Positions 1 to 64,000 of a stretch of DNA of 64,000 nt are shown here, one piece after another (within the stretch, counting starts at the first letter, position 1; the number at the start of each line of letters is the position of its first letter). The stretch lies in contig WGLV01000015.1 of assembly GCA_016125385.1 (NCBI GenBank), positions 2,555 to 66,554 of the forward strand, in the 5' to 3' direction. This DNA is from a bacterium. GTDB lineage: Bacteria > Hinthialibacterota > Hinthialibacteria > Hinthialibacterales > Hinthialibacteraceae. Position numbers and translations under genes: made by a program. The notes under the pieces are model-generated. The model saw only the letters and a list, made by a program, of their open reading frames with translations, was not told the origin of the DNA and made no database searches.

Positions 1-407
1 TCGTTGGTTCCGTCGCCGGCGTTGATGACGGGGATGTCGATGTGGCGCGCGAGGTGATGGGGCGCTCCCGACACGCTGTGACGGATCACGCAGCCGTCGG
101 CGCCCATCACGCGCAGGGTCTGCGCGGTGTCGACCACGCTTTCGCCTTTGACGACGCTGCTGGTTCCGGTCTGAATCTGGATGACGTCGGCGCTGAGGCG
201 GGTGGCGGCGAGTTCAAACGAGGTGGCGGTTCGGGTGCTGGGTTCGTAAAAGAGGTTGATAACGACTTTGCCGCGCAGGGTGGGGACTTTTTTCACCGTG
301 CGCGTCTGGATTTCCTTCATACCGCGCGCCGTTTCCAGGACGAGTTCGATCTCTTCCCGGCTGACGCCGCGCAGACCGAGACAGTCGCGGCTGTTCCATC
401 TGCTCAT
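1..407 (-). CDS. pyrB: Aspartate carbamoyltransferase catalytic subunit (N-terminal part; runs off the window edge)
   Basis: Absent from the ORF track. Manual translation from the ATG at 407 gives MSRWNSRDCLGL...NLFYEPSTRTATSFELA...KGESVVDT...VIRH...VINAGDGTNE, with the carbamoyl-phosphate-binding STRT motif. It lies directly downstream of pyrR. Confidence 0.93.
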   Translation of the reverse strand, partial: MSRWNSRDCLGLRGVSREEIELVLETARGMKEIQTRTVKKVPTLRGKVVINLFYEPSTRTATSFELAATRLSADVIQIQTGTSSVVKGESVVDTAQTLRVMGADGCVIRHSVSGAPHHLARHIDIPVINAGDGTN

Positions 408-487
408 GCTTCTGATGTTCTCCTGGAAGTTCGCCCGGCCTGAACGGGCCGGTCCAGTCGCCTATCCACCAAACAGCATACGCCGAT

Positions 488-1042
488 TTACGACGCTTGG
501 CTACGCTCGTTTACGATGAAAACGCCGTCGGCCTGATCGTCTTCGCGCAGGTGAACGACGATGCTCTCATCGGCGTAGGTTTTGACGGTTTCACCCACAT
601 AATCGGCCTGGATGGGCAGCTCGCGGTGACCTCGGTCGATCAGCACGAGCAACTGCACGCGGGCGGGGCGGCCCAGGTCGATCAGCGCGTTCAGCGCGGC
701 TCGCACGGTGCGGCCGGTAAAAAGCACGTCGTCGATAAGGACGATGTCCTTGCCGCTGACGTCGAAGTCGATTTCGGTGCTGCGGACGGGAGGCGCGGGC
801 GAGCCGAGGCCGATGTCGTCGCGGTACAGGCCGATGTCGAGCACGCCGACCGGCACGTTTTTACACGCCATGCCTTCGATCAGCGGGCGCAGGCGTTCGG
901 CGAGCGTGACGCCGCGGCTGCGGACGCCGACCAGGGCGAGATCGCTGTTGGCGCTGCGTTCCCATATCTGGTGCGCCATACGTTGCAGGGTGCGCTGAAT
1001 GTCGTCGGCGCTGAGTATCCGTCGTGGTGATGATGCGTTCAT
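488..1042 (-). CDS. pyrR: Bifunctional pyr operon regulator / uracil phosphoribosyltransferase
   Basis: Motifs LDIGLYRDD, VLIDDVLFTGRTVRAA and DRGHRELPIQADYVG; lies upstream of pyrB. Confidence 0.96.
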   Translation of the reverse strand: MNASSPRRILSADDIQRTLQRMAHQIWERSANSDLALVGVRSRGVTLAERLRPLIEGMACKNVPVGVLDIGLYRDDIGLGSPAPPVRSTEIDFDVSGKDIVLIDDVLFTGRTVRAALNALIDLGRPARVQLLVLIDRGHRELPIQADYVGETVKTYADESIVVHLREDDQADGVFIVNERSQAS

Positions 1043-1977
1043 GTCATTCGCCTCAGAACGTCCAGAAACGGTGCGGCTGGTTCGGCTTCAATGTACATCT
1101 CGCGCCCGGTCATGGGGTGTGAGAATCGTAACGAACGGGCGTGCAAGGCGATGCCCGGCAGTTCGGCGAAAATGCGTTCGAGTTCCCCCCGGCCTTCAAA
1201 CTTGCGCGTTGAGTAAACCGGATCGCCCGCCACCGGCGTGCCCAGGTGCTTGAAATGCACCCGGATCTGGTGAGTTCGCCCGGTCACAGGATAAACCTCC
1301 ACCCAGCTCCCGCCTAGTCCTTCTTTCATGACGCGATATCGCGTGACGGAGGGCCGGCCGTCGGGGCGGATGGTCATGCGTTTGCGGTCGGTCTCATGAC
1401 GTCCGATGGGCTGATCGATCTCACCGGTTTCGCCCGGGGGGCGGCCGTGGACGATCGCCCAGTATATTTTCTGCATCTTGCGGTCTTTGAAGCGCGCGCT
1501 GAGGCGGCGGTGTGAGACGTCGTGTTTGGCGACGATGAGCACGCCGCTGGTGACGCGGTCGAGTCGATGGACGATGCCGGGCCGGGCGACGCCGCCCACC
1601 CCCGAAAGGTTTTTAATATGATGCAGCAGCGCGTTGACCAGCGTCGGACCTTTCCATGAACCCGCCGGATGAACGCTGACTCCCCACGGCTTGTTGACGA
1701 CGGCGAGGTCGTCGTCTTCGTACAGAATTTCAAGCGGCATGGGGTCCGGTTCAAGCTGGCTGGGTTCGGGCGGCGGCGGCGTGATTTCGATCAAGTCGCC
1801 TTCCTTCACCTTTTCGCTGACTTTGAGGCAAGGGTTTTGATTGAGTAGCACGGCGCCCTCCGCGAGCAGCGCCTGAACGCGGCTGCGTGAACAATCGGGC
1901 GCGTGTTGGGCGATAAACTTGTCGATGCGTTCGCCCGCGCCGCTGGCATCGACCTGGAGTTGGATGGTTTCGTTCAT
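1039..1977 (-). CDS. rluD: RluA/RluD family 23S rRNA pseudouridine synthase
   Basis: S4-like N-terminus (RIDKFIA...SRSRVQ), catalytic HRLD in GIVHRLDRVTSG, and TGRTHQIRVH. The ORF is open to 2043, but the ATG at 1977 is the likelier start. 4-nt overlap with pyrR. Confidence 0.93.
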   Translation of the reverse strand: MNETIQLQVDASGAGERIDKFIAQHAPDCSRSRVQALLAEGAVLLNQNPCLKVSEKVKEGDLIEITPPPPEPSQLEPDPMPLEILYEDDDLAVVNKPWGVSVHPAGSWKGPTLVNALLHHIKNLSGVGGVARPGIVHRLDRVTSGVLIVAKHDVSHRRLSARFKDRKMQKIYWAIVHGRPPGETGEIDQPIGRHETDRKRMTIRPDGRPSVTRYRVMKEGLGGSWVEVYPVTGRTHQIRVHFKHLGTPVAGDPVYSTRKFEGRGELERIFAELPGIALHARSLRFSHPMTGREMYIEAEPAAPFLDVLRRMT

Positions 1978-2200
1978 GATAGGGGCTGGTTCGTTTCGCG
2001 TATTGTATCGCGAAGCGATGAAGGCGATAGCGCTTGCCGTCATATCTTTTCGCTTCCAGAGCGCCCTTCAACCTGAATGATCCATCGGCGATCGATTTTA
2101 ATGAGCGGCTCTGGATTGCAAAACGTATACCCTGATGGTAGGCTATTTGACAGACACAGTTTTACTACACCATGACCACTATCATCTGCTGGAGGAAACG

Positions 2201-3145
2201 ATGGCCAAACGCGCGATGAACGTAACCGAATTGATCGGCGATACTCCGATCGTACGAATTAATAAACTGACGGAGCCCGGTTCCGCGACGGTCTGGGCCA
2301 AGCTGGAAGCGCAAAACCCGGCGGGATGCGTGAAAGAACGCATCGGTCTTGCGATGATCGAAGCCGCTGAAAAAGCCGGTAAGCTAAAACCGGGCGGCGT
2401 GATTGTTGAACCCACCAGCGGCAATACCGGCATCGGACTTTCAATGGTGGCGGCGGTGAAGGGATACCGCTGCATTCTGGTTATGCCCGAATCGATGAGC
2501 CTTGAACGCCGCAAGATTTTGCAGGCGTTCGGCGCCGAACTGGTGCTGACCGAAGGCCCCAAAGGGATGAAAGGCGCCATCGACAAGGCGGAACAACTCG
2601 CCAAAGAACTCAACGGCGTCATGCCGCAACAGTTTAAAAACAAAGCGAACGTCGAGATCCATTACAAAACCACCGGCCCTGAAATCTGGGAACAGACCGA
2701 AGGGAAGATCGACGCATTCGTCGCCGGCGTCGGAACCGGCGGTACGGTTTCGGGCGCGGGCAAGTTTCTGAAAGAAAAGAACCCGAAGCTCAAAATCGTC
2801 GCCGTCGAACCGGAGGCCTCGGCGGTGATGTCGGGCGGAAGCCCCGCGCCGCACAAGATTCAGGGTATCGGCGCCGGATTCATCCCCGAGATCATGGATA
2901 TGTCGGTGGTCGACAAAGTCATGACGGTCTCCAACGAAAACGCCATGGAAACCGCTCGGCGCTTGTGCCGTGAAGAAGGCGTCTTCTGCGGCATTTCATG
3001 CGGCGCGGCCGCCTGGTGCGCGGTGGAACTGGCGAAGGAGCTGGGGGAGGGCAAAAACATCGTCGTCGTGTTGCCCGATACCGGCGAGCGCTATCTCAGT
3101 ACGGAACTCTACCCGTATATTGAGCCCGCCAAGCCTGAAGCCTGA
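2201..3145 (+). CDS. cysK: Cysteine synthase A
   Basis: PLP lysine in [10 protein letters not shown], plus [18 protein letters not shown] and [18 protein letters not shown] at 2191 supports the start at 2201. Confidence 0.96.
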
Positions 3146-3170
3146 TTCTCGGATCTGAAATCTGAAATCA

Positions 3171-3199
3171 CAAAGGCCGGTCGATTCGACCGGCCTTTG
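3171..3199. terminator. Bidirectional hairpin between convergent cysK and marR
   Basis: Perfect 13-bp stem CAAAGGCCGGTCG-ATT-CGACCGGCCTTTG. Confidence 0.7.
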
Positions 3200-3231
3200 C
3201 TGTTGGCGCCTGAAGGATGCGTGAACCGGGC

Positions 3232-3696
3232 TCACATCGAGCGGCGTACTTTTTCAAGCGCGCGGCAAAGCCGGTTGATTTCGTTTTCGCTGAAATCATT
3301 CATGATGGCGTCGATGCGCTCCAGATAGACTTTTTCGGCCTTCTCAAGCAACTCGGCGCCGGCTTTCGTCAGGCGGACGCGATTGACGCGCCGGTCTTTC
3401 GCGTCAGCGGTACGCTCCACCCAGCCCGCCTGCTCCATCCGGTCGATCAGCCCGGTTACGTTGGAGCGATTGACCAGCAGCATGTCGCCCAGCCGGGTCT
3501 GATCGCTCTCCTGATTTTCAGATTGATACTTCAACAGCATCAGCATATTGAACTGCGAATCGGTCAGTCCAAGCGGACGCAAAATGCGGTAGGCTTCTTT
3601 TTCGAGCAATTTGCCGGTATAGAGCATATTGAGAACGGCTTCATGCGATTTGCCTTCGATGGGCGTAAGAAAATGGAGTTCGTCTTGAAGGGGCAT
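3232..3696 (-). CDS. MarR family transcriptional regulator
   Basis: Winged HTH pattern LTDSQFNML...RSNVTGLIDRMEQAGWVER...DRRVNRVRLT. Confidence 0.92.
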   Translation of the reverse strand: MPLQDELHFLTPIEGKSHEAVLNMLYTGKLLEKEAYRILRPLGLTDSQFNMLMLLKYQSENQESDQTRLGDMLLVNRSNVTGLIDRMEQAGWVERTADAKDRRVNRVRLTKAGAELLEKAEKVYLERIDAIMNDFSENEINRLCRALEKVRRSM

Positions 3697-3935
3697 TTTT
3701 TTACCTGATTTGATAGATTGATGTGATGAAATGTGGTAGAATTACGGCGAACGTAACAACAGCGTCCTGTAACAGGATAGCGATTACGCTCTGAATTGTG
3801 TAGAAGTATACATTGTTTTGCAGGCTGTGGGGAACGTTTGATCCAAGGCCGCCTCTGGAACCCTCGAGATGTCTCGTTCTTCATCAGGCAACCGGCTTCG
3901 GCCGTTATTTATGAATTATTTGTGTGGATGGTTCA

Positions 3936-4613
3936 ATGGCGAATGACATTCTGATATCCAGGCGGCAGGCGGTGCGGGCGTCCAGCGTAATTGGTCCAGG
4001 AACCGAGCTGGAGGGAACGCTGCACAGCGAGGGCGACGTGCTGATCGAGGGGGCGTTCACTGGCGATCTTCACGTTCTCAATCATCTGACCATACGGGAA
4101 CCGGGTAAGGTGAGCGGCTCGATTGAGGCGGGAGAAGCCTCCATCGAGGGCCATACCCACGGGCCGATTCTGGCGAGCGAGCGCGTGATTCTGCACGCGT
4201 CCAGCCAGGTCCAGTCCGACGTCGCGGCGCCCCGCATCGTGGTTGAGCCGGGCGCCCGGGTGAAAGGGCGATTTTGCATTACGCCCGATGAAGAAGAACG
4301 CAGGCGTTTTCAGGGCAAACCGGCGTCAAAATCGGCCAGAAGCGAAGACGGCAAGCGTGACGTGCGCTTTACCGGTGAATTTTCCGGCGTCAAAACCGTC
4401 GCCCTGCTGGGTGATTTTAACGGTTGGGATGAAAAAGCGTCGATCCCGTTCCATGCCTCGGGAAACGGAACCTGGTCGTTGCGTCTGAAACTGCCTCCCG
4501 GCCGGTATGAATATCTGTTTCTCGTAGACGGCGAACCCAGGCCGGATCCGGGGAATCAGCAACGCGTAAAAAACGAGTTCGGAGGGGAGAACTCGGTGCT
4601 GGTGGTGGAATAA
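3936..4613 (+). CDS. Bactofilin (polymer-forming cytoskeletal) domain fused to a C-terminal CBM48/AMPK-beta-like glycogen-binding domain
   Basis: N-terminal beta-helix IGPGTELEGTLHSEGDVLIEGAFTG...IVVEPGARVKG. C-terminal VALLGDFNGWD...GTWSLRLKLPPGRYEYLFLVDG...NEFGGENSV. Confidence 0.85.
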   Translation: MANDILISRRQAVRASSVIGPGTELEGTLHSEGDVLIEGAFTGDLHVLNHLTIREPGKVSGSIEAGEASIEGHTHGPILASERVILHASSQVQSDVAAPRIVVEPGARVKGRFCITPDEEERRRFQGKPASKSARSEDGKRDVRFTGEFSGVKTVALLGDFNGWDEKASIPFHASGNGTWSLRLKLPPGRYEYLFLVDGEPRPDPGNQQRVKNEFGGENSVLVVE

Positions 4614-4690
4614 TACCAATCCTTATTTGATCCGAACATCGAGTATGATATCGGTACAGTACGAGCATCGTTTTGGAAAGGGGTCAGGGG

Positions 4691-5245
4691 GTGCGCACGC
4701 GGGGATTCACGTTGATTGAACTGCTGATCGTCGTCGCGATTATCGGAATACTCGCGGCGATCGCCGTACCGAATTTTCTCAACGCCCAGATCCGGGCCAA
4801 AGTCGCGCGCGTCGAGGCTGATCTGCGCGCCATGAAAACCGCGATCGAAATGTATCATGTCGACAATAACGGATACCCGCCCTCCTGTACGCTGGAAGTC
4901 GTGGGAAACGTTCAGTTCCGCGCAGGGGAGATATTCAAACCCGTCGAGTACGCCTCTGTGCCCGCCGTTGACCCGTTCAACACCGCTGAAGGCGCCCGGC
5001 CGGGTACGACCTTCGCCGCGAATGAATATTTTTACATCAATGATGACAAAGAGTGTCCCTGGACCAAAGACATTCTGATCTGGACGATTGACAACGTGCC
5101 CAACTCCCCCTCTCATGCGGCGTATTTTCTTGCCAGCCAGGGACCGGATAATCTTTCTGAAGTTCAGGTGCGAGTCGTATCGCCCATCTATAACGCCTCG
5201 AACGGATTGGTCAGCCAGGGAGATATCATCGTCTTCGGGCCGTGA
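4691..5245 (+). CDS. Type II secretion pseudopilin / type IV pilin-like protein with N-terminal methylation motif
   Basis: RGFTLIELLIVVAIIGILAAIAVP prepilin cleavage motif. GTG at 4691 follows a G-rich RBS; the ORF track starts at 4673. Confidence 0.88.
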   Translation: MRTRGFTLIELLIVVAIIGILAAIAVPNFLNAQIRAKVARVEADLRAMKTAIEMYHVDNNGYPPSCTLEVVGNVQFRAGEIFKPVEYASVPAVDPFNTAEGARPGTTFAANEYFYINDDKECPWTKDILIWTIDNVPNSPSHAAYFLASQGPDNLSEVQVRVVSPIYNASNGLVSQGDIIVFGP

Positions 5246-5479
5246 TAAGGTTGTTTCTTCTCCAAATGACTTATCTATCATTGGAAAAATATTAAAATAA
5301 GAATAATACAGTGACTATAAATCAATGATTTTCGGTTGACCTGCCCTGAATTTCGATTCGTAACCTTTTTTGTATCAGTAGAATCCATGTTCTCGCTATA
5401 TTTTGAGGCGAGAAGGGAATAATTATTGCTTTAATCTGAATCGATTAAGTCAATTTCATTATGTAGATACATAAAAATT

Positions 5480-6871
5480 ATGTTGTACGCTGCGATTGGC
5501 CTTGTCTGTATGCTGCTGGTTTTACTTTTGAGGCGCGGAGATACCCGCTCGTCCTCAATCGAAAAAAAACGTATTTCTCCAGTGGATGAAAAATTTCTCC
5601 GCCTGTTCGTCAAGCATTGCCCAGCCGCCGTCGCCATGTTTGACCGTGAGATGCGGTATGTCATGGTCAGCGACCGATGGCTCGATGATTACCGGTTGCA
5701 TGAACCCTCTATTATCGGGAAAACCCATTATGAAGTGTTCCCTGAAGTTCCCGAGCGATGGAAGGCGATTCATCAGCGCTGTCTCACTGGCGTGTCCGAG
5801 CGATGCGATGAGGATTCGTTTGAACGCGTCGATGGAACGCTCGAATGGCTGAAGTGGGAGATTCAGCCGTGGCATAATTCCAGCGGTGAGATCGGCGGCA
5901 TCATCATGTTCACCAATGTGATCACCGACCGCAAAAACATCGAAACCAGCCTCCATGAAAAAGAACAGCGGCTCAACGCGGTGGTGAACAACGTCGTGGA
6001 TGGAATTATTACACTGGATTCGTCGGGGTTCATCCTCACCGCCAATTCCAGCGCGGGGCGATTGTTTGGATGCCAACCCGCCGACCTGGTGGGGCTGCCG
6101 CTAAACTCTCTATTACTCAGACAGGATAAAAATATCAAGTCGATACTCGACTCTCGTCTGTCGAGCGGCGATGATTGCTTCGCCGATGTGTTTGAAATGT
6201 CGGCGGTTAAAGACACTGGTGTGCAGTTCCCGATAGAAATCGGTTTCAGTATGACGAATTTCAACGGCCGGACCGTGATTACCTGCATCCTGCGCGATAT
6301 CACCGAACGCAAGCGTCAGGAAGAGGAGATAAGCCGAATCGCGTATTATGATTCGCTGACCGGCTTGCCTAACCGGACGCTGTTTCAGGATCGTCTCAGC
6401 GTGGCGCTGGCCAACGCCGCGCGCAAACAGGATCAACTGGCCGTCATGTTCATCGATCTCGATGGTTTCAAACGGATCAATGACGAACTGGGACACGCCG
6501 CGGGCGATGAGGCCTTGATTGAGATTGGCCGGCGGCTGCGAGGCGCCATCCGTGATTGCGACACCGCCGCCCGTCTGGGAGGCGATGAATTCGTTGTGCT
6601 GCTGCCCGCCATTCACCACCGCGACGCCGCCGCCAGAGTGGCTCATCGGATCCATCGCTCGTTTCATGAAGCCATCGTGTTTGGAGAACAAAGTTTCTTT
6701 GTCGGTGGCAGCATCGGAATCAGCATTTTCCCACAAGATGGTCAGGATTCGGAAAAACTGGTCAAAAGCGCCGACGCCTCCATGTATCAGGCAAAGCGCT
6801 ATGGCTCAGGATTCTTCGTATATGCTTCCGATCTTTCCTCGGCGCCTGGCGCATTGGCCGAACACGTCTGA
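5480..6871 (+). CDS. Membrane-anchored PAS-PAS-GGDEF diguanylate cyclase
   Basis: N-terminal transmembrane segment and two PAS-like regions ending in DITDRK/DITERK, then YDSLTGLPNR, FIDLDGFKRIND and an intact RLGGDEF. Confidence 0.92.
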   Translation: MLYAAIGLVCMLLVLLLRRGDTRSSSIEKKRISPVDEKFLRLFVKHCPAAVAMFDREMRYVMVSDRWLDDYRLHEPSIIGKTHYEVFPEVPERWKAIHQRCLTGVSERCDEDSFERVDGTLEWLKWEIQPWHNSSGEIGGIIMFTNVITDRKNIETSLHEKEQRLNAVVNNVVDGIITLDSSGFILTANSSAGRLFGCQPADLVGLPLNSLLLRQDKNIKSILDSRLSSGDDCFADVFEMSAVKDTGVQFPIEIGFSMTNFNGRTVITCILRDITERKRQEEEISRIAYYDSLTGLPNRTLFQDRLSVALANAARKQDQLAVMFIDLDGFKRINDELGHAAGDEALIEIGRRLRGAIRDCDTAARLGGDEFVVLLPAIHHRDAAARVAHRIHRSFHEAIVFGEQSFFVGGSIGISIFPQDGQDSEKLVKSADASMYQAKRYGSGFFVYASDLSSAPGALAEHV

Positions 6872-6985
6872 ATTTGCTGCCGCTGATTCCGCTTTTTTTC
6901 TCAACCATCGCAAGCCGCTTCCCCCCACGCTTTTCCATGTGCTAATTTATGGATGCAGCGTAATACGGTATTTGGGGGGAGCATC

Positions 6986-8185
6986 ATGAGCAACGGCAAC
7001 GAAGCGCTGTACCAGCAACGTCTCGCACGGTATACCGCCGCGATGCGTAATGAAAAACCCGACCGGGTTCCTGTCAGGCCCTTCGCGGCCGAGTTCGCCG
7101 GCAAATACGCCGGCTTCACCAATCAGCAGATCACCCATGATTTTTCCAAAGCCTTTGAAGCGGTTCTGAAGTGCTGTGCCGATTTCGACTGGGACGCCGC
7201 CGTGGGCAACATGGTCTACGTCTGGACCGGGCTGACCGAGGCCGCCGGGCTGAAATATTACCTGACGCCGGGAATCAACGCTCCCGCCAACGCCTGCTTT
7301 CAATATCTGGAGCCGCCCGATGAAGCGGGCGCTCACATGAAAGAAGACGAGTACGACGCGCTGATCGCCGACCCCACCGCGTTTCTCGCCAACGTATGGA
7401 TGCCGCGCGTCTCGCGGGACGTATGCGCGCCCGGCGAACCCACCACGTTTCGCAACAATATGTCGTGGCTCAAAGGCGGTCTGGCGATGCTGGCCTACTT
7501 TCAGGGCTTTGGCGTTCAGCACGAACGCATGCGTCGCGAGTGTGGAACCGTACCGGCCATCATGGGCTGCCTGAAGGCTCCCTTCGATATCATCGCCGAT
7601 AAACTGCGCGGCTATGGTCTGCTCTGCATGGACCTGTACCGCCGTCCTGAAAAAGTAGAAGCGGCCTGTGAAGCGCTGGCCCCCCACATGATGCACTACG
7701 CGCTGGCCGGCGCCGATCCTGATAAACGGATTCCGATTTCGTTATGGCTTCATCGCGGCAGCGTACCCTTTCTCTCTCCCGCGCAGTTCGAACGATTTTA
7801 CTGGCCCACGCTCAAGGCCATTCTCCTCGAACTGCATCGCCGGGGACATCAGGTTCTCTTTTACGCGGAGGGCGACTGGAACCCGAACCTGAAATACATC
7901 GCCGAGCTGCCCGATCGCTGCATCGTCTATCACGTCGACCGGGGCGATCCGTTCGAGGTGCATCGCGCGGTGGGGCATAAATTCTGCCTGAGCGGCGGGC
8001 TGCCCAATGAATTGCTTGCGCTGGGCGAACCCGATGAAGTCAAAGCGTATTGCAAAAAACTGATCGACGGTCTCGCGCGCGACGGCGGTTATATCATGGA
8101 TGCGGGCGCCATCATGCAGGACGACCCTCGCGTTGAAAACATCCGGGCGATGACCGAATTCACCCGTGAGTACGGGACGTATTGA
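6986..8185 (+). CDS. Uroporphyrinogen decarboxylase-family (MtaA/CmuA-like) protein
   Basis: EKPDRVPV start motif, PFDIIADKLRG, FLSPAQFERFYWPTLK, and GGYIMDAG near the C-terminus. Clustered with a corrinoid protein. Confidence 0.82.
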   Translation: MSNGNEALYQQRLARYTAAMRNEKPDRVPVRPFAAEFAGKYAGFTNQQITHDFSKAFEAVLKCCADFDWDAAVGNMVYVWTGLTEAAGLKYYLTPGINAPANACFQYLEPPDEAGAHMKEDEYDALIADPTAFLANVWMPRVSRDVCAPGEPTTFRNNMSWLKGGLAMLAYFQGFGVQHERMRRECGTVPAIMGCLKAPFDIIADKLRGYGLLCMDLYRRPEKVEAACEALAPHMMHYALAGADPDKRIPISLWLHRGSVPFLSPAQFERFYWPTLKAILLELHRRGHQVLFYAEGDWNPNLKYIAELPDRCIVYHVDRGDPFEVHRAVGHKFCLSGGLPNELLALGEPDEVKAYCKKLIDGLARDGGYIMDAGAIMQDDPRVENIRAMTEFTREYGTY

Positions 8186-8195
8186 AAGGGGAGCG

Positions 8196-8369
8196 ATGAT
8201 GGATGAACAACAAGCGCCGATGCGGCCGCCGGGATGCTGCGTGCCGTGGGATGAACGCCGCGCCGAATGCGGCGAGTTGCAGGGCGATGAGGAAGTGGCC
8301 CAGCGCGTGTGGGAAGACGTCGACCAGTTGGGCTGGCTCTATATCTGGTCGTGCCTGATCGCGTTTTAA
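8196..8369 (+). CDS. Small (57 aa) hypothetical protein with a PPGCCVPW motif
   Basis: AAGGGGAG RBS before the ATG at 8196. It fills the gap between the UroD-like and corrinoid genes on the same strand. Confidence 0.72.
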   Translation: MMDEQQAPMRPPGCCVPWDERRAECGELQGDEEVAQRVWEDVDQLGWLYIWSCLIAF

Positions 8370-8416
8370 GGAGAGAAACGCCGCCTCCGCGGTGAAAGTG
8401 AAATGAGGATGCAGCC

Positions 8417-9049
8417 ATGACGAATCAACAACGGCTCACCAAAGCTATTTTGGAAATGAACGAACCCGGATCGATCGCCCTCATGCGTGAAATGCTCGAC
8501 GCGGGCGAGAGCGCCGAATCGGTGATGACCTGCTTTCAGGACGCGCTGACTGAACTGGGACGCCGGTATGAAGCCGGGGAATGTTTTATCCCCGAACTGA
8601 TGATCGGCGGCAAGATCATGGAAGAAGCGATGAGCGTTCTTCAACCGCTGATCGAGACCAGCCGTACTCTCACGCCGCCCAAAGGCTGCGTGGTGCTCGG
8701 CACGGTTCAGCACGACGTCCACCACATCGGCAAGGACATCGTCGGCATGATGCTGCGCGGCGCGGGCTATGAGGTGGTCGATCTGGGCGTCAACGTTTCG
8801 CCGGAGCGTTTCGTCGAGGCCGCGCTCAAGCACAAGCCGGTGATGGTGGGGTTGAGCGTATTGATAACCACGGCCTATGCGTCGGTCATGAAGACGGTGA
8901 AGGCGCTTGACGAGGCGAATGTGCGGAACGGATTGAAAATCGTCGTGGGGGGCGCGGCGGCGACGGACATGCTCGCCGAAAAAACCGGCTGCGACTTTTA
9001 CGGCAATTCAGCCACCGACGCCATCAACTACGTAAGAGGCGAAAACTGA
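8417..9049 (+). CDS. Corrinoid (cobalamin-binding) protein, MtaC/MttC-like
   Basis: B12 cap domain (LGRRYEAGECFIPELM), B12-binding motif DVHHIGKDIVGMMLRGAGYEVVDLG, and VVGGA. Confidence 0.9.
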   Translation: MTNQQRLTKAILEMNEPGSIALMREMLDAGESAESVMTCFQDALTELGRRYEAGECFIPELMIGGKIMEEAMSVLQPLIETSRTLTPPKGCVVLGTVQHDVHHIGKDIVGMMLRGAGYEVVDLGVNVSPERFVEAALKHKPVMVGLSVLITTAYASVMKTVKALDEANVRNGLKIVVGGAAATDMLAEKTGCDFYGNSATDAINYVRGEN

Positions 9050-9112
9050 AAAATAATCAAATCGTAATTCGTTCGAAGCGTATTTCTTAAACAACTTCTA
9101 ACTCCCGCCCGA

Positions 9113-9140
9113 TTGCTCCTTTGCGATTTGCGGGTATAAT
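9113..9140 (+). promoter_or_regulatory. Putative sigma70 promoter for typA
   Basis: TTGCTC-N16-TATAAT. Confidence 0.45.
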
Positions 9141-9271
9141 TCCCGTTCGGTCCAGCCCATCCCCCGTCTCGATGCGGGGGATTTTCATGTCAACGCACCG
9201 CGCAACCGCATGACGGAAACCACCGGCCATTGACCTTATTCAACCAGTTAGATCAGGAAATAAAAGAACTT

Positions 9272-11080
9272 ATGAAAACGCTTCTCCGCAATGAAAGCCT
9301 TCGCAACATCGCCATCATCGCCCACGTCGACCATGGTAAAACCACCTTGGTCGATCATATGTTCCGCCAGTGCGGCGAGTTCCGCGAAAATCAGTCGGTG
9401 GAAGACCGCGTCATGGACAGCATGGACCTCGAACGCGAACGCGGCATCACCATCGCGGCCAAAAACTGCTCCGTCCACTGGAAAGGGGTAAAGATCAACA
9501 TTCTCGACACCCCCGGCCACGCCGATTTCGGCGGCGAGGTCGAACGCGCGCTGATGATGGTCGATGGCGCGGTGTTGCTGGTCGACGCGTCGGAAGGGCC
9601 GCTGCCGCAAACCCGTTTCGTGTTGAAGAAGGCGCTGGAGGCGAACCTCAAGATCATCGTCGCGGTCAACAAGATCGACCGGAAAGACGCCCGCCCGCAG
9701 GAAGTCATCAACGAGATTTACGATCTCTTTATTGATCTCGACGCCAACGAAGAACAGATCGAATTCCCGCTGCTCTATGCCATCGGCCGCGAGGGAATCG
9801 CTCAAACGACGCTGGAAGAGAAGGGCGATAGTCTGGCGCCGTTGCTCGACGCGATCGTCGGCGAGGTCCCGGCGCCAACCTACGATCCGGACGAGCCGTT
9901 TCAGATGCTGGTGTCGGACCTCGATTATTCGGAATTTCTCGGCCGGCTGGCGGTGGGCAAGATCGCCAACGGCGAAGTGCACTGTAACGACGATCTGGTG
10001 TGCATCGGTGTGGATGGTAAAGCGCGTACTCTGCGGGTGAATAAATTACAGGCCTACGACGGCGTGAAAATCTCCGACGTCGAGCGATCGCTGGCGGGCG
10101 ATATCTGCATTATGGCGGGCATCGAAGACGTCCACATCGGCGACACCATCTGTAATAAGACCACGCCCAAGGCGCTGAAGCGCATCACCGTCGACGAACC
10201 CACTGTGGCGATGAAATTCGGCGTCAACTCGTCGCCGTTTTCAGGGCGTGAGGGCAAGTTCGTCCAGTCGACGAAAATCCGCGAACGCCTGATGAAAGAG
10301 ACGCTCAGCAACGTCGCGCTACGGGTTGAAGACACCAGCGATCCCAATGTGTTCATGGTGAAGGGACGCGGCGAATTTCAGATGGTGATCCTGATCGAGA
10401 CCTTGCGCCGCGAGGGCTACGAGTTGAGCGTCGGGCGTCCGCAGGTCATTTTCCGTGAAGAAAACGGCGCGGTGATCGAGCCCATCGAACACCTGTTCGT
10501 CGATTGCGACGAGCATTTCGTTGGCATCGTGACCGAGAAACTCTCCGGACGCAAAGGCCGCATGATCAATCTCGTCAATCACGGTTCGGGCCGCGTCCGC
10601 ATGGAGTTTTCCATCCCGTCGCGCGGGCTGATCGGCTACCGTAACGAGTTCCTGACCGATACCAAGGGAACCGGTATTTTGAATTCGTACCTGGAAGGCT
10701 ACGAACCCCATCGCGGCGATTTTCCGTTGCGTCTCACCGGATCGCTGGTGGCCGACCGCCAGGGCGACGCCTCGCCGTACGCGCTGTTCAATCTGGAGCC
10801 GCGCGGCGTGTTGTTCATCCCGCCCAACACGGCGGTGTATGAAGGCATGATCGTGGGCGAACATAACCGCGACAATGACCTGAACGTCAACGCCACCAAG
10901 GAAAAGAAACTCACCAATATGCGCGCCGCCGGCCGCGATGAAAACGTGACTCTCACCCCGGTGACGCCGATGACGCTTGAACGCGCCATCGAGTTCATCA
11001 AAGACGACGAACTGGTTGAGATCACGCCCAAATCGATCCGTCTGCGCAAGTCGATTCTGCCCGCCAGTCAGCGTAAATAG
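9272..11080 (+). CDS. typA: Translational GTPase TypA/BipA
   Basis: [41 protein letters not shown] and the C-terminal [11 protein letters not shown]. Confidence 0.97.
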
Positions 11081-11161
11081 ACCCCCGGCGGCCGCAAAAA
11101 AGACTGGCGTTTTCTCCGCTTGCGGTCATAATCGGCATGGACTTGTCATCCTGCGGCTACG

Positions 11162-11626
11162 ATGCAAAGGACCATGCACGAACGGGATAAAATCGTTATC
11201 GGCTGGGTCGAACCGGTTGAATTCGTGGACTGGGGAATTCCCCGAATCCGCGCCAAAGTCGACACCGGGGCGCGCACCAGTTCCCTGCACGTGGAAGATG
11301 TGACCGAGTTGCCCGATGGGCGGGTTCGGTTTCACGTCATCGCCGACCGGAAGCATCCCGAAGCGCGGTATGAAGTCGATGCGCCGCTGGTCAAAAAAGC
11401 GCGCGTGCGATCGAGCACCGGCAAGTACACCATGCGCTGCTTTATCAAAACGCGCGTGAAAGTCGGCGACGTGGTGAAAGAAATTGAATTATCGCTCGCG
11501 CCGCGCGAGAAAATGGTGTTCCGCATGTTACTGGGGCGAACCGCCCTGCACGACGACTTCGTCGTTGACGTATCGATGCGTCATCTGACCTCCCCAAAAA
11601 AGAAACGGAAGCATAAACCCTCGTGA
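11162..11626 (+). CDS. RimK-associated retropepsin-like protease (RimB-like)
   Basis: IGWVE...AKVDTGARTSSLH...MLLGRTAL; GTGA overlap with rimK. Confidence 0.88.
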   Translation: MQRTMHERDKIVIGWVEPVEFVDWGIPRIRAKVDTGARTSSLHVEDVTELPDGRVRFHVIADRKHPEARYEVDAPLVKKARVRSSTGKYTMRCFIKTRVKVGDVVKEIELSLAPREKMVFRMLLGRTALHDDFVVDVSMRHLTSPKKKRKHKPS

Positions 11627-12807
11627 AAATCGCCATATTGTCCCGAAAACGGACTCTTTACAGCACCAGCCGCCTCAAAGAGGCGGCGATCCATCGCGGT
11701 CACCGCGCTCTGGTTCTCGATACGTTGAGGTTCGCCATCGATCTCGAACAGGGATCGCCGCAATTATATTACCGGGGCAAAGCGCTCTCCTCCTATGACG
11801 CCATCATTCCGCGCATCGGCGCGTCGATCACGTTTTACGGGCTTTCCGTCGTGAGACAATTCGAACAGATGGGCGTTTATTCAGCGAACGATTCCGTCGC
11901 CATTTCGCGTTCGCGCGATAAACTGCGCGCCATGCAAACGCTCAGCCGGCACGACATCGGAATCCCCCCGACGGCGTTCGTTCGCGACAAAAAAGACGTA
12001 CTGCCCGCCATCGAGCGAGTGGGCGGCGCGCCGGTCGTTATCAAGGTGCTTGAGGGCGCGCAGGGCGTGGGCGTGATTCTCGCCGAAACCAACAAGATCG
12101 CCGAAGCGATCATCGAAACCATGCACGGCGCCAAACAGAACGTGCTGATCCAGAAATTCATCAAGGAGAGCAGAGGACGCGACATCCGCGCCATCGTGGT
12201 GGGTGACCGGGTGGCGGCGGCCATGCGGCGCCGCGCGGCTGGCGACGAGTTCCGCAGCAACGTTCACCGCGGCGGCAAGACCGAAAAGGTGACGCTTGAC
12301 GCCGAATACGAACGAACCGCGATTCGCGCCGCGCAGATCATCGGGCTGCGCGTGGCGGGGGTCGATATTCTTGAATCGGATGACGGCCCGCAGGTGATGG
12401 AGGTCAATTCGTCGCCAGGGCTGCAGGGCATTGAGTCCACCACCGGCATCGACGTGGCGGGCGCCATCCTCGAAGATATCGAACATCAGGTTCTGTTCCC
12501 CGAGGTCGATCTGAAACAACGCCTTCGGCTCGCGGCGGGCTACGTGATCGCCGAGTTTCCCGTTCATAATATGCCGCGGCTGGAGGGCAAGCCTTTGCGT
12601 GACACGCCGCTGGCTGAGAGCGACGTCCACGTGATACACATCAACCGCAACCGCTCGATCATCCCGAATCCCAAGGGCGACGTGGTGATCCAGACCGGCG
12701 ACTGGTTATTGTGTTACGGCCCTTCGATGGAGTTGAGGCAGCTCACGCCGCCGCCGCAGAAAAAATCGAAAACCCGCAAGCCGTCCGGGAGAAAAGATGA
12801 CTCGTAG
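11623..12807 (+). CDS. rimK: RimK family ATP-grasp alpha-L-glutamate ligase with a C-terminal TrkA-C (RCK_C) domain
   Basis: IIPRIGASITFYG, SRDKLR, QKFIKES...DIR, FRSNVHRGG and EVNSSPG. The C-terminal extension LEGKPLRD...IIPNPKGDVVIQTGDWL is RCK_C-like. Confidence 0.93.
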   Translation: MKIAILSRKRTLYSTSRLKEAAIHRGHRALVLDTLRFAIDLEQGSPQLYYRGKALSSYDAIIPRIGASITFYGLSVVRQFEQMGVYSANDSVAISRSRDKLRAMQTLSRHDIGIPPTAFVRDKKDVLPAIERVGGAPVVIKVLEGAQGVGVILAETNKIAEAIIETMHGAKQNVLIQKFIKESRGRDIRAIVVGDRVAAAMRRRAAGDEFRSNVHRGGKTEKVTLDAEYERTAIRAAQIIGLRVAGVDILESDDGPQVMEVNSSPGLQGIESTTGIDVAGAILEDIEHQVLFPEVDLKQRLRLAAGYVIAEFPVHNMPRLEGKPLRDTPLAESDVHVIHINRNRSIIPNPKGDVVIQTGDWLLCYGPSMELRQLTPPPQKKSKTRKPSGRKDDS

Positions 12808-13879
12808 ACGCCCCATCTCCATCGCGCGTGAAACCATTCACCTGGGCGAGACGCGCGACCTTCATCTGGAGTTCAGCGAATCGTACCTGGGCCGGACGGT
12901 GTCGATTCCAATCAGCGTGATCCGCGGTCCCAAAGAAGGGCCGCGGATTTTTCTAAGCGGCGCGATTCACGGCGATGAACTGACCGGCATCGGAATTATC
13001 CGCGACCTGCTGTTCGACCGCCCGCCTGAATTGCTGAAAGGCACGCTGATCTGCGCGCCCGTGGTTAATATATACGGCCTTGAACATCATTCCCGGTATC
13101 TGCCCGACCGGCGCGATCTGAACCGCTGTTTTCCCGGGCAGCCCGACGGCAGCCTGACCAGCCGGCTGGCCCGGGTGATTCACGACGAAATCGTCATGCA
13201 ATGCGATTACGGGATCGATTTTCACAGCGCGGCGGTGAGACGCACCAACTTTCCCAACGTGCGCGCCGACATGACCAAACCCGAGGTCAAGCGTCTGGCG
13301 CGGGCTTTCGGCTGCGAGCTGATCGTCAACTCCAAAGGCCCCGACGGCTCGATGCGCCGAACCGCCGTCTCGAGCGGCGTACCCACCATCATTCTTGAAG
13401 CGGGCGAGGTCTGGAAGATCGAACCCGCCGTGGTCGAGATCGGCGTGCGCGGCTGTATGAACGTGCTTAAGGCCTTCGGCATGATCGAGGGAGAGCCCGA
13501 GCCGCCGGCGTTTTCCATCACCATCGACCAGACCACCTGGGTGCGCGCCGAGCGCGGCGGGTTTCTCACCTTTCACGCCAAACCGGGCGACCTGGTTTAT
13601 CAGGGGCAGTTTCTCGCGACGAACTACAGCATCTTCGGACGAGAGCGCAACCTGTTGACCTCGCCCGCCTATGGCATCATTCTGGGGATGACCACCATGC
13701 CGGCGGTGCAGCCCGGCGAGCCGGTGTATCATATTGCGACCCTCTCCGAGCGCACTTTCAACCGCATTCGCCGTAAACTGGATTCCGCGCCCGCCGAGAG
13801 CCCGATTCAGAGAATTCGCGAATCGATGTCGTCCCGAGTCTCGATCGAAGAACGAACCGAACCCCCGAGCCAGCCATGA
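12797..13879 (+). CDS. Succinylglutamate desuccinylase/aspartoacylase family (M14-like) protein
   Basis: AIHGDELTG, DLNRCFPG and IDFHS zinc ligands; C-terminal biotinyl-like hybrid region. Confidence 0.9.
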   Translation: MTRRRPISIARETIHLGETRDLHLEFSESYLGRTVSIPISVIRGPKEGPRIFLSGAIHGDELTGIGIIRDLLFDRPPELLKGTLICAPVVNIYGLEHHSRYLPDRRDLNRCFPGQPDGSLTSRLARVIHDEIVMQCDYGIDFHSAAVRRTNFPNVRADMTKPEVKRLARAFGCELIVNSKGPDGSMRRTAVSSGVPTIILEAGEVWKIEPAVVEIGVRGCMNVLKAFGMIEGEPEPPAFSITIDQTTWVRAERGGFLTFHAKPGDLVYQGQFLATNYSIFGRERNLLTSPAYGIILGMTTMPAVQPGEPVYHIATLSERTFNRIRRKLDSAPAESPIQRIRESMSSRVSIEERTEPPSQP

Positions 13880-15174
13880 AACTCCAAACCCTTTGCCCCG
13901 AACCGTTGCCATCCGGAGCGGATCTGACCGAAGAAGTTTTTATTGAAGCCGGCGCCGCGCGCCTCTTGCCCGAGGTGACCGCGCGCCTGCTGGGTGAGCG
14001 CATTTTCTGCGTGGGCGACCCCGACACGCTGCAAGCCGCGTCGGCCTCGATCGATCTCGTCGCGGCGTTCGGTGAACGCCTGACGTTGCACACGCTGCCG
14101 CCGCATCCGAAGTGCAGCGTCGGCCTGATCGATGAACTGGCGCCGGCGGTGGGCGAGTGCGACGGCCTGCTGGCGATCGGCAGCGGAACGGTCAACGACC
14201 TCGTCAAGTGCCTCGCTCGGCGCTTCGAGAAACCCTGCGCCGTGCTGGGGACCGCCGCCAGCATGAACGGTTATACCAGCACCATCGCCGCGCTGATGGA
14301 CGGCGACCTGAAAGTGACCCTGCCCGCCGTGGCGCCGCGCGCGGTCGTGCTCGATCTCGATATTCTATGCGCCGCGCCGGCCGCGATGGCTCCGGCCGGT
14401 CTCGCCGACCTGCTCAGCAAGCCGGTCAGCACCGCCGACTGGTGGATCGGCAGCCAGCTGGGCGAAGCCGGGTATAACGCGCTGCCCGGCCTGATCGTCG
14501 AACACGCCGTCAACCGCGCCATCGCTCACGCCGCCAACCTGCCCCGGCGCGACCCCGACGCGCTCAAAGCGCTCAGCGAGGCGCTGGTGCTCAGTGGAAC
14601 CTCGATGGCGGTGGCGGGCAGCAGCTCGCCCTCAAGCGGCGGCGAACACCTGCTCAGCCATCTGTGGGATATGGAACGCATCGCCGCCCGGCGCGAGCTT
14701 AATCTGCACGGCGCGCAAGTGGGCGTGGCGGTGTGTCTCACCGCCGCGTTGTACCGTTTTCTGATAGAGTTGGAGTCTCCCGCGTTCGCCTCGCCGCTTT
14801 CGTGGGAGGATGAAGAGCGCCGCATCCGCGCCGATCACGGCGCGCTGGCTGAAAGCGTTCTGCGCGAGTCAGCGAAGAAGCAGGCGGGGTGGCCCCAGCG
14901 CCGCGAGACACTGAAACGCGAGTGGCCGAGGCTGCGCGACCACCTCGATTCGATGGAAATCCCCACGCCCGCGCGCGTGCGCGAGATTCTGATTCAGTCG
15001 GGCGCGCCGCACACGCTGGCCGGGCTGGGCCTGACGCGGGACGACGCCCGCCGTGCGCTGCTCATCGCGCGCGACATCCGCTCGCGCCATACCGTGCTCG
15101 ACCTCGCTTACGAGACGGGGTTCTTCCCCGGCGGCGTTGACGCCGTACTCACCGCCAGTGGCGTCTGCGGCTGA
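13876..15174 (+). CDS. sn-glycerol-1-phosphate dehydrogenase family (EgsA/AraM-like)
   Basis: IGSGTVNDLVK, TAASMNGYTS, GLADLLSK, SSGGEHLLSHLWDM and LHGAQVG. Confidence 0.85.
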   Translation: MKLQTLCPEPLPSGADLTEEVFIEAGAARLLPEVTARLLGERIFCVGDPDTLQAASASIDLVAAFGERLTLHTLPPHPKCSVGLIDELAPAVGECDGLLAIGSGTVNDLVKCLARRFEKPCAVLGTAASMNGYTSTIAALMDGDLKVTLPAVAPRAVVLDLDILCAAPAAMAPAGLADLLSKPVSTADWWIGSQLGEAGYNALPGLIVEHAVNRAIAHAANLPRRDPDALKALSEALVLSGTSMAVAGSSSPSSGGEHLLSHLWDMERIAARRELNLHGAQVGVAVCLTAALYRFLIELESPAFASPLSWEDEERRIRADHGALAESVLRESAKKQAGWPQRRETLKREWPRLRDHLDSMEIPTPARVREILIQSGAPHTLAGLGLTRDDARRALLIARDIRSRHTVLDLAYETGFFPGGVDAVLTASGVCG

Positions 15175-15206
15175 GACCTCCGCGAAACGAACGCGCCTGG
15201 CCCGCC

Positions 15207-15680
15207 TCACGATTGATGCGAACGGATCTCAAGCCGCAGCGCCTCCAATGACATGTTCACGTCGCGGATGAACAACAGCAGCGAGCCGATCAGCGCCGCC
15301 ATGCCCGCGACGAACAGCCCCCCGATCAACCAGCCCAGCTCGACCCGCATCAGTACCGTCACGAACAGCGCGATGATCAGCGTCGCAGCGCACAGCGCGC
15401 TCGACGACGCCAGCAGAATCGACGCGCGCAGAATAGCCGCCCGCCGCCAGAGAATCTCGACCTGCTGATGGATGGGAGGGTGATCTTCAGGATGCTGGTT
15501 GGAGAGGATGCGGGCGCGGTCGATAACGCGGCCCAGGCGGTTGGTCATGGTCAACAGCAGCAGGCCGATGCCCGAGATCAGGATGACCGGGCCGATGGCG
15601 GTCTGCAGAATGGGGACGAGGTTGCCGTTTAATACGTGGTCCATGCGCGCTCCAATCGTTAAGGATGGATTTTCATCCAT
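15207..15680 (-). CDS. DUF2721-like small membrane protein
   Basis: LQTAIGPVILISGIGLLLLTMTNRLGRVIDRAR, followed by further hydrophobic helices. Confidence 0.8.
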   Translation of the reverse strand: MDENPSLTIGARMDHVLNGNLVPILQTAIGPVILISGIGLLLLTMTNRLGRVIDRARILSNQHPEDHPPIHQQVEILWRRAAILRASILLASSSALCAATLIIALFVTVLMRVELGWLIGGLFVAGMAALIGSLLLFIRDVNMSLEALRLEIRSHQS

Positions 15681-15736
15681 TATAACAATGGCGCGGGGCT
15701 TCAGGATGAGGCTCTCGCCCGCGCGGCGTCATGAAT

Positions 15737-16009
15737 TCAATCTCTCCCACCCGCCCGGCTTGATTCGCCGTCCTTCCCGCTGGATGATGGGGTGGTGTTT
15801 ATGATTCCGATATCGCGCGCGGTGAGGACGGCCCTCTTGATTCGAATCCGCTTATGGATGACGTTCGTTTGTTTCCCGCTGCTGCTGGCGGCGATGATCT
15901 TCCGCGCGCCGGCGTGGAGTTCAGATGCGAGTGGTATACCGAAGGATTTGCTAAAACCCGCGCCTAGGATCCAGGCAGATTGTGCCAAGTCGGTCATTCT
16001 GGTGGCCAC
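15737..16009 (-). pseudogene. Truncated SIR2-like gene remnant
   Basis: About the first 30 codons (WILGAGFSKSFGIPLASEL) match the SIR2 NAD-binding GAGxS...GxP motif; the rest is non-SIR2 sequence. Confidence 0.6.
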
Positions 16010-16144
16010 CTAACATAAACATCTGCAGCTTGTCTGCAGAATATTATTGGTTGAATTAAATATGATGTCCCCCGATTTTATTCGTCAGCTGGAGCTACTT
16101 GTTGGGCAGACTCGTTCGCCGTCATCACGCGTGCGAGGTAGTAC

Positions 16145-17572
16145 CTACATAAAGAATCGGTAGTCGTATACGTCATCTACAATATCTGGTGTGCCTTTTA
16201 CGACGTTGGCAAAACGCTGCGAGTACACCAGCGTCACAGGCAACGTCTTATAAAGTGTGTTATTGTTCCAGTCACACTTGGTCAGCGAATATACGCTCGA
16301 ACAGGTATCATGCCAACCGCCCGCCCCTGACCAGCGTCTAAGTAAAATGGGGTTCGGTGTAGGCTTGAAGACAGCCTCCTTAAAGACGGGTCGGTTCGCC
16401 TGCTGAGCGTTCACGCCAGACACACTGCCTTGTGTCCAGAGCAGGCATTCAGTCACAGTGAGTGGAAGATAGCTGCCGCGATCAAGTGGGTAACCAGCCG
16501 GCCAGGCCTTCTCGCCCCGTCGAGGCGGCGGATCAACCTTTAGACCATGCCACTCCGTACCGCGAATGATCTGTATGAGTTCAACCTCTGTCTTTGAGCC
16601 AAAAGCATCCAGCGCACCCTGGATTTCCTCTTCGGTAAAGCGGGTCGATTTATGAACGAAGATTTTGCGGGGCACATGCGCGTAGTGACCGTTCTGGTAC
16701 AGCAGCAGGCTGCGCGAGAGTACCGACATCATTTCCTGATAGCTTAAGTAAGGATTCCCTTTTCTGTCCGTCTCAAACTCTCGCGTATCATAGGCGACAA
16801 ATTCAAAACCTGTTCCGTCCGGATCGAAGATCTGGCTGCAACACGTGCTGTACTCCATACCATCGCCAAGCTTGCGCATCGCGTAGCTAAGTCCAATATA
16901 GGCTTCATCGCGATCAAAATTCGCAAGCTTCCATGGGATGCCTCCTGCCTTGGCATAGAGTGCGACGGTAATACCCCACATCGCCTGAGCACGACAGGTT
17001 CGCGAAAAGACTGTTTCGTTCATGATCTGTACGGGAATGCCGAGCGGCGCGATCAGCGCTTTTAGCCGGTCGTGGAGATTAAACCCCTCGTACGTGAAGG
17101 CATTTTTCCACTCCGGTGGAAGATAGATCATGAGCACATCGAAAGAGCTACGTTTAGCACGCGTAGCACCAATGGTGTGGACGAGCGCACGCACAAGCCC
17201 TTCGCCATCCTGCAACTGCGCAAGGCGTGCACAATCATCAGACGTCGAAAACCTCTGCGCATCATTCGCCGGTACGAGAGGAACACGAAAGACGTTCTGA
17301 AATCCTGGATACTCGAAATAGTAATTTGGTGCTTCCCTCACTTTTGCCTTTCGCTGCATTTCGCCGACGATGGACTCTATCCACTTCATGCGATCAGCGG
17401 GTGCCAGGTAGGCAAGCCTCACCTGTGCGGGAAAACCAAGTTCAATACTGTATGGTCCGTTTGCGATCAGGCCGCGCAACGGGTGCGTGTCGGTCTTCTT
17501 GCCAGCAAACAAGAGTGCTGGTTCAGGGAGCATGCCGTGACCGGGTAGTTCATCGTGCCGCTGCGCGTTCAT
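16145..17572 (-). CDS. Short prokaryotic Argonaute (MID-PIWI, catalytically inactive)
   Basis: 475 aa. MID residues LHDRLKA...[31 protein letters not shown] lacking the catalytic Asp, and LTKCDWNN...LPVTL. ATGA-type overlap with the SIR2 gene. Confidence 0.93.
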
Positions 17573-19365
17573 GCGGACGCCCTTCTGCTGAACGCCGTAC
17601 GGGTGGAAACAGTAAAGGCAGCCGGATAGTCCGTATCGGCTCCATAGGTGACGGTAATCGGTGTGCTCTGACCGATGGGACCGATGAGAATTTCAATCCA
17701 GGCATTCAGGATAGCGTAGGACTTTTTGTTGTATCGTTGCCGCTTGCGTTTTCGCAGGAAGTCTTGAGCATCTTCACGCTTCTTTAGCGGCTTGATCCAG
17801 ACATCGGGTTCAAGCAGGAGCCACAAGACACCGGCACGCTCCTCGAGCCTGAGTCTTAAACACTCTGACCAGTGCGTATCCGGCAACTCGCGAACGGTTC
17901 CGCAAATCGGTTCGGGATTACCACAAAATCCAACAGCCTTTTTGAGTGACGCGAAGCGCTCATCGTCAGCCTGGCGGAAGTCAACTACGGCAAAACAGGT
18001 CTTGCCCTTTTTGCGTAAGAGAACAGGTTTGTCGTGACAGAGCGCTTCGGCGATGCCATGCTCGTAGAATGATTTTAGATATGTTGATTCGGCGATCTCG
18101 GCGACCGGCTCGGCGAACTCACGCACGCCAATATCGTTCTCTGTCAGTCCCTCCAGACTTCTCTTAACCTGTGTGGATTCTCCCCAGAAGACGATGCCGT
18201 CCTGATAGGAAATGACAACATCCGGCTGCTTTTCGCGTACAATAGCAAACACATCGGCAACTGGAACGCCGGGTGCAGGAAGAATGCCACACTGCCGGGG
18301 CGCATCTACGATTTCGAGGGCGTTCGTTCGCAGGATTGGATAGGATCTGCCAGGCTCGGGTAACGGAATCGATACCGGATGCGCCTGTGCTGAGCGTACT
18401 TTGTCATCCAGAACCTGCGGCTTATCAGGAATCTGCCGCCAGACCTTGTAGAGCATCAGATCAAACGTCCCGGTTTCTACTATGTAGGCCTTAATGCCTC
18501 TTAACCGTGCCTCCTCAATGAACGTAACGACGGCAGGTGCGGCACTGGACGCTTGCGGGACTGTCCACCAAATACCGTGCGGGAATGGATTAGGCTGTGC
18601 TAGCGCCATTTCAAGCATGGCCATAACGTTACTGTCCCGGCCGCTATAGCCTGCGACAATCAGGCCATAACGGCTGGCCGCAGCAACAAAACATTCCTGA
18701 ATCTTCTCATCGTTACTGAGCAGATCCTTGGAAAGGTTCTTGATCTTCTGGTATCGAAAGTCCCCGTGAATTTTCGCGTATACCGGAAACCGCTCCGCAT
18801 TGAGCGCTTCAAGTGCGGCATATGATCCTTCGAGATTAAAAGGGGTCAAGTTTTTTCCGGCGACGGCGGCATAGGCATCCTCAAGTACATCATCAAAGTT
18901 TGTAGTGAAGACAAGACGCGACCGCCCCATTTCGAGAAGCGAAGCAAGCGCACGAGGCCCGATCGTCAGCGTCACCTTTTCAGGAGACATTTGGTCCTGA
19001 ATATAGGATTGCTGCGCAGCGTAGTCCTCGCCGAACATCAATTCAAAATAGTAGGAATATTCCTCATTACTCCAAACTTTCGGGCAGCCTTTTCCAGTGA
19101 AGTAGCTTTGAATCTTCGCCTTGATGGCATGATTACTGACGTTGTGAGCCTGAACGTCCTGATTCTCTTTGGCGCAGTAGTACTGCCGCTTTAAATCCCA
19201 GATCAGATCCGCCGCAGCCGGCAAACCAGATGAACGTGACGTACCCGCACCGAGAAACCACATGAGCTGTGGCGCATTCTGGACGAAGTGACGCAGAAAC
19301 TCCTTTTCGTCGATCTGTAAGTGCACGCTGCTCAATCTGCTAACTGCCTCCCAAGATCCATCCAA
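17569..19365 (-). CDS. SIR2-APAZ NADase effector of a SPARSA system
   Basis: [28 protein letters not shown] and GYSGRD, then a C-terminal APAZ-like region. The true start may be the GTG at about 19326. Confidence 0.93.
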
Positions 19366-20336
19366 GGCTCTAAGGCCTCATTAGGTTTATGCCAGTCGAT
19401 TTCATCAAATATTGAGATTGACTGCTTCACTTGGCACCCTCAATTGCCCAACAATTTATGCAATGGATTCCGTATTTTATGCCTTATTGTTACAATCGTC
19501 AAGAATGTTTCGCATAAATTTACCGTGATTCTAACCGTTGTTTATCACAAATAGTCCACAAGACCGCAAACAATTGTTTATGAGAAAAATAGATCAGAAC
19601 TTGATCCATATCTATTCTGAGCAATTAACGAATCATTTCGTTTCTTCGGCTGACCGAAGGGATTTCTTCAAATGGTTGTGTTTTTACCTGGACTTTTGAA
19701 CCAAGTATAAGCATGCGCCTCGAGATCAGGAGTTCAAGACGAAATTCTAATCAAAAAATCAGACTGTCGCACAACAGGAACAAGCCTCAAGAGCCATGCA
19801 TTACAACCATTCCCACAGTCCAAATAAACAAAATAAACGCGAAGCGTAGTCCCCAACACCGTCTGAATCACGATATCCATGATGAAAAGGATTTTCAGGA
19901 TATTGGCGGCGGGGCGTATGGCGATGGAGTTTTCGTTTCACCATGCGCCTGAAAATTCTCCCACCGAAGATCGTGGGGAGTTAAAGGGGTGGAGCGCCCC
20001 ATCGGGAACGCATGCTATATCGGCCAACCCCCTCCTTTGCCTTCCCCAGGCTTTGGGGGAGGAAACATCGCTTGACCACGCCCGCGTCAGCGGCCAGCGG
20101 GAGCGCTTGAAACGCAGACTCCAAATATCAGGCGCAAGCACTGCCCGCCTGTCCGGTTGACGCGGAGACCAAATATTCCCTATCGTTACCTGTATCCGGG
20201 TATTTCTAAAACGTTTGTCTGAATATCATTGGTGATGGACCTTGGTACAACCGGAGAAAATCACAAGGCAACGTGATTTTCTCCTCGATGTATCCTCACG
20301 TTTCTCTGGTAAAAAAAAAGATGAGGTGACGATATC

Positions 20337-22283
20337 ATGCCGCGATGGTGGATGAAAACAGCCGGCGCGCTGCTGCTGGCGGCCCTTCTTACGCTGTCCG
20401 CGCAGGCCCAGCGCGGGCGCTCGAACCGGCCAACCCCAACTCCGGCCCCCGCCGATCAGCAACCCGTCCCCGACGAAGTCAAAGTCACCCTGACCGAAAC
20501 CGATATTCTCGTGCTGGGCGGCACGCCGGGTGGAATCATGGCGGCGGTCAACGCGGCGCGCGGTGGAAAAAAAGTCGTCCTGCTTGAACGCACAGCACAC
20601 GTCGGCGGCCTGCCCGCCAACGGTCTCGGCGCCACCGACATCGCCACGCGCGGCGCCACCGGCGGCCTCTTTCTCGAATTCGTCGAGCGGGTGCGTCGCT
20701 ATTACGTCGAGACCTACGGCGAAGATTCGCAACAGGTGAAAGATTGCAGCGGCGGCTATCACTTTGAACCGCATGTCGCCGAACAAATATTCGAATCGTT
20801 TCTGAACGAACATCCCGATCGTCTCACCGTGCTGACGCGCCGGCGTTTCGACGCCGATCCGAAAAACGTCACGCTCGCCAGCGGCGCGCTGAACGAGATC
20901 CGCGCCCTCAATCTGGAAACCGGCGGCATGGAGCGCTACCGCGCGCGCGTCTTTATCGACGCGACCTACGAGGGCGACCTCGCGGCGGCGGCGGGCGCGC
21001 CCTACCGGCTGGGCCGCGAGGCGGCGTCCGAGTTCGATGAGCCGATGGCGGGCAAACTGTACAAGGCGTGGGGCGGGGAGGTCGGGCCGGGTTCGACCGG
21101 GCTGGGTGACAACGCCGTGCAGGCGTATAACTTCCGCCTGTGCCTCACCGATGTCAAAGAAAATCAGCTGCCGATTGAAAAACCCGAGCATTACAACCGC
21201 GATGAATACCTGTCGCTGATCGGCGACGTGCGCGACAAGCGCACGGCGGGCAGGCCGGGCGGCGAGATGGCGTTTGACGGCATCGGTAAACTGGTCAACA
21301 TGGTGCGCCTGCCCAATGGAAAAACCGACGCCAACAACCAGCACCTCGCCTTTATCTCGACCGACCTCCCTGAAGAAAACTGGCCCTGGCCCACCGCCAG
21401 CTGGGCGTGGCGCGACGCTTTCGCCCAACGGTTGCGCGACTACACCCTGGGGCTGATCTGGTTCGCGCAGCACGATTCGGGGCTTCCGGCTGATTTCCGC
21501 GAGCGCTGCCTCGAATGGGGCCTCGCCAGAGACGAATATCAGGACAACGGCGGTTTTCCCCGTCAGGCATACGTGCGCGAAGGGCGGCGCATCGAGGGCG
21601 AGTATCTCTTCACCGCGCACGATGCGATCCCGGTGGAAGAGGGCGGGCGTCCGCCGATCCACGCCGACAGCATCACCGCCAGCCATTACAGCCTCGACTC
21701 GCACGCCGTGCTCAAACGCGAACCTGGCCGTGTGCATCTCGACGGCTTTTTCAGTTATCCGGCGAAGCCCTACACTGTGCCTTACGGCGTGATGGTTCCC
21801 AAAAATGTCGATAACCTGCTGACTCCGGTTCCCGCCTCGGCGACGCATATCGGCTTCAGCACCCTGCGCATGGAACCCTGCTGGATGGCGCTGGGCCAGG
21901 CGGCGGGCGCGGCGGCGGTTATGGCCGTCAACGGTGGAATCTCTCCACGCAAGATCGGCGTCGATCTTCTGCAGGAGGCGTTGATCGCACAGGGCGCGGT
22001 GCTGATCTATTTTGAAGACGCCAAACCCGGCGACGATCATTACAAGGCGCTGCAATACTTCGCCCTGCGCGGGTTTTTCCCGATGAATGAATGGAACGCC
22101 GAACTCGGCAAGCCGGTTTCGGGGGTGCGCGCCAACCAGTGGCTTTTGTGGACGAAAGCGCCCCAATCGATTCACTATCTGCCCGGCGTCACCACGCGCG
22201 GCGAGCTGCTGACCGCACTCTATCATTACGTCCAGTTGCTGCCGGAGTACGATCGTGGCAAGATCAGGGGCGATTGGAATTGA
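20337..22283 (+). CDS. Secreted FAD-dependent oxidoreductase (PF12831-like)
   Basis: Signal peptide, VLGGTPGGIMAAVNAAR, FIDATYEGDL, YVREGRRI and LRMEPCWMALGQAAG. Confidence 0.88.
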   Translation: MPRWWMKTAGALLLAALLTLSAQAQRGRSNRPTPTPAPADQQPVPDEVKVTLTETDILVLGGTPGGIMAAVNAARGGKKVVLLERTAHVGGLPANGLGATDIATRGATGGLFLEFVERVRRYYVETYGEDSQQVKDCSGGYHFEPHVAEQIFESFLNEHPDRLTVLTRRRFDADPKNVTLASGALNEIRALNLETGGMERYRARVFIDATYEGDLAAAAGAPYRLGREAASEFDEPMAGKLYKAWGGEVGPGSTGLGDNAVQAYNFRLCLTDVKENQLPIEKPEHYNRDEYLSLIGDVRDKRTAGRPGGEMAFDGIGKLVNMVRLPNGKTDANNQHLAFISTDLPEENWPWPTASWAWRDAFAQRLRDYTLGLIWFAQHDSGLPADFRERCLEWGLARDEYQDNGGFPRQAYVREGRRIEGEYLFTAHDAIPVEEGGRPPIHADSITASHYSLDSHAVLKREPGRVHLDGFFSYPAKPYTVPYGVMVPKNVDNLLTPVPASATHIGFSTLRMEPCWMALGQAAGAAAVMAVNGGISPRKIGVDLLQEALIAQGAVLIYFEDAKPGDDHYKALQYFALRGFFPMNEWNAELGKPVSGVRANQWLLWTKAPQSIHYLPGVTTRGELLTALYHYVQLLPEYDRGKIRGDWN

Positions 22284-22305
22284 ACGGCTCATGGGAGGAT
22301 GAACG

Positions 22306-23895
22306 ATGCGATCTTGTTTTTATGCTTTGATGGGGATGTGTATAGCGCTTTCACCGGTTTTTGCCCAAAACCTGACTGACGATCCGGAGGCGGTTCCTCA
22401 ATATGGCGTTTTCGAAATAACGCTGAACGCCGCGCCCGGCGAGCGCAACCCGTTTTTCGACGTGGAGCTTCAGGTTCGGTTTACCCGGCCTGACCAGACG
22501 GTCGCGGTGACGGACGGTTTCTATGACGGCGGCGAGGCCTTCAAGGCGCGCGCCTATTGTAATCAGACCGGTGAATGGAAATGGCGCACGGTCTCCAACC
22601 TGGACGCGCTGAACGGCCGGAGTGGATCGTTCAAGGTTGCGCGATCGTCTCTCAAGGGAAAACTGAAAAAACATCCCGATGATCCACGCCAGTTCGCTTA
22701 CGATAACGGCGAATGGTTTCTTCACATCGGCGATACCGGTTATCGCTACGTCACCGACACCGAGCCTGAATGGCAAGCCTATATCGATCAGGCGGCTGAA
22801 GCGGGATTCTCCAAGATCCGCACGTGGTTCTGCCGCGGGCGAGGAGACGTTCAGGCGTTGTTCACCGAATCGCGCGATGGAATGGACCTGCCTTACTGGC
22901 GGGAGATCGATCGCCGGATGACCTACGCGCTCAATCATCATCCCGGCGTGATCTTTCAGCTGATTCCCTATGGAGAAGATAGCGAAGAACTGATCCGTTA
23001 CGGCGAAGGAGACCGTGCCTCGATTTTCGCGGCGCGATACGCGCAAGCCCGGTTTTCCGCCTTCCCCAACGTCTACTGGGCGGTCAGCAACGACCGGCTG
23101 ATCGTTCACGGGCGATTCGAACATAACTATGACGCTTCATGGTATACGATCGACCGGATAGGACGCGACATGAAAAACCGCGAGCCGTGGGGAACGCTGA
23201 TCACCAACCATCAACGCCGGCACGATGGCTATTCTTTCGTGGACGAACCGTGGTCAGGCATCATCACGCTTGAAGATCAGGACCAGGTGACCGGGGCGAT
23301 CGTGCTGCAATACTGGCGGATGGGAGACGATCCGGTCGTGCTTGATGAAGATCGCTACGAATTATATATACCTCCCGCGCATCCGATGTATTTCTTCCGG
23401 CGCCTGATGTGGGCGAATCTGCTTTCCGGAGGCTCGGCCACCTATGGCGGTTTGCGAACCTATGAAGCGTATGATGGTAAGGAACGAGGCGTTCGGGGAT
23501 ATTACGATGCGATCAAGGAAGGGACGCTCAAAGGCGGCGCGCGCGATCTGCCCGCGATCCGCAAGTTTTTTACCGATTCAGGCCTGACGCTGGTGGGTAT
23601 GACGCCCTGCGATGAAATGGCGGGTTATGATCCCCAGTCGTTCAAGTGCATTCGAGACGATAAACACATTATCGTTTATGCGGCGAATCCCGATTCGCGA
23701 ACGCCCGAAAAAGCGGATGCGCTGAATGAGCCGGCTGAGATTGAAATTCACCTCACCTGGGGTGAATATAACGTCCACTGGTTCCATCCCGTCACGGGAG
23801 AATGGACCGCCGCTGAAAACGTGATCGGCGGACACGACCGAAAACTGAAAGCGCCTTTTCCTGGAGACGCCGTTCTGATGCTGAGCCGCATATAA
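22306..23895 (+). CDS. Secreted DUF5060/DUF4038 (apiosidase-like) putative glycoside hydrolase
   Basis: Signal peptide, NPFFDVEL...GFYDGG...GEWKW N-domain, FLHIGDT TIM-barrel start, and a C-terminal WFHPVTGEW beta-sandwich. Confidence 0.72.
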   Translation: MRSCFYALMGMCIALSPVFAQNLTDDPEAVPQYGVFEITLNAAPGERNPFFDVELQVRFTRPDQTVAVTDGFYDGGEAFKARAYCNQTGEWKWRTVSNLDALNGRSGSFKVARSSLKGKLKKHPDDPRQFAYDNGEWFLHIGDTGYRYVTDTEPEWQAYIDQAAEAGFSKIRTWFCRGRGDVQALFTESRDGMDLPYWREIDRRMTYALNHHPGVIFQLIPYGEDSEELIRYGEGDRASIFAARYAQARFSAFPNVYWAVSNDRLIVHGRFEHNYDASWYTIDRIGRDMKNREPWGTLITNHQRRHDGYSFVDEPWSGIITLEDQDQVTGAIVLQYWRMGDDPVVLDEDRYELYIPPAHPMYFFRRLMWANLLSGGSATYGGLRTYEAYDGKERGVRGYYDAIKEGTLKGGARDLPAIRKFFTDSGLTLVGMTPCDEMAGYDPQSFKCIRDDKHIIVYAANPDSRTPEKADALNEPAEIEIHLTWGEYNVHWFHPVTGEWTAAENVIGGHDRKLKAPFPGDAVLMLSRI

Positions 23896-23996
23896 CCAGT
23901 TCAGTGATGCGGGGGCGGCGCGATTCGCCGCGCATTCTGCTATACTCCTGTCGTAAACCTGATGAAGATCGCGCATGACGGATCTACCGCAAAGGC

Positions 23997-25367
23997 ATGA
24001 ACGAAGAAGCCCCTACCATATTGATTACGGATCGGGATCAACTGGCCGGCTGGTCGCTGCAGAACGAGCTGATGGCGGCTGGATACCGCGTCAGCACCGC
24101 CGCATCGGGCGGCGAGGTGATTCAGCTCTCGCGTAACAACCCCCCCGGCATGATTGTGTATGACGCCCAGACGCCCGATGTAAACGGGATGGATCTGTTG
24201 AATACGCTCGCTCAAATGAATGTGCAAAGCGCCGTGATTCTCGTCTCGGACCAGGATGACGCGCGCAGCGCGGTCGAAGCGCTGAAAGCCGGCGCCGTCG
24301 ATTATGTTCCGCGGCCGTTCGAAATGGGCGATCTGGTCCAGCGGATCGATAAAGCGATGGCGTCCCGCCGCATCGACGGGGCGGTCTACGGCGTCCATTC
24401 CGAACCGGTGGTTCATCACGGGCTTGATAATGTGGTGGCGGTGGGCCCCGCCATGCAGAAAGTAATCGGCATCGCCACCCAGATCGCCCGTCAAAGCAAC
24501 AGCACCGTTCTGTTGCGTGGCGAAACCGGCGTCGGCAAAGACCTGATGGCGCGCGCCATCCACCGGCTAAGCCCACGGTCCGAACAACCTTTCGTCGAAA
24601 TCAACTGCCCATCGTTCCCCAGCCCTCTCCTTGAAAGCGAATTGTTCGGCCATGAAAAAGGCGCGTACACCGACGCGCGCACGCAGAAAAAGGGGCTGCT
24701 TGAAGTTGCGCATCTCGGCACAGTGTTTCTCAACGAGATCGGCGAGATCGAGCCGAACATTCAGGCCAAATTGCTTCAGTTCCTCGAACAGAAGGTGTTT
24801 CGCCGCATCGGTTCAACGCAGGAGCGCCTGGTTGACGTGCGTGTCATCGCGGCGACCAACCAGCCCTTGGAACGGGCGGTGGAGGAGGGGCGTTTCCGGC
24901 AGGATTTATACTTCCGCCTGAACGTGATTCCCATCGTGGTTCCGCCGTTGCGCGAGCGCAAGGAAGACGTCGTCGCCCTGGTCGATCACTTTCTGCGCAT
25001 CTTCCGTTCCGAATTCTCCAGGCCGGACCTGACCATAGAGCCGGAGGCGCTGCGGCGGCTGAAAGAGTACAACTGGCCGGGCAACGTTCGTGAACTGAAG
25101 AACGTACTTGAGCGGATGGCGTTGTTACAGAAAAATAACGTCATGCTGGAAGAACATCTGCCGGAAGAGATTCTCCACGCGGCCCGGCCGCAAGAAGAAG
25201 AGGCCTCCCCCCTGGTTGAACAGGAGAAGGTGCTGATTCTCAAGACGATGAAGGAATCGGGCTGGAACCAGAGCCTGGCCGCCCGGCGTTTGAAGATTAC
25301 TCGCGACACCCTGCGCTACCGGATGAAGAAGTACAACATCCGCTCCCCCCTTCACACTGCATACTGA
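23997..25367 (+). CDS. Sigma54-dependent response regulator (REC-AAA+-Fis HTH), atypical receiver
   Basis: GETGVGK Walker A, ESELFGHEKGAYTDA, FRQDLYFRLNV, WPGNVREL and the HTH WNQSLAARRLKITRDTLRYRM. Confidence 0.93.
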   Translation: MNEEAPTILITDRDQLAGWSLQNELMAAGYRVSTAASGGEVIQLSRNNPPGMIVYDAQTPDVNGMDLLNTLAQMNVQSAVILVSDQDDARSAVEALKAGAVDYVPRPFEMGDLVQRIDKAMASRRIDGAVYGVHSEPVVHHGLDNVVAVGPAMQKVIGIATQIARQSNSTVLLRGETGVGKDLMARAIHRLSPRSEQPFVEINCPSFPSPLLESELFGHEKGAYTDARTQKKGLLEVAHLGTVFLNEIGEIEPNIQAKLLQFLEQKVFRRIGSTQERLVDVRVIAATNQPLERAVEEGRFRQDLYFRLNVIPIVVPPLRERKEDVVALVDHFLRIFRSEFSRPDLTIEPEALRRLKEYNWPGNVRELKNVLERMALLQKNNVMLEEHLPEEILHAARPQEEEASPLVEQEKVLILKTMKESGWNQSLAARRLKITRDTLRYRMKKYNIRSPLHTAY

Positions 25368-25506
25368 ATTTTGCATGTTCTGAACACTCAACTCGCATAA
25401 ATATGACTATTTTATTACACCAACTCAAGTAATGCTCTTACGCTCATTTTTGCCGCGCAATATCCAAAATCGCCGCATCGTGCGGGTTATATGACTGTTA
25501 TTGGTG

Positions 25507-25548
25507 ACCCAATTGGGTTATTTAATCCATATTGATTAATTTAATCAA
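25507..25548. promoter_or_regulatory. Two palindromes, candidate enhancer (UAS) sites
   Basis: ACCCAATTGGGT (25507-25518) and TTGATTAA-T-TTAATCAA (25532-25548), about 250-290 bp upstream of the sigma54 promoter in AT-rich DNA. Confidence 0.4.
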
Positions 25549-25791
25549 ATTCATAAACCAAGCAAATAAGGCTATTTAATTTATAAATGCATTTGTTTTT
25601 ATAAGCTAGACTGATAGCGGTTTTTTGTATTCAAAACTAAAGTGATTCATAGCTAATCAGGCATAAAGTGGGTATTTTTTTAACTTTCCAAGCAGTGATG
25701 AAATCCATTGAATTGCAAAGTGTTTTATATATATAAGTCTCATCAAAACGACTGATTCACTAAGTTGACTTTTTTGGGTGATTTGAGACGG

Positions 25792-25808
25792 TCGGTACGC
25801 CCTTTGCT
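25792..25808 (+). promoter_or_regulatory. Putative sigma54 (-24/-12) promoter of the decaheme cytochrome gene
   Basis: TCGGTACGCCCTTTGCT: GG at 25794-95 and GC at 25806-07, exact GG-N10-GC spacing, close to the TGGCACG-N4-TTGC consensus. Confidence 0.68.
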
Positions 25809-25864
25809 CTTTTAGGAGAACGTCAGCTTGTTTCATCATCTTATTGCAAGGAGTGTTTGTACCA

Positions 25865-27868
25865 ATGAAGCATTTCAACTGTGTGAAGACCGTCTTGTTG
25901 CTCGCTTTGTTGGCGTTGCCTATCGGGATGGGATGGAGCGCCGATGGCCTCGTCGTCAAAATCGAAAAAGTCACCATTAACACCGATCTGAAGGCCGAAG
26001 TGACCTTCTCCATGACGGATGAAACCGGCGAACCGCTCGGAATCACCGGCGTGACCGAAGGCGGCGACGTTTCCTCGCCCCGTTTCATCCTGAGCTATCT
26101 CGAAGGAACGGATTACCACTGCTACATCACTCGTACGCAGACCGTGCCTGAAGGCTATCCCAACGCGGGCGTGAGCGCCGATCAGGCTACGACCGACAGC
26201 GGTGGAACCTTCGCCGATCTGGGTGGCGGGCGTTATACCTATACGTTCAAAACTGCGGTTCCGGCTGATTACAAAGGCGGATTGACCCATACCGTCAGCG
26301 GCCAGATTTCCCGCCCCGTCGGCGACAATACCTATTATGCGAACCCGGTTCATCATTTCATCCCCAATGGCGGTCAGGTGACCCAGTTGCTGCGCGTTTC
26401 CACTACGGAAACCTGCAACAAGTGCCACACCAGCATGGGCTTCCACGGCGGCAGCCGCAAAGAAATCACCTACTGCCAGACCTGCCACACCGCTGAAAAC
26501 CTTGACCCCGACACCGGCAACAGCGTCGAACTCGGCACGATGATCCATAAGATCCACATGGGCGAACATCTGCCCAGCGTGCAGGCGGGCGTGCCCTACG
26601 AAATCGTCGGCCACAACCAGACCCTGGTTGATTTTTCCGAAATCGCGTTCCCCCAGGCGCCGAATGACTGCACCGTGTGCCATACCGGTGAAGAAGGAAG
26701 CATCTACAAGACCGCTCCCAGCATGAAGGGCTGCGGATCGTGTCACGACGATATTGACTTCGCCAACGGCGTCGGCCATATCAAACAGACCGATAACAGC
26801 ATGTGCGCACTGTGCCACACGCCGGAAGGCTCCGGGTTGTCCATTGTCGACGCGCACGTCGTCCCGGCCAAATCGCCCAAGTTGAAGGGCCTGATCGCTG
26901 AAATCGTCAGCGTCTCCAACACCGCGCCCGGCCAGAACCCGACCATCGTGTACAAATTACATGAAGCCGATGGCACCCCGGTCGCGCCCAGCAGCCTCTC
27001 CAGCAACAACGTGAACTTCGCGGGCCCGACGAAGGAATACACCTCTTATATTCGCGAAGACAGCAAGGGCGCCGTTCAGCAAGGCGACGCCTGGAGCTAC
27101 ACCTTCACCAACCCGATTCCAGCCAACGCGGTTGGAACCTATGCCTTCGCCATTGAAGGCCGCCGCACCGTCACTCTGACCACCATCAGCGGTGAGGTGA
27201 GCGTTACCGAAGGCCTGATGAACCCGATCGCGCTCGCGAAGGTGACCGACGCGCAGCCTGTGGCTCGCCGCGAGATCATCGATCAGAGCAAGTGCAACGG
27301 CTGCCACGGCAGCTTGGGGCTCCACGGCGGTCAGCGTACCAACGTTGAGTTCTGTGTGTTCTGCCACAACCCGAAAGAAAGCGATATCGCGGTACGACCT
27401 GACGGCGTGGGCGGCGGTGTTCCGATTAACTTCTCGTACATGATTCACAAGATTCACCGCGGTTCAGAACTGACCCAGGATTACACGGTGTACGGTTATC
27501 GCAGCTCGGTTCATAACTACAACCACATCGAGTTCCCGGGTATTGAAAACTCCTGCACCATCTGCCATACCTCGAATCCGACGCTGCCGCTTCCCAGCGA
27601 AGTCGCTGCGATTGACTTCACTGACAAAGACGGCAAGCAGGTTCACATTCCGCCGACGACCGCGATCTGCACCTCGTGCCACGACACGCAGGAAGTCGCC
27701 GATCACGCCGCGATGTACAATGCGGGCGGCCAGGAAACCTGCTTTGCTTGCCACGGCCCTGGCGGCTTCAAAGATATCGCGTTGACCCACAAGCTGGACG
27801 TCTTCCTCAACGCGGAAGTCACCTTCGGCGGACAGGGTACCCGCGTCAGCGATTGGCTCATGCAGTAA
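25865..27868 (+). CDS. Decaheme c-type cytochrome, OmcA/MtrC family
   Basis: Ten CxxCH motifs (CNKCH, CQTCH, CTVCH, CGSCH, CALCH, CNGCH, CVFCH, CTICH, CTSCH, CFACH) in two groups of five separated by a beta domain, plus HKIHMG/HKIHRG. AAGGAG RBS and a Sec signal peptide. Confidence 0.93.
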   Translation: MKHFNCVKTVLLLALLALPIGMGWSADGLVVKIEKVTINTDLKAEVTFSMTDETGEPLGITGVTEGGDVSSPRFILSYLEGTDYHCYITRTQTVPEGYPNAGVSADQATTDSGGTFADLGGGRYTYTFKTAVPADYKGGLTHTVSGQISRPVGDNTYYANPVHHFIPNGGQVTQLLRVSTTETCNKCHTSMGFHGGSRKEITYCQTCHTAENLDPDTGNSVELGTMIHKIHMGEHLPSVQAGVPYEIVGHNQTLVDFSEIAFPQAPNDCTVCHTGEEGSIYKTAPSMKGCGSCHDDIDFANGVGHIKQTDNSMCALCHTPEGSGLSIVDAHVVPAKSPKLKGLIAEIVSVSNTAPGQNPTIVYKLHEADGTPVAPSSLSSNNVNFAGPTKEYTSYIREDSKGAVQQGDAWSYTFTNPIPANAVGTYAFAIEGRRTVTLTTISGEVSVTEGLMNPIALAKVTDAQPVARREIIDQSKCNGCHGSLGLHGGQRTNVEFCVFCHNPKESDIAVRPDGVGGGVPINFSYMIHKIHRGSELTQDYTVYGYRSSVHNYNHIEFPGIENSCTICHTSNPTLPLPSEVAAIDFTDKDGKQVHIPPTTAICTSCHDTQEVADHAAMYNAGGQETCFACHGPGGFKDIALTHKLDVFLNAEVTFGGQGTRVSDWLMQ

Positions 27869-27906
27869 TCTTCAGCGCGCTCAAGCGCGTGAAAGATCGA
27901 AGTTCG

Positions 27907-27936
27907 AGGGGAGCGGTTTTTGCCGCTCCCCTTTTT
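27907..27936 (+). terminator. Intrinsic terminator
   Basis: AGGGGAGCGG-TTTTTG-CCGCTCCCCT followed by a T tract. Confidence 0.82.
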
Positions 27937-28344
27937 GTTTGACGCCAAAAATCGTGTTCAACACACTCGCTGATCAACCGCGCCCAAACACCAATGGATA
28001 ATCACCATATTAAAAGTCGACTGGATTTTCATTCATGAATACTAATTGTGTGAAAAATGTCATCTATGAAGTGTGAATTAAAGGGATGAATTTGGTTTTT
28101 TGAAAATGCAGTCAATGCGTGATTATTTCTGCGGTGAACCTGAAGAATATTCTAGTAATAAATGCGTTTTTGAATCACTTGTTCGATTGTATGTTGTATT
28201 TTTTGCAATGTGTTGAATCGAATCTTTTAATATTTGGAAAATAATTGAATTATTTCTGACTGTATGTTTGAATTTTGTTATCAGTATTATAGGGGTGAAC
28301 CGTGTTCGCCCGGCTGCATCATCAATTTTCAGGAGGTTTGTGTT

Positions 28345-30525
28345 ATGTTAAAGAAGTTTGGCTCCGCCATGCTGATATCAGCGTTGGCAGCCGGTTCGGT
28401 TCTGGCTCAGACGGAGAAGATACCCGTCGAGAGTTTCGAGAGCATCGACATCGCGATGACGGGTGGATCGGTTACCGGTTCTCTGGTGGGCGACGTGGCG
28501 TTTGACGACGTCCCCGAGATCGATGGACCGATGGCGCTCTACGTGGAGTATGACGCGACCCCCAGCACTTACTGGTCACAAGCCGCGATCACTCTGCCTG
28601 AACCGCATGACCTGACCGGAATCACGGAATTGCGCTTTTCATTGTATTTTCTTCCGAGCAGCACCACCAACACGAACGGCGAAGTTCCGGTTCGTACCCA
28701 CCTCCCGCCGGATGACGGCTATTCGATGGATTACATCCACCCGGGCGAATGGTACGAAATCACCCTGAAAATCGATCCGTACGTCGCGGAGACGGAGATG
28801 CCAACCTTCGATCTGTTCCGCATGGTTATCAGCGCGGGGCTCGAAGGCAGCGGCGCGTTTTACGTTGACAACATCTACGCGTTGCGCCCCACCAATCCCG
28901 TCGCGCTGGAAGTCGTTCCTCTGTACGGTTTCAACTCCACCAACCCGGGCGCTTCCACGCCTCTGGGCTGGACTCGGGACCAGGCCAGCGTGGATCCTTC
29001 TCTTGGCGCGGATCTGATGACGCCTTCAGAAGGTACGAACTGCATGCTGTTGCCTGTCACGGGCGGTGCGGTTCAGGCGGTTCAGACGCTCCATGCCAAA
29101 GACGATATTGACTGGACGCGAGTCCGGGCGATCTATTTTGACGCCACCGTTACCGATGATTTCTCGACATGGTGCACCGTTCGCCCCTATATCAAATCGT
29201 CTTCCGGCGGTACGACGGTTCCCGAAGAGTTCCGTGGAATCTCCGGCAACAAGGGCTCGTGGAGAACGGTCAGCTACTGGCTCGATCTCGGGCCGCACAT
29301 GAATTCGATCATCGGCGACGGCGACTTCGCGATCGGCATCCGCAACGATAACGGCGGCGAAGCCAATTCTCCCGATGCACAGAATATTCTGATCGATAAC
29401 TTCCGCGTGGGCATGGTTTCTTCCTTCTGCCTGGCGGTTCGTGATTTTGGTCAGAACGCTTCGATTTATGAAGGTTCTTCCGGCTCATATCCGGTGACGG
29501 TCAGTCTGACGATGAAAGGCGACGCCGCGCCGGTTGAAATGGTCGAAATGCTGCCTGAAGGCTGGTCGGCCACCGATATCAGCAACGGCGGCGTTCTGGC
29601 CGATGGAACGATCACCTGGAACCTGGACGTCTCGCCTGACGCGGTTCAGACGCTCAGCTACACCGCGGTATCCCCGGCTTCAATCTCCAAAAAACCCGTC
29701 TGGTCGGGTTCGGTGAACGGTGAAACCGTGTTTGGTTCCGCCGGCCCTGCGTATTTCGACAAGACCGTGACGGATACGCTGGTCGAAGCGCCCCTGCTGT
29801 CAAACACCGTGACTCTCGACGGCGTTATCAGCGCGGGTGAATACGATGGCGCGAATGTGTATACCTTCAACCATGACACTTCGGACGGCAACAAGGCTCC
29901 GGGCGTTCACCTCTCCGGCAAAGAGTACCCCGCCGCCGTTGAAAACATGACGTTCCATGTTTTCCATGACGCGGATTACATCTATGTCGCCGCTGACGTG
30001 GTTGACCCCGACCTCAGCTTCGAGTTCAACGACATCCAGTTCTGGAACGCCGACAGCGCCGAAGTGTATTTCGATGGCAATCTGTCGCGCAGCAACGCGA
30101 TCGAAAGCGAGCGCCATGGTTGCCAGTTGACCGTGGTTGGCGACGGCCGTCTCGCGGCGTCGAACAACAAATATTTCCCCACCATGCTTGACGCGGCCGG
30201 CGGTGGAAAATACATGGAAGACGGGCGCGACGGCGCGGATCAGCCTGTCTACTGGGCGTGTGGCGCCAAAGCCAGCGCCACTGGTTACGTGGTGGAATAC
30301 CGCGTTGCCAAGGCGCAGATCCTGGATCCGGCCAACCGGACTCAGATCGGCTTTGAAGTGATGGTTAACAGCAGTGAAGCGGCCAGCGCGGCCACCCGCA
30401 CGGGTAAGTGGGGCTATCACTGCAGCGACGCCTCCGGCGTTCCGTTCGAAGCGTACAACAACGAAAGCGGTTGGACGCTGATGAACCTGCTGGGCACGTC
30501 GGTAAACGATTGGAGCGTATTCTAG
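28345..30525 (+). CDS. Secreted multi-domain carbohydrate-binding protein (two jelly-roll CBM-like domains, an Ig-like domain, and a CBM9/DOMON-like domain)
   Basis: AGGAGG RBS and signal peptide. Two domains end in FYVDNI and ILIDNF. The last domain has LDGVISAGEY...YIYVAADVVD...DSAEVYFD...IGFEVMVN. Confidence 0.7.
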   Translation: MLKKFGSAMLISALAAGSVLAQTEKIPVESFESIDIAMTGGSVTGSLVGDVAFDDVPEIDGPMALYVEYDATPSTYWSQAAITLPEPHDLTGITELRFSLYFLPSSTTNTNGEVPVRTHLPPDDGYSMDYIHPGEWYEITLKIDPYVAETEMPTFDLFRMVISAGLEGSGAFYVDNIYALRPTNPVALEVVPLYGFNSTNPGASTPLGWTRDQASVDPSLGADLMTPSEGTNCMLLPVTGGAVQAVQTLHAKDDIDWTRVRAIYFDATVTDDFSTWCTVRPYIKSSSGGTTVPEEFRGISGNKGSWRTVSYWLDLGPHMNSIIGDGDFAIGIRNDNGGEANSPDAQNILIDNFRVGMVSSFCLAVRDFGQNASIYEGSSGSYPVTVSLTMKGDAAPVEMVEMLPEGWSATDISNGGVLADGTITWNLDVSPDAVQTLSYTAVSPASISKKPVWSGSVNGETVFGSAGPAYFDKTVTDTLVEAPLLSNTVTLDGVISAGEYDGANVYTFNHDTSDGNKAPGVHLSGKEYPAAVENMTFHVFHDADYIYVAADVVDPDLSFEFNDIQFWNADSAEVYFDGNLSRSNAIESERHGCQLTVVGDGRLAASNNKYFPTMLDAAGGGKYMEDGRDGADQPVYWACGAKASATGYVVEYRVAKAQILDPANRTQIGFEVMVNSSEAASAATRTGKWGYHCSDASGVPFEAYNNESGWTLMNLLGTSVNDWSVF

Positions 30526-30583
30526 GTTCAAACCACGGCGAATCGCCTGCGAAGGTGAATCGCTGAAAATGAACTGGCTCACA

Positions 30584-30616
30584 GAGGGGGAAGCGGGAAA
30601 CCGCTTCTCCCTTTTT
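30584..30616 (+). terminator. Intrinsic terminator
   Basis: GAGGGGGAAGCGG-GAAA-CCGCTTCTCCCTT followed by Ts. Confidence 0.78.
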
Positions 30617-30635
30617 CGTTGTGATAAAAGAAGTG

Positions 30636-31298
30636 TTAAAAAAGATGTTCGCCGCGCAGGTACCTCTCGGCGGCGTTGGGCGTTTTCAGGGCGATTTTCA
30701 GCCCCCAGACGAGGTTGTGCTGGCTGACGTCGAGTTCGAGCTCTTCCATGGCGCGTCGAATCGCGTCGTACTGAATGGAATAGATTTCATTGATCAACGA
30801 GTCGAATTGCATGATGACGGGGAGTCCATGCAACGCGTCGCGGCAGTCTTCGGAATCGGGAGAATGATGAGCCTGGCAGTTCATGGGCCGCAATCCATGA
30901 ATCGTACAACTGTGATTTTCCAGCAGCGGACAATACAGAACTTCGTGCGATTCATGAAACGGGCTGAGCAGGTCTGAATTTTTGATGTAGCGGTCGATAC
31001 GCCGCTTAAGTTGAGTCTGCTCTTTCTGCGGCCATTTGGTTTTGATCTGTTCGGCGATCAGGATGATTTCATAGCTGTGAGCGTTGACGGGGAGAAAACA
31101 ACAGTACGAACAACCGTCGCGGCAGGCGAGATTCTGAATCACGCCGCCGCGATGCAGCGAATCGATAAAGGTATCGATGTACGCGTAACACTCGCGCATG
31201 ACGGTAATGAACACCGACGGGCGCGAATTGCGCTTCAGCGTCCGGATGGATAGACGGGTTTTACGGATGATCTCCCGTTCCGTCAATTCGGTCAGCAT
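30636..31298 (-). CDS. YkgJ-family Fe-S/Zn cysteine-cluster protein
   Basis: CRDGCSYCC and CPLLENHSCTIHGLRPMNC motifs. The ORF is open to 31340. Confidence 0.82.
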   Translation of the reverse strand: MLTELTEREIIRKTRLSIRTLKRNSRPSVFITVMRECYAYIDTFIDSLHRGGVIQNLACRDGCSYCCFLPVNAHSYEIILIAEQIKTKWPQKEQTQLKRRIDRYIKNSDLLSPFHESHEVLYCPLLENHSCTIHGLRPMNCQAHHSPDSEDCRDALHGLPVIMQFDSLINEIYSIQYDAIRRAMEELELDVSQHNLVWGLKIALKTPNAAERYLRGEHLF

Positions 31299-31555
31299 GC
31301 GTCCCCTCTCCCCGTTGCGGCGGCTATTGCGGCCAACCAATACACAGCAATTGTGTTGAAGAATCCTACCATACCAATTTATCGTCTGGATAGGATGAAT
31401 TTGGTTTTTTTGCGAAATTCAATAGAAAAGGTTTATTTAGGGGCGCTGTGTAAATGCAGCAGGTTTCATATAAATATAAATAATATACATGAACGGATTC
31501 CCCCGATTCATACGGCGCGTATGAATCGGGGGCGTTGAAAATCTTCTTGTTCAGC

Positions 31556-33667
31556 TTATTCGATATGAAATCTCCGGACGCCGCGGACTATTTCATCATC
31601 GCCGCGCACCAGCTCGGCGATGAGTTGATATTCGCCGGGGGGCGCGTCAATGTTCATGGTAAATTGAAGATCGCTTTTTCCCAGAGCTTCGGCGCTGCAT
31701 GCCAGGCTCTGTTCGCTGATGATTGCGTCTCCTCGTTGGAGCCGGAGTCTCACCAGTCCACGCCATTCTTCATTGCGATCGTTGATGACGGAAACGGGAA
31801 TCGTTCTTTGTCCGGCGGAGATATGTTCATCCCAGAAATCGATCATCACGCCGGTGGGCGCGAACGCATCTCGCACGGTTTGTTGAAAATGCGGTTCGAG
31901 AACGAGGTTGGCGATATCGAGAAAATGATCGCGGGTCGCGCCCGCCGCGGGACGTTCCAATCCGCCGGGCCGTGAGTATCCCAATCCGCAGAAATGCATA
32001 ACAGCCGCGCATTGGCGGCGTCCGCGCCAGAGCTCGGTGAGTTCGGCGAGGTAACGCGCGTACAATTCTCGCCGCTGTTCGATGGTGGAGTTTTCTCCCA
32101 GAAGGCTGTTGTAGGCTTCGCGCGTCAGGCAGGTCGGCGAACCATCGCGATTAAGCCACAACCAGGCGTATTCATTGATGATCAAAGGATTTTGCTTGTT
32201 CCGCTGAACGTCACGAACGCTTGGGCGGCCATTGTTTCCGTTGAGTTCAGAAAGGTGAAATTCGCCTTTTTGCCAGTATTTGGAGAAAAAATAGGGATGA
32301 GCCTCGATAGAGTCGCCAGGTTGTTGAGGGGCGCCCCATCCGTTATCCCAGGGGCGATTCGACAGATCGAGATTTCTAACTTTCATCAGGGCGTCACCGG
32401 TTTCAGTGGTGACGCTTTCATTTTGCGCGTCCCAGATCACCACGCAGGGGTGGTTCCAGCGCTCGCGCATCCATTCTTTATATTCAGCCGCGATGGCGTC
32501 GCTTTTCAGTTCGGCGGGCCATTCGCTTAGCGACCAGATCGGGAATTCATCCTGAATGAGAAAGCCCAGCTCATCGGCGATGTCGTACCACGCTTCCGGC
32601 GGAAAACCGATACAATAACGAATGCAGTTCCAATTCATGCCGATGAAGGTTTCGTGCAGTTTTTTAACCCAGGCTTCGTCCCACGGCAGATTGCCTCGGG
32701 CGGCGTCCTCAAAAAAACGATAGATGCACACGTTGGTCCCGCGCATGAAGTATGGTTTCCCATTCAGCATCGCCCGTCCGGTTTCCGGGTCGAACTGAAA
32801 CGTGCGCAGCCCAAAGCGTACACTGGCGTCGTCCGCGCCGGTCGTGAGGTTCAGCGTATAAAGAAACGGATCCTCAGGCGACCACAACCGCCCCTCAGGC
32901 ATCGCGATGGTGTAATCGACAAGCCATGATCCGTCCTCCTGGCGTTTGGCGTCACCGATTTCGCCCGATGCGGCGCACTCGCCGCTTTTCGCTTCATGTA
33001 CCGAATAACTCAACTGCGGTGCGCCGGACCCATCATCCGTTTCAAGCACCGCTTGAAAACGGAGCCCGCGTGGTTCGAGAATGGGCGCCGTCTGTATGTT
33101 CGAGATTCTCGGCAGGCCTGTAAGAATCAGGCTGACCGAATCGTAGATCCCCGGAATGTATTTGTATTTTTCGAAATCCCATCCATTGGGCTGTGATTTG
33201 GGGATGGACCCGAGATGCGCGCCAACTCGAATGGTCAGCACGTTGGTTTGACCCTCGCCTTTTAACGCGCCTTTGACGTCAAACCAGCCGGGCGTGAAAC
33301 AGGCCGCGTGATCGCCGATGAGTTCACCGTTCAGGTAAACCCTGGTTCCATACTTGGCTTTATTGATCTTGAGCAGGGCTGATTCGGGAATCTTTCCCTC
33401 CACGGTGAATTCGCGTCGATACCAGAACGCTTCGCGCCGTTGACTGGGGATTCCCACTTCAAAAAAGTCGGGAGAACTCATATCCACCAGACCCGGCACG
33501 GGTACGACGTATGCGAATCGTTCGGGCATGACCTCCATCCCGCCTTCCGCGATGTTCCACCGCCCATCGAGTGATATGACTCGCCTCGCGCCGTCCGCGT
33601 GACTTTGGAGAAGGGGGAAGAGGAGGATGGAGATAACGAACAGGGCGGTTCGCAATAAATGCCGCAT
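31556..33667 (-). CDS. Secreted glycoside hydrolase family 2
   Basis: ISLDGRW sugar-binding domain, LWSPEDPFLY, FGLRTF, LNGKPYFMRG and WNHPCVVIWDAQNE (acid/base Glu). Confidence 0.88.
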   Translation of the reverse strand: MRHLLRTALFVISILLFPLLQSHADGARRVISLDGRWNIAEGGMEVMPERFAYVVPVPGLVDMSSPDFFEVGIPSQRREAFWYRREFTVEGKIPESALLKINKAKYGTRVYLNGELIGDHAACFTPGWFDVKGALKGEGQTNVLTIRVGAHLGSIPKSQPNGWDFEKYKYIPGIYDSVSLILTGLPRISNIQTAPILEPRGLRFQAVLETDDGSGAPQLSYSVHEAKSGECAASGEIGDAKRQEDGSWLVDYTIAMPEGRLWSPEDPFLYTLNLTTGADDASVRFGLRTFQFDPETGRAMLNGKPYFMRGTNVCIYRFFEDAARGNLPWDEAWVKKLHETFIGMNWNCIRYCIGFPPEAWYDIADELGFLIQDEFPIWSLSEWPAELKSDAIAAEYKEWMRERWNHPCVVIWDAQNESVTTETGDALMKVRNLDLSNRPWDNGWGAPQQPGDSIEAHPYFFSKYWQKGEFHLSELNGNNGRPSVRDVQRNKQNPLIINEYAWLWLNRDGSPTCLTREAYNSLLGENSTIEQRRELYARYLAELTELWRGRRQCAAVMHFCGLGYSRPGGLERPAAGATRDHFLDIANLVLEPHFQQTVRDAFAPTGVMIDFWDEHISAGQRTIPVSVINDRNEEWRGLVRLRLQRGDAIISEQSLACSAEALGKSDLQFTMNIDAPPGEYQLIAELVRGDDEIVRGVRRFHIE

Positions 33668-33865
33668 GATGCATGGACCTCGTTGAAGATGAATTCAGGC
33701 TGAATCCCTGTGGCTGCTATTGTTCAATATTCAAGCAGGAAGCGCAATCGCTCTGTGTAACGTGACCTGAAAAGGATTCCATCGTTGATTGTAGACGTTA
33801 GTGTCTTTATCATAGGCTTTTCATATTGGTCCAACCTTGCCGCGAATTGGAGAACGTAACAAATC

Positions 33866-34738
33866 ATGTTTACCCTGATGTGGTTCGTCGCCGCCGGGCT
33901 GGCTCTTGCAGTTGTACTGCAGGAGGCGATGGGGCGTCACCGGCTAACAATATCAAAACTACCGAATGAATACGCCAGCCGGGAAGCGCGCGCTCGCACC
34001 TGGGTGCTATTACAGCGCCAGTGTCAGGTGATGTTGCGCCGCCCGCAGAATTACGTCATTTTTTCACTGGCACTGATCGCGGTCACCGCGATGTTCGCGG
34101 CGGCGTACCAGGGATATGCTGAAAAAATATACGACGCCAATTCCGTTACGCTGGTGGCTCCTCAATTGCTCAATCTCTACCGCATGATCAGCCTGTTCGC
34201 GATCTTTCTCTTCGCGCCCATCATGGGCGTAAACGCGGTGATGCAGGAACGGGATGCGGGTACGCTGGACTTGATTCTGGCTACCGCTACGCACCCGCTG
34301 GAATTCGTGTTTTCCAAAATCGCGGCGTCGATGATCGTGTTGTCGACGGCGATCGTCGCGAGCGCGCCGTTATTGGGAGTTACCTTTCTGATGGGCGGCG
34401 TGGGGCCGGATGAAGTGCTGGTGCTGTTTGTGCTTCAACTCGGCGTGGCGGCGATTTCGATCTCGATCGGGTTGTATACGGGCGCCGCGTTCGACCGTTT
34501 TTTTACCGCACTGATCACCGCTTACATCATCGTCGCGGTTTGCGGCCTGTCACCCTGCTTGGCGGCTGATTTTGGCCAGCCGCGTGAAAATCCATTCGTT
34601 GCATTGTTCGGCGTCGGGGGATCACTGGCTTTTATCTCAGTTATCTTCACAACGATTCCCGGCCTGCTGGCTCGCGAAGTGAAAAAAGTGAAACCGATAT
34701 ATTGGCGGCCAATTCCCCTGATGGGTAAAGACATGTAG
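33866..34738 (+). CDS. ABC-2-type permease-like membrane protein, N-terminal half (ends at an in-frame TAG)
   Basis: Multi-TM protein with QERDAGTLDLILAT...EFVFSKI. It is in the same frame as 34835-35623, with a single TAG between them. Confidence 0.75.
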   Translation: MFTLMWFVAAGLALAVVLQEAMGRHRLTISKLPNEYASREARARTWVLLQRQCQVMLRRPQNYVIFSLALIAVTAMFAAAYQGYAEKIYDANSVTLVAPQLLNLYRMISLFAIFLFAPIMGVNAVMQERDAGTLDLILATATHPLEFVFSKIAASMIVLSTAIVASAPLLGVTFLMGGVGPDEVLVLFVLQLGVAAISISIGLYTGAAFDRFFTALITAYIIVAVCGLSPCLAADFGQPRENPFVALFGVGGSLAFISVIFTTIPGLLAREVKKVKPIYWRPIPLMGKDM

Positions 34739-34834
34739 ATATGGTCGTTTCTGGGAGCGCGGGAGTACGGCGATCCCATCCCCGATGGTCAGAATCCTGT
34801 ATATATTTGTGAGCGCGATCGCTATTTTGCTTCC

Positions 34835-35623
34835 GTGGTGAAGCGCGACTTCGACGCGCCCGCCCTGCTGGTTTTTCTTTCCTGTTTTTTCTGCGTCGCG
34901 TCCGTCTCGCCCCATGTCATGCTGAATTATGGATTGCTGGTCGCGATGATCTTCACCCCCGCGCTGGCGGCCACGTTATTCACCTCGGAACGCGAAGGCG
35001 GCCGTTGGGAAACTCTGCGCTCGACGCAGCTCTCTTCCACTGAGATTGTAGGGGGAAAACTGAAACTGGCCGTGGGGAACGGGCTGATTCATGTTTATGC
35101 ATTTTATCTGCCCGCGCTGATCATTCTGGCCATGTTGTTCTTCACCGCGCTGATGTTGAGCAATAATGGCGTGTTTCGCCTTACGTGGGATAACATCCCC
35201 CGCGTGTGGGTGGGGCACGTGTTGACGCTGGTGGTTCTCTCGCTCAGCGTCTACGCCCTCGCGGCGATGTCGTTCTGGATCTCGACGCGCGAGCGCCGCG
35301 CTTTTCAGGCGATCATGAAATCGTACGCGGCGGCGGCGTTTCTATTGTTTTCGCCCTGGTTTTTCCAGATATTCGTCCCCGGCTATTCCACGGCGGCTGG
35401 TTCTCAGAACGTGAATGGGATATTCCGATTCTTTCTGGCGATCTGGAACGCGCCGGTACTGTTCGAGTACTGGCCCAAAGCCGCCATGAGCGGCCCGAGC
35501 GTTGAATATGACATTTCGCAATTCTGGCCGCTATTCGCCGCTCATATCGCTTTTCTGGCCGCTCTCAGCTTGTTCTTTTATGAATCCGCTCTCCGTAATA
35601 TCAATAACTCACCGCTGGATTAG
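34835..35623 (+). CDS. ABC-2-type permease-like membrane protein, C-terminal half
   Basis: FTSEREGGRWETLRSTQLSSTEIVGGKL motif and multiple TM helices. The reading frame is open back to 34739. Confidence 0.72.
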   Translation: MVKRDFDAPALLVFLSCFFCVASVSPHVMLNYGLLVAMIFTPALAATLFTSEREGGRWETLRSTQLSSTEIVGGKLKLAVGNGLIHVYAFYLPALIILAMLFFTALMLSNNGVFRLTWDNIPRVWVGHVLTLVVLSLSVYALAAMSFWISTRERRAFQAIMKSYAAAAFLLFSPWFFQIFVPGYSTAAGSQNVNGIFRFFLAIWNAPVLFEYWPKAAMSGPSVEYDISQFWPLFAAHIAFLAALSLFFYESALRNINNSPLD

Positions 35624-35647
35624 CGCGGATACAGCGCCGTAATTCTC

Positions 35648-37006
35648 TTACAGTTTCAACTGATCGTTCCAGGCGTCCAGCTCCTTTTTGAGCGCCGCCG
35701 CAAGGTCTGGTTTCTCGTCGAGCCGATTCGTCATCTCGGCGGGATCGTTCTTCAGGTTGGCGAGAAATTCTTTCGGTGTGTTTTCAGACCGGTTGTCGAC
35801 GCCATTCAAAACCAGTTTCCAGTCGCCTTTACGGATGGCGCGCTGCTTGCCGAGACGCCAGTAGACGTGTTCGTGCGGCGAGGGAGAGCCGTGCGCGATC
35901 ATCGGCCATGCGTCGAGCCCGTCGATTCGGTCCGGCGCCTTGCCGCCCGCCAGTTGCATGAACGTGGGGTAGACGTCCATTGTCACGCCGATGTTGTCAT
36001 TCACGGCGCCTTCAGGGACCACGCCCGGCTGGCTGATGATGCAGGGCAGGCGTACGCCGCCTTCAAACAGGCTGAACTTGTGCCCGCGGAATCCGCCGGG
36101 GCTGCCGCCTTCATACAGCGCCTTCTGTTCTTTCGACATGAAATTGCGCTGTTCCATCGACGGCCCGTTGTCGCTCTGAAAGAAGATGGTTGTGTTTTCG
36201 CGCAGTTTCAATCGGTCGACCTCGGCCATGATCTCACCGATACAGTCGTCCAGCGCGGAGACCATCACCGCCTGATGACGCCGTTCGGGCGGCAGGTGAG
36301 AGAAACGGTCGAAATACTCGCTGGGCGCGTGCATCGGGTAGTGGGGGATGTTGAACGGGACGTAAAGAAAAAACGGCCCGTCGTGATTTTCGCGTAAAAA
36401 GCGTTTCACTTCGCGTACCACCAGTTTGGGGAAGAACGAACCGTTCTCCCATACTTCGGTTTCGTTGCGCCATAAGTCATGCCAGGGGACGCTGACGTTC
36501 CAGATGAACAGGTGGGAGTAATTGTCGATGCAGCCGCCGAGATGTCCGAAAAACTCATCGAAGCCGCGCCGGGTGGGGACGCGAGGCCCCGCGCCGCCCA
36601 TGTGCCACTTGCCGAATATCGCGGTGCGGTATCCGAGTTCTTTCATGCTTTGCGGAAGAATGGTCACGTTGGGGTCGAGGCCCTTGTCGTCGCCGCGTCC
36701 TCCCAGGTTTCCATCCACGCCGACCGTCTGCGGATAACACCCCGTCATCAATGAGACGCGTGACGGCGAACACACCGGGCTGTTTGAATACCACTGAGTG
36801 AATCGCGTCCCTCGCGCGGCGAGTTCATCGATATGGGGCGTCTGGATGTCTTCCGCGCCGTAACAACTGAGGTCGCCGTAACCGAGATCGTCGGCGTAGA
36901 AGATGATGAAATTCTGCTTTTTCGAAGCGGCGGCGTGAGCCGGAAATCTCAGGGCGCTTGCGGTGAGCGCGGCGGTTCCATTCATCAGAAACGATCGTCG
37001 ATCCAT
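35648..37006 (-). CDS. Tat-exported arylsulfatase-family sulfatase
   Basis: MDRRSFL twin-arginine signal, ADDLGYGD, formylglycine motif CSPSRVSLMTG and GKWHMG; AGGAGG RBS. Confidence 0.92.
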   Translation of the reverse strand: MDRRSFLMNGTAALTASALRFPAHAAASKKQNFIIFYADDLGYGDLSCYGAEDIQTPHIDELAARGTRFTQWYSNSPVCSPSRVSLMTGCYPQTVGVDGNLGGRGDDKGLDPNVTILPQSMKELGYRTAIFGKWHMGGAGPRVPTRRGFDEFFGHLGGCIDNYSHLFIWNVSVPWHDLWRNETEVWENGSFFPKLVVREVKRFLRENHDGPFFLYVPFNIPHYPMHAPSEYFDRFSHLPPERRHQAVMVSALDDCIGEIMAEVDRLKLRENTTIFFQSDNGPSMEQRNFMSKEQKALYEGGSPGGFRGHKFSLFEGGVRLPCIISQPGVVPEGAVNDNIGVTMDVYPTFMQLAGGKAPDRIDGLDAWPMIAHGSPSPHEHVYWRLGKQRAIRKGDWKLVLNGVDNRSENTPKEFLANLKNDPAEMTNRLDEKPDLAAALKKELDAWNDQLKL

Positions 37007-37152
37007 GATTGGTTTCCTCCTGTTTAATCGAGAACTCACGCCGCACGTTGACGCGGTGTTTTCGGTTATAGCATGATTGGCGAACGATGAATACGGCATC
37101 CGGCGCGTTCGGATGACCTGTTCAAACCTCGATTGCCGGGAGGATGTGAACG

Positions 37153-38301
37153 ATGAGAAAAATATTCGTAAGTTTTGCCGCGTTGGCCGGTCTCCTGTTG
37201 TGCGCCGGACCAGCCTGGGTGGAGCCTTTTAACGGGCTGGGCGTCAACCTGGGCAACCTGTACCGAATGTCCGATGCGAAGACGCGTTCGATCAGTCCGG
37301 AAAACTTCTCCGGCGAAAAAGGTCACGGCGGTCGTGCCACGGAAGGCACGGGAAAACACGCCGCGCGTGAACTGGGCAAAGGGTGGAAAATCTCGCCTTC
37401 GATCGAGATTAAATCGAAAACCACCTTCACACTGGCGGAAATCGATGGGCCAGGCGCCATTCAGCACATCTGGATGACGCCCACCGGTAACTGGCGCTTC
37501 TCGATTTTGCGCATTTATTGGGACGGTGAAAAAGAGCCCTCGGTCGAATGCCCGGTCGGCGACTTCTTCGGCGTGGGGTGGGGTAAGTACGCCCACCTCA
37601 ACTCGCTGGCGGTGTGCGTGAACCCCGGCAGTGCGTTTAATTGCTACTGGGCGATGCCGTTTCGCAAAAAATGCAGAATCACGATGGAAAACATCGATGA
37701 AAACAGCATGCACCTGTACTACCAGATTGATTACACGCTGACAGAGGTTCCCGAAGACGCGGGGTATTTTCATGCGCAGTTCCGCCGGTTCAACCCGCTG
37801 CCGTACAAAGAGGTATATACCCTTCTTGACGGCGTGAAGGGTAAAGGGCAATACGTGGGCACGTACATGGCCTGGGGCGTGAACAATAATGGCTGGTGGG
37901 GCGAGGGCGAGATCAAGTTTTATATGGATGGAGACGAGGAATACCCCACTATCTGCGGAACCGGTACGGAAGATTACTTCTGCGGATCATATGGTTTTGA
38001 AAACAAGGAAGAACATCGTTACGACACTTACTCGACCCCTTATGCGGGCTTTCATCAGGTCATCAAGCCGGATGGCTTTAACGTGTCAGAACAGCGTTTC
38101 GGGCTTTATCGCTGGCATATCGCTGATCCCATCCGCTTTGATAAAGACCTGCGTGTGACCATTCAGGCGCTGGGCTGGCGCTCGGGCGGACGCTACCTGC
38201 CGTTGCAGGACGACATTGCATCGGTGGCGTACTGGTATCAGTCCGAACCGCACGCGCCGTTTCCGCCATTGCCCGATAAGGATTCGCTTGAAGTGAACTG
38301 A
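37153..38301 (+). CDS. DUF2961 (GH172-like) glycoside hydrolase
   Basis: Signal peptide, RSISPENFSGEKG, GPGAIQHIWMT, WWGEGEIKFY, GTGTEDYF and YRWHIADPI. Confidence 0.88.
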   Translation: MRKIFVSFAALAGLLLCAGPAWVEPFNGLGVNLGNLYRMSDAKTRSISPENFSGEKGHGGRATEGTGKHAARELGKGWKISPSIEIKSKTTFTLAEIDGPGAIQHIWMTPTGNWRFSILRIYWDGEKEPSVECPVGDFFGVGWGKYAHLNSLAVCVNPGSAFNCYWAMPFRKKCRITMENIDENSMHLYYQIDYTLTEVPEDAGYFHAQFRRFNPLPYKEVYTLLDGVKGKGQYVGTYMAWGVNNNGWWGEGEIKFYMDGDEEYPTICGTGTEDYFCGSYGFENKEEHRYDTYSTPYAGFHQVIKPDGFNVSEQRFGLYRWHIADPIRFDKDLRVTIQALGWRSGGRYLPLQDDIASVAYWYQSEPHAPFPPLPDKDSLEVN

Positions 38302-38313
38302 TTGAGGAATACC

Positions 38314-38359
38314 ATCCTTCTCCCGTTTTTGACCGAACCGTCTGAAACGGGAGAAGGAT
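38314..38359. repeat. Perfect 15-bp inverted repeat
   Basis: ATCCTTCTCCCGTTT-N16-AAACGGGAGAAGGAT. Confidence 0.7.
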
Positions 38360-38407
38360 TTCCACTCGAAGTGCGCTATACTGAAATTGTCTGAATATTG
38401 ATTCCGG

Positions 38408-38629
38408 TTGAGGCTTAAATCGATGTCCGGCGTTCATCGCCCGCGTTTAAAACTGATTCCCGTATACTGCGTCAAATGCGGCCGCTTTCTGGCGGGCATC
38501 CCCGTGTTTTCATCGGCGGTATGTCCATCGTGCAATATCTGGAACTTTCCTGAAGGCGCGCCGCCGCGTCCTGTTAAGCCTGACGTCCCCCAACCGGCTC
38601 TTCCCGACCTGCAGGAACGCTTCTGGTAG
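38408..38629 (+). CDS. Small zinc-ribbon protein
   Basis: YCVKCGRFL...CPSCN (two CxxC pairs) with a Pro-rich tail. The start could be the ATG at 38423. Confidence 0.5.
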   Translation: MRLKSMSGVHRPRLKLIPVYCVKCGRFLAGIPVFSSAVCPSCNIWNFPEGAPPRPVKPDVPQPALPDLQERFW

Positions 38630-38739
38630 TTTCGATTCTCCGATATCACTCAGCGAATTTACCGGCTGCCGCGTTCTGTGTATCAAAAACAGATTGCGTG
38701 TATGATGCCGGTATTCATTTCATTGCTGGAAGGATTCTC

Positions 38740-40017
38740 ATGATGACCTGGAAAGAACGATCTCTGGCCGCGTTTCCCGCTGGCTCAAATGGTGAGTTTA
38801 ATCTGCCCGAAGAATTGACGATCGTGATTGGCCGGGGCGAGGGATGCCGCCTGTGGGACGTTGAGGGCCGCGAGTATCTCGATTTCTCGATGGGGTGGGG
38901 CTCCGGGCTGGTTGGCCACGCGAATCCTGCCGTGGTCGAGGCGGTGACGCGCCAGGCCCCGCTGGGATCGAATTTTTCCTATGTGCATGAAAACACCCTG
39001 CTGCTGGGCGAGGAACTGTTACGATTGAGCCCGGCGTGTGAACGAATCCGCTTCAGCGCGTCGGGTACGGAAGCCACGCTGTATTGCCGCCGCCTTGCCC
39101 GTGGATTCTCCGGGCGTTCAAAGATCATGAAGTTCGAGGGCGCCTATCACGGTGCGGCTGAAATCGGCGTGGTCAGCCTTTTTCCCAAAGACCCGCCGCC
39201 GTTTCCCCAACCGGACTCGACTGGAACCGGCGCCAGTCAGGCCGCGCTGAACGACGTGCTGGTCGCGCCGTTTAACGATCTCGAAACCGCCGTGTCGCTG
39301 ATAGAACGATACGCGGACGATTTGGCGGGCGTTATCGTAGAACCGCTTCAACGCTGTACACCGCCCGCGCCGGATTTTCTGGAAGGATTGAGAGAACTAA
39401 CGCGCGCGCATGGCGTTTTGTTGATTTTCGATGAAGTGGTCACCGGGTTCCGTCTGGCGTATGGCGGTGCTCAGGAATATTACGGCGTGGTTCCCGATCT
39501 GGTCGCGTATGGCAAGGCGCTGGGTGGTGGATACCCGATTGGTGCATACGGCGGCCGGGCCGACGTAATGGATCTCGTGCGTGAATCACGCATGAACGCC
39601 GCGCCGTATGTCTGGTCGGCCTCAACGCTGGGCGGTAACCCGATCTCGACGGCGGCGGCGAGCGCCGCATTGAGCGTGTTCCGCGAAGAAGGCGTGTACC
39701 CTCGGTTGCATACGCTGGGGCGCTATCTGCGTGAGGGGCTTGAACGCGTCATGCAAGATCAGGGGGTGGAAGGCCGGGCGATCGGTGACGGACCGTTGGC
39801 GCAGGCGGCGTTCGGCGCCGAGCCCGCCGTGAATTACCGCTCGACCCTGCAATGGAACTCATCGCTCGCGCGGCGGGTGATGCTTGGCCTGTTTGAGCGC
39901 GGGGTCTTCATTAATCCGATGGGAACCAAACTGTATTTATCCATCGCGCATGATGAACCGGTGTGCGATGAGTTTCTGAATCGTTTCTCTGATGCGCTCA
40001 AAGCCGCGCGAGAGTAG
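38740..40017 (+). CDS. Class III PLP aminotransferase (glutamate-1-semialdehyde aminomutase-like)
   Basis: LWDVEGREYLDF, SGTEAT, FEGAYHG, LIFDEVVTGFR and GKALGGG. Confidence 0.9.
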   Translation: MMTWKERSLAAFPAGSNGEFNLPEELTIVIGRGEGCRLWDVEGREYLDFSMGWGSGLVGHANPAVVEAVTRQAPLGSNFSYVHENTLLLGEELLRLSPACERIRFSASGTEATLYCRRLARGFSGRSKIMKFEGAYHGAAEIGVVSLFPKDPPPFPQPDSTGTGASQAALNDVLVAPFNDLETAVSLIERYADDLAGVIVEPLQRCTPPAPDFLEGLRELTRAHGVLLIFDEVVTGFRLAYGGAQEYYGVVPDLVAYGKALGGGYPIGAYGGRADVMDLVRESRMNAAPYVWSASTLGGNPISTAAASAALSVFREEGVYPRLHTLGRYLREGLERVMQDQGVEGRAIGDGPLAQAAFGAEPAVNYRSTLQWNSSLARRVMLGLFERGVFINPMGTKLYLSIAHDEPVCDEFLNRFSDALKAARE

Positions 40018-40058
40018 CCATATCCCTGTTTCCCATTCGCTTTTATAGAATCGAGTCT

Positions 40059-41393
40059 ATGCGATCGTCTCCTCATTTTCCATTCTCGCCCAGGCGGTTC
40101 CCATTTTATTATGGATGGGTGATTCTCTTCGCCTGCACGGTCGGCGTCGTGATGAGCATCCCCGGCCAGACGATGGGCGTCAGCGTGTTCACCGATTACC
40201 TGATCGATGCGCTGGGCGTTTCGCGCGTTCAGTTGAGCGCGGCCTATATGGCGGGCACCATCGCCAGCAGCCTGATGTTGCCCTGGAGCGGCGACTGGTT
40301 CGACCGATGGGGCGCCCGGATGATGGTGGTGTTTTCCGCCTCCATGCTGGGGGTGACGCTGTTGGTGTTGTGTCAGTGCGATCGCATCGCGCACGGCGTG
40401 GCGTGGCTGACCGGGCCGGGGCCCTGGGCTGCTTTGGCCGTGATGGCGATTGGTTTTACCCTGCTGCGATTTTCGGGGCAGGGGCTGTTGAGTATGACGT
40501 CGCGCGCCATGCTGGGCAAATGGTTTAACCGGTATCGCGGCTTCGCTTCCGGACTGAACGGCGTAATCGTGACGTTTTTGTTTTCTTTCGCTCCGCTGGG
40601 GCTGAACGGGTTGGTGAACTCGTTTGGTTGGCGCGGCGCCTGGGTCTGGATGGCCCTCGCATCATTCGCAATGGCGGCGCTGGGGTGGTTGCTCTACCGG
40701 GATAATCCGGAAGAGTGCGGTCTGACGATGGATGGACTGATTGAAGAGGATGAAGCCGAACATACCGGCGTCAGAGCGCATCACATTTATAAAGAATACA
40801 CTCGCGGCGAAGCGATTCGAACGTTTTCATTCTGGGTTTTTAACGCGGGGCTTGGCGCGTATGCGTTGATCGTGACCGAGTTGACGTTTCACATCGTTTC
40901 AATCGGTGAGGATTTCGGTCTCGATCGAGACCATGCGCTGGCGATTTTTCTGCCGATGGCGGTGGTGAGCATCGCGTGTAATTTCATCTTCGGATGGGTG
41001 TGCGACAAGGTGAAGTTGAAATACACCCTGGTCGTGATGATGGTGACGATGCTGGTTGGAGTCGGCGCGACGCCGTATCTGCAAACGCCAGCGGGCTGGT
41101 GGATCATGGTGTTCGGTCTGGGCGCGACGGGCGGAATTTTTTCTCCCCTGCTGACGGTGGTCTGGCCTGCGTTTTTCGGACGACGGCATCTGGGCGCGAT
41201 CAGCGGAATCAGTATGTCCGTGATCGTGTTTTCCAGCGCGATCGGCCCGTACCTGTTTGGATTATCGAAAGTCTGGTTCGGCGATTATCAGGCGGGTGTG
41301 TGGGCGTCGATGGCGATTCCCGCCGTGACGTTGCTTCTCGCTTTCACGGCGGAAAACCCGCAGGATCGCTGGCGCGCATTCGAAAGCCGTTAA
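40059..41393 (+). CDS. MFS transporter
   Basis: About 12 TM helices, FYYGWVI start and the GDWFDRWGAR MFS loop motif. Confidence 0.9.
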   Translation: MRSSPHFPFSPRRFPFYYGWVILFACTVGVVMSIPGQTMGVSVFTDYLIDALGVSRVQLSAAYMAGTIASSLMLPWSGDWFDRWGARMMVVFSASMLGVTLLVLCQCDRIAHGVAWLTGPGPWAALAVMAIGFTLLRFSGQGLLSMTSRAMLGKWFNRYRGFASGLNGVIVTFLFSFAPLGLNGLVNSFGWRGAWVWMALASFAMAALGWLLYRDNPEECGLTMDGLIEEDEAEHTGVRAHHIYKEYTRGEAIRTFSFWVFNAGLGAYALIVTELTFHIVSIGEDFGLDRDHALAIFLPMAVVSIACNFIFGWVCDKVKLKYTLVVMMVTMLVGVGATPYLQTPAGWWIMVFGLGATGGIFSPLLTVVWPAFFGRRHLGAISGISMSVIVFSSAIGPYLFGLSKVWFGDYQAGVWASMAIPAVTLLLAFTAENPQDRWRAFESR

Positions 41394-44300
41394 GCCTGAT
41401 TCGAACCGGGCCGGCTTAATTGCTTCTGAACGGCTTGTATCAGCTTGTTGATCGTGAATGGTTTCGACAGGTGAGCCGTATTGCCGCTGGAATCCTGATG
41501 TCCCGGGTTCTGATCGTATCCGCTGATCATCAAAACGCTCGCTTCCGGTTCGGTATCCCGGATCTGTTGCAGCGCCTCCCATCCGCTCATCCTCGGCATG
41601 GAAATATCGAGCACGATCAGGTTGAACGCGCCGGCGTGCTTCCTGAACAGTTCGACCGCTTCCAGTCCATCTTTGGCCAGAGAAACGCGATATCCGAGTT
41701 CTTCCAGCGCGGTTTTCGCCAGCGTCCGAATGGGTTCTTCATCATCCGCGAATAGAATCCATTCCCCCTCGCTGCTTTTGTTTGTTGTTGATCCGTCCCT
41801 GGATTGTTCCTGATCCGATTCCACCGTCTCGCGATCCGCCGCCGGCAGAAATATCATGAAAGTCGATCCTTCTCCCAGGCGGCTTCTGACTTCAAACCGG
41901 CCGTTGTGTTGCTGAATGATTCCATACGAACTGGCGAGCCCGAGGCCGTTGCCTTCCCCATCTTTTTTGGTGGTGAAGAATGGTTCAAAAATCTTTCTGC
42001 GCGTCTCCGGGCTCATTCCCGCGCCGTTGTCGGAGACTATGATCCTCACATTCCGGATGATGGAACCATCTTCTTTCTTTTCCTCTGAATACCCGGCGTT
42101 CAATTCAATACGAAACATTCGATCCATGATGTCTGGATTCATCTTATCAAACATCGCTTCGCGTATCGCGTCTCGCGCGTTCAAACAGAGATTCACCAAA
42201 ACGCTTTCGATGAGCCCCTTGTCGCCGAGCGCCAGAATCGGGGCGTCATTCGGCTGAACGACGATCTCGATCCGCCGGTCAATGGTCTGACGGGTGAGAG
42301 AGAAAACGTCCGCCAGCACTTGATTCATGTCGATTGGTTTGATTTGCAGCGTGCTTTTACGGCCAAACGCCAGCAGCTGCTGGATCAGGCTGGCCGCCTG
42401 GTCGACCGCTGTGCGGGCTTTCTGGATATATTCGCTGACGGGGGGGTGCGCGCGTGAACCGGCGAGCTCCAGATTGCCGATCAGGCTGGTCAGGATGTTA
42501 TTGAAATCGTGCGCGACGCCTCCGGCGAGACGCCCGAGCGCTTCGATCTTGCGGCTCTGGTGAAGTTCTTCTTCCAGGCTTTTCAAAATCGTGATGTCGT
42601 GCGCCACGTAAAGAACGCCGATTTTTTCACCGCGATGATCGTGAATGTGACGGCGTTCTTCACTGACGATGATCGACTCGCCGTCCGTCGTTTGATAAAC
42701 CACTTCTCCCCGCCAGAATCCAAACGCCGTGGCGGGTAATGCGTTGAATGGGCTCGAAAGGCATGGCTGAAAATCGCCGTAGGCTTCTTCACGGGTCTTA
42801 CCAACTAGGTCCGCCGGATCGTGCCCCAGCAGCGCTTTGACGGATGGACTGACGTAGGAGATTCGTCCATCGGTTCCAACCACCGTGACCCAGTCCGTCA
42901 TGTTTTCCAGAATCGCGGCGTGAAAACGGAGCGTTTCTTCATGGCGGATCTGAACGGAGATATCCCGGCTGACGGTGAACATGCAGAGCCGGCCTTCCAG
43001 CATTAATGTCCCTGAATACAACTCGACGGGAATCTCCGTCCCGTCTTTTTTGCGATGACGCCGGATCGGGATCGACGCCGGCCCGCCGCCGAGATAATTC
43101 CGAATGGCCTGTTCCGTCTGGTCGGGTTCGGCGGAAACCTGGGGCGCCTTCATGGTGCGCAGTTCATCCAGCGAATAGCCGTACATGCGCTCAGCCGCCT
43201 GATTGGCGTCGATAATGCACAAAGTCTCAGCGTCGTATAGAAAGATGGCGTCTGATACGTTGTCGAAAACCTGGTGATACCTGATTTCGCTCTCGCTGAG
43301 TTCGCGGGTACGAAGCTGAATCTGTTGTTCAAGATTTTGGGCGTGGCTTTGCAGTCTCCTTCTGGCGTAGATCGCGTAGAGGCCCAGTACGGCGATCGCG
43401 AGGGTCATTCCCGCGATGAGGGCTTGAAACCATGATTTTTTATGAATCGAGGTCGCATTGACGTTGAAAGTGATCTCGGCGGGGGAGGGGTCTTCTTCAA
43501 GCCCTTGATCGCGGGCTTTGATTTGCAGGGTATAGTATCCGGGTGAAAGACCCGCGAGCGTCAGGCCATCGGCGGGCAACTTCTGATATTCGCTCCATGG
43601 ACCGTTGTTGATTCGCCATGCGAATTGATAGCGGGTCGAACTGACGACAGGTTTCCATCGTTCGATACAGACCGGGCGGATATGAAGAATCTCCCCCTCG
43701 TCGATCGAACCGGGAGCGCCGAATATTCGGGTGTCAGGAGCAGTTCCATCCGTCGTCCATTGCAATAATCCGTCCGGAGTTTGTATCCAGAGCCGGTTCG
43801 TCGATTCCACAACGACGCGATCGACCTCGGTGTGAAATGGAAGAAAGATCGACCGGGGCGCCGAGGACCCGTTGCGCGGCGCGGCGTAGAGCCAGTCTCC
43901 GCCGCCGAAATAAATCACGTCATCTTCACCCAGTACGCCGCAGGTTAAGTCGTCGCTTTCATACAGCGTCCAGCCCGAGCGGTCGTCGCGCAGCCGCGCC
44001 GCCCCGCCTCGCCACTGTCCGGCGCCCGCCAGGCCGATCCAGATTTCAAATCCGCGAAACAGAATGAAGCGCACGTCCCGCCCCGGCAAACCTACGATTT
44101 GAGCCCAATTGTTATTCGCATTGCCCTGCCGGTCGCAAAACGCGACGCCGTGCGGGCCATAGAGCCATAAATCGTTTTGAGGATCGATCACATAATCGAG
44201 CGGCTCCACCGTCGGCACGTGATGATCAAGCGCGATGGTTTCAACCTCATCGCTGCTGATATTGAGGAAATAATGATTGTTATTGGCGGATTTCATCAAA

Positions 44301-45757
44301 ACGTAAGCGCCGTCATTGCTTGCGGCGTGCATGTTGGTGACGTCATCCCGCTGCATTTCATCGGGAGTACGGTCGTTCCACTCACCACCGGTGAAATGCT
44401 TTAACCGAAGTTCTCCATCGCGGTTTTCACCCAGCGCCCACGCTTCGTCTTTACCTCCGAGTTCCAGATACCGGATCGATATGAGTTTGTGATCCTCCGC
44501 CTCAAAAACCTGGGATTCGTGATTGCCGTTCCAGCGCACGATCCGATCGTCTTCCCAGCCCCATATTTCTCTCCCATGCCGCTGGGTCAGATGGCCTTTG
44601 AAATCCTGAATCCGATACCAGTTCTCTCCCGATTTGACGAGGGTTTCGCCGTTTGAAAACCAGAGGTTTTTATTGCGGTCCGTGAATTGTACGGCGGGGA
44701 GTCCGGTGTATAACTTCCATTGAGTGTTTTTGCGGTTCCACCGGGCCAGACAATTGTATCCGGCGGCCCAAAGCGAACCATCCGGCGCGTTGTTGATGAT
44801 TTCGATGCCGCCCGCCATGCTCGAGAGCTGCGGCGACGCTGGAATGAAATTTCCATTCCTCCATTCGCAGAACGCGCGAGTTTCCTGCGATTGATTGCGA
44901 TAAGAATAGACCCTGCCTTCCAGGTCGCTGGTCAGGTTGGCTGTATTGTTGTTTTTATCCGTTGGATCAATCTCATAACGCCGCCATGCGCCCTCTTGAT
45001 TTTGAAAGATCACGCCGGGGCCGCTCACCAGTAAACCTTCATCCTTCGATTCCGCGATGAAGAATACAGGATCGCTTGCGTTTTCAAGACCCGCCTGTTC
45101 AAGCGGATTAAACCATCGCGAACCATCCCATTGAGCGAGGCCGCCTTTGGTTAGAGCGAACTGGCGGCCCTGAGAGTCAGTGAACGCGTTGACGATCTCT
45201 TTCGCGGGCAGGCCGTCATCCACCGTAAAGACCCGTGAAAGACCATCGTGATAGAGCGTCAGTCCGCCCATTTGCGTTTCATCGGGCCATGGATCGCTGC
45301 AAAACCACAACGACCCATCTCCGTTCGTCACGATGCGCCGTACGCTGGGCCCCGCCAGTTCTAACGAGGCGGTCGCTTTTTCAAAGGCGTCTCCGTTTTT
45401 GATGAACACGCCTTCGGTGGTTCCCGCCCACACCTGATCGCTCTGGTCGACGCAAACGCAACGCACGATCCGGCTGGGAAGGCCCTGCCGTTCGCCAAAA
45501 CGCGTCCATTCATAACCGTCATACCTGACGAGCCCGTCCCATGAAGCGATCCAGACGGTTCCATCGTTTTCAAACGAGAGGTCGAATATGGAATAAAAGA
45601 GGAGACGGCTGTCTTCAAGAAATGAAGCGATGCTCCATGGAGCGTCGATCTTGTGTTCAGGAGGAAGTATGGGGACCCATGGATAGGCAGGCTGCGCCCA
45701 AGTTTCCGTAGCCGCGAAAATACACGGAATGATGGTGACAAGAATCCATTTTTTCAT
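41390..45757 (-). CDS. Hybrid sensor histidine kinase (periplasmic beta-propellers, Y_Y_Y, TM, 2 PAS, HisKA, HATPase, REC)
   Basis: GLVRYDG/GLPS propeller repeats, LSPGYYTLQIKARD Y_Y_Y domain, AHDFNNILT H-box, NLCLNARDA, GNGLGLA and the receiver DISMPRMSG. Confidence 0.92.
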   Translation of the reverse strand: MKKWILVTIIPCIFAATETWAQPAYPWVPILPPEHKIDAPWSIASFLEDSRLLFYSIFDLSFENDGTVWIASWDGLVRYDGYEWTRFGERQGLPSRIVRCVCVDQSDQVWAGTTEGVFIKNGDAFEKATASLELAGPSVRRIVTNGDGSLWFCSDPWPDETQMGGLTLYHDGLSRVFTVDDGLPAKEIVNAFTDSQGRQFALTKGGLAQWDGSRWFNPLEQAGLENASDPVFFIAESKDEGLLVSGPGVIFQNQEGAWRRYEIDPTDKNNNTANLTSDLEGRVYSYRNQSQETRAFCEWRNGNFIPASPQLSSMAGGIEIINNAPDGSLWAAGYNCLARWNRKNTQWKLYTGLPAVQFTDRNKNLWFSNGETLVKSGENWYRIQDFKGHLTQRHGREIWGWEDDRIVRWNGNHESQVFEAEDHKLISIRYLELGGKDEAWALGENRDGELRLKHFTGGEWNDRTPDEMQRDDVTNMHAASNDGAYVLMKSANNNHYFLNISSDEVETIALDHHVPTVEPLDYVIDPQNDLWLYGPHGVAFCDRQGNANNNWAQIVGLPGRDVRFILFRGFEIWIGLAGAGQWRGGAARLRDDRSGWTLYESDDLTCGVLGEDDVIYFGGGDWLYAAPRNGSSAPRSIFLPFHTEVDRVVVESTNRLWIQTPDGLLQWTTDGTAPDTRIFGAPGSIDEGEILHIRPVCIERWKPVVSSTRYQFAWRINNGPWSEYQKLPADGLTLAGLSPGYYTLQIKARDQGLEEDPSPAEITFNVNATSIHKKSWFQALIAGMTLAIAVLGLYAIYARRRLQSHAQNLEQQIQLRTRELSESEIRYHQVFDNVSDAIFLYDAETLCIIDANQAAERMYGYSLDELRTMKAPQVSAEPDQTEQAIRNYLGGGPASIPIRRHRKKDGTEIPVELYSGTLMLEGRLCMFTVSRDISVQIRHEETLRFHAAILENMTDWVTVVGTDGRISYVSPSVKALLGHDPADLVGKTREEAYGDFQPCLSSPFNALPATAFGFWRGEVVYQTTDGESIIVSEERRHIHDHRGEKIGVLYVAHDITILKSLEEELHQSRKIEALGRLAGGVAHDFNNILTSLIGNLELAGSRAHPPVSEYIQKARTAVDQAASLIQQLLAFGRKSTLQIKPIDMNQVLADVFSLTRQTIDRRIEIVVQPNDAPILALGDKGLIESVLVNLCLNARDAIREAMFDKMNPDIMDRMFRIELNAGYSEEKKEDGSIIRNVRIIVSDNGAGMSPETRRKIFEPFFTTKKDGEGNGLGLASSYGIIQQHNGRFEVRSRLGEGSTFMIFLPAADRETVESDQEQSRDGSTTNKSSEGEWILFADDEEPIRTLAKTALEELGYRVSLAKDGLEAVELFRKHAGAFNLIVLDISMPRMSGWEALQQIRDTEPEASVLMISGYDQNPGHQDSSGNTAHLSKPFTINKLIQAVQKQLSRPGSNQA

Positions 45758-46048
45758 AGGAGGCGGAAGCCGGGATGCTCGAATTGCACGATAGAATAGC
45801 CGTCCTATTCTGTATCGGTATATGCTTAAAAAACTTGAACTTGGATTTCAATTTCCTTCATGATTCATGGCGCGCATGCTCACTTGAACGGGTATCGATG
45901 GTCTCTAAGTTTCTCCGCCGATTGGCGATGCTTGGCTCATATAAACGACTGGATGAATACCGGATCAACCTGGTTGAACCGAACCTCTCAACAATACGAA
46001 AAAAAACAGCAAATTGCAAGCATGGAAAATTGATTGAATGGGAATTAT

Positions 46049-46912
46049 TCAAGATAAAGTGAGGCGGGTCGGGGTGCCATGCGGTTTGATCCGAATCAGC
46101 AGAATCAGGCAGACGATCAACCCGGCGGTCGGGATCGGGTATTTCAGCAGATTGCCTGCTTTTTCGATGAAAGTCATGAACTGAACCTTCCAGTTAAATC
46201 GTGAACCGGGCGGATAACTGGGGAACGAGTTATCTTCGGGCGTGGTGAAAAAATCGACGGTATCGGCGCCCGCTCCTCGCGGAAGAAACCATTGTCTGAC
46301 CAGGTCTCCCGACTTTTCAAAGTCAGAGACGCCCAGAACCTCGCCGTTTTCGTCCGTGGCGACGACTTCATAGTCGGGATCGTAGAGGCGCCACTTGCCG
46401 CCGTAAAAAATCTCCATGGTGACGTGCCCGTTGAGGCCGACGTGACGGGCGGGGTAGCCGAAATGCAGGGCGAGATCGACGAGAACGTATGACACTTGGC
46501 TGCACAGGCCATTGTCGCCGTATTTGAGCAGGGCGTCGACGTCACGCACCGCGATGATGTCGTGCGTCATGCCCACTGGCGCGGCCAGCTGTCCCAACGT
46601 CCAGATCAGCCAGTTGCTGAAAGGGGTGTAATTCGCTGTCTCGCTATGGCCAAAACGGGCGGCGACGACATCGTAAAGAATGTGGACTTTCTCCGCGTCG
46701 GATGCGCCTCCCGCCGCCTGCAGCCTGGATTCAGCATACCGGTATAACGCCTTCCTGTTGGGAGTGGAAGCAATCAGGTTGGAATCGAATTGTTCCCACG
46801 TGCGAACGGGGACCGATGGATACCGGCCCAATGAAGTGAGGTCGCCGAGCAGCGACAAGAGCAGCAGGACGAAAAAGAACGATAAAAACAGATAGAGAAG
46901 TTTTTTTTTCAT
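46049..46912 (-). CDS. Membrane-anchored transglutaminase-like protein
   Basis: Catalytic triad pattern GLCSQVS / GHVTMEI / WRLYDPD, with N- and C-terminal TM segments. The ORF is open to 47026. Confidence 0.68.
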   Translation of the reverse strand: MKKKLLYLFLSFFFVLLLLSLLGDLTSLGRYPSVPVRTWEQFDSNLIASTPNRKALYRYAESRLQAAGGASDAEKVHILYDVVAARFGHSETANYTPFSNWLIWTLGQLAAPVGMTHDIIAVRDVDALLKYGDNGLCSQVSYVLVDLALHFGYPARHVGLNGHVTMEIFYGGKWRLYDPDYEVVATDENGEVLGVSDFEKSGDLVRQWFLPRGAGADTVDFFTTPEDNSFPSYPPGSRFNWKVQFMTFIEKAGNLLKYPIPTAGLIVCLILLIRIKPHGTPTRLTLS

Positions 46913-47097
46913 GAGCTCCGATGACGATCGGTACGGATGAATCGTGTAGATTATGATATCACCGGATGCGTCCTGAAACAGGCCGGCGTTACGAGCGTCT
47001 TGCGCTGGAAAATGCGATGTGTTCACGGTTTAATACGGCGTGATCCACCCGCGCTGTGCGATTCGCACCGTGCGTGGAAAGCATTTGAAGGGAATTC

Positions 47098-48342
47098 ATG
47101 AACGAAGAGAAAACACATTCCACGCCCGAGGGAGCGACGCTTGAACCATCTCGGCCTCCCGCAGAGAGCGCGCAAAAGAGATCGAGGCTTCGAACGTTGC
47201 TTTTTGGGCTGATCGCGATCCTGTTTGGAATCGCCGCGCCGCTTCTCATTCTGGAAATCGCCTTGCGCTTCTTTCCGGTATGTCAGATATGGAGACTTGA
47301 ATCGGTCGATGCGGATCATCCCGTCAAACACATGGTTCCCAATCAGACGTTTCTCTACTCAAAAAGTTGGTATTGTTCGCCCCACCACTTCGTTCATGTT
47401 AACAACTATGGATTCGTGAACGATCAGGATTACGATCCAGATGACACGACTCCGTTACTGGCTGTGGTGGGAGACAGTTATATCGAATCGTTAATCGTGC
47501 CGTATCCTGATACGATTCAGGGACGGCTGGCGAAAACTCTCTCTCCGGACGTCAGAGTCTACAGTTTTGGGTTGGCGGGGGCGCCCCTTTCACAATACCT
47601 GATCTGGGCGAAATACGCCCGGGATACCTTTGGCGCGCAAGCGTTCGTCATCGTCGTGGTAGGCAACGATTTTGATGAATCATTAACGAAATATCAGCCG
47701 GGATATGGATTTTATCAGTTCGATCGAAAGCCGGACGGCGACTACCAGTTCGTAGGCAGCGAAAGCCGCGCATCCTTGCAAGGCCGGTTGCTGATGGCGT
47801 CGAGCGGCTGGTCGAAACTGGTCGCCTACCTCTATTTGAATTTGCGCGCGATCGATTTCGCGAGAAGCGTCTTGAATGGAGAAATCTCTCTTTTCCCTTC
47901 CGGCAACCAATACGCGGGCAATGTCGAGGCGCACGTCGATCGACAGCGTCTGGATGACTGTTTCAACGTGTCGAATCTGTTTTTAGACCGAGTGAAGGAA
48001 TACACCGGCGCCGAGCCTTCCCAGGTGATGTTTATCGTGGATGGCGTTCGGCCCCAACTATACAATGAGGCTCCTGATAAAGCGGGAGAAGACACCTTCT
48101 GGGGCCAGGTTCGCGGCGATTTCATCACCAGGGCTCGCGATCGTGGATACCGGGTCGCCGACATGCAGCAGGTTTTCAGAGATCATTACCAGCAACATCA
48201 ACAGAAATTTGAATTCCCCAACGATGGTCACTGGAATTCATTGGGAGACCAGATCGCGGCCGAACAGGTTCTCCAATCGAGATTTATCGGCGATAATTTC
48301 GATCTTCAGAAAGCTCAAACCCGCTCGGCGGGTGATGAGTGA
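47098..48342 (+). CDS. Membrane-anchored SGNH/GDSL-family protein
   Basis: TM anchor plus blocks VVGDSY, GNDFD and DGHWN. Confidence 0.8.
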   Translation: MNEEKTHSTPEGATLEPSRPPAESAQKRSRLRTLLFGLIAILFGIAAPLLILEIALRFFPVCQIWRLESVDADHPVKHMVPNQTFLYSKSWYCSPHHFVHVNNYGFVNDQDYDPDDTTPLLAVVGDSYIESLIVPYPDTIQGRLAKTLSPDVRVYSFGLAGAPLSQYLIWAKYARDTFGAQAFVIVVVGNDFDESLTKYQPGYGFYQFDRKPDGDYQFVGSESRASLQGRLLMASSGWSKLVAYLYLNLRAIDFARSVLNGEISLFPSGNQYAGNVEAHVDRQRLDDCFNVSNLFLDRVKEYTGAEPSQVMFIVDGVRPQLYNEAPDKAGEDTFWGQVRGDFITRARDRGYRVADMQQVFRDHYQQHQQKFEFPNDGHWNSLGDQIAAEQVLQSRFIGDNFDLQKAQTRSAGDE

Positions 48343-48366
48343 CACCGCCCCGGAAAGGCGAACGCG

Positions 48367-48759
48367 ATGGAATTTATTGCGTATCGGCAGTTGACGAAAA
48401 ATCATTGTAAGGACGCAGGCATGGCCTTGACGCTGATCTGCCTGTTGATCGCGTGGCTTGGCGGCTGGCACGCGTTTTACGCCTGGGCCGTGGCGTCTCA
48501 CGTTGTCAACATGGTCTGGCCGCCAATATTCAAGCCGTTCGCGTTTTTGTGGTTTGGTTTGTCGTTCGTGTTGGGCACGGTCGTATCAAAAATCGTGCTG
48601 GGAATCATTTTTTTCATCGTTGTAACGCCGGTTGGCTTTTTACGAAGCGTAACGGGCGGCGACCCGATGAGGCTGAAAGGTTGGAAGAAAGGCGGCGATT
48701 CCGTCTTTATCGAACGCGGCGTGCGCTTCTCTTCCAGTGACGTGGAAAAACCATATTAA
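48367..48759 (+). CDS. SxtJ-family membrane protein
   Basis: WFGLSFVLGTVVSKIVLGIIFFIVVTPVG...DPMRL pattern, upstream of a carbamoyltransferase. Confidence 0.82.
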   Translation: MEFIAYRQLTKNHCKDAGMALTLICLLIAWLGGWHAFYAWAVASHVVNMVWPPIFKPFAFLWFGLSFVLGTVVSKIVLGIIFFIVVTPVGFLRSVTGGDPMRLKGWKKGGDSVFIERGVRFSSSDVEKPY

Positions 48760-48777
48760 GACCCGTGAGGAACAAGC

Positions 48778-48927
48778 ATGGATCTCTTTAATGATTTTAT
48801 CGGCTTTATGATGGAGCGGAAAAAGTTCTGGTTGATTCCCATCATCCTGACGCTGCTTCTGTTTGGTTTGTTAATCGTGATCTCCGGGGGCTCGGCCATC
48901 GCGCCGTTCATCTACACCCTTTTCTAA
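48778..48927 (+). CDS. DUF5989 (SxtK-like) small membrane protein, 49 aa
   Basis: Below the ORF-track cutoff. Manual translation gives MDLFNDFIGFMMERKKFWLIPIILTLLLFGLLIVISGGSAIAPFIYTLF, with a GAGGAA RBS. Confidence 0.88.
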   Translation: MDLFNDFIGFMMERKKFWLIPIILTLLLFGLLIVISGGSAIAPFIYTLF

Positions 48928-48932
48928 AAAAT

Positions 48933-50789
48933 ATGCACGAAGCGATCCTTGGCGTCTCCGCGTTTTATCACGACAGCGCCGCCGCTCTGCTGGTCGACGG
49001 CGAGATTCTGGCCGCCGCTCAGGAAGAACGGTTCACCCGCAAAAAACACGATCCTTCTTTTCCTGCCAACGCTGTTCGTTATGTGTTGGAGGAAGGCGGG
49101 CTCTCGTCGGATGATATCGCGGCGGTGGCGTTTTATGACAAGCCTTATCTCAAGTTCGAGCGCTTGCTTGAGACCTATCACGGCTTTGCACCCAGCGGGC
49201 TGACCAGCTTCATTCAGGCGATCCCCGTCTGGATCAAGGAAAAGCTGTTCATGCGCGACATGCTGGTTGAAGAGCTGGAGAAGGTGGGCGTTCACAAACC
49301 GAAGTTCTTGTTTTCTGAACATCACCTGTCCCACGCCGCCAGCGCGTTTTACCCCTCCCCGTTTCATGACGCCGCTATCCTGACCGTCGACGGCGTCGGC
49401 GAATGGGCGACGACGACCATCTGCAAGGGAACGGGTAAGGATATCGAAATCCTGCGCGAGATCGAGTTTCCTCATTCGCTGGGCCTGCTGTATTCGGCGT
49501 TTACGTATTATTGCGGCTTCCGAGTCAACAGCGGCGAATACAAATTGATGGGCCTCGCGCCGTATGGTCACCCCGGTTCAGATCGTGTGAAACGTTTTCG
49601 TCAGCTGATTCTCGATGAACTGCTCGATCTGCGCGATGACGGTTCGTTTCTGCTCAATATGAATTACTTCAACTACGCCACCGGGCTCACCATGACGGCT
49701 GACCGCAAGTGGGATTCGCTGTTCGGCGTCCCGCGCCGCGCGGCCGAGTCGGAGCTCACGCAGGAACACATGGACCTCGCCCTGGCGATTCAACAGGTGA
49801 CCGAAGACGCGGTGATCCGCCTTGCGGATACCGCGAAAGAACTCACTGGTTGTGAAAACCTGTGCATGGCGGGCGGCGTCGCGCTGAATTGTGTGGCCAA
49901 CGGTAAACTGTTGCGCAAAGGCGTCTTCAACGATGTCTGGATTCAACCGGCCGCCGGCGACGCGGGCGGCGCGCTGGGCGCGGCCTATTGCGGCTGGCAT
50001 ATCTGGAAGGGGCATGACCGCTTGCCTCGGAAGTCTGACTCCATGCAGGGCGCCTACCTGGGCCCGCTCTACGATAACCGTGACGTTGAGCGCACGCTGC
50101 GCAAGTTCGGCGCCGCCGCCGACCGCTACGACGACGAGGATGCGTTGTGCGCGGCGGTCGCGGAAATTCTCGACCGTGGTCTGGTGGTGGGGTGGTGCAA
50201 CGGCCGCATGGAATACGGCCCGCGCGCGCTGGGCGGGCGCAGCATCCTTGGCGACCCGCGCAATCCTGAAATGCAGAAACGCCTCAACCTGAAAATTAAA
50301 TACCGCGAAAGTTTCCGCCCCTTCGCGCCCTCGGTGATGGAGGAATGTATCGGTGAGTATTTCGATCTCGATCGTCCCTCGCCGTACATGCTGCTGGTGG
50401 CGCCGGTAAACGAAAACCGCCGCAAGCCCGTGCCGGACGATTACGATTCGATGAACCTGCGCGACCGCTTGTACTATCAGCGTTCCGACGTACCCGCTAT
50501 CACGCACATTGATTTTTCCGCGCGAATTCAGAGCGTGAGCCGCGAGACCAACCCGCGCTACTGGAAACTGATCGACGCCTTCCGCCAGCGCACCGGTTAC
50601 GGCCTCATCGTCAACACCAGCTTCAATGTGCGCGGCGAGCCCATCGTCTGCACGCCGGAGGACGCGTATCGTTGCTTCATGCGCACCGAGATGGATTTTC
50701 TTGTGCTGGGCGATTACGTGCTCGACAAAACCCGCCAACCCGAGTGGAAGGAAGAGAAAAACTGGCGCGAGGACTACGTTCTGGATTGA
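48933..50789 (+). CDS. NodU/CmcH-family O-carbamoyltransferase
   Basis: YHDSAAAL, QEERFTRKKH, EHHLSHAASAF, GEYKLMGLAPYG, GGVALNC, GPRALGGRS and NTSFNVRGEPIV. Confidence 0.94.
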   Translation: MHEAILGVSAFYHDSAAALLVDGEILAAAQEERFTRKKHDPSFPANAVRYVLEEGGLSSDDIAAVAFYDKPYLKFERLLETYHGFAPSGLTSFIQAIPVWIKEKLFMRDMLVEELEKVGVHKPKFLFSEHHLSHAASAFYPSPFHDAAILTVDGVGEWATTTICKGTGKDIEILREIEFPHSLGLLYSAFTYYCGFRVNSGEYKLMGLAPYGHPGSDRVKRFRQLILDELLDLRDDGSFLLNMNYFNYATGLTMTADRKWDSLFGVPRRAAESELTQEHMDLALAIQQVTEDAVIRLADTAKELTGCENLCMAGGVALNCVANGKLLRKGVFNDVWIQPAAGDAGGALGAAYCGWHIWKGHDRLPRKSDSMQGAYLGPLYDNRDVERTLRKFGAAADRYDDEDALCAAVAEILDRGLVVGWCNGRMEYGPRALGGRSILGDPRNPEMQKRLNLKIKYRESFRPFAPSVMEECIGEYFDLDRPSPYMLLVAPVNENRRKPVPDDYDSMNLRDRLYYQRSDVPAITHIDFSARIQSVSRETNPRYWKLIDAFRQRTGYGLIVNTSFNVRGEPIVCTPEDAYRCFMRTEMDFLVLGDYVLDKTRQPEWKEEKNWREDYVLD

Positions 50790-50970
50790 CGGCACAGAAT
50801 TCTCTTCGATCGCTTCAACGGTCGCTTTAGATGACCTGCTGAATAATCTGTCAGCGTGGTTGTTGTCGGATTTTTTTTGTTTACAAGAGTGTCAATTAAA
50901 AAGTCAATGATACAATCAATTGAAAATAAACGGGAAACAAACGATGAATACGAAACAGATTGGATAATAC

Positions 50971-51315
50971 ATGGCCGCCAGCAACGCTCTCGCTCGTAAA
51001 ATCGAATCGATCTGCTTGAAAGGTGGAATGAAGCAGAGCGATATCGCTCAACTGCTCGCCACCAACCCGGAAACCGTGTCGCGATGGAATCAGGGGAAAA
51101 ATTATCCACATTCGAGCACGGAAACCATTTTGCTTGAATTGGAATATATTATCGATCAGTTATCTGATCTGTACGAACCAGACGAGGCGCGTTTCTGGAT
51201 GTTTTCTCCGCAGAAATATTTTGATGGAAAAAAACCGGCGGACTTGATTCGAGCCGGAAAAATAGATGATGTCAGGCTGCTGGTGAATCAGCTGCGGGAT
51301 TCCGTGTATGGATAG
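50971..51315 (+). CDS. Xre/MbcA/ParS-type antitoxin (HTH plus toxin-binding C-domain)
   Basis: HTH QSDIAQLL...ETVSRW and C-domain ARFWMFSPQKYFDGKKPADLI; overlaps the RES gene start. Confidence 0.85.
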   Translation: MAASNALARKIESICLKGGMKQSDIAQLLATNPETVSRWNQGKNYPHSSTETILLELEYIIDQLSDLYEPDEARFWMFSPQKYFDGKKPADLIRAGKIDDVRLLVNQLRDSVYG

Positions 51316-51867
51316 CCTGTTCGATATTGAATTGACGGACAAATTGAGTGAACTGATTCCCGAGGAGTTTGAAGGTTCTGTTTATCGGGTTACTCGCCAA
51401 AACGTCGATCCCACCGCTCCATCATCCAGCGGTGGCCGCTGGGCCTTGCCGTCGAATGCTGGCGGCAACGGTACGCCGTTTTTTTGTATACGAGCTTGGA
51501 GGAAAGCGGCGCGAAAGCGGAAATCGCTTCGTTCCTTGCGGGTCTCAATCCGCTTCCGACGAAGAAATTATTGCTTACTGTCTTAAGCATCAGTCTACGC
51601 AAGGTGATTACGCTAGGTCATCAGGAATTGGATTATCTGGGCGTCGATCTGAGTCGATATAAGGAAAGAGATTATTCGTATACCCGGGTTATTGGATCGG
51701 CGGTTGGGTTTTTAGGTTTTGATGGGCTGATTGCTCCATCCGCGAGATGGGATTGCAATAATCTCATGATATATACGGAGAATCATTCAATTAATGAAAA
51801 ACTGGAAGTCATTGAGTCTCGTGAATTCGATTGGCTGGAATGGGCGAGATCGAATCGGATTATTTGA
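51308..51867 (+). pseudogene. RES-domain toxin split by a frameshift at a T7 tract
   Basis: The first frame carries VYRVT...SGGRW. The -1 frame continues LYTSLEESGAKAE...GFDGLIAPSARW...NLMIY. The frame switch falls at TTTTTTT (51479-51485). Confidence 0.82.
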
Positions 51868-51924
51868 TGATTACTTTATTTATCCAAATGTAAGCTGAAT
51901 TCGGTTATTCGTCTGTTCCTTCCC

Positions 51925-52974
51925 TTACAAAAACTCCCCTTGCAGGGTTGTCCCCGATGGGCCGGGCAGGCCGAGATGCGCGTATCCCGCCGGCGTGAGA
52001 ACGCGTCCGCTGGGCGTTCGGTTGAGCAGGCCCGTCTGAATCAGAAACGGCTCGTATACTTCTTCCAGCGTGCCTTCATCCTCTCCCAGCGCGATCGCCA
52101 GCGTCTTGAGTCCCACCGGCCCGCCGCCGAATTTTTCCGTGATGATCGTAAGGATGCGCCGGTCCATCTGGTCGAGCCCGAGCCGGTCGATTTCAAGCAG
52201 ACTCAGCGCTTCTCCCGCCACGGCGGCGCTGATGACGCCGTCCGAACGCACCTGTGCGTAGTCGCGAACGCGGCGCAGCAGCCGGTTAGCGACGCGCGGC
52301 GTGCGGCGCGACCGTGACGCGAGTTCGATCAACCCTTCTTCTTCAAAATCGATGCCGAGAATTCCCGCTGAACGCCGTAGAATGCGCGCGATGTCGTCAT
52401 CTTCATAAAAATTGAGCCGGCACTGGATGCCGAAACGGTCGCGCAACGGCCCGGTCAGCATGCCCGAGCGCGTGGTCGCCCCCACCAGGGTAAAGCGCGG
52501 CAGGTCGAGCTTGATCGACTTGGCGTGCGGACCTTCGCCGATCAGCACGTCAATAAAGTAATCCTCCATCGCGGGGTAGAGGCATTCCTCCACGACGCGG
52601 TTGAGGCGGTGAATCTCATCAATGAAAAGCACGTCGCCCTGTTGCAGTTCTGTAAGCAGCCCGGCGAGGTCGGCCTTGCGTTCCAGGATGGGGCCGGAGG
52701 TGGTACGCACGTTGACGTCCATCTCGCGGGCGATGATATGGGCGAGAGTGGTTTTGCCCAGGCCGGGCGGCCCCGCCAGCAGGATATGGTCAAGCGCTTC
52801 GCCGCGCTGGCGGGCGGCCTCGATGCAGATGCCGAGTTGCTTTTTGACCTCGTTCTGCCCAACGAAATGCGTCAGCGATTCGGGACGAATCGAGGTGGAC
52901 GCGAGTTCGTCTTCGGGCGACGCCTCGCGGGCGATGATCCGGTCGGGGTGTTTCGAGTCCATGCGGCCGCTCAT
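51925..52974 (-). CDS. ruvB: Holliday junction branch migration helicase RuvB
   Basis: [41 protein letters not shown] and YEPFLIQ. Confidence 0.97.
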
Positions 52975-53049
52975 GTGTCAAGATAGAGGGACGCGAAGTC
53001 CCTCGCGCCCGGCGGGGCCGGATACATCTTACACGATTTCATCAAGATT

Positions 53050-54216
53050 TCAGGCGATGTAATCGACCATCACATCGGCGGCGGTTCCGCTCGAACCGTC
53101 GCTGCGGAGATAGGAAGCGGTGGAGAGCAGGGAGCCGCCCTGTAATGTAGAGGGCGCGAGGCGTGAATCGAGCTGGATGGCGGCGATGCCCGCTGCGCGC
53201 AGCGATTGCAGTTCGCTGGTTTGCGACACGCCGTCGAGGTTCCGGTCCGAATAAAGCAGCAGGTCGCCATAGATGGCGTCGCGTTCGTCGATGACGCCGT
53301 TCCGGTCGCCGTCGAACTTGCGTAATTCTTCAAATCCGTCGCGCGCGCCGTGTTGATCTCCGAACAGTTCGAGTCCGTTATTGATGAGGCCGTCTCGATT
53401 GCGGTCGAGCGCGAGAAACGCGTCTCCGCCGGTGGCGAAGGCGGTGCGCTCGCGGGTTCCGTCGCCGTTGATGTCGAACATGGCGCCAGACTTGGCGGTG
53501 GTCAGTTCGACGCCGTCGCCGTCGAGATCAATCACGATAGGGTCGGATTGCTGAACCTCGCCCTGTTGCTGAAACTGGACGCTTTCGCTGTTTGAGGCGC
53601 CACCCGAGGGCAAACGGCCTTCGATATGAATGTTGATTTGACCGCGTGTCTCGAGATAGGCGGTGAGATCGGCTTCCAGCTGCGCGGCTCCATCCTGACT
53701 CGAACTGGATGAAGACGAAGACGACTGAAATTCTTCGATGCGGTTCAGCAGGTCTTGCGCGTGGGGATCGTCTTTACTGAGGCTGCGGATCAGATTGATG
53801 TAGGCGTCGAGCTTGGGGTCGCCTTTCGTGTCGATCGCGGGCTCATCGCTCGAATCGCCGTTCTTTCCAGGCGCGGGAGCGTCAAAAAGCCCACCCCCGG
53901 CTATTGAGCCGGAGGTGGACGCGGGTTGCGATTGGCCGGTGAAGGATGCGAGAGAAGGGGTTGACCGGGAAGTCCGGGGGTTCCGCGAAGGCTGCACGCC
54001 CGCCGTTTCGAATGAATCGGCTTGCCGTGCTCCTCCTCGCCGCGTCGGCTGACCGGCGCGGGCGCCGGCGGCGTTCTCGGCTAGAGAGACGAGCGTAACG
54101 CGGCTGACTTGAACCTGACTGCTCTCAACGATCTTGACGGAATCATTGGAGGGAGGAGTTTGACTGCGCGTACTGTTGCGAACGGGAACAACCAGAGCCC
54201 CTGATATCGGATCCAT
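53050..54216 (-). CDS. Hypothetical protein: disordered N-terminus plus RTX-associated calcium-binding domain
   Basis: SDPIVIDLDGDGVELT, FDINGDG, FLALDRNRDGLINNGLELFG and DGDRNGVID DxDxDG loops; no signal peptide. Confidence 0.78.
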   Translation of the reverse strand: MDPISGALVVPVRNSTRSQTPPSNDSVKIVESSQVQVSRVTLVSLAENAAGARAGQPTRRGGARQADSFETAGVQPSRNPRTSRSTPSLASFTGQSQPASTSGSIAGGGLFDAPAPGKNGDSSDEPAIDTKGDPKLDAYINLIRSLSKDDPHAQDLLNRIEEFQSSSSSSSSSQDGAAQLEADLTAYLETRGQINIHIEGRLPSGGASNSESVQFQQQGEVQQSDPIVIDLDGDGVELTTAKSGAMFDINGDGTRERTAFATGGDAFLALDRNRDGLINNGLELFGDQHGARDGFEELRKFDGDRNGVIDERDAIYGDLLLYSDRNLDGVSQTSELQSLRAAGIAAIQLDSRLAPSTLQGGSLLSTASYLRSDGSSGTAADVMVDYIA

Positions 54217-54283
54217 CGCCTCACCTCTTCAACCGACCAAAATCCATCCGTGGATCCAATATGCCTTCCCTGGCTGGCACTAG

Positions 54284-54311
54284 TTGTCGGCTGGAAAGTG
54301 GAAAAACTTGA
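54284..54311 (-). promoter_or_regulatory. Putative sigma28 (FliA) promoter
   Basis: The minus strand reads TCAAG-N15-GCCGACAA about 70 bp upstream of the 54216 start. Confidence 0.55.
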
Positions 54312-54394
54312 GGCGAAATCGACTCCCGAACGCAAGATGTGTGACAGCGACAAGAGAGTTTATGGTCGTTTAGGATCGATTGATTTAACCGGTT

Positions 54395-55429
54395 TCATTC
54401 ATACATCCCATAATCGTTAACGCCAGCCGTCGCATCGGAAATATCGAATATCTCAAGAGGGCCTGATATTGAAGTGAGCATGATGAATTCGCCGTCGGGT
54501 GAGAAGAGACCATATCTCTGTGTTGATTGAAAGACGACGGCTTCTTCCAGCGTTTCGGTGCGGTACAGGTGCGGCGCATGATTGTCGCCTCCCGAACCAA
54601 AGAAAAACTCTCCAGTAGGCGAAACGCCACTAAGTTCTTCGGCGTTTACCGTTTTAAAACCTTCAAACAGATATGTTTCGTCATTCGTGAAATAATTCCA
54701 GCGTCTTAATGTCCATTTCCGCGTGTTATATAGATCAATGGGGATGCGATCCCATATATAGAGGCTCTGCGGATTGGTTGATGGGAAAAATTCGCTGTTA
54801 TATATTTTGGGGAATGACAGAAAAATTTCTTTCTCCCCGGTGGAATAGAAAAAAGTCGGACTATGCCCGATCAGCAAAACATCTTCATTGAGTTTGTTGA
54901 AAAAACCGACGAATTGTTCTGAATAAAGAATCTCTCCTGAATTCGGATCCACCAGCAGTACGAAACCGCCTCCCGCCCAGATCGCGAGCAGAGCGTCGTT
55001 ATGGAAAAAACCGGTTAGTGAAGCGCCCTTGCCTGTGGGATTCGCGTTGTAGTAAGAGCTGAGGTCGAGTTCCAGCGTTCTGACGATATCGCCAGTCTGC
55101 AGATCGATGAATCGGATCGTTGATTTGGTTAGTGTTGAGTTCATGATCGCCAGCGTCGATTCATCGTGGCTGAACGCCATGCCGGGCTGAGCCGCGTACC
55201 CTTCATCCGGAAAGGAATATCGTATTTCTCCACTGTGAAGATCCCATACATCGAAACTCGAATCGCGAATGTTGACCGCGAGATAGGTGGAGCGAGGAGA
55301 AAAGGCGTATGGAACGTACTGATTAAACTTGATTTTCGGCGTGAGCGTGATGACGGCGGCGCAAGAATCCACAACTGCGATAACGAAGGAAAGACATGCG
55401 CATAATGCGAAAAACTTCAGCGTTTTCAC
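54395..55429 (-). CDS. Secreted WD40/YVTN-like beta-propeller protein
   Basis: Signal-peptide-like stretch from the GTG at 55429, with blades AFSPRSTYLAV...VWDL, AFSHDESTLAI and FSPDGEFI. The ORF is open to 55555. Confidence 0.75.
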   Translation of the reverse strand: MKTLKFFALCACLSFVIAVVDSCAAVITLTPKIKFNQYVPYAFSPRSTYLAVNIRDSSFDVWDLHSGEIRYSFPDEGYAAQPGMAFSHDESTLAIMNSTLTKSTIRFIDLQTGDIVRTLELDLSSYYNANPTGKGASLTGFFHNDALLAIWAGGGFVLLVDPNSGEILYSEQFVGFFNKLNEDVLLIGHSPTFFYSTGEKEIFLSFPKIYNSEFFPSTNPQSLYIWDRIPIDLYNTRKWTLRRWNYFTNDETYLFEGFKTVNAEELSGVSPTGEFFFGSGGDNHAPHLYRTETLEEAVVFQSTQRYGLFSPDGEFIMLTSISGPLEIFDISDATAGVNDYGMYE

Positions 55430-55618
55430 CGGTGAATCCCCCCTGAGAATTGAATGGACGATCATACGATATCGTGAGGTGTCGTTTTCGTCTGAAAAAT
55501 GTGAATACAGGTGAGATTCGAAAATGAATTGAGAGGTTTTGGAAGATTTAACCAATTTAATTTTATAGGTTTAGGTGATCGAATAGAAATTTTTCTTAAC
55601 GAATCCGCGTTATAGCCT

Positions 55619-55646
55619 TTGACGGCGCAATCAATGCCCTTATACT
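55619..55646 (+). promoter_or_regulatory. Putative sigma70 promoter for tRNA-fMet/alaS
   Basis: TTGACG-N16-TATACT. Confidence 0.6.
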
Positions 55647-55712
55647 TCTCAACATGCTGGCTGACGAATTTGTCATCCACGCGGCGTCGAAATTACTTTC
55701 CTAGCGAATTGA

Positions 55713-55784
<72 letters not shown>

Positions 55785-55830
55785 TAACTCGCATCTCTCC
55801 CCGATTTTTCCAATCAAGGCGGACAACCGC

Positions 55831-58479
55831 ATGAAAACCCAGGAAATCCGTGACCGTTTCCGTGATTTTTTCGTAGCCCGAGGCCACGAGGCATGGGCCA
55901 GCGACTCGCTCGTCCCCAGAAACGACCCGACATTATTGTTCAGCAGCGCCGGCATGGTTCAGTTCAAGCCGTACTTTCGCGGCGAAATGGGCGACGTGCT
56001 GAAACGGGCTACCACCTGCCAGAAATGTTTCCGTACCACTGATATCGAGCAGGTCGGCTACACCGAACGGCACCATACCTTCTTTGAAATGCTGGGCAAC
56101 TTCTCGTTCGGCGATTATTTCAAGAAAGAGGCGATCCGCTGGGCGTGGGAGTTCTCCATCGACGCGATGAAGATTCCCCGCGACCGCATCTGGGTCAGCG
56201 TCTACGAAGAAGACGACGAGTCGGAAGAAATCTGGAAAAACGAAACGGACGTCGATCCTCGCCATATCGTGCGTATGGGGGCGGAAGATAACTTCTGGCC
56301 CGCGTCGGGCATCCTTGGGCCGTCAGGGCCGTGTTCGGAGTTGTATTACGACAAAGGGCCGCAATACGGTACCGGACGCGAAGGCGCCAACCCCGCCGAC
56401 CCCGCCGAGGATGAACGCTTCACCGAATACTGGAACCTCGTCTTTACCCAATTCGACCGTCAGGCGGATGGATCGTTGCCCCCGCTGGGCCGTCAGAATA
56501 TCGATACCGGCATGGGCCTCGAGCGCCTCGCCTGCATCATGCAGGGAGTCGATTCAAACTACGAAACCGATCTGCTGCGTCCCATCATCGGCTATTTTGA
56601 AGACCTGAGTGGAATGAAATTCCGTGATTCCAAAGCGATCGATGTTTCGTTCCGCGTACTGGCCGACCACGTCCGCGCGGCGACGTTTCTTTTGACCGAT
56701 CAGGTGACGCCCAGCAATGCGGGGCGCGGTTACGTGCTGCGGCGCATCATGCGCCGCGCGGTGCGCCACGGCCTCAACCTCGGCATCGAAAACAACCTGT
56801 TCTCACCCGCGATGGAAGTCGTTTCCGATATCTATGGAAAAGAGTATGGCGACCTGGTTGAGCGGCTCAAATTCACTCGCCGCGTCGCCGCCGCCGAAGA
56901 AGAAGCCTTCCGCCAGACCATCAGCCGAGGGCTGATCAAGCTGGAAGAAATGATCGGCGAGCTGGAAAGCGGAAAAGAAAAAAGCCTGCCCGGCGACAAA
57001 GCCTTCACGCTGTATGATACCTACGGTTTCCCGCCCGACCTGACTAGCGAAATCCTGAAAGAACGCGGATTCGAAGGCTATGGCGAGGCCGAATTCGAAA
57101 CCTGCATGGAAGAACAGCGCAAACGCGCGCAGGCGGCCTGGCGCGGCTCGGGCGAGACCAAGGTCGAAATCGACGTTAACGTGCCGGCTTCGACGTTCAC
57201 CGGCTATGACTCGATGTGTGAAGAAAGCCGCGTGATTGCTCTCTTTAAAAACGGCAAGCGTGTTGAATCGGCTCTGGCGGGCTCTGAAGTGGAAGTCGTG
57301 GTTGAAAAGACGCCTTTTTACGCTGAATCCGGCGGTCAGATGGGCGATAAGGGAATCATTGAAGGCTTGGGCGAGCGCGACGTGGAAATACGCATCGAAA
57401 CCACGCGCAAATCGGCGTCGGGCGTATTCGTCCATTTCGGCGTGGTCGAGCGCGGCGAGTTGCGCGTCGGCGATGAGGTGAAGTTGACGGTTGATAAAGA
57501 TTCACGTCATCCCACCATGAAAAATCACACCGCCACCCACCTGCTGCAGGCGGCGTTGCGCGGCGTGCTGGGCGATCATGTCAAACAATCCGGATCGCTG
57601 GTTTCACCCGAACACCTGCGCTTTGACTTCACTCATTATGAATCGGTCAAACCGGAAGAACTGCGCGAAATTGAGACGCGCGTCAACCGGTGGGTGTATG
57701 AAAATCACCCCGTGCATATTGAAACCACTTCGATCGACAAGGCGCGCGAACGCGGCGCGATGGCGTTGTTCGGTGAAAAATACGGCGACATCGTGCGAAC
57801 GGTGGAAGTCGCCGGCGTCGACAACCCCGAGCCGGTCAGCCTGGAATTGTGCGGCGGTACGCACGTGCGTTCGACAGGTGAGATCGGCTCGTTCCGCATC
57901 GTGTCGGAAAGTTCTATCTCGGCGGGCAATCGCCGAATTGAAGCGGTAACGGGTCCGCGCGCGTTTGAAGAAGCCCAACGCGATCGTGAATTGTTGCGCA
58001 GCGTGGCCAATGCGCTCAAATCGTCGCCTGATGAGACGCCTGACCGCGTCAATCGCCTTCAGGAACAGCTCAAACAACTGGAGCGCGAAAACCGCGAACT
58101 CAAACAGAAACTTCTCTCCGGCGAGGCGACCGACCTGCGCGCCGGCGCGGAAACGCTCAACGGCGTGACGGTGCTCGCCAAACAAGTCGATATCGAAAGC
58201 AAAGAAGACCTTCAGGCGGCGATGGACGGCCTGATGAACGGCTCAAAGTCGTTCATCGCGATGCTCGCTGCGCCTTCCGATGGCAAGGTCACCTTCGTTT
58301 GCGGCGTCAGCGACGACCTCACCAGCCGCTTCGACGCGGGCAAACTCGTCAAAGAAACCGCCGCCGTTACGGGCGGCGGAGGCGGCGGGCGCAAGAATCG
58401 CGCGATGGCGGGCGGCAAGGACGCCTCCAAAACCGCCGAGGCGCTGAGCCGCTTCAAAGAACTGATCGGGCAAGCGTAA
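55831..58479 (+). CDS. alaS: Alanine--tRNA ligase
   Basis: DPTLLFSSAGMVQFK, HHTFFEMLGNFSFGDYFK, DTGMGLER, editing motifs NHTATHLL and ELCGGTH, and C-terminal GGGGG. Confidence 0.98.
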   Translation: MKTQEIRDRFRDFFVARGHEAWASDSLVPRNDPTLLFSSAGMVQFKPYFRGEMGDVLKRATTCQKCFRTTDIEQVGYTERHHTFFEMLGNFSFGDYFKKEAIRWAWEFSIDAMKIPRDRIWVSVYEEDDESEEIWKNETDVDPRHIVRMGAEDNFWPASGILGPSGPCSELYYDKGPQYGTGREGANPADPAEDERFTEYWNLVFTQFDRQADGSLPPLGRQNIDTGMGLERLACIMQGVDSNYETDLLRPIIGYFEDLSGMKFRDSKAIDVSFRVLADHVRAATFLLTDQVTPSNAGRGYVLRRIMRRAVRHGLNLGIENNLFSPAMEVVSDIYGKEYGDLVERLKFTRRVAAAEEEAFRQTISRGLIKLEEMIGELESGKEKSLPGDKAFTLYDTYGFPPDLTSEILKERGFEGYGEAEFETCMEEQRKRAQAAWRGSGETKVEIDVNVPASTFTGYDSMCEESRVIALFKNGKRVESALAGSEVEVVVEKTPFYAESGGQMGDKGIIEGLGERDVEIRIETTRKSASGVFVHFGVVERGELRVGDEVKLTVDKDSRHPTMKNHTATHLLQAALRGVLGDHVKQSGSLVSPEHLRFDFTHYESVKPEELREIETRVNRWVYENHPVHIETTSIDKARERGAMALFGEKYGDIVRTVEVAGVDNPEPVSLELCGGTHVRSTGEIGSFRIVSESSISAGNRRIEAVTGPRAFEEAQRDRELLRSVANALKSSPDETPDRVNRLQEQLKQLERENRELKQKLLSGEATDLRAGAETLNGVTVLAKQVDIESKEDLQAAMDGLMNGSKSFIAMLAAPSDGKVTFVCGVSDDLTSRFDAGKLVKETAAVTGGGGGGRKNRAMAGGKDASKTAEALSRFKELIGQA

Positions 58480-58485
58480 ATCCTC

Positions 58486-59769
58486 GTGGGCGAGGTCAAT
58501 CTGCTCATCGACGCGATTTCAACTCAGGCGGAAGGCATCGGCCGGGTTGAAGGCAAAGCGGTGTTCGTTCCATTCACGCTGCCCGGCGAATCGTGGCGGG
58601 TCCGCGTCATTGAGCGCAAGAAGAATTACGAACGAGCCCTGCCCGTTGAGCCGCAAGAGCCGTTCTTGACCCATCCCGCCCGCGTGGAGCCGCAATGCCC
58701 GTATTACGGGGTCTGCGGCGGTTGTCACCTTCAGCATGTCTCCTACGAACAGCAGTTGATTTTCAAGCGGCTGTGGCTGATCGAAACCTTTCGCCGCATC
58801 GGGCGGATCGACGTCGATTGCGGCGCCGTCGCGCCCGCCGCCGCGTGGGAATACCGAAATAAGATCACTCTGCCGTTGCGGCGGCCCGAAGGCCGCGCGG
58901 TCTTCGCCTATCATCACATTCATCTACCCAACAAACTGGTGGGCGTCGATGACTGCCCAATCGCACACGCGAAAATCCGCGCGGCGTTGCCGCTTTGCGC
59001 GGAAGCGCTCGATGATTGCCAGGCTGAATTCACTCCCCCGCGTGAAACGGGCGACCGGGGCGCGCACGCCGTGTTCCGTGTTTGCGGAGGTTCCCTTTAC
59101 GCGTCGTTTTACTCAATCGCGATCCCGGACGTCTTGCGTAATGAGTTCGTCTCCCGGCTTTTCTCGGATTCTTCGCCGATTGATTTCATCCAGTTCCCGG
59201 CGGATGGCGGTTCGATGAAATCGTACGCGCGCGGCGCCCGTCTTGAGACGGCTCCGCCGGATGACGCCTTCTTGCAGGTGAATGACGAAGTCCGCGACGC
59301 GTTGTACGATCATGTCGCCGGTTTGCCGTATCAAAAAACGGAATCGCTATTGGATGGTTACGCCGGTGTGGGCGTGTTATCTCGCCGCTTGACGGGCCGT
59401 TTTTCGAAAGTGGTTGGCGTTGAAGCCGACCGGTCCACCTCGGATATGGCGAGGCGGGAGGCGGAACGCAGCGGCGCGGCGGTCGAAACCCGCGCGATGA
59501 CGATGGAGCGATTTTTCAGCGAGACGCGCGATCGATTCGACGCGATGGTGATGAATCCGCCCCGCGCGGGACTGTCTCAACCGGTGCGAGACGCGCTCAA
59601 GCGAAACGGCGCCGCTGACCTGGTGATGATATCCTGCCACCCCGCCGCGATGGCGCGCGACGCCGTCGAACTGATGGGGGCGGATTATCGCCTCGTGTCG
59701 TTGCAACCCTTCGATATGTTCCCTCAGACTTACCACCTCGAAGCCGCCGCGCATCTTCAACGCGGCTGA
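58486..59769 (+). CDS. 23S rRNA m5U methyltransferase, RlmD/TrmA family
   Basis: TRAM domain, Fe-S motif CPYYGVCGGC, YAGVG SAM motif, NPPRAG, ISCHP and DMFPQTYHLE. Confidence 0.9.
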   Translation: MGEVNLLIDAISTQAEGIGRVEGKAVFVPFTLPGESWRVRVIERKKNYERALPVEPQEPFLTHPARVEPQCPYYGVCGGCHLQHVSYEQQLIFKRLWLIETFRRIGRIDVDCGAVAPAAAWEYRNKITLPLRRPEGRAVFAYHHIHLPNKLVGVDDCPIAHAKIRAALPLCAEALDDCQAEFTPPRETGDRGAHAVFRVCGGSLYASFYSIAIPDVLRNEFVSRLFSDSSPIDFIQFPADGGSMKSYARGARLETAPPDDAFLQVNDEVRDALYDHVAGLPYQKTESLLDGYAGVGVLSRRLTGRFSKVVGVEADRSTSDMARREAERSGAAVETRAMTMERFFSETRDRFDAMVMNPPRAGLSQPVRDALKRNGAADLVMISCHPAAMARDAVELMGADYRLVSLQPFDMFPQTYHLEAAAHLQRG

Positions 59770-59770
59770 T

Positions 59771-61030
59771 CTATTCTCCGACGATGTCCGACACGTCGAT
59801 GACGTAGAGTTGGCGGCCGTTTCCCCTGTGCGGAGAGTCGATCGCAACCTTGCGCCCGTCATGGCTGAACCGCGGGTGCGTGTCGCATCGCCATTCGCCT
59901 TTGTATTCCTCCGGCGAATGAAAATGACCGAGAAACGCTTTGCGGCCCGTGGGGATGTGATAGAGATAGACGTTCTGGCTCCTGTTCTGATCGGGGTAGG
60001 TATCGTTCAGAATCCACTCATTATTTGTATTCGGCAAATAGGTGCAGTGGCCGTTGACCGTCATGTCGCCAAGCCCCACCGGTTCGACGCGATCCGACCC
60101 GTCTTCATACAGATAAAACGCGCTTTGATGCGAGGGATGCCACGCCCATGCGAGAATATGAACCGGATCCCTCCAGATGAAGTGCGACGTCTTGCCATAC
60201 GGATCGACTACGTGAATGTCGCCGCCGTCCAGCGACGCGGTCAGCATGCGGGTTCCAAATCCTCCTACGTTCTTATACTCGGTGTTGTCTTCAGGGCGCC
60301 AGCGATGCAGAAAGATAAATCGCGTTCCATCGGTGTTGAACAGCAGGTGATTGAACCAGTGTTTTGAATGCTCAAACTCGCCGGGCTCGCCGAATTCATG
60401 AGGGATCTTTACGATTTCGGCGAGTGAGACGATAAGACGGGCCTCGCCGCTTTCGAGGTCGACGCGCCAGACGCCCGACTGGCTCGGGAACGGATCGTCT
60501 CTCCATGGATCGGGAAGCCCCGCATAGCCGTAACCCGGCCGGGTGTCCTGAATCCGGCGGAAATCGGCGCTGAGCGCGGTTTTCCCGTCGGGGCTCAGGC
60601 AATAGATGGGGAAGGGGATGGTTCTGGTCTCGCGTGTAAAGACATCCATCACGCGGCAGACGAACCGGTCTCCCTCGCGATCGTTCCAGACGACTTCAGA
60701 ACTCGACCCCGGCCGCCATTGCAGCATGCAGCCCTGTTGCCACCCCCACGCGTTCGAAGTTCCCAGTTCGATCCAGCGGTTATCATCCTGAAGATCGACC
60801 ATGCCGATGCGGATCGTATCCTCCGCCGTGGGGCTGCGGCCCTCAAAGTCGACCTCCATACCCAGCAGGTAGCGTCCGCTCGGATCGAACTGCCATTTGT
60901 CATAATATCCGAACCAGTGATAGCCCGGGCCATGCGTCACTGCCTCGATGGGCGGGAGCGTTTCCGCGCTGGGTTGAAGCGGGATGGAACATAACAACGT
61001 GAATGCGGCGATGATCCATGTAATGGTCAT
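59771..61030 (-). CDS. Secreted TolB-like/oligogalacturonate-lyase-like beta-propeller protein
   Basis: Signal peptide from MTITW, then HWFGYYDKWQFD, WGWQQG and RCDTHPRFSHDG. The ORF is open to 61093. Confidence 0.72.
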   Translation of the reverse strand: MTITWIIAAFTLLCSIPLQPSAETLPPIEAVTHGPGYHWFGYYDKWQFDPSGRYLLGMEVDFEGRSPTAEDTIRIGMVDLQDDNRWIELGTSNAWGWQQGCMLQWRPGSSSEVVWNDREGDRFVCRVMDVFTRETRTIPFPIYCLSPDGKTALSADFRRIQDTRPGYGYAGLPDPWRDDPFPSQSGVWRVDLESGEARLIVSLAEIVKIPHEFGEPGEFEHSKHWFNHLLFNTDGTRFIFLHRWRPEDNTEYKNVGGFGTRMLTASLDGGDIHVVDPYGKTSHFIWRDPVHILAWAWHPSHQSAFYLYEDGSDRVEPVGLGDMTVNGHCTYLPNTNNEWILNDTYPDQNRSQNVYLYHIPTGRKAFLGHFHSPEEYKGEWRCDTHPRFSHDGRKVAIDSPHRGNGRQLYVIDVSDIVGE

Positions 61031-61185
61031 TTCGCGTCTCCGTCCACTGGATGGGTATTTCAATCTATACCACAAAGAGACCGTCTGAACCAATGGCCGC
61101 TGGTGGAACCAACCCTTTCGCCGCTCCGTTATAATGGTTTACGATGAAGTTGAAGCATTTCTATTTTCATGTCTGGAGGTTACGG

Positions 61186-62481
61186 ATGACCGTGTCGATC
61201 TATCGAATTCACTTTCACCTGCTTGCTTTGTTGTTGTTGCTGTCGATCGCCGCGCCGGGTTGGACGCTGACTGAAGAAGAAAAAGCGGAAGGCTACATCC
61301 CGCTCTTTAATGGCGTCGACCTGTCCGGCTGGAAAATCATGGGCAATGAAGACGCCTGGAAAATCGAGGGTGGAACCATTCACGCCCTGCCCAATCTCGA
61401 TGGCGGCTACATCGAAAGCGAAGAGTCGTTCGGCGATTTTATCTTACGTGTCGAGTATAAAACCGGTCAGAACGCCAACAGCGGCGTCTTTATGCACGTC
61501 CCTAAATACGGGCGTCAGTCACGCGTGGGCGGCGAGATTCAGATATTCGACAGTTACGGCAAAGAGCCCACCACCACCAGCGCGGGAGCCCTGTATGACA
61601 AAGTCGCTCCACTGAAAACGGCGTGCAAACCGGCGGGCGAATGGAACGACCTTGAAATTCACTATGAATATCCTCAACTGGTCGTGAAGTTGAATGACGT
61701 CATCGTTCAGAACCTCGACGTCAGTCAGGACGAGCGCATCGCCTGGCGTAAGCGTTTTGGCCCCTTCGGTCTTCAGGAACACGGTAACAACGTCTGGTTC
61801 CGTAACGTCCGCGTCAAAGACCTGGGCGGTGAGAGCATGGAATCATGGACGCCGTTGTTCCCCGAAGGCGGGTTCGATTTGTGGCAAAATTCGGGCAAGC
61901 CCAACTGGAAATACCAGGGCGCCGTCATGATGCTGTACATTGAAACCCAGGGCGCCGAGCAGGGCATGGAATTTCCTAAAGATCGCGAGCGATGGAACCT
62001 GCTCGGTCAGGCCGAATGGAAGATTCAGGACCCGGAAATCACCGGTAAATATGGCGATGGATTTCTCGTCACCCGAAAAGCCTATAAAAACTTCGAACTG
62101 TGGGCGTACGTCAAAACCAGCCCGGAAGCGTTTGGCGGTATCTGGTACCGCTGGAAAAGCCCTGATGATCCCGGCTACTGCGTGACATTGTGGAACGATC
62201 GCCACGATAAAACCAAAACCGGCGGCATTGCGGTGAAGGGCAAAAACTGGCGCGACCTCCAGATGGTGGCGCCCGCCGCCGAGAAATATGTTCGTGACGT
62301 CGACTGGTTCCCCTTGCAGATCATTGCGAAGGATGGAACCACCTGGGTGATCGTGAACGGAAACGTCGCCGCGAAATATGAGGAGACTGAAGCGCGTGAA
62401 GGACGAATCGGATTGACTGTGTTCAGCAGCAGCGAAACCACTATCAGTCTTCAGGACGTTCGGATTCGCGAACTCGATTAA
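61186..62481 (+). CDS. Tandem DUF1080 (3-keto-disaccharide hydrolase-like) protein
   Basis: Signal peptide, PLFNGVDLSGW, NSGVF, GEWNDLEI and LQEHGNNVWFRNVRVK, then a second degenerate copy; GGAGG RBS. Confidence 0.85.
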   Translation: MTVSIYRIHFHLLALLLLLSIAAPGWTLTEEEKAEGYIPLFNGVDLSGWKIMGNEDAWKIEGGTIHALPNLDGGYIESEESFGDFILRVEYKTGQNANSGVFMHVPKYGRQSRVGGEIQIFDSYGKEPTTTSAGALYDKVAPLKTACKPAGEWNDLEIHYEYPQLVVKLNDVIVQNLDVSQDERIAWRKRFGPFGLQEHGNNVWFRNVRVKDLGGESMESWTPLFPEGGFDLWQNSGKPNWKYQGAVMMLYIETQGAEQGMEFPKDRERWNLLGQAEWKIQDPEITGKYGDGFLVTRKAYKNFELWAYVKTSPEAFGGIWYRWKSPDDPGYCVTLWNDRHDKTKTGGIAVKGKNWRDLQMVAPAAEKYVRDVDWFPLQIIAKDGTTWVIVNGNVAAKYEETEAREGRIGLTVFSSSETTISLQDVRIRELD

Positions 62482-62503
62482 ACGCCGCGGATGAAATGAA
62501 AAC

Positions 62504-62534
62504 AAAAGGCCGGTCGAAATTGACCGGCCTTTTT
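62504..62534. terminator. Bidirectional terminator
   Basis: AAAAGGCCGGTC-GAAATT-GACCGGCCTTTT between convergent genes. Confidence 0.8.
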
Positions 62535-62552
62535 CACGTTCGTGCTTTTGTG

Positions 62553-64000
62553 TTATTCCGTATACGATCCCGTTGAGCGAGTGAGAGTAAAGTCCTGATC
62601 GCCCGCCTTGATGCTGTAGTCCGCCTCTTTCAGGTTGATGGCGGGGTCGAGTACGGTGACGATTCCCTTGACGTAATCGACGGTGTAGCCCTCGCCTTCC
62701 TTGAGCGTCTTCCCGTTCAGCGAAACGCTGATTTCGCCGGGCTTGAGCGTCCGTAATCCATAAAATACGTTCCGTGGGTTGGGGATGGCGGAGGCGAAAA
62801 TGTATTCGTCTTCTTTCAGCGTCAGATCGTGAAGAAACGTGATTTGGCTTTTCTTCTCGTTATAGACGTAATCTTTTTCTTCGCCACGCAACAGCCATTG
62901 AGAGATGCCTGGCGTTTTTGTATTGCCGATACCTAACAGCAGGCCTTTTTGTTGAATCGGCCTGGGAAACACATAGACGCGCGGGTCATCGGTTGGAAGA
63001 GGCGACATGCCGATCGATTCACTGTAATCCACGTCCGGATCGACGTCGGGTGAAGGAACGTAATCGGATTGCGGAGATTCGCCGCCGTTTCCGAATGACA
63101 TCGTTCTGCCATTTTTTGACGTGGCGGTTACGTAATACGATGCGTGTTTTTTTAATATGGCCGGGTGAGTGACGGCGACTCGCCCTGTGTCGTAATCGGC
63201 TTGATAGTCATGTCCTTCGGTGAGCTCGTTTCCTTCCAGCATGACGCGGATCGATCCATTTTTGATTCCCCCGTCGACCAGAAATACATTGGGCGTGGGT
63301 ACGCCCTGTACAAAGAGATATTCTCTTTCCGCGGAGGGCGTATCGAAATCGTCTTTGACTCTGACGTGATCGCGAAGAGTAATCGTCGCCGTGCTTTCAT
63401 CATAGTCATAATCGACGCCGCGTTTGAGCCAGTTGAAGGCTCCATCGTACTTGAGTTTGTTGATGGAAACTTGCAATCCTTTGACTTGGAAGGGGGAATA
63501 CAGACGAAACTTGTTGCTTTTTCCAATCCGCATCGCGTTCGTCCCCACGGTGTCATTAGGATCAACATCGGGATCGTGATCCGGCGATGGCTTCCATTCG
63601 GTTTGGCCTTCTCCCCTCGGAGAGTAATTGCCAAACATGTGTCCGGGGCTTTGGATCGAATAGCGCGTGTGAGGTCCGATGATGGCGGCTGTTTCGTTTA
63701 TCGTCAGTTTCCCCGTATCATAGTCGAGTTTGAAATCGGTCCCTTCCTTTAACGAGCGGTCGTCGACCGTGACTGTAACCGAGCCTTGGCGCATACCCGG
63801 TTCCAGCATGAAGACGTTTCGCTTTGGTTCGCCCTGAACGAATACGAATTCATCCGCTCCCAGTGAAAGCGGTTGTGCGAAGGCGATCGTCCCCGTCTCG
63901 GGATCGTATTGATAATCGGCGCCTGAAGTCAGCCACTTCATCTCTCCAAGCCGGTCGCGGCTGGCGATTCCGACGTTCATCGTTTCAGGTTTCATGACAT
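62553..64000 (-). CDS. Hypothetical protein with tandem G-x-D-Y-x-x-D-x-x-x-G repeats (probably 5'-truncated by the window edge)
   Basis: Six related beta-rich units arranged as three A-B pairs. The frame stays open upstream of the ATG at 63995 to the window end. Confidence 0.75.
   Translation of the reverse strand, partial: VMKPETMNVGIASRDRLGEMKWLTSGADYQYDPETGTIAFAQPLSLGADEFVFVQGEPKRNVFMLEPGMRQGSVTVTVDDRSLKEGTDFKLDYDTGKLTINETAAIIGPHTRYSIQSPGHMFGNYSPRGEGQTEWKPSPDHDPDVDPNDTVGTNAMRIGKSNKFRLYSPFQVKGLQVSINKLKYDGAFNWLKRGVDYDYDESTATITLRDHVRVKDDFDTPSAEREYLFVQGVPTPNVFLVDGGIKNGSIRVMLEGNELTEGHDYQADYDTGRVAVTHPAILKKHASYYVTATSKNGRTMSFGNGGESPQSDYVPSPDVDPDVDYSESIGMSPLPTDDPRVYVFPRPIQQKGLLLGIGNTKTPGISQWLLRGEEKDYVYNEKKSQITFLHDLTLKEDEYIFASAIPNPRNVFYGLRTLKPGEISVSLNGKTLKEGEGYTVDYVKGIVTVLDPAINLKEADYSIKAGDQDFTLTRSTGSYTE

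Follow-up and report, generated by a model that had tools for sequence, protein, structure and literature searches.

What might a bactofilin polymer carry if each of its subunits ends in a domain of the CBM48/AMPK-beta type? The question is raised by a gene in a 64,000-nucleotide stretch of DNA (the window) from an uncultured bacterium of the phylum Hinthialibacterota, in which an initial annotation saw a bactofilin joined to a glycogen-binding domain and proposed a cytoskeletal tether for glycogen. The gene and the parts of its product are as follows.

3936..4613, + strand: bactofilin-CBM48 fusion gene, 225 aa, stop codon included in the coordinates (ORF list and sequence)
3984..4280, + strand: bactofilin (DUF583) beta-helix domain, residues 17-115 (Pfam PF04519, PDB matches, AlphaFold2)
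4281..4316, + strand: family-specific cap segment I-T-P-D-x-x-E-R-E/R, residues 116-127, with a helix predicted at 119-127 (AlphaFold2)
4317..4355, + strand: flexible charged linker, residues 128-140 (AlphaFold2 pLDDT, identity)
4356..4607, + strand: CBM48/AMPK-beta-type beta-sandwich, residues 141-224 (Pfam PF16561, Foldseek, residue mapping)

Layout and recurrence of the fusion

The open reading frame extends from an ATG at 3936 to a TAA stop at 4611-4613, and its product is the recorded protein P0001, which carries PF04519 and PF16561. In-frame GTG codons at 3924 and 3972 are alternative starts; the ATG lines up in alignment with the start in syntenic relatives, and the choice of start is a small uncertainty. 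Both domains of the 225-aa product exceed their Pfam gathering thresholds. The match to PF04519 (residues 17-112; 87.2 bits against 27.9; E = 9.4e-25) spans profile positions 1-96 of 98, making the beta-helix domain complete; AMPK1_CBM, PF16561, matches residues 151-224 (42.0 bits against 26.8; E = 1.1e-10). The motif GDFNGW occupies residues 159-164 and LPPGRYEYLFLVDG residues 186-199. The related profile CBM_48, PF02922, reaches 21.8 bits in this protein, just under its cut-off of 22.4, and is listed as weak or faint in several relatives. A PDB sequence search matched the bactofilin part to BacA (2n3d, E = 5.5e-10) and Thermus TtBac (6ria, 5.7e-7) and the CBM to the pullulanase CBM48 (5ot1, 6e-6), AMPK beta1 (4yef, 1.8e-5), and SEX4 (3nme, 2e-4).

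AlphaFold2 (mean pLDDT, 81; pTM, 0.52) models an all-beta helix at residues 17-115, made up only of short beta-strands in regular windings with a pLDDT of about 88-95, then a short helix over residues 119-127, disorder over 128-138 (pLDDT below 50), and a beta-sandwich at 141-224. The model shows both domains to be present and confidently folded, and confident single domains at a pTM of 0.52 suggest that no fixed interface holds them together. No bactofilin structure occurs among the best 50 Foldseek matches, which CBM matches dominate, and the beta-helix fold is accordingly assigned from the AlphaFold2 model and from homology to solved bactofilins. Reading frame, Pfam, and model bear out the initial description of a bactofilin, a charged linker, and a CBM48-like domain within 225 aa; no other bactofilin or CBM48 ORF lies within the 64-kb window.

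The architecture recurs with the same domain order in relatives of 210-245 aa. At least 17 distinct sequences, all from uncultured bacteria and 31-54% identical, carry it (8 proteins and 9 more from further searches, drawn from independent assemblies in NCBI, ENA, JGI, and Logan), as do 7 species-representative genomes, and the named members belong to the phylum OLB16/Hinthialibacterota. The possibility, raised at the outset, of a chimera absent from relatives is settled by these relatives, which carry the fusion; because it recurs across independent assemblies with both domains conserved, a chimeric assembly or a frameshift that merged two genes is ruled out, and the probability that the fusion is an artifact is negligible. 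Mean pairwise identity is 49.7% in the CBM, the most conserved region, 37.0% in the bactofilin domain, 36% in the cap segment, and 10.8% in the linker. Judged by these comparisons, the fusion is shown to be old and under purifying selection, with the CBM as its most constrained part. In public annotation it is only a "polymer-forming cytoskeletal protein," the C-terminal domain being ignored, and in the literature searched we found no paper that mentions a bactofilin alongside CBM48, glycogen-binding domains, or carbohydrate-binding modules, in agreement with the initial annotation, in which the fusion is not known as a characterized architecture.

The segment between the domains bears on whether they could communicate. 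P117 of the cap is nearly invariant in a 16-sequence alignment, and T116 and R122 are invariant only among 8 closer relatives, aligned separately; the region following the beta-helix varies from 19 to 38 residues across the family, and the inter-domain segment, DEEERRRFQGKPASKSARSEDGK, is charged. By analogy with the CBM of AMPK, an allosteric glycogen sensor (PMC2642990), occupancy of the fused module by glycogen or an oligosaccharide might alter bactofilin polymerization, coupling carbon storage to shape or division, and the conserved cap helix (116-127) sits on the C-terminal end of the beta-helix, one of two polymerization interfaces. However, the linker varies in sequence and length from member to member and has a disordered predicted structure, as would suit a leash more than allosteric coupling, and the pTM of 0.52 likewise suggests that the domains share no fixed interface; we consider a regulatory sensor very unlikely.

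The putative sugar site of the CBM48 domain

In Foldseek, the CBM is closest to those of AMPK beta1 and beta2 (4yee_A and 1z0m_B; E = 1e-7; target TM, 0.88; rmsd, 1.7 A over 86 columns; 30-33% identity), with SEX4 (3nme and 4pyh) ranking after them. These nearest structures, among them AMPK beta1/beta2 CBM-cyclodextrin complexes, are genuine binders of glycogen or starch. NCBIfam gave only partial matches to the CBM48 region at the GlgB N terminus, all of them sub-threshold (E = 0.01-0.1; 11-14 bits, where the cut-offs exceed 460); they reflect the CBM48 fold, not a branching enzyme.

The AMPK site was mapped through gap-free HMMER alignments to AMPK beta1, AMPK beta2, and pullulanase 5ot1. 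W164, the equivalent of AMPK W100, and N219, the equivalent of N150, are present in 17/17 fusion proteins; position 215 (L146 in AMPK) is F or Y in 15 of the 17, and Gly replaces T148 at position 217 in the same number. The threading loop [F/Y]215-G-G-E-N219, corresponding to AMPK L146-N150, is thereby kept in essentially all members. Position 194, equivalent to K126 of AMPK beta1, is Leu in 16 and Gln in 1, never Lys, and position 201, equivalent to W133, is P, H, Q, K, N, E, A, or S, never Trp, with Pro in the window protein. The canonical AMPK beta1 sugar-contact set (W100, K126, W133, L146, T148, and N150) is not complete in the fusion family, while L194, N213, and the GGENS loop are fixed in a family-specific manner. 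In CBM-only homologous domains (n = 591), 86% have the Lys and 76% a loop Trp.

Mutation of W100, K126, W133, L146, or T148 in AMPK in each case markedly weakens glycogen binding (PMC2642990), a double Trp mutation in PTST abolishes binding to starch (PMC4339375), and carbohydrate binding has not been demonstrated for CBM48s whose canonical site is incomplete, such as those of GH13 debranching enzymes (PMC6243121). The equation of CBM48 with glycogen binding made in the initial annotation is thus not simply transferable to a family in which the equivalents of K126 and W133, two of these five AMPK sugar-contact residues, are replaced in every member. Since W164, the loop, and N219 are kept while those two positions have changed throughout, and since the CBM is the most conserved region, we infer that the site has been remodelled rather than having decayed or been lost.

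Such a pattern could also arise if the domain had been re-purposed as a protein-protein adaptor through which the polymer recruits a specific client, with no glycan involved. The family-wide loss of the Lys and the second Trp alongside the fixation of L194, N213, and the GGENS loop would suit a protein surface; the AMPK-beta CBM also docks on the kinase lobe, and AMPK holo-enzyme structures are among the Foldseek matches. For CBM48s in which the canonical site is incomplete, sugar binding has yet to be shown (PMC6243121); none of 11 neighborhoods links the fusion to glycogen genes, and characterized bactofilins work via protein clients, such as PbpC (PMC12448750). Against this stand the invariant W164 and [F/Y]215-GG-x-N219, which make up exactly the remaining half of the sugar site, the exclusively glucan-binding character of the nearest structural relatives in Foldseek, and the lack of any conserved neighboring gene that would hint at a client. 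Glycan binding typically involves a solvent-exposed Trp platform. An adaptor is a real, if tentative, possibility.

A site remodelled yet strongly conserved might instead accommodate some other carbohydrate or polymer, such as a cytoplasmic glucan distinct from glycogen, a short malto-oligosaccharide, or, on the inner side of the membrane, an envelope precursor linked to a sugar, in which case the bactofilin would organize that material or its biosynthetic machinery. CBM-only homologues are abundant in predicted periplasmic proteins, so that their ligands cannot all be glycogen, and those closest to the fusion, where inspected, carry lipoprotein signals or membrane anchors as read from their sequences, meaning that this type of domain serves widely in places other than the cytoplasm, which contain no glycogen. 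In the Omp85-type protein P0163, which has a signal peptide, three such CBMs accompany a bactofilin domain. In the literature searched, however, no characterized CBM48 has a non-alpha-glucan ligand (PMC6243121), and linkage to envelope-polysaccharide genes is not recurrent, the glycosyltransferase at locus L076 being a single case; a ligand of this kind is unlikely.

Location, neighborhood, and candidate cargo of the predicted polymer

Characterized bactofilins polymerize end to end without a nucleotide, and a membrane-targeting sequence of the MFSKKKK type is typical of them, although not obligatory. In the fusion, V109 aligns with the interface residue F130 of BacA (F105 of TtBac); every member has V, L, or I there, a hydrophobic but non-aromatic residue. 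The substitution F130R abolishes assembly of BacA (PMC12448750). The N termini of the fusion family are short and, for the most part, acidic or polar (MANDILISRRQ, MAETDPKR, MDDRNANR, MNDERIIE, and MIEDRLPE), and comparison with the membrane-targeting consensus MFSKKKK (PMC12448750) found nothing resembling it in these N termini, so that the membrane-associated scaffold of the initial annotation is not upheld. No signal peptide is present in the fusion protein, and this, with the short polar N terminus, predicts a cytoplasmic protein, in the compartment where glycogen is located.

The genome of one member, Ca. Hinthialibacter antarcticus, is reported to carry genes for glycogen synthesis (PMC9324843), and a protein without a signal peptide could in principle meet an alpha-glucan in the cytoplasm. 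Linkage to glycogen genes in a conserved operon was considered and rejected, as glycogen-metabolism (glg) genes adjoin the fusion gene in 0 of 11 neighborhoods; a motif scan for GlgA, GlgP, GlgC, and GH13 signatures gave nothing convincing in the 64-kb window. The surroundings of the gene contain instead the following features.

3232..3696, - strand: MarR-family regulator, divergently transcribed (Pfam MarR, E = 1e-12)
3797..3812, no strand assigned: conserved 16-bp intergenic element TGTGTAGAAGTATACA, with the family pattern TGTrTAsAwGTnnACA
4673..5245, + strand: prepilin-type (N_methyl, T2SS-G-like) protein (Pfam N_methyl, E = 2e-8)

The pairing of the MarR gene with the fusion is found in the window and at loci L001-L004 and L007, that is, in a Hinthialibacter-like subclade only; it is absent from L005 and L006, and no comparable flanking ORF was seen by eye in L010-L015. 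The N_methyl gene starts 60 bp 3' of the fusion gene, a position matched in L001, L003, L004, and L007, and no terminator-like site lies on the + strand in the 4613-4673 gap; the two genes may be co-transcribed. At L077, an N_methyl gene lies two genes from the fusion, and at L014, a similar prepilin-like ORF is on the opposite strand. The two neighbors were rejected as obligate partners, the arrangement being missing in L005, L006, L076, and L078 by Pfam and in L011-L015 by eye, and their adjacency seems to reflect synteny within the lineage and not a functional unit. In the 11 neighborhoods, the fusion family as a whole has no conserved partner gene. The element at 3797-3812 is the sole well-conserved block among four aligned syntenic intergenic regions and, on that comparison, is a candidate MarR operator or promoter element; a perfect palindrome, TCCTGTTACAGGA, at 3765-3777 was discarded as the operator because, unlike that block, it is not conserved in relatives. 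Public sequencing runs containing the locus are of DNA only, with no RNA run among them, and the whole stretch is present in a hot-spring metagenome run.

We suggest that the fusion forms a cytoplasmic bactofilin polymer in which the CBM48 of each subunit binds an alpha-glucan such as glycogen, weakly or with altered specificity, the interaction being made effective by avidity; from the sequence comparisons and the model, we assign this reading a probability of about 40%. Each subunit would bear its folded beta-sandwich of the CBM48/AMPK-beta type on a flexible leash of about 20-40 residues that is not conserved, and the beta-helix would polymerize end to end without a nucleotide, as in characterized bactofilins, generating a filament or sheet that displays a dense multivalent array of CBMs. 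The polymer is probably not self-anchored to the membrane, because the canonical N-terminal targeting peptide is lacking. Its client is probably either an alpha-glucan or a protein; the most likely ligand would be an alpha-glucan such as glycogen, bound weakly or with altered specificity at each site, and the avidity of the polymer could render so weak a contact effective, with the outcome that glycogen particles are collected, positioned, or partitioned or that glucan-bound enzymes are concentrated on the filament. The logic of a scaffold combined with CBM48 is established for plant PTST (PMC4339375). What stands of the initial tether proposal is the two-domain architecture, as a real and conserved fusion; what weighs on it is the loss of two sugar contacts and the lack of a glg neighbor. 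The tether is plausible from the domain content, but the loss of the K126 and W133 equivalents, the missing membrane peptide, and the absence of glg neighbors make it a hypothesis rather than a conclusion.

A more ambitious form of the proposal is a membrane-independent "storage-granule cytoskeleton" in which an array of remodelled, low-affinity CBM48 modules captures glycogen particles and organizes or partitions them in space, or senses the glycogen load and links it to polymer assembly. We regard this as doubtful; if true, it would be the first bacterial cytoskeleton to serve polysaccharide storage granules, and the first bactofilin to contain its own cargo-binding domain. We know of no described system for the active organization of glycogen granules in bacteria, and should the cargo be glycogen, the fusion would be a candidate for one. 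A natural bactofilin with a folded ligand-binding domain on each subunit would be a compact polymer-plus-adaptor, of which both cargo and avidity could be probed in vitro. The clade-wide exchange of two canonical contacts in a conserved site also constitutes a natural experiment on the binding requirements of CBM48, and if the domain should prove to be a protein adaptor, it would caution against inferring "glycogen-binding" from bacterial AMPK1_CBM/CBM48 matches.

Comparison with known systems

Among the architectures met, the only other pairing of PF04519 with PF16561 is that of the P0163-type outer-membrane protein, in which a signal peptide is followed by a bactofilin-like beta-helix, three AMPK1_CBM modules, and Omp85. 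At 972 aa, with predicted export and outer-membrane anchoring and with CBMs that keep the K...W pair, P0163 represents a different family, and its role probably differs from that of the fusion. The closest sequence relatives of the fusion CBM, at 41-52% identity over the domain, are bacterial stand-alone or tandem AMPK1_CBM/CBM48-like proteins, which carry such names as "glycogen-binding domain-containing protein" and "isoamylase early set domain-containing protein." They are uncharacterized and have no bactofilin domain, and they largely retain the Lys (86%) and the loop Trp (76%), both of which the fusion lacks.

With the AMPK-beta CBM (1z0m, 4yee, and 4yef) and SEX4, the fusion has in common the fold and the equivalents of W100, N150, and the 146-150 loop, but it has Leu for K126 and Pro, His, or another residue for W133. 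The partner of the CBM is a kinase scaffold in AMPK and a phosphatase in SEX4, whereas in the fusion, which is bacterial, it is a polymerizing domain. Plant PTST1/2/3 and FLO6 are likewise non-catalytic and combine an oligomerizing or interaction module with a C-terminal CBM48, by which they target a storage glucan (PMC4339375, PMC6243121). The N-terminal module of PTST is, however, a coiled coil that is non-homologous to the bactofilin beta-helix, and PTST keeps and needs both canonical tryptophans for starch, whereas the fusion is without the second. As PTST is plastidial and eukaryotic, the likeness is one of analogy and not of membership.

Canonical bactofilins (BacA and BacB of C. crescentus, TtBac of T. 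thermophilus, CcmA of H. pylori, and BacM and BacN-P of M. xanthus) share with the fusion a complete DUF583/PF04519 beta-helix, a single small bactofilin core, and a hydrophobic residue at the position of BacA F130 and TtBac F105, which is Phe in those two proteins and an aliphatic V, L, or I in the fusion. The fusion lacks their MFSKKKK-type membrane-targeting peptide, and in place of their short disordered C-terminal tail it has a folded 85-residue domain on a linker. Thus, whereas canonical bactofilins use separate client proteins, any cargo binding by the fusion would be built in cis.

Domain composition and spread of the fusion

The ORF that the initial annotation described as a bactofilin joined to a CBM48-type domain was found at its reported location, with start and stop codons on the forward strand:

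3936-4613, + strand: bactofilin-CBM48 fusion ORF (ATG at 3936, TAA at 4611-4613), 225 aa

This two-domain makeup was borne out by Pfam, by sequence matches in the PDB, and by AlphaFold2 and Foldseek. Bactofilin (PF04519) matched residues 17 to 112 over 96 of 98 profile positions (87.2 bits versus a gathering threshold of 27.9; E value, 9.4e-25), and AMPK1_CBM (PF16561) matched residues 151 to 224 (42.0 bits versus 26.8; E value, 1.1e-10); CBM_48 (PF02922), at 21.8 bits, fell slightly below its threshold of 22.4, and NCBIfam returned nothing above threshold, only partial, far-subthreshold matches to the CBM48 region of GlgB. Among PDB sequences, the N-terminal half matched C. crescentus BacA (2n3d; 5.5e-10) and a Thermus bactofilin (6ria; 5.7e-7), and the C-terminal half matched the pullulanase CBM48 5ot1, the CBMs of AMPK beta1 and beta2, and SEX4. 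The AlphaFold2 model, made from eight family members (mean pLDDT, 81), comprises a beta-helix (residues 17 to 115; pLDDT of about 90), a short helix (119 to 127), a disordered stretch (128 to 138), and a beta-sandwich (141 to 224; pLDDT of about 85), and its pTM, 0.52, points to the absence of a fixed orientation between the predicted domains. The top Foldseek matches in the PDB were the CBMs of AMPK beta2 and beta1 (4yee and 1z0m; TM score of 0.88 relative to the target, rmsd of 1.7 Å, 30 to 33% identity), with SEX4 next. Mean pairwise identity over 16 aligned members was 49.7% in the CBM, the more constrained domain, and 37.0% in the bactofilin domain, with 36% in the cap segment (residues 116 to 127; I-T-P-D-x-x-E-R-E), 17% in the N-terminal tail, and 10.8% in the linker; the segment past the beta-helix, 19 to 38 residues long, has a charged or a Pro-, Ala-, and Ser-rich composition. 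This pattern typifies two functional domains on a flexible leash. Over 3933 to 5281, several long ORFs on both strands overlap the real genes, either out of frame or antisense to them (for example, 4556-5281, encoding 241 aa, and 4326-4619, both on the minus strand) and are taken to be ordinary spurious ORFs.

In a word-indexed search of 5.8 billion proteins, Bactofilin and AMPK1_CBM co-occurred in seven additional proteins (42 to 51% identity), one of them from Candidatus Hinthialibacter antarcticus and annotated merely as "polymer-forming cytoskeletal protein." An exhaustive HMMER scan, run on 1.84 billion cluster representatives, returned 18,197 matches (E ≤ 1e-3), nearly all CBM only; the best 150 included 12 full-length, single-stretch fusions of 181 to 245 aa, 9 of them new, so that a minimum of 12 clusters (50% identity) contain the fusion. 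Overall, there are at least 17 distinct fusion sequences, with 31 to 54% identity to the query. Among GTDB species-representative genomes, seven carry the full-length fusion; two of these (SURF_12 and Ch114) are labeled Candidatus Omnitrophota, and SURF_12 has been explicitly assigned to phylum OLB16, that is, Hinthialibacterota, once placed within Omnitrophota (PMC9324843). Cluster look-ups traced all members to MAGs or metagenomes, under the names "hypothetical," "CcmA (bactofilin family)," or "polymer-forming cytoskeletal protein"; the DNA of the window is present in full in one hot-spring metagenome run. An assembly chimera absent from relatives, a possibility raised in the initial annotation, is ruled out by recurrence of the same fusion in these sequences and genomes. 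In the literature searched, no paper paired bactofilins with any of CBM48, glycogen-binding domains, or carbohydrate-binding modules. The fusion is a phylum-restricted domain architecture that had not been described before, and its distribution suggests a trait of a single candidate phylum.

Equivalents of the sugar-binding site and predicted cellular location

In rat AMPK beta1, bound beta-cyclodextrin is contacted by W100, K126, W133, L146, and T148, and mutation of any contact residue markedly lowers glycogen binding (PMC2642990); in plant PTST, starch binding is abolished when both Trp equivalents are mutated together (PMC4339375). Three independent gap-free HMMER alignments (AMPK beta1, AMPK beta2, and pullulanase 5ot1) placed Y-K-F-F-V-D-G-Q-W onto Y-L-F-L-V-D-G-E-P of the fusion protein.

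Rat AMPK beta1 residues and their equivalents in the fusion protein
W100: W164
K126: L194
W133: P201
L146: F215
T148: G217
N150: N219

The CBM profile was aligned to all 608 domains from 177 collected proteins. Among the 591 nonfusion domains, Lys occupies the K126 position in 86% and Trp is present in the DG...DP loop in 76%; 69% combine the two and 7% lack both. The 17 fusion proteins all lack both, and their position 194 is Leu (16 proteins) or Gln (1 protein), whereas W164 and N219 are retained in 17/17 and F/Y215 and G217 in 15/17 each. Since the W164/N219 side is kept while the K126 and W133 equivalents are replaced throughout, the canonical site is neither intact nor decayed, one half being strictly kept and the other replaced clade-wide. 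The proposal that this domain binds glycogen retains the fold and half of the site in its favor and is weakened by the loss of the other half. A starch-binding-domain review (PMC6243121) describes the canonical site of the CBM48s in GH13 debranching enzymes as incomplete and notes no demonstrated carbohydrate binding by them; the CBM48 fold by itself is insufficient to establish glycogen binding. The main rival explanation, that the remodeled domain is a protein adaptor, would accommodate the clade-wide replacement, and we regard it as unlikely but a serious contender; retention of the W164 platform and the [F/Y]-G-G-E-N loop speaks for continued ligand binding by the canonical face. The nearest relatives in structure and sequence are alpha-glucan binders; a different glycan as ligand is a lesser rival that we consider improbable.

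No signal peptide was found in any family member, and the N-terminal tails, of 6 to 16 mostly acidic or polar residues, are unlike the bactofilin membrane-targeting consensus MFSKKKK; membrane binding by BacA needs Phe2 and Lys4/Lys7 of such a sequence (PMC12448750). Direct membrane association, as envisaged for the scaffold in the initial annotation, is therefore unsupported by sequence. At V109, which aligns with the polymerization-interface residue of BacA (F130) and TtBac (F105), every member has V, L, or I, a pattern compatible with self-assembly. A sensor coupling glucan occupancy to polymer assembly is another lesser rival, which we think very improbable; the pTM of the model, with its hint that the domains share no fixed interface, speaks against it. 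The closest CBM-only homologues inspected carry lipoprotein boxes (P0009 to P0012) or begin with a cytoplasmic segment that leads into a transmembrane helix (P0013 to P0018); domains of this type are thus common in extracytoplasmic settings.

Bacteria contain very many AMPK1_CBM/CBM48-like "glycogen-binding" domains (the 18,197 HMMER matches; P0009 to P0024 and many of P0031 to P0177 among the collected proteins), in two-module lipoproteins, one-module membrane-anchored proteins, and four-module tandem proteins of about 480 aa; in one 1,812-aa protein, from Ca. Epulonipiscium viviparus, 18 stretches matched. For the proteins inspected, an extracytoplasmic location is predicted, which makes intracellular glycogen an unlikely ligand.

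Gene neighborhood

The window and the loci of three relatives (P0002, P0003, and P0005) share the order MarR (divergent), bactofilin-CBM, N_methyl prepilin-like, URO-D-family, small ORF, B12-binding corrinoid protein, and RimB/RimK, with two insertions in the window only and a shared intergenic block:

5480-6871, + strand: PAS-PAS-GGDEF diguanylate cyclase (Pfam), inserted relative to syntenic relatives
9230-11080, + strand: 616-aa translational-GTPase-like ORF (BipA/TypA likeness by eye), inserted relative to syntenic relatives
3797-3812, between MarR and the fusion gene: 16-bp block TGTGTAGAAGTATACA, TGTrTAsAwGTnnACA in 4/4 syntenic intergenic regions

The block may serve as a MarR operator or as part of a promoter; a perfect palindrome, TCCTGTTACAGGA (3765-3777), is window specific. 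The conserved downstream trio (6953-9049, + strand, and relatives' loci L001, L003, and L007), comprising the URO-D-family protein (410 aa), the small ORF (about 56 to 67 aa), and the corrinoid protein (210 aa), looks like a corrinoid-dependent methyltransferase module and is followed by the RimB-like and RimK ATP-grasp genes. N_methyl prepilin-type proteins lie near the fusion gene in the window (4673-5245, + strand), L014 (4414-5001, - strand), and L077 (10499-11089); their N termini are nearly identical in several lineages (GFTLIELLIVVAIIGILAAIAVPNF.NAQIRAK), orientation and distance differ, and the family may simply be so abundant in these genomes that proximity arises by chance.

Distant members (P0007, P0008, P0049, P0056, P0101, and L011 to L015) have entirely different neighbors, the fusion gene usually standing alone between unrelated or convergent genes. 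Directly upstream in three distant members is a divergent gene with a HELSHAYHH...EYFAELSEAFFGTNDYYPFVRAE motif (L010, 5553-6020; L012, 4983-5711; L014, 4980-5819; all - strand), whose product looks, from this motif, like an HExxH metallopeptidase; it is about 240 to 280 aa in L012 and L014 and 155 aa, perhaps truncated, in L010. The L012 protein has no Pfam match, and a thioredoxin-like ORF (about 120 aa; BrxC family) adjoins the gene in L010 and L012.

No glycogen metabolism gene was found in any neighborhood examined or in the 64-kb window, and the locus was present in none of the public RNA runs. The sole positive link to glycogen is the glycogen synthesis reported to be encoded by the Ca. 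Hinthialibacter antarcticus MAG (PMC9324843).

Proposed function and comparison with known systems

The best-supported reading, to which we assign a tentative probability of about 0.4, is a cytoplasmic bactofilin polymer in which every subunit would show a CBM48-type module on a flexible leash, forming a multivalent array whose avidity could offset a weakened single site; glycogen would be the obvious cytoplasmic ligand candidate. The domains, their fold, their conservation, and the residue pattern are direct results of this analysis, and polymerization, localization, and ligand are inferred from them. The glycogen tether originally proposed is partly supported: the domains, the fold, the conserved fusion, and half of the site favor it, and the two missing sugar contacts, the lack of linkage to glycogen genes, and the absent membrane-targeting sequence weaken it. 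If true, it would be the first cytoskeletal organizer of polysaccharide granules in bacteria, and the fusion protein has the appeal of being easily tested; this appeal is tempered by the missing contacts, the lack of genomic linkage, and host organisms that offer no experimental handle.

By sequence and predicted fold, the protein is a bactofilin, but, unlike typical bactofilins, it lacks a membrane-targeting peptide and has a folded C-terminal domain; that domain qualifies as CBM48/AMPK1_CBM on both sequence threshold and fold but departs from the canonical binding residues. A second, independent pairing of these domain types occurs in P0163, a metagenomic protein of 972 aa named only "CcmA (bactofilin family)" by JGI, in the order signal peptide, Bactofilin (PF04519; above threshold, at 40 bits), AMPK1_CBM in three copies, and C-terminal Omp85 barrel. 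An outer-membrane location is predicted for P0163, and its CBMs retain the canonical K...W residues, both of which the fusion family lacks. The closest functional analogue, by likeness rather than homology, is plant PTST/FLO6, in which a coiled coil and a CBM48 target enzymes to starch.

Follow-up and report, generated by a model that had tools for sequence, protein, structure and literature searches.

A short C-terminal peptide tag on exported proteins of Candidatus Hinthialibacterota with features of a sorting or anchoring signal

Introduction

The closest described systems include the tripartite C-terminal sorting signals—i.e. LPXTG/sortase, PEP-CTERM/exosortase, GlyGly-CTERM/rhombosortase, and MYXO-CTERM/myxosortase. 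Each places a short signature at the extreme C-terminus of many proteins per genome, on signal-peptide-bearing and otherwise unrelated cargo, within a single lineage. The tag described here, from the uncultured phylum Ca. Hinthialibacterota (OLB16, once placed in Omnitrophota), has these features in common with them. It differs in having no HMM match and in lacking both a transmembrane segment and an Arg/Lys cluster; given this lack, processing by the known kinds of intramembrane or membrane-anchored transpeptidase is not expected.

The C-terminal domain (CTD) of T9SS substrates (TIGR04183/Por_Secre_tail) is similar in other respects. It too lies at the C-terminus, has no transmembrane segment, and is carried by Sec-exported proteins with many different folds; it sets surface or secreted proteins apart from those of the periplasm, as the tag may do, and it is abundant per genome within one phylum-level group. 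However, this CTD is a folded beta-sandwich of ~70–100 aa, whereas the tag has ~10 conserved residues and is predicted to be flexible. T9SS hosts belong to the Fibrobacteres-Chlorobi-Bacteroidetes group, and this organism falls outside it. Pfam and NCBIfam searches gave no match to TIGR04183, PF18962, or the type-B T9SS CTD model on tagged proteins, and no PorK/L/M/N, SprA, or PorU/V genes were seen in ~0.6 Mb of lineage loci.

Other C-terminal peptides are read in the periplasm. The outer-membrane beta-signal (BamA/BamD) and the PDZ ligands of DegS share with the tag a terminal Tyr or Phe, presumably recognized there from the free end. The beta-signal carries hydrophobic residues at 0, −2, and −4 on a barrel's membrane strand, whereas the tag has Ser/Thr at −2 and Asp/Glu at −4; likewise, beta-signal cargo are barrels (those of this lineage end in ...GVNF, ...GVHF, or ...SVRF), whereas the tag sits on soluble domains. 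PapD-like chaperones capture the C-terminal strand of pilus subunits by strand addition, with the carboxylate anchored, and this capture is a plausible model, by analogy, for how a tail of ~10 residues might be read. The chaperone-usher motif resembles the tag in its aromatic residue near the C-terminal end and its upstream Gly, but it lies within the Ig-like pilin fold of a single protein family, unlike the unrelated cargo seen here, and no chaperone or usher genes were seen adjoining tagged genes.

With regard to cargo, the nearest parallel is Shewanella MtrC/OmcA, which combines a lipoprotein anchor with T2SS: in both cases the cargo includes the decaheme cytochrome of a porin-cytochrome module, located at the cell surface in Shewanella. 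The Shewanella proteins have an N-terminal lipobox, whereas the cytochromes found here have a plain signal peptide and a C-terminal tag instead. In type I secretion, export takes a single step and the substrates have no Sec signal peptide; the tag does not fit a type I C-terminal signal, as a Sec-type signal peptide is present in 49 of 52 tagged proteins.

Here, we describe a selected peptide tag that ends exported proteins of this lineage: it occurs only at the C-terminus, is restricted to the lineage, is linked to signal peptides, and is carried by unrelated cargo.

Candidate tails in the window

The window, a 64,000-nucleotide stretch of contig WGLV01000015.1, encodes 3 proteins whose tails a sequence-only reading had called near-identical. 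The tail sequences are as it gave them, and 2 are strong matches to the tag, while the third is marginal. All 3 proteins carry Sec-type signal peptides and no further transmembrane segment, as that reading held.

The first is an MtrC/OmcA-family decaheme c-type cytochrome of 667 aa (25865..27868, + strand), assigned by TIGR03507 (431.7 bits; cut-off 209), Pfam (Mtrc-MtrF_II-IV), and structure. Its AF2 model has a pLDDT of 92.7, and the top Foldseek matches are Shewanella OmcA (4lmh, E 1e-32, TM 0.66–0.68), MtrC, MtrF, and UndA. The signal peptide read from its sequence, MKHFNCVKTVLLLALLALPIGMGWSA (25865..25942, +, approximate boundary), has no lipobox, because the sole Cys (residue 6) lies in the N-region, before the hydrophobic core. 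The G-W-[SG]-A-[DE]-G junction is common to most of its closest relatives (e.g. P0011–P0016, P0018–P0020, and P0028). The translated tail, GTRVSDWLMQ (27836..27865, +; 22.9 bits on the position-specific scoring matrix, or PSSM, described below), is an off-consensus variant, as are the tails of most MtrC relatives. In the AF2 model, pLDDT drops below 50 at the C-terminal end only in the final 9 residues, and these are thus not packed on the fold.

The second is a CBM9-domain secreted protein of 726 aa (28345..30525, +; Pfam CBM9_1, E 2e-13), with the signal peptide MLKKFGSAMLISALAAGSVLA (28345..28407, +, approximate boundary, read from sequence) and an A-Q-T-E junction shared with its orthologues. 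Its translation ends in the tag GTSVNDWSVF (30493..30522, +; PSSM 25.2 bits).

The third, a 344-aa WD40-like beta-propeller protein (54395..55429, − strand), is supported by weak WD40-type Pfam matches only and is doubtful as cargo. It has the signal peptide MKTLKFFALCACLSFVIAVVDSCAA (55355..55429, −, approximate boundary, read from sequence), and its translated tail, TAGVNDYGMYE (54398..54430, −), is a marginal, degenerate match, in which Y replaces the near-invariant W, G replaces S, and T is displaced by one position. Its PSSM score of −3.9 is equalled by a random tail with p ~0.03, such that about one or two tails of this kind are expected among ~50 genes. No orthologues of this protein were found among 5.8e9 or 1.84e9 proteins. 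Separately, secreted WD40 proteins with a canonical tail (..STSAVRDWSMF) are present in the lineage (locus L073).

The window contains 503 stop-to-stop ORFs with a length of 60 aa or more, and the only real genes among them with [VIL][SNTDG]D[WYF] in the last 15 residues are these 3; two spurious short ORFs also have it. The other secreted proteins of the window, i.e. an apiosidase-like GH, GH2, a sulfatase, GH172, and a 3-keto-disaccharide hydrolase, do not have the tail, in agreement with the initial observation.

Consensus and position of the tag

The motif first proposed, V-[SN]-D-[WY]-x-[MV]-[QFY], captured a tag that is real and recurrent, and its form is here revised to the 10 residues G-T-x-V-x-[DE]-W-[ST]-[LM]-[YF], mostly abutting the stop codon. 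In a logo of 55 tails, which makes the consensus appear sharper than it is because most were pattern-selected (unselected tails are looser, above all on MtrC), W is present in 53, V in 51, and T in 47, with S/T directly after W (position −2) in 49, D/E at −4 in 47, and a terminal aromatic Y/F at the last motif position in 51. The motif end is the protein end in 48 of the 55 tails; the other 7 continue for 1–3 residues and the MtrC relative P0025 for 8, and therefore a free carboxylate exactly at Y/F is not obligatory. The tag follows a short Gly/Asp/Pro-rich linker, which itself comes after the last structural element of the cargo.

We counted 44 instances of the core [DE]W[ST]L[YF] among 141,799 lineage residues, all at the extreme C-terminus and none internal, compared with no instance in 150,381 control residues. 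The tails use every synonymous codon for G, T, and V, both TCN and AGY for Ser, ACN where Thr replaces Ser, six Leu codons, and all three stop codons, and no conservation was found in the DNA 3' of tagged stop codons. Because synonymous sites are free to vary, selection acts at the level of the peptide.

A preprint lists seven criteria for small C-terminal sorting signals (bioRxiv 10.1101/2023.06.07.544157). Five of these (1, 2, 3, 6, and 7) are found in the tag, namely C-terminal location, many copies per genome, at least 3 near-invariant residues, N-terminal signal peptides, and unrelated cargo. By contrast, it has neither the transmembrane helix nor the basic cluster: no hydrophobic stretch follows the signature, as the protein ends 0–3 residues later in the 55-tail set (maximum 8, in P0025), and the tails end in Y/F, occasionally followed by a single K or R. 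At E ≤ 10, NCBIfam searches found no sorting domain in the window proteins or in 10 tails, each 70 aa long, and they returned no match of any kind for these tails and for 2 of the 3 window proteins. In Pfam, tagged proteins had no match to Por_Secre_tail, PEP-CTERM, or LPXTG. The original suggestion that no described sorting domain fits is consistent with both searches.

Distribution and conservation

We scanned 185,579 species genomes (596 Gb) with a 33-nt degenerate back-translated pattern and obtained 45 matches. Real ORF ends account for 41 of these, all in 15 MAGs labelled "bacterium" or "Ca. Omnitrophota" (relatives of OLB16/Hinthialibacterota), which upholds the proposed lineage specificity; the remaining 4 are chance matches that lie in short, spurious ORFs, and in 3 of these TGG stands where the stop codon should be. 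A metagenome scan added ~16 real tagged cases. The tag is also abundant where it occurs. For example, MAG CAXXMV01 alone has 8 pattern matches, and in one lineage locus (L032) a stretch of 22 kb has 3 tagged genes. Loci selected without the pattern contain 8 non-bait tagged genes in 242 kb, or about one per 30 kb, and the tagged share is roughly 3–5% of genes.

Is the likeness among these tails due to chance, to the end of one shared domain, or to a translated DNA or RNA element such as a terminator, repeat, or recombination site? The chance-level tail of the propeller would fit the first of these, and a CBM9-like domain common to 24 of 65 tagged ORFs would fit the second. Against chance, the PSSM (10 columns, 78 related tails) reaches a maximum of 0.3 over 352 control ORFs, and random tails score at least 10 with a frequency of 1.6e-4, compared with 23–25 bits for the cytochrome and CBM9 tails. 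The comparison of frequency with chance, set beforehand as a test, found tags on 18 of 186 unselected lineage ORFs and on 0 of 396 control ORFs, and the concentration of 41 of 45 collection-wide matches in one lineage also opposes a fortuitous origin. The last strand of one shared domain is contradicted by the cargo, as BLAST with the tails removed places the 65 non-redundant tagged ORFs in 24 unrelated clusters, so that cargo diversity is real although uneven. Free synonymous sites and the lack of conservation past the stop are at odds with a nucleic-acid element.

Homologues provide a further line of evidence. The CBM9 protein has eight full-length orthologues (63–67% identity) and one partial orthologue, the latter named Ca. 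Hinthialibacter sp. All 8 full-length proteins keep the tail as [GS]-T-x-V-x-[DE]-W-x-[LV]-F, which in one of them is followed by two more residues (QN), and T718, V720, W723, and F726 are invariant. The closest clade of MtrC relatives (P0010–P0034) has an extension of ~25 aa that ends in T-x-[VI]-x-x-W-x-[LMI]-[HFQY]. Among the matches listed, this extension is missing from 95 more distant MtrC homologues (P0035–P0129), nearly all of which terminate in ...VHA[RHQE] at the last haem domain, with short unrelated extensions in three; where a source is named, it is Acidobacteria or Thermoanaerobaculia. Judging from these sequences, the tail is gained or lost inside the MtrC family. Together with the free synonymous sites, the PSSM scores, and the 24 clusters, this effectively refutes an origin without a tag, to which we give almost no credence.

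Cargo, export, and possible routes

Tagged cargo include CBM9-like proteins, MtrC, WD40 propellers, Peripla_BP_6 proteins, an LTD-CotH-LamG giant, an SGL/PPC protein, a heparinase II/III-like protein, and PKD proteins, and many have no Pfam match. Signal peptides are present in 49 of the 52 N-complete tagged ORFs (48 of the 49 have no further transmembrane segment), compared with 101 of 270 untagged ORFs, in line with the enrichment originally predicted; an earlier, cruder count gave Fisher p = 1.5e-7. In loci with tagged genes, sulfatases, GH2, GH106, GH172, and rhamnosidase are untagged.

Given these features, the tail probably acts as a cargo-independent tag of Ca. Hinthialibacterota for post-Sec sorting or anchoring through a dedicated receptor. 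We infer this role, its recognition from the C-terminus, and its destination; overall, the tag looks like an address label of a kind not described before, one that would direct proteins to the cell surface or exterior. The N-terminal signal peptide would take the protein across the inner membrane by Sec, after which the tail, being flexible and having a C-terminus that is free or almost so, would bind to a dedicated periplasmic or outer-membrane receptor in the form of an extra strand or a short turn. Binding would then lead to routing across the outer membrane, surface retention, or both, and exported proteins that lack the tag (sulfatases, most glycoside hydrolases) would remain periplasmic. 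In structure, the tagged MtrC is homologous to OmcA, MtrC, and MtrF, which are cell-surface cytochromes of Shewanella. Two tagged Peripla_BP_6 proteins are of a solute-binding type that is ordinarily periplasmic, and tagged proteins could thus be bound for the periplasmic side of the envelope instead of the cell surface. No partner gene linking the tag to sorting was found in the lineage loci.

More specifically, and only tentatively, the tag could be an export signal, linear and transplantable, that belongs to a Hinthialibacterota-specific pathway for translocation across the outer membrane or attachment to the surface. Its reader might be a new translocon or a T2SS-type machine that recognizes a C-terminal peptide (e.g. 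through a GspC-like PDZ domain). If so, a 10-residue code would route ~100 or more proteins per genome, as extrapolated from lineage loci.

The tag might instead be a docking or retention peptide held by non-covalent contacts on a scaffold, be it an outer-membrane protein, a surface layer, or a pilus or pseudopilus, much as in dockerin-cohesin or donor-strand pairing, with export by a general route such as T2SS. The tag is very short and flexible and frequently sits on the binding modules CBM9, LamG, PKD, and WD40, and MtrC, having no lipobox, would need other means of retention at the cell. In addition, GspG-like pseudopilin paralogues are numerous; they directly adjoin tagged genes in the same direction at several loci (L043, L063), and at L050 one lies ~220 nt upstream of a tagged gene. 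However, pseudopilin density is about one per 70 kb in tag-selected and unselected loci alike, which gives no sign of enrichment near tagged genes, and no scaffold gene was found in the lineage loci. We regard docking as unlikely as a separate explanation, and it overlaps with sorting or anchoring through a receptor, where either secretion or anchoring could apply.

Recognition of the terminal residues

The last 3 residues, [ST]-[LM]-[YF]-COOH, conform to the rule for class I PDZ ligands ([ST]-x-hydrophobic-COOH; S/T at −2, hydrophobic at 0), a match at the level of the sequence rule only (S/T in 49 of 55 tails, Y/F in 51, with 48 ending there). Aromatic-x-aromatic C-termini, which this ending resembles, activate DegS, and genes for HtrA-type Trypsin-PDZ and M50-PDZ proteins are present in lineage loci. 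The tail could thus be bound as a ligand by a PDZ-protease of the periplasm (HtrA/DegP/DegS-like or Prc/Ctp-like) and serve turnover, maturation, or envelope-stress sensing rather than localization. It is nevertheless hard to rationalize a degron or stress signal on ~3–5% of genes, confined to a certain subset of the exported proteins, that is kept across orthologues 63–67% identical, and the conserved upstream positions (G, T, V, D/E, and W) exceed what PDZ ligands usually need. The true outer-membrane barrels of the lineage also retain an ordinary beta-signal, and overall we consider a protease ligand very improbable.

If the tag is the export signal of a lineage-specific pathway, as tentatively suggested above, the 10-residue code would cover the cytochrome of extracellular electron transfer and could be directly readable from sequence. 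In the MtrCAB-like clusters, the tag is present on the MtrC-like protein and absent from the MtrA-like cytochromes, and the barrel has a classical beta-signal at its end (...GVNF, ...GVHF, or ...SVRF).

Two of the three window tails belong to one family

The sequence-only reading of this stretch proposed that three secreted proteins share a C-terminal sorting tail. Translation reproduces the position and sequence of the three tails exactly, and each protein starts with a Sec-type signal peptide. They are an MtrC/OmcA-type decaheme cytochrome (25865..27868, + strand; TIGR03507, 431.7 bits; tail GTRVSDWLMQ), a CBM9 protein (28345..30525, + strand; Pfam CBM9_1; tail GTSVNDWSVF), and a WD40-like propeller (54395..55429, − strand; weak WD40-type matches only; tail TAGVNDYGMYE). 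No further real gene of the window carries the motif and, as also claimed, it is absent from the other exported proteins, i.e. an apiosidase-like GH, a GH2, a sulfatase, a GH172, and a 3-keto-disaccharide hydrolase.

The proposed kinship holds far beyond chance for the cytochrome and the CBM9 protein, but not for the propeller. Specifically, against a 10-column scoring matrix built from 78 related tails (maximum among control ORFs, 0.3 bits), the first two tails score 22.9 and 25.2, while the propeller tail scores −3.9, a value equalled by about 3% of random tails. Searches of 5.8e9 clustered proteins and 1.84e9 representatives returned no propeller orthologue, only generic WD40 proteins, none of them tagged. 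Canonical tails occur on secreted WD40 proteins of the lineage (e.g. at the related locus L073), and the propeller may therefore carry a decayed tag. A string of the same type as the propeller's VNDYGMYE, VLDYGM, lies 16 residues before the C-terminus of a 1086-aa secreted protein at another related locus (L001, 12252..15512); the resemblance may be fortuitous, or the string may represent a second, minor variant of the tail.

Among CBM9 orthologues (63–67% identical), all 8 full-length sequences end in [GS]-T-x-V-x-[DE]-W-x-[LV]-F, and the T, V, W, and F are invariant columns of the alignment. A further, partial orthologue carries the name Ca. Hinthialibacter sp. The 25 closest MtrC sequences are extended at the C-terminus by about 25 residues, the last of which read T-x-[VI]-x-x-W-x-[LMI]-[HFQY], whereas the next 95 homologues have no extension and, in nearly all cases, terminate directly behind the last haem domain (...VHA[RHQE]); the tail is thus an add-on of one MtrC clade. 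Members of these 95 with a named source are Acidobacteria or Thermoanaerobaculia.

Within any one genome, the MtrC tag is consistently further from the consensus than that of other cargo (e.g. GTRVSDWLMQ vs GTSVNDWSVF, and GGTRVPFWQQY vs GTDVERWSLY), and many of the MtrC relatives (within P0011–P0034 of the homologue list) end in W-x-[IL]-H. A looser constraint on MtrC tags could account for this, as could a second partner, for example the MtrAB module.

The tag is concentrated in one lineage

A scan of one genome per species (185,579 species) for back-translated G-T-x-V-x-[DE]-W-[ST]-L-[FY]-stop yields 45 matches, of which 41 lie where long ORFs end, all within 15 assemblies of one kind of MAG. 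The remaining 4 (Endozoicomonas, Dysosmobacter, Saccharicrinis, and a Kiritimatiellaeota MAG) fall in short spurious ORFs, 3 of them ending in TGG and not in a stop. The tagged MAGs and the nearest MtrC relatives bear the labels "bacterium", "uncultured bacterium", or "Ca. Omnitrophica/Omnitrophota"; OLB16 (Hinthialibacterota) was once included in Omnitrophota (PMC9324843). Together with the CBM9 orthologue named Ca. Hinthialibacter sp., this makes a Hinthialibacterota/OLB16 MAG the most likely source of the window.

The tag is also more frequent than chance would allow. At lineage loci selected independently of the pattern (242 kb), 18 of 186 ORFs are tagged, 8 of them not the gene by which the locus was picked, i.e. 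about 1 per 30 kb, compared with 0 of 396 ORFs in 494 kb of MtrC loci from other phyla. A metagenome pattern scan gave 27 stretches, about 16 of them real; these add cases from sludge and lake samples and no new clue. As such, both the lineage specificity and the elevated frequency predicted by the sequence-only reading are borne out. By estimate, a few percent of the genes in this uncultured phylum of sludge reactors, lakes, and the subsurface carry the tag.

Selection acts on a short peptide at the protein end

The logo reads G(−6) T(−5) x V(−3) x [DE](−1) W(0) [ST](+1) [LM](+2) [YF](+3) and is sharpened by the pattern selection of tails; in unselected tails, the W and [VI] at −3 are kept, +2 is hydrophobic, and +3 is aromatic, His, or Gln. 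A Gly/Asp/Pro-rich linker after the last strand of the cargo domain precedes the tag, and 48 of 55 tails stop exactly at the last motif position. Across 141,799 lineage residues, the core [DE]W[ST]L[YF] is found 44 times; every copy sits at the extreme C-terminus, and none is internal.

A DNA or RNA element placed at gene ends is ruled out. The tags use every synonymous codon for G, T, and V, both TCN and AGY for Ser, ACN where Thr is found, six Leu codons, and three stop codons, and the 50 nt past the stop of tagged genes show no conservation. Synonymous sites being free and the downstream DNA unconserved, selection is therefore on the peptide.

In an AlphaFold2 model of the window cytochrome (pLDDT 92.7), the extension first makes a small hairpin (FLNA/VTF), and the last nine residues are the sole C-terminal stretch below pLDDT 50, which is consistent with a free tail. 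The model resembles the Shewanella cell-surface proteins OmcA, MtrC, MtrF, and UndA (TM about 0.6–0.68). For the CBM9 protein, modeled from only 8 sequences, mean pLDDT is 43, and the model is uninformative.

Tagged proteins are diverse and exported

With tails removed, 65 nonredundant tagged ORFs fall into 24 BLAST clusters, which rules out a shared terminal domain as a general explanation. CBM9-like cargo is over-represented (24 of 65), followed by MtrC (9) and true WD40 propellers (4); the rest include Peripla_BP_6 proteins, a 1751-aa LTD-CotH-LamG protein, an SGL/PPC protein, a heparinase II/III-like protein, PKD proteins, and many without a Pfam match. Nearby sulfatases and most glycoside hydrolases at lineage loci are untagged.

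The enrichment of signal peptides anticipated by the sequence-only reading is found: a simple hydrophobicity rule calls them in 49 of 52 N-complete tagged ORFs vs 101 of 270 untagged ones (an earlier, cruder count gave Fisher p = 1.5e-7). The three tagged ORFs without one look like wrong starts or fragments, and 48 of the 49 have no further membrane segment. A lipobox is neither enriched nor clearly excluded (3/48 tagged vs 8/69 untagged, p = 0.52), and the 3 tagged cases look like false positives.

At related locus L032 (12439..17637), three Peripla_BP_6/LppC-like genes stand in tandem, and the vicinity has no ABC permease. The outer two are tagged and the middle one is untagged, which makes the trio a natural paralogue contrast for what the tag does.

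A candidate sorting or anchoring tag

The tail was also said to match no recognised sorting signal, and indeed neither Pfam nor NCBIfam release 20 (the latter at E ≤ 10) gives a sorting-domain match. We found no description of the motif in the searchable literature on the lineage, on Omnitrophota sorting signals, or on the motif itself. A T9SS CTD is ruled out by the missing folded domain and HMM match, and an outer-membrane beta-signal by polar residues at −2 and −4 and by soluble cargo; the lineage's own barrels, unlike tagged proteins, end in ...GVNF, ...GVHF, or ...SVRF. Nor is it a T1SS signal, because tagged proteins have Sec signal peptides. A published list for small sorting signals at the C-terminus (bioRxiv 10.1101/2023.06.07.544157) gives seven criteria. 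The tag shows five of them; it has no transmembrane helix and no basic cluster.

In concept, the tag would belong to the known kind of C-terminal sorting tag. Several kinds of envelope machinery were discovered through such tags, namely sortases, exosortases, rhombosortases, T9SS, and myxosortases. Their tags are all longer than this one, which has no membrane anchor, and a peptide of about 10 residues without a transmembrane helix or folded domain differs from every described class.

In MtrCAB-like clusters, the surface-type cytochrome is tagged and the MtrA-like cytochromes and the barrel are not. Given this contrast, the five shared criteria, the exclusion of known signals, and the untagged sulfatases and most glycoside hydrolases, the most likely reading, in our view, is a tag for post-Sec sorting or anchoring, by which surface or extracellular proteins would be set apart from periplasmic ones. 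The tagged Peripla_BP_6 proteins might instead point to a destination inside the envelope. Strand addition at its free end would be the way in which the tag is read, as it is for the C-termini bound by PDZ domains, PapD-like chaperones, and Bam components. Overall, the earlier interpretation agrees with every test run, with function being a prediction.

The tag makes it possible to predict from sequence which proteins of these bacteria stand apart from ordinary periplasmic ones, including polysaccharide-binding proteins and the MtrC-type cytochrome needed for extracellular electron transfer. To our knowledge, a linear signal for outer-membrane crossing is still an open problem in type II secretion, and if the reader is T2SS-type or a novel translocon, the tag would be a rare, simple example. 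It is of high interest for envelope biology and for understanding an uncultured phylum, and offers a well-defined handle for phyletic profiling, the method behind the discovery of other sorting enzymes, as well as for peptide pull-downs and reporter fusions.

Gene neighbourhoods

The 64-kb window holds no secretion machinery. Four kinds of untagged neighbour, and no others, recur when neighbourhoods are clustered: Gfo/Idh/MocA-like oxidoreductases, FG-GAP/VCBS-like proteins, sigma-54 regulators, and GspG-like pseudopilins. The window has one such pseudopilin paralogue (4673..5245, + strand; N_methyl motif GFTLIELLIVVAIIGILAAIAVPNF, weak T2SSG match) with no T2SS operon around it. These paralogues occur about once per 70 kb of lineage loci and sometimes directly adjoin tagged genes (L043, L050, L063, L069, and L082). 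Their density is about equal everywhere in the loci compared, with no demonstrable enrichment beside tagged genes, so we claim no pseudopilin–tag link.

In the window (23997..27868), the MtrC-like gene stands alone, with a sigma-54 response regulator as its neighbour. Its counterparts in related genomes (L080 4812..12055, L033 10001..17093, L001 2812..8361, and L002 23..4549) belong to porin-cytochrome clusters that also encode an MtrB-like barrel and MtrA-like multihaem proteins. The regulator is a conserved neighbour in the window, L001, L077, and L082.

Exported polysaccharide-degrading enzymes are dense at 31556..38301 and 61144..62481 (GH2, Tat-signal sulfatase, GH172/DUF2961, and 3-keto-disaccharide hydrolase), none tagged. 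This set is in keeping with a sulfated-polysaccharide lifestyle, as has been suggested for Ca. Hinthialibacter (PMC9324843).

The window also encodes a two-gene short prokaryotic Argonaute defence system (16145..19365, − strand), in which a SIR2-APAZ-type protein (17569..19365, − strand; PADLOC Aga_SIR2-PNTD1-PNTD2, E 2e-186; Pfam SIR2_2) is followed downstream by a short pAgo (16145..17572, − strand; PADLOC pAgo class I, E 4e-178). The pair is a SPARSA-like NAD-depleting system.

What the first reader, a model, noticed from the sequence alone, without database searches (positions are those of the whole stretch)
25865..27868. Orphan MtrC/OmcA-type decaheme cytochrome with no lipobox and no mtrAB
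Seen: 10 CxxCH in MtrC-like 5+5 organisation, a signal peptide ending ...GWSA|DG with no lipobox Cys at the cleavage site, its own promoter and terminator, and no MtrA-like cytochrome or MtrB-like barrel within the window. Established: Shewanella MtrC/OmcA are lipoproteins that work on the MtrAB conduit. Inference: extracellular electron transfer in this lineage uses a different anchoring route, plausibly the C-terminal tail, and an unknown or distant conduit.
Basis: partly seen in the sequence, partly recalled or inferred. Interest (0 to 1): 0.72.

Follow-up and report, generated by a model that had tools for sequence, protein, structure and literature searches.

The report
Unanchored MtrC-like decahaem cytochrome with shared tail
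This is a genuine MtrC/OmcA-type ten-haem cytochrome from an uncultured sugar-degrading bacterium; it has no lipid anchor but carries a short C-terminal tag shared with unrelated exported proteins, and its membrane-crossing partner, seen in relatives, is a non-Mtr porin-cytochrome module encoded elsewhere.

Summary
ORF 25865-27868 encodes a 667-aa protein with ten CxxCH motifs (5+5). It scores 432 bits on TIGR03507 (OmcA/MtrC; cutoff 209). Its AF2 model (pLDDT 91.5) matches OmcA, MtrC, MtrF and UndA at TM 0.58-0.68. It has a non-lipoprotein signal peptide and a 12-bp-stem terminator. No other multihaem gene and no conduit homologue lies in the 64 kb.

New findings:
1. The promoter is sigma-54 type (CGGTACGCCCTTTGCT), preserved in orthologous loci. 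An orthologous NtrC-type regulator is adjacent, and a TGGGT-N6-ACCCA palindrome lies upstream.
2. The lineage is Hinthialibacterota/OLB16, often labelled "Omnitrophica".
3. Relatives place the orthologue beside a non-Mtr module: a 22-strand barrel, an 11-haem lipoprotein, a tetrahaem and a 9-haem cytochrome. In two MAGs the decahaem and this module sit on different contigs. "Orphan" therefore most likely means an unlinked conduit.
4. The last 10 residues (GTRVSDWLMQ) are disordered in the model. They match a tag, T-x-[VI]-x-x-W-x-hydrophobic, found at the C-terminus of 20 of 217 ORFs in lineage loci and 0 of 369 elsewhere. Bearers include the next gene. The tag's function is untested.

The cytochrome is a new variant of a known family. 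The tag may be an undescribed sorting signal.

The parts
23997..25367 (+). Sigma-54-dependent response regulator (REC + AAA+ Sigma54_activat + HTH_8). It is the likely activator of the cytochrome gene. Its sigma-54 contact loop reads GAYTDA rather than GAFTGA.
   Evidence: Pfam Sigma54_activat 6e-64, Response_reg, HTH_8. Orthologues of 54-59% identity sit next to the orthologous cytochrome in L037, L039 and L001.
25513..25530 (+). Candidate enhancer (UAS) palindrome TTGGGTTATTTAATCCAT, a degenerate copy of TTGGGT-N6-ACCCAA, 280 nt upstream of the promoter. A second weaker copy lies at 25565-25585.
   Evidence: It is the only match with up to 2 mismatches in the 64 kb, but 1.6 are expected by chance. 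The exact palindrome TGGGT-N6-ACCCA occurs in only 4 of 43 fetched loci. Five of its six sites lie 99-297 nt upstream of the orthologous promoter, and the sixth lies in front of the L001 haem-cluster operon. Direct and inverted repeats were found.
25793..25808 (+). Sigma-54 type -24/-12 promoter element CGGTACGCCCTTTGCT (GG-N10-GC).
   Evidence: It matches 10 of 12 consensus positions and starts 72 nt before the ATG. Near-identical elements lie at equivalent positions in L037 (CGGTACGGGCTTTGCA), L038, L039, L001 and L012.
25865..27868 (+). OmcA/MtrC-family decahaem c-type cytochrome, 667 aa, about 69 kDa mature without haems.
   Evidence: TIGR03507 431.8 bits against a cutoff of 209.3. PF22113, two matched stretches. 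PDB phmmer: MtrF 1e-29, OmcA 3e-25, MtrC 1e-15. AF2 pLDDT 91.5. Foldseek OmcA/UndA/MtrC/MtrF TM 0.58-0.68.
25865..25942 (+). Sec signal peptide of SPI type (MKHFNCVKTVLLLALLALPIGMGWSA|DG), with no lipobox.
   Evidence: Sequence. The ending is conserved in the 25 closest homologues. No hydrophobic segment occurs in the mature protein (maximum Kyte-Doolittle 0.87).
26414..26818 (+). First pentahaem domain (domain II): CNKCH, CQTCH, CTVCH, CGSCH, CALCH.
   Evidence: Conserved His 194, 228, 231, 305 and 331 are candidate distal ligands.
27293..27754 (+). Second pentahaem domain (domain IV): CNGCH, CVFCH, CTICH, CTSCH, CFACH.
   Evidence: Invariant His 487, 528, 531, 614 and 642.
27794..27865 (+). 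C-terminal extension (LDVFLNAEVTFGGQGTRVSDWLMQ) that the acidobacterial and other more distant homologues lack. A short hairpin is followed by the core tag.
   Evidence: The TIGR03507 match ends at residue 642. The extension is present in all 25 closest homologues and absent from hit 26 onward. Among the 150 best 50%-identity representatives, only two have alignments that reach into the tail (P0193 and the fragment P0272).
27836..27865 (+). Core C-terminal tag GTRVSDWLMQ (consensus G/P-T-x-V/I-x-x-W-x-hydrophobic-x, then 0-6 residues to the end).
   Evidence: pLDDT below 50 for residues 657-667 in an otherwise confident model. W is invariant and T nearly so in the alignment of 30 tails from two unrelated families. 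Census: 20 of 217 ORFs against 0 of 369.
27906..27941 (+). Intrinsic terminator: 12-bp stem (8 GC pairs), 4-nt loop, T-run.
   Evidence: sequence.
28345..30525 (+). Neighbouring gene: a 726-aa SPI-exported protein with a C-terminal CBM9-like domain, ending in the same tag (GTSVNDWSVF, 30493-30522).
   Evidence: Pfam CBM9_1 2e-13. In 12 of 13 other homologues the sequence ends ...G-T-x-V-x-[DE]-W-x-L-[FHY]; the exception, P0130, is a partial sequence. The nearest named relatives are Ca. Omnitrophica and Ca. Hinthialibacter.

Best explanation
The gene encodes a functional OmcA/MtrC-family decahaem cytochrome of a Hinthialibacterota (OLB16) polysaccharide degrader. It is transcribed alone, from a sigma-54 promoter that the adjacent NtrC-type response regulator switches on by binding an upstream palindrome, and it ends at a strong terminator. 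The protein is exported by Sec, cleaved by signal peptidase I, loaded with ten bis-His haems, and is not lipidated. It most likely acts as the outermost electron-transfer module of a non-Mtr porin-cytochrome conduit: a 22-strand outer-membrane barrel, an 11-haem lipoprotein, a tetrahaem and a 9-haem cytochrome, fed by NapC/NirT-type and cytochrome-b quinol dehydrogenases. In this genome that conduit would be encoded outside the window. The free 10-residue C-terminal tag is a lineage-specific envelope sorting or attachment signal that stands in for the lipid anchor of Shewanella MtrC. Shown here: family membership, fold, signal type, transcription-unit elements and their conservation, the conduit in relatives and its unlinked state in two MAGs, and the tag's enrichment and disorder. 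Inferred: surface location, the tag's role, partnership with that conduit in this organism, and the electron acceptor.
For: Family and fold. Ten CxxCH plus ten conserved His (nine invariant, one in at least 90% of sequences). SPI signal conserved across the clade. Sigma-54 element conserved in six loci, regulator orthologues adjacent in four, palindrome restricted to these upstream regions. Conduit module next to the orthologue in L033, L001, L002 and L040. The barrel family is conserved and AF2 predicts about 22 strands (pLDDT 82.6) that match large OM barrels. The same MAG carries the decahaem and the module on different contigs in GCA_040755155.1 and GCA_016934335.1. The latter MAG also holds the orthologue of the window's CBM9 gene. 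In a neighbour-joining tree, orphan and cluster-linked genes are interspersed within one clade. Tag. For non-bait ORFs the count is 8 of 205 against 0 of 369, p = 2e-4. The lineage does make lipoprotein cytochromes: the 11-haem proteins have LASC|D and WGGC|D lipoboxes, so the missing lipobox here is specific to this protein.
Against: No conduit gene can be shown for this organism, because only 64 kb of a 90-kb contig is visible. Location outside the cell is not testable here. Two tag bearers are Peripla_BP_6 solute-binding proteins, which are usually periplasmic, so the tag could mean retention in the envelope rather than surface display. The regulator's sigma-54 contact loop is GAYTDA, not GAFTGA. 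The window's palindrome copy is degenerate and not significant on its own. The tag census rests on about 294 kb chosen around bait genes.
Confidence: 0.6

Rival explanations
1. The decahaem stays in the periplasm as an electron carrier or store. The C-terminal tag is then a periplasmic retention or docking signal, for example to the inner face of the outer membrane or to peptidoglycan.
For: SPI signal with no anchor. No type II secretion genes were seen in the window. The tag also occurs on Peripla_BP_6/ANF_receptor proteins.
Against: To my knowledge every characterised member of the family is extracellular (MtrC, OmcA, MtrF, UndA). In relatives the gene sits in an operon with a barrel and an 11-haem lipoprotein, in the position of the outer component. 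CBM9 proteins carrying the tag would be expected to meet polysaccharide outside the cell.
Confidence: 0.17
2. The decahaem works without a dedicated conduit. It would be a secreted redox protein tied to glycan breakdown, for example passing electrons to or from the neighbouring CBM9/DOMON-like protein or oxidative enzymes, or acting as an extracellular peroxide or metal reductase.
For: A CBM9-domain gene lies next to the decahaem both here and in L037. The surrounding genes encode sulfatase, GH2, GH172 and an apiosidase-like enzyme. Orphan loci are frequent in the clade.
Against: The two CBM9 proteins share only the CBM9 domain, at 23-26% identity. Loci around two orthologues of the window's CBM9 gene have no cytochrome within 10 kb. 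MAGs with an orphan decahaem still encode the conduit elsewhere.
Confidence: 0.12
3. A canonical mtrAB pair elsewhere in the genome serves this protein, as in Shewanella and the Bryobacterales.
For: Acidobacterial homologues of 37-39% identity are followed by a 10-haem MtrA-like gene. MtrCAB is known in Acidobacteriia (PMC8805035).
Against: None of the tail-clade loci has an MtrA/DmsE-family cytochrome: the 11-haem protein scores 20.9 bits on TIGR03508 against a cutoff of 192. None has an MtrB_PioB barrel: the barrel has no Pfam or NCBIfam hit, and MtrB is not among its top 50 structural matches.
Confidence: 0.04
4. The gene is a stranded remnant of a broken-up cluster and is no longer functional.
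For: It is separated from any conduit gene. The window's enhancer palindrome is degenerate.
Against: The ORF is intact. All ten CxxCH motifs and the conserved distal His residues are retained. The promoter, Shine-Dalgarno, terminator and regulator are intact and conserved. The orphan arrangement recurs in at least six related loci.
Confidence: 0.03

Closest known systems
Shewanella MtrC / OmcA / MtrF / UndA (outer-membrane decahaem and undecahaem cytochromes; PDB 4LM8, 4LMH, 3PMQ, 3UCP)
   Same: Same family by HMM (TIGR03507). Same four-domain layout of beta-barrel, pentahaem, beta-barrel, pentahaem, with ten CxxCH and conserved distal His. Predicted fold matches at TM 0.58-0.68.
   Different: About 18-21% identity. 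No lipobox. No CX8C disulfide in domain III; the only non-haem Cys of the mature protein is C86 in domain I. An extra 24-residue C-terminal extension with the tag. No mtrAB. Sigma-54 control.
MtrCAB-type clusters of Acidobacteriia/Bryobacterales (Group 5 of Baker et al. 2022, PMC8805035; 'EET2' of bioRxiv 10.64898/2026.05.27.727921)
   Same: These are the next-closest sequence relatives, at 37-46% identity. They also lack a convincing lipobox.
   Different: They are followed by a 10-haem MtrA-like gene. They end right after the last distal His and have no tag.
Geobacter-type porin-cytochrome (Pcc) conduits such as OmaB-OmbB-OmcB
   Same: The module found in relatives has the same logic: an OM barrel of about 20-22 strands, a lipoprotein multihaem and periplasmic multihaems.
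   Different: No detectable sequence relationship was seen: the barrel has no Pfam or NCBIfam hit. Here an MtrC-family decahaem is added as a further component. The comparison with Geobacter proteins is from memory, not tested.
Short C-terminal sorting signals (LPXTG/sortase, PEP-CTERM/exosortase, GlyGly-CTERM/rhombosortase, MYXO-CTERM/myxosortase; bioRxiv 10.1101/2023.06.07.544157, PMC11980579) and the T9SS C-terminal domain
   Same: A short conserved motif at the extreme C-terminus of many unrelated signal-peptide proteins, restricted to one lineage.
   Different: There is no transmembrane helix or basic cluster after the motif; only 3-9 residues follow the W. It is far too short for a T9SS domain. 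No NCBIfam or Pfam model matches it. No processing enzyme has been identified.

Membership tests
OmcA/MtrC family decahaem c-type cytochrome (TIGR03507) | Full-length HMM score above the curated cutoff | tested here: met
   431.8 bits against 209.3, covering profile positions 7-672 of 672.
OmcA/MtrC family decahaem c-type cytochrome (TIGR03507) | Ten CxxCH motifs in two pentahaem domains, with a distal His for each haem | tested here: met
   Ten motifs in a 5+5 layout. Ten conserved non-motif His: H194, 228, 231, 331, 487, 528, 531, 614 and 642 are invariant, and H305 is present in at least 90% of sequences. Actual haem ligation is not testable here.
OmcA/MtrC family decahaem c-type cytochrome (TIGR03507) | Four-domain fold (beta-barrel I, pentahaem II, beta-barrel III, pentahaem IV) | tested here: met
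   AF2 pLDDT 91.5, pTM 0.85. The top 16 Foldseek hits are all OmcA, UndA, MtrC or MtrF (ranks 1-15 full-length, TM 0.58-0.68; rank 16 is the MtrC domains I-II fragment).
Shewanella-type MtrC/OmcA (surface lipoprotein) | Lipoprotein signal peptide with a lipobox Cys | tested here: not met
   No Cys lies between the hydrophobic core and residue 86. The same holds in the 25 closest homologues. SignalP was not run.
Shewanella-type MtrC/OmcA (surface lipoprotein) | Conserved CX8C disulfide in domain III (feature recalled from published work on the Shewanella proteins) | tested here: not met
   There is no non-haem Cys in domain III.
Shewanella-type MtrC/OmcA (surface lipoprotein) | Export to the cell surface by type II secretion | not testable with these tools
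   No T2SS genes were found in the window. Pseudopilin-like genes lie near the orthologue in L037.
MtrCAB conduit | Co-encoded MtrA (DmsE-family decahaem, TIGR03508) and MtrB (PF11854) | tested here: not met
   None in the window. In relatives the partner cytochrome scores 20.9 bits on TIGR03508 and the barrel has no family hit.
Porin-cytochrome conduit (generic) | OM beta-barrel co-encoded with periplasmic and outer multihaem cytochromes | tested here: inconclusive
   Not present in the window. Present next to the orthologue in four related loci, and on other contigs in two MAGs. The barrel is confirmed by AF2 and Foldseek.
Sigma-54 / bEBP-controlled gene | GG-N10-GC -24/-12 element, an upstream enhancer site and a cognate AAA+ activator | tested here: met
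   Element at 25793-25808, conserved in six loci. Activator adjacent with orthologues in three other loci. Palindrome. Caveat: the contact loop is GAYTDA, and no rpoN gene was seen in the window.
Exosortase/sortase-type C-terminal sorting domains | Signature motif followed by a transmembrane helix and a basic cluster | tested here: not met
   Only 3 residues follow the W here and 3-9 in relatives. The maximum hydropathy of the mature protein is 0.87.
T9SS C-terminal domain | A beta-sandwich domain of about 70-100 aa (TIGR04183 and related models) | tested here: not met
   No NCBIfam or Pfam hit. The extension is 24 aa, and its last 11 residues are disordered in the model.

The most novel reading that the evidence does not exclude
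The C-terminal motif G/P-T-x-V/I-x-x-W-x-hydrophobic-x is a previously undescribed class of envelope sorting or attachment signal in Hinthialibacterota/OLB16, with no transmembrane helix and no known sortase. It directs a set of Sec-exported proteins to the cell surface or tethers them there. That set includes MtrC-type and 9-haem cytochromes, CBM9 proteins and solute-binding proteins. On this reading, an extracellular electron-transfer cytochrome is anchored without a lipid.
Probability: 0.35. Interest if true: 0.7.

Novelty: new variant of a known kind. Interest (0 to 1): 0.5.

Why it matters
MtrC-type cytochromes are the textbook outer component of bacterial electron transfer to minerals and electrodes, and current models rest on lipid-anchored Shewanella proteins docked on MtrAB. 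This locus shows a branch of the family, in an uncultured phylum of sugar degraders, wired differently. It has no lipid anchor, it is under sigma-54 two-component control, and it is paired with a different porin-cytochrome module that is often unlinked. Two practical points follow. Annotation pipelines that call "metal reduction" from an mtrC hit (as was done for OLB16 MAGs: 10.1101/2021.05.06.442964, PMC8478452) or that require mtrCAB synteny (PMC8805035) will mis-score such genomes. The shared C-terminal tag also gives a concrete, testable handle on how this phylum places proteins on its surface.

Tried and rejected
1. Sigma-70 promoter scan. It found nothing on the + strand upstream of the gene, so I looked for other promoter types.
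2. A database search with a profile of the tag alone. I rejected it before running. The shared core is about 10 residues, which I estimate carries roughly 20 bits. That cannot reach significance against 1.8 billion proteins, and the flanks are family-specific.
3. MAFFT alignment of upstream regions. It failed to register the short conserved elements, so I located them by pattern instead.
4. Rfam scan of both intergenic regions. No match.
5. A functional link between the cytochrome and the CBM9 neighbour. A CBM9 gene also lies beside the orthologue in L037, but the two proteins share only the domain. Loci of two CBM9 orthologues have no cytochrome. I treated this as weak.
6. The idea that orphan and cluster-linked genes are separate paralogue lines. 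A neighbour-joining tree intersperses them.
7. The barrel as a divergent MtrB. There is no PF11854 hit, and MtrB is absent from the top 50 structural matches.
8. The tag as an OMP beta-signal. Its hydrophobic residues do not alternate, the bearers are soluble-domain proteins, and W lies 3-9 residues from the end.
9. The tag as a T1SS signal. All bearers have N-terminal signal peptides.
Full report
OBSERVATION. The ORF at 25865-27868 (+) is real and is as described. ATG 25865 is preceded by AAGGAG at 25848-25853; the TTG at 25844 lies upstream of that Shine-Dalgarno and is unlikely to be the start. The 667-aa product has exactly ten CxxCH motifs, five between residues 184 and 318 and five between 477 and 630. 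The only other cysteines are C6, in the n-region of the signal peptide, and C86. The N-terminus, MKHFNCVKTVLLLALLALPIGMGWSA|DG, has a basic n-region, a hydrophobic core and a small-residue c-region, with no Cys after the core. There is therefore no lipobox. I could not run SignalP. The mature protein has no hydrophobic segment (maximum 19-residue hydropathy 0.87). A 12-bp-stem terminator with a T-run lies at 27906-27941. No other ORF in the 64 kb has more than one CxxCH.

IDENTITY. The protein scores 431.8 bits on NCBIfam TIGR03507, the OmcA/MtrC family decahaem cytochrome model (cutoff 209.3), over the whole profile. It also matches Pfam PF22113 (MtrC/MtrF domains II/IV) in two stretches. Against PDB sequences it hits MtrF (1e-29), OmcA (3e-25), MtrC (about 1e-15) and UndA. 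An AlphaFold2 model built from a 60-sequence alignment is confident (pLDDT 91.5, pTM 0.85) and shows two beta-domains alternating with two haem domains. All of the top 16 Foldseek hits in the PDB are OmcA, UndA, MtrC or MtrF. The 15 full-length hits have TM 0.58-0.68, and rank 16 is the domains I-II fragment of MtrC. Ten non-motif histidines are conserved across the alignment, nine invariant and one in at least 90% of sequences, enough for bis-His ligation of ten haems. Family membership is therefore established at the sequence and fold level. Two features of the Shewanella proteins are absent: the lipobox and the domain-III CX8C disulfide.

ORGANISM. The window carries genes for a sulfatase, GH2, GH172/DUF2961, an apiosidase-like enzyme, a 3-keto-disaccharide hydrolase and an FAD_oxidored protein, among housekeeping genes. 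The closest cytochrome homologues (45-55% identity) and the homologues of the downstream gene (61-67%) come from MAGs named Candidatus Omnitrophica/Omnitrophota or Candidatus Hinthialibacter. OLB16, now Hinthialibacterota, has been misfiled as 'Omnitrophica' (PMC10066038). Ca. Hinthialibacter is described as a sulfatase-rich polysaccharide degrader (PMC9324843). The window most likely comes from that phylum. OLB16 MAGs have already been scored as 'metal reducers' by HMM pipelines (10.1101/2021.05.06.442964; PMC8478452), so the presence of an mtrC-like gene in this lineage is not new.

THE FAMILY AT LARGE. An exhaustive search of 1.84 billion 50%-identity representatives gave 2426 relatives at E<=1e-3 and 680 at E<=1e-30. 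Only one full-length representative (P0193) and one fragment (P0272) align into the last 20 residues of the query. All others stop at or before residue 646. By a deliberately loose lipobox pattern, about half of the 134 best representatives that start with Met lack a lipobox. None of the 120 best hits from the first search has a convincing one. A missing lipobox is therefore common in this family outside the Proteobacteria.

TRANSCRIPTION UNIT. The sigma-70 scan found nothing upstream on the + strand. A -24/-12 element, CGGTACGCCCTTTGCT, starts 72 nt before the ATG. Near-identical elements sit at the same distance in three related loci and a little further upstream in two more. They are L037 (CGGTACGGGCTTTGCA, 66 nt), L038 (63 nt), L039 (64 nt), L001 (92 nt) and L012 (136 nt). 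The gene immediately upstream, 23997-25367, encodes a REC-AAA+-HTH sigma-54 activator. Orthologues of it (54-59% identical to the window protein, 60-71% to one another) lie beside the orthologous cytochrome in L037, L039 and L001. The upstream regions also share an 18-bp palindrome, TTGGGT-N6-ACCCAA. The exact core TGGGT-N6-ACCCA occurs in only 4 of the 43 loci fetched. Five of its six sites lie 99-297 nt upstream of these promoters, and the sixth lies in front of the haem-cluster operon of L001. The window has one degenerate copy at 25513-25530. It is the only match with up to 2 mismatches in 64 kb but is not significant on its own. One caveat is that the activator's sigma-54 contact loop is GAYTDA rather than GAFTGA, in the window protein and in the L037 orthologue.

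THE MISSING CONDUIT. The window has no MtrA- or MtrB-like gene and no homologue of any conduit protein from relatives. In the acidobacterial relatives, the MtrC-like gene is followed by a 10-haem MtrA-like gene, as reported for Acidobacteriia (PMC8805035). In the clade to which the window protein belongs, four loci (L033, L001, L002, L040) place it beside a different module. That module comprises a 9-haem protein of about 600-640 aa, a tetrahaem of about 190 aa, a 460-520-aa protein ending ...GVNF, and an 11-haem protein of about 315-390 aa. Several loci add NapC/NirT-type and cytochrome-b/multihaem genes. The 460-aa protein has no Pfam or NCBIfam hit. It forms a family of 42 proteins, mostly from 'Omnitrophota' MAGs. 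AlphaFold2 predicts a beta-barrel of about 22 strands (pLDDT 82.6) that matches large outer-membrane barrels but not MtrB in the top 50. The 11-haem protein scores only 20.9 bits on the DmsE/MtrA model (cutoff 192). In L041 and L042 it carries a lipobox (LASC|D, WGGC|D). This is a porin-cytochrome conduit that is not Mtr.

Two MAGs carry both parts unlinked. In GCA_040755155.1 the decahaem sits with its regulator pair on contig 127 (L039), and the module, without a decahaem, sits on contig 108 (L041). In GCA_016934335.1 the decahaem is on contig 49 (L043) and the module on contig 225 (L042). The second MAG also holds the orthologue of the window's CBM9 gene. In a neighbour-joining tree, orphan and cluster-linked genes are interspersed within one clade. 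The simplest reading is that the window shows the unlinked arrangement, with the conduit outside the 64 kb. I cannot show this for this organism.

THE C-TERMINAL TAIL. All 25 closest homologues extend about 24 residues beyond the last distal His, in the form ...FLNV-x-E...G-x-x-T-x-V-x-x-W-x-hydrophobic-x. More distant homologues stop at the His. In the model, residues 646-654 form a small hairpin and the last 11 residues have pLDDT below 50. The downstream gene (28345-30525, an SPI-exported protein with a CBM9-like domain) ends GTSVNDWSVF. Of its 13 other homologues, 12 end in the same way; the exception, P0130, is a partial sequence. An alignment of 30 tails from the two families shares only the core: T at W-5, V/I at W-3, an invariant W and a hydrophobic residue at W+2.

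In about 294 kb from 14 loci of this lineage, 20 of 217 ORFs end with the core motif. In 494 kb from other lineages the count is 0 of 369. Leaving out the 12 bait genes gives 8 of 205 against 0 of 369 (p = 2e-4). An earlier calculation on a 144-ORF subset, using the rate of internal matches, predicted only about 0.3 chance hits among those ORFs. The non-bait bearers are two CBM9 proteins, two 9-haem cytochromes of the conduit module, two Peripla_BP_6 proteins and two proteins without a family. All those with a complete N-terminus have SPI-type signal peptides. Other exported enzymes in the window, such as the sulfatase and GH2, lack the tag.

The motif has no following transmembrane helix, is far too short for a T9SS domain, and does not have the alternating pattern of an OMP beta-signal. 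It matches no Pfam or NCBIfam model, and I found no description of it in the literature searches. It behaves like a lineage-specific sorting or attachment tag. Its destination, surface or periplasm, is open, and the solute-binding bearers argue for caution.

MECHANISM AND VERDICT. My best reading is a sigma-54/two-component-controlled, Sec/SPI-exported, non-lipidated MtrC-type decahaem. It serves as the outer module of an unlinked, non-Mtr porin-cytochrome conduit and is positioned by the C-terminal tag (confidence about 0.6). The rivals are a periplasmic role (about 0.17), a conduit-independent secreted redox protein linked to glycan metabolism (about 0.12), a canonical MtrAB pair elsewhere (about 0.04) and a dead remnant (about 0.03). 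Two corrections apply: the missing lipobox is ordinary for the wider family, and 'orphan' is local. The cytochrome is a new variant of a known family. The tag is the part that may be new and deserves follow-up.

Noticed in passing
window 16145-19365 (-): Two overlapping genes form a short prokaryotic Argonaute defence system of the SPARSA type: SIR2-APAZ (598 aa, PADLOC Aga_SIR2-PNTD1-PNTD2 1.7e-186) and a short pAgo (475 aa, pAgo_I 4e-178). They lie in a low-GC stretch (0.49-0.53) flanked by 0.62-0.66, which suggests an acquired island.
   Followed up: partly
window 54395-55555 (-); L012 5860-7626 (+): A WD40-like beta-propeller protein ends ...TAGVNDYGMYE, and an L012 protein ends ...TAITDFQLY. 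These may be Y and F variants of the W tag. They were not counted in the census.
   Followed up: no
L041 11397-12344; L042 4175-5116: The 11-haem cytochromes of the non-Mtr conduit module carry lipoboxes (LLLASC|D, ILWGGC|D). The lipid-anchored component in this lineage is therefore the 11-haem protein, not the MtrC-like one.
   Followed up: partly
L001 2-17 and 6104-6119: The palindrome TGGGT-N6-ACCCA lies upstream of the decahaem gene and also in front of the 9-haem/tetrahaem/barrel/11-haem operon. This suggests one regulon for both.
   Followed up: partly
window 23997-25367 (+): The sigma-54 activator has GAYTDA in place of the canonical GAFTGA loop, as does its L037 orthologue. Unlike L037 and L039, the window has no histidine kinase gene next to it; the upstream gene is a DUF5060/apiosidase-like glycosidase.
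   Followed up: no
window 3924-4613 (+): A bactofilin domain is fused to a glycogen-binding CBM48/AMPK1_CBM domain, an unusual pairing.
   Followed up: no
window 41390-45757 (-): A 1455-aa hybrid sensor kinase with Reg_prop beta-propeller repeats, PAS domains, HisKA/HATPase and a receiver, the type that often regulates glycan-utilisation genes.
   Followed up: no
window 11623-15174 (+): A high-GC (0.62-0.66) run of three genes: RimK-type ATP-grasp ligase with a TrkA_C domain, a succinylglutamate desuccinylase/aspartoacylase-like protein, and an Fe-ADH_2 protein. Function was not pursued.
   Followed up: no
L041 16952-19983 (-): In GCA_040755155.1 the conduit contig also carries a second sigma-54 response regulator with a Protoglobin-PAS histidine kinase about 5 kb from the module. 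This hints at oxygen or redox sensing for the pathway.
   Followed up: no
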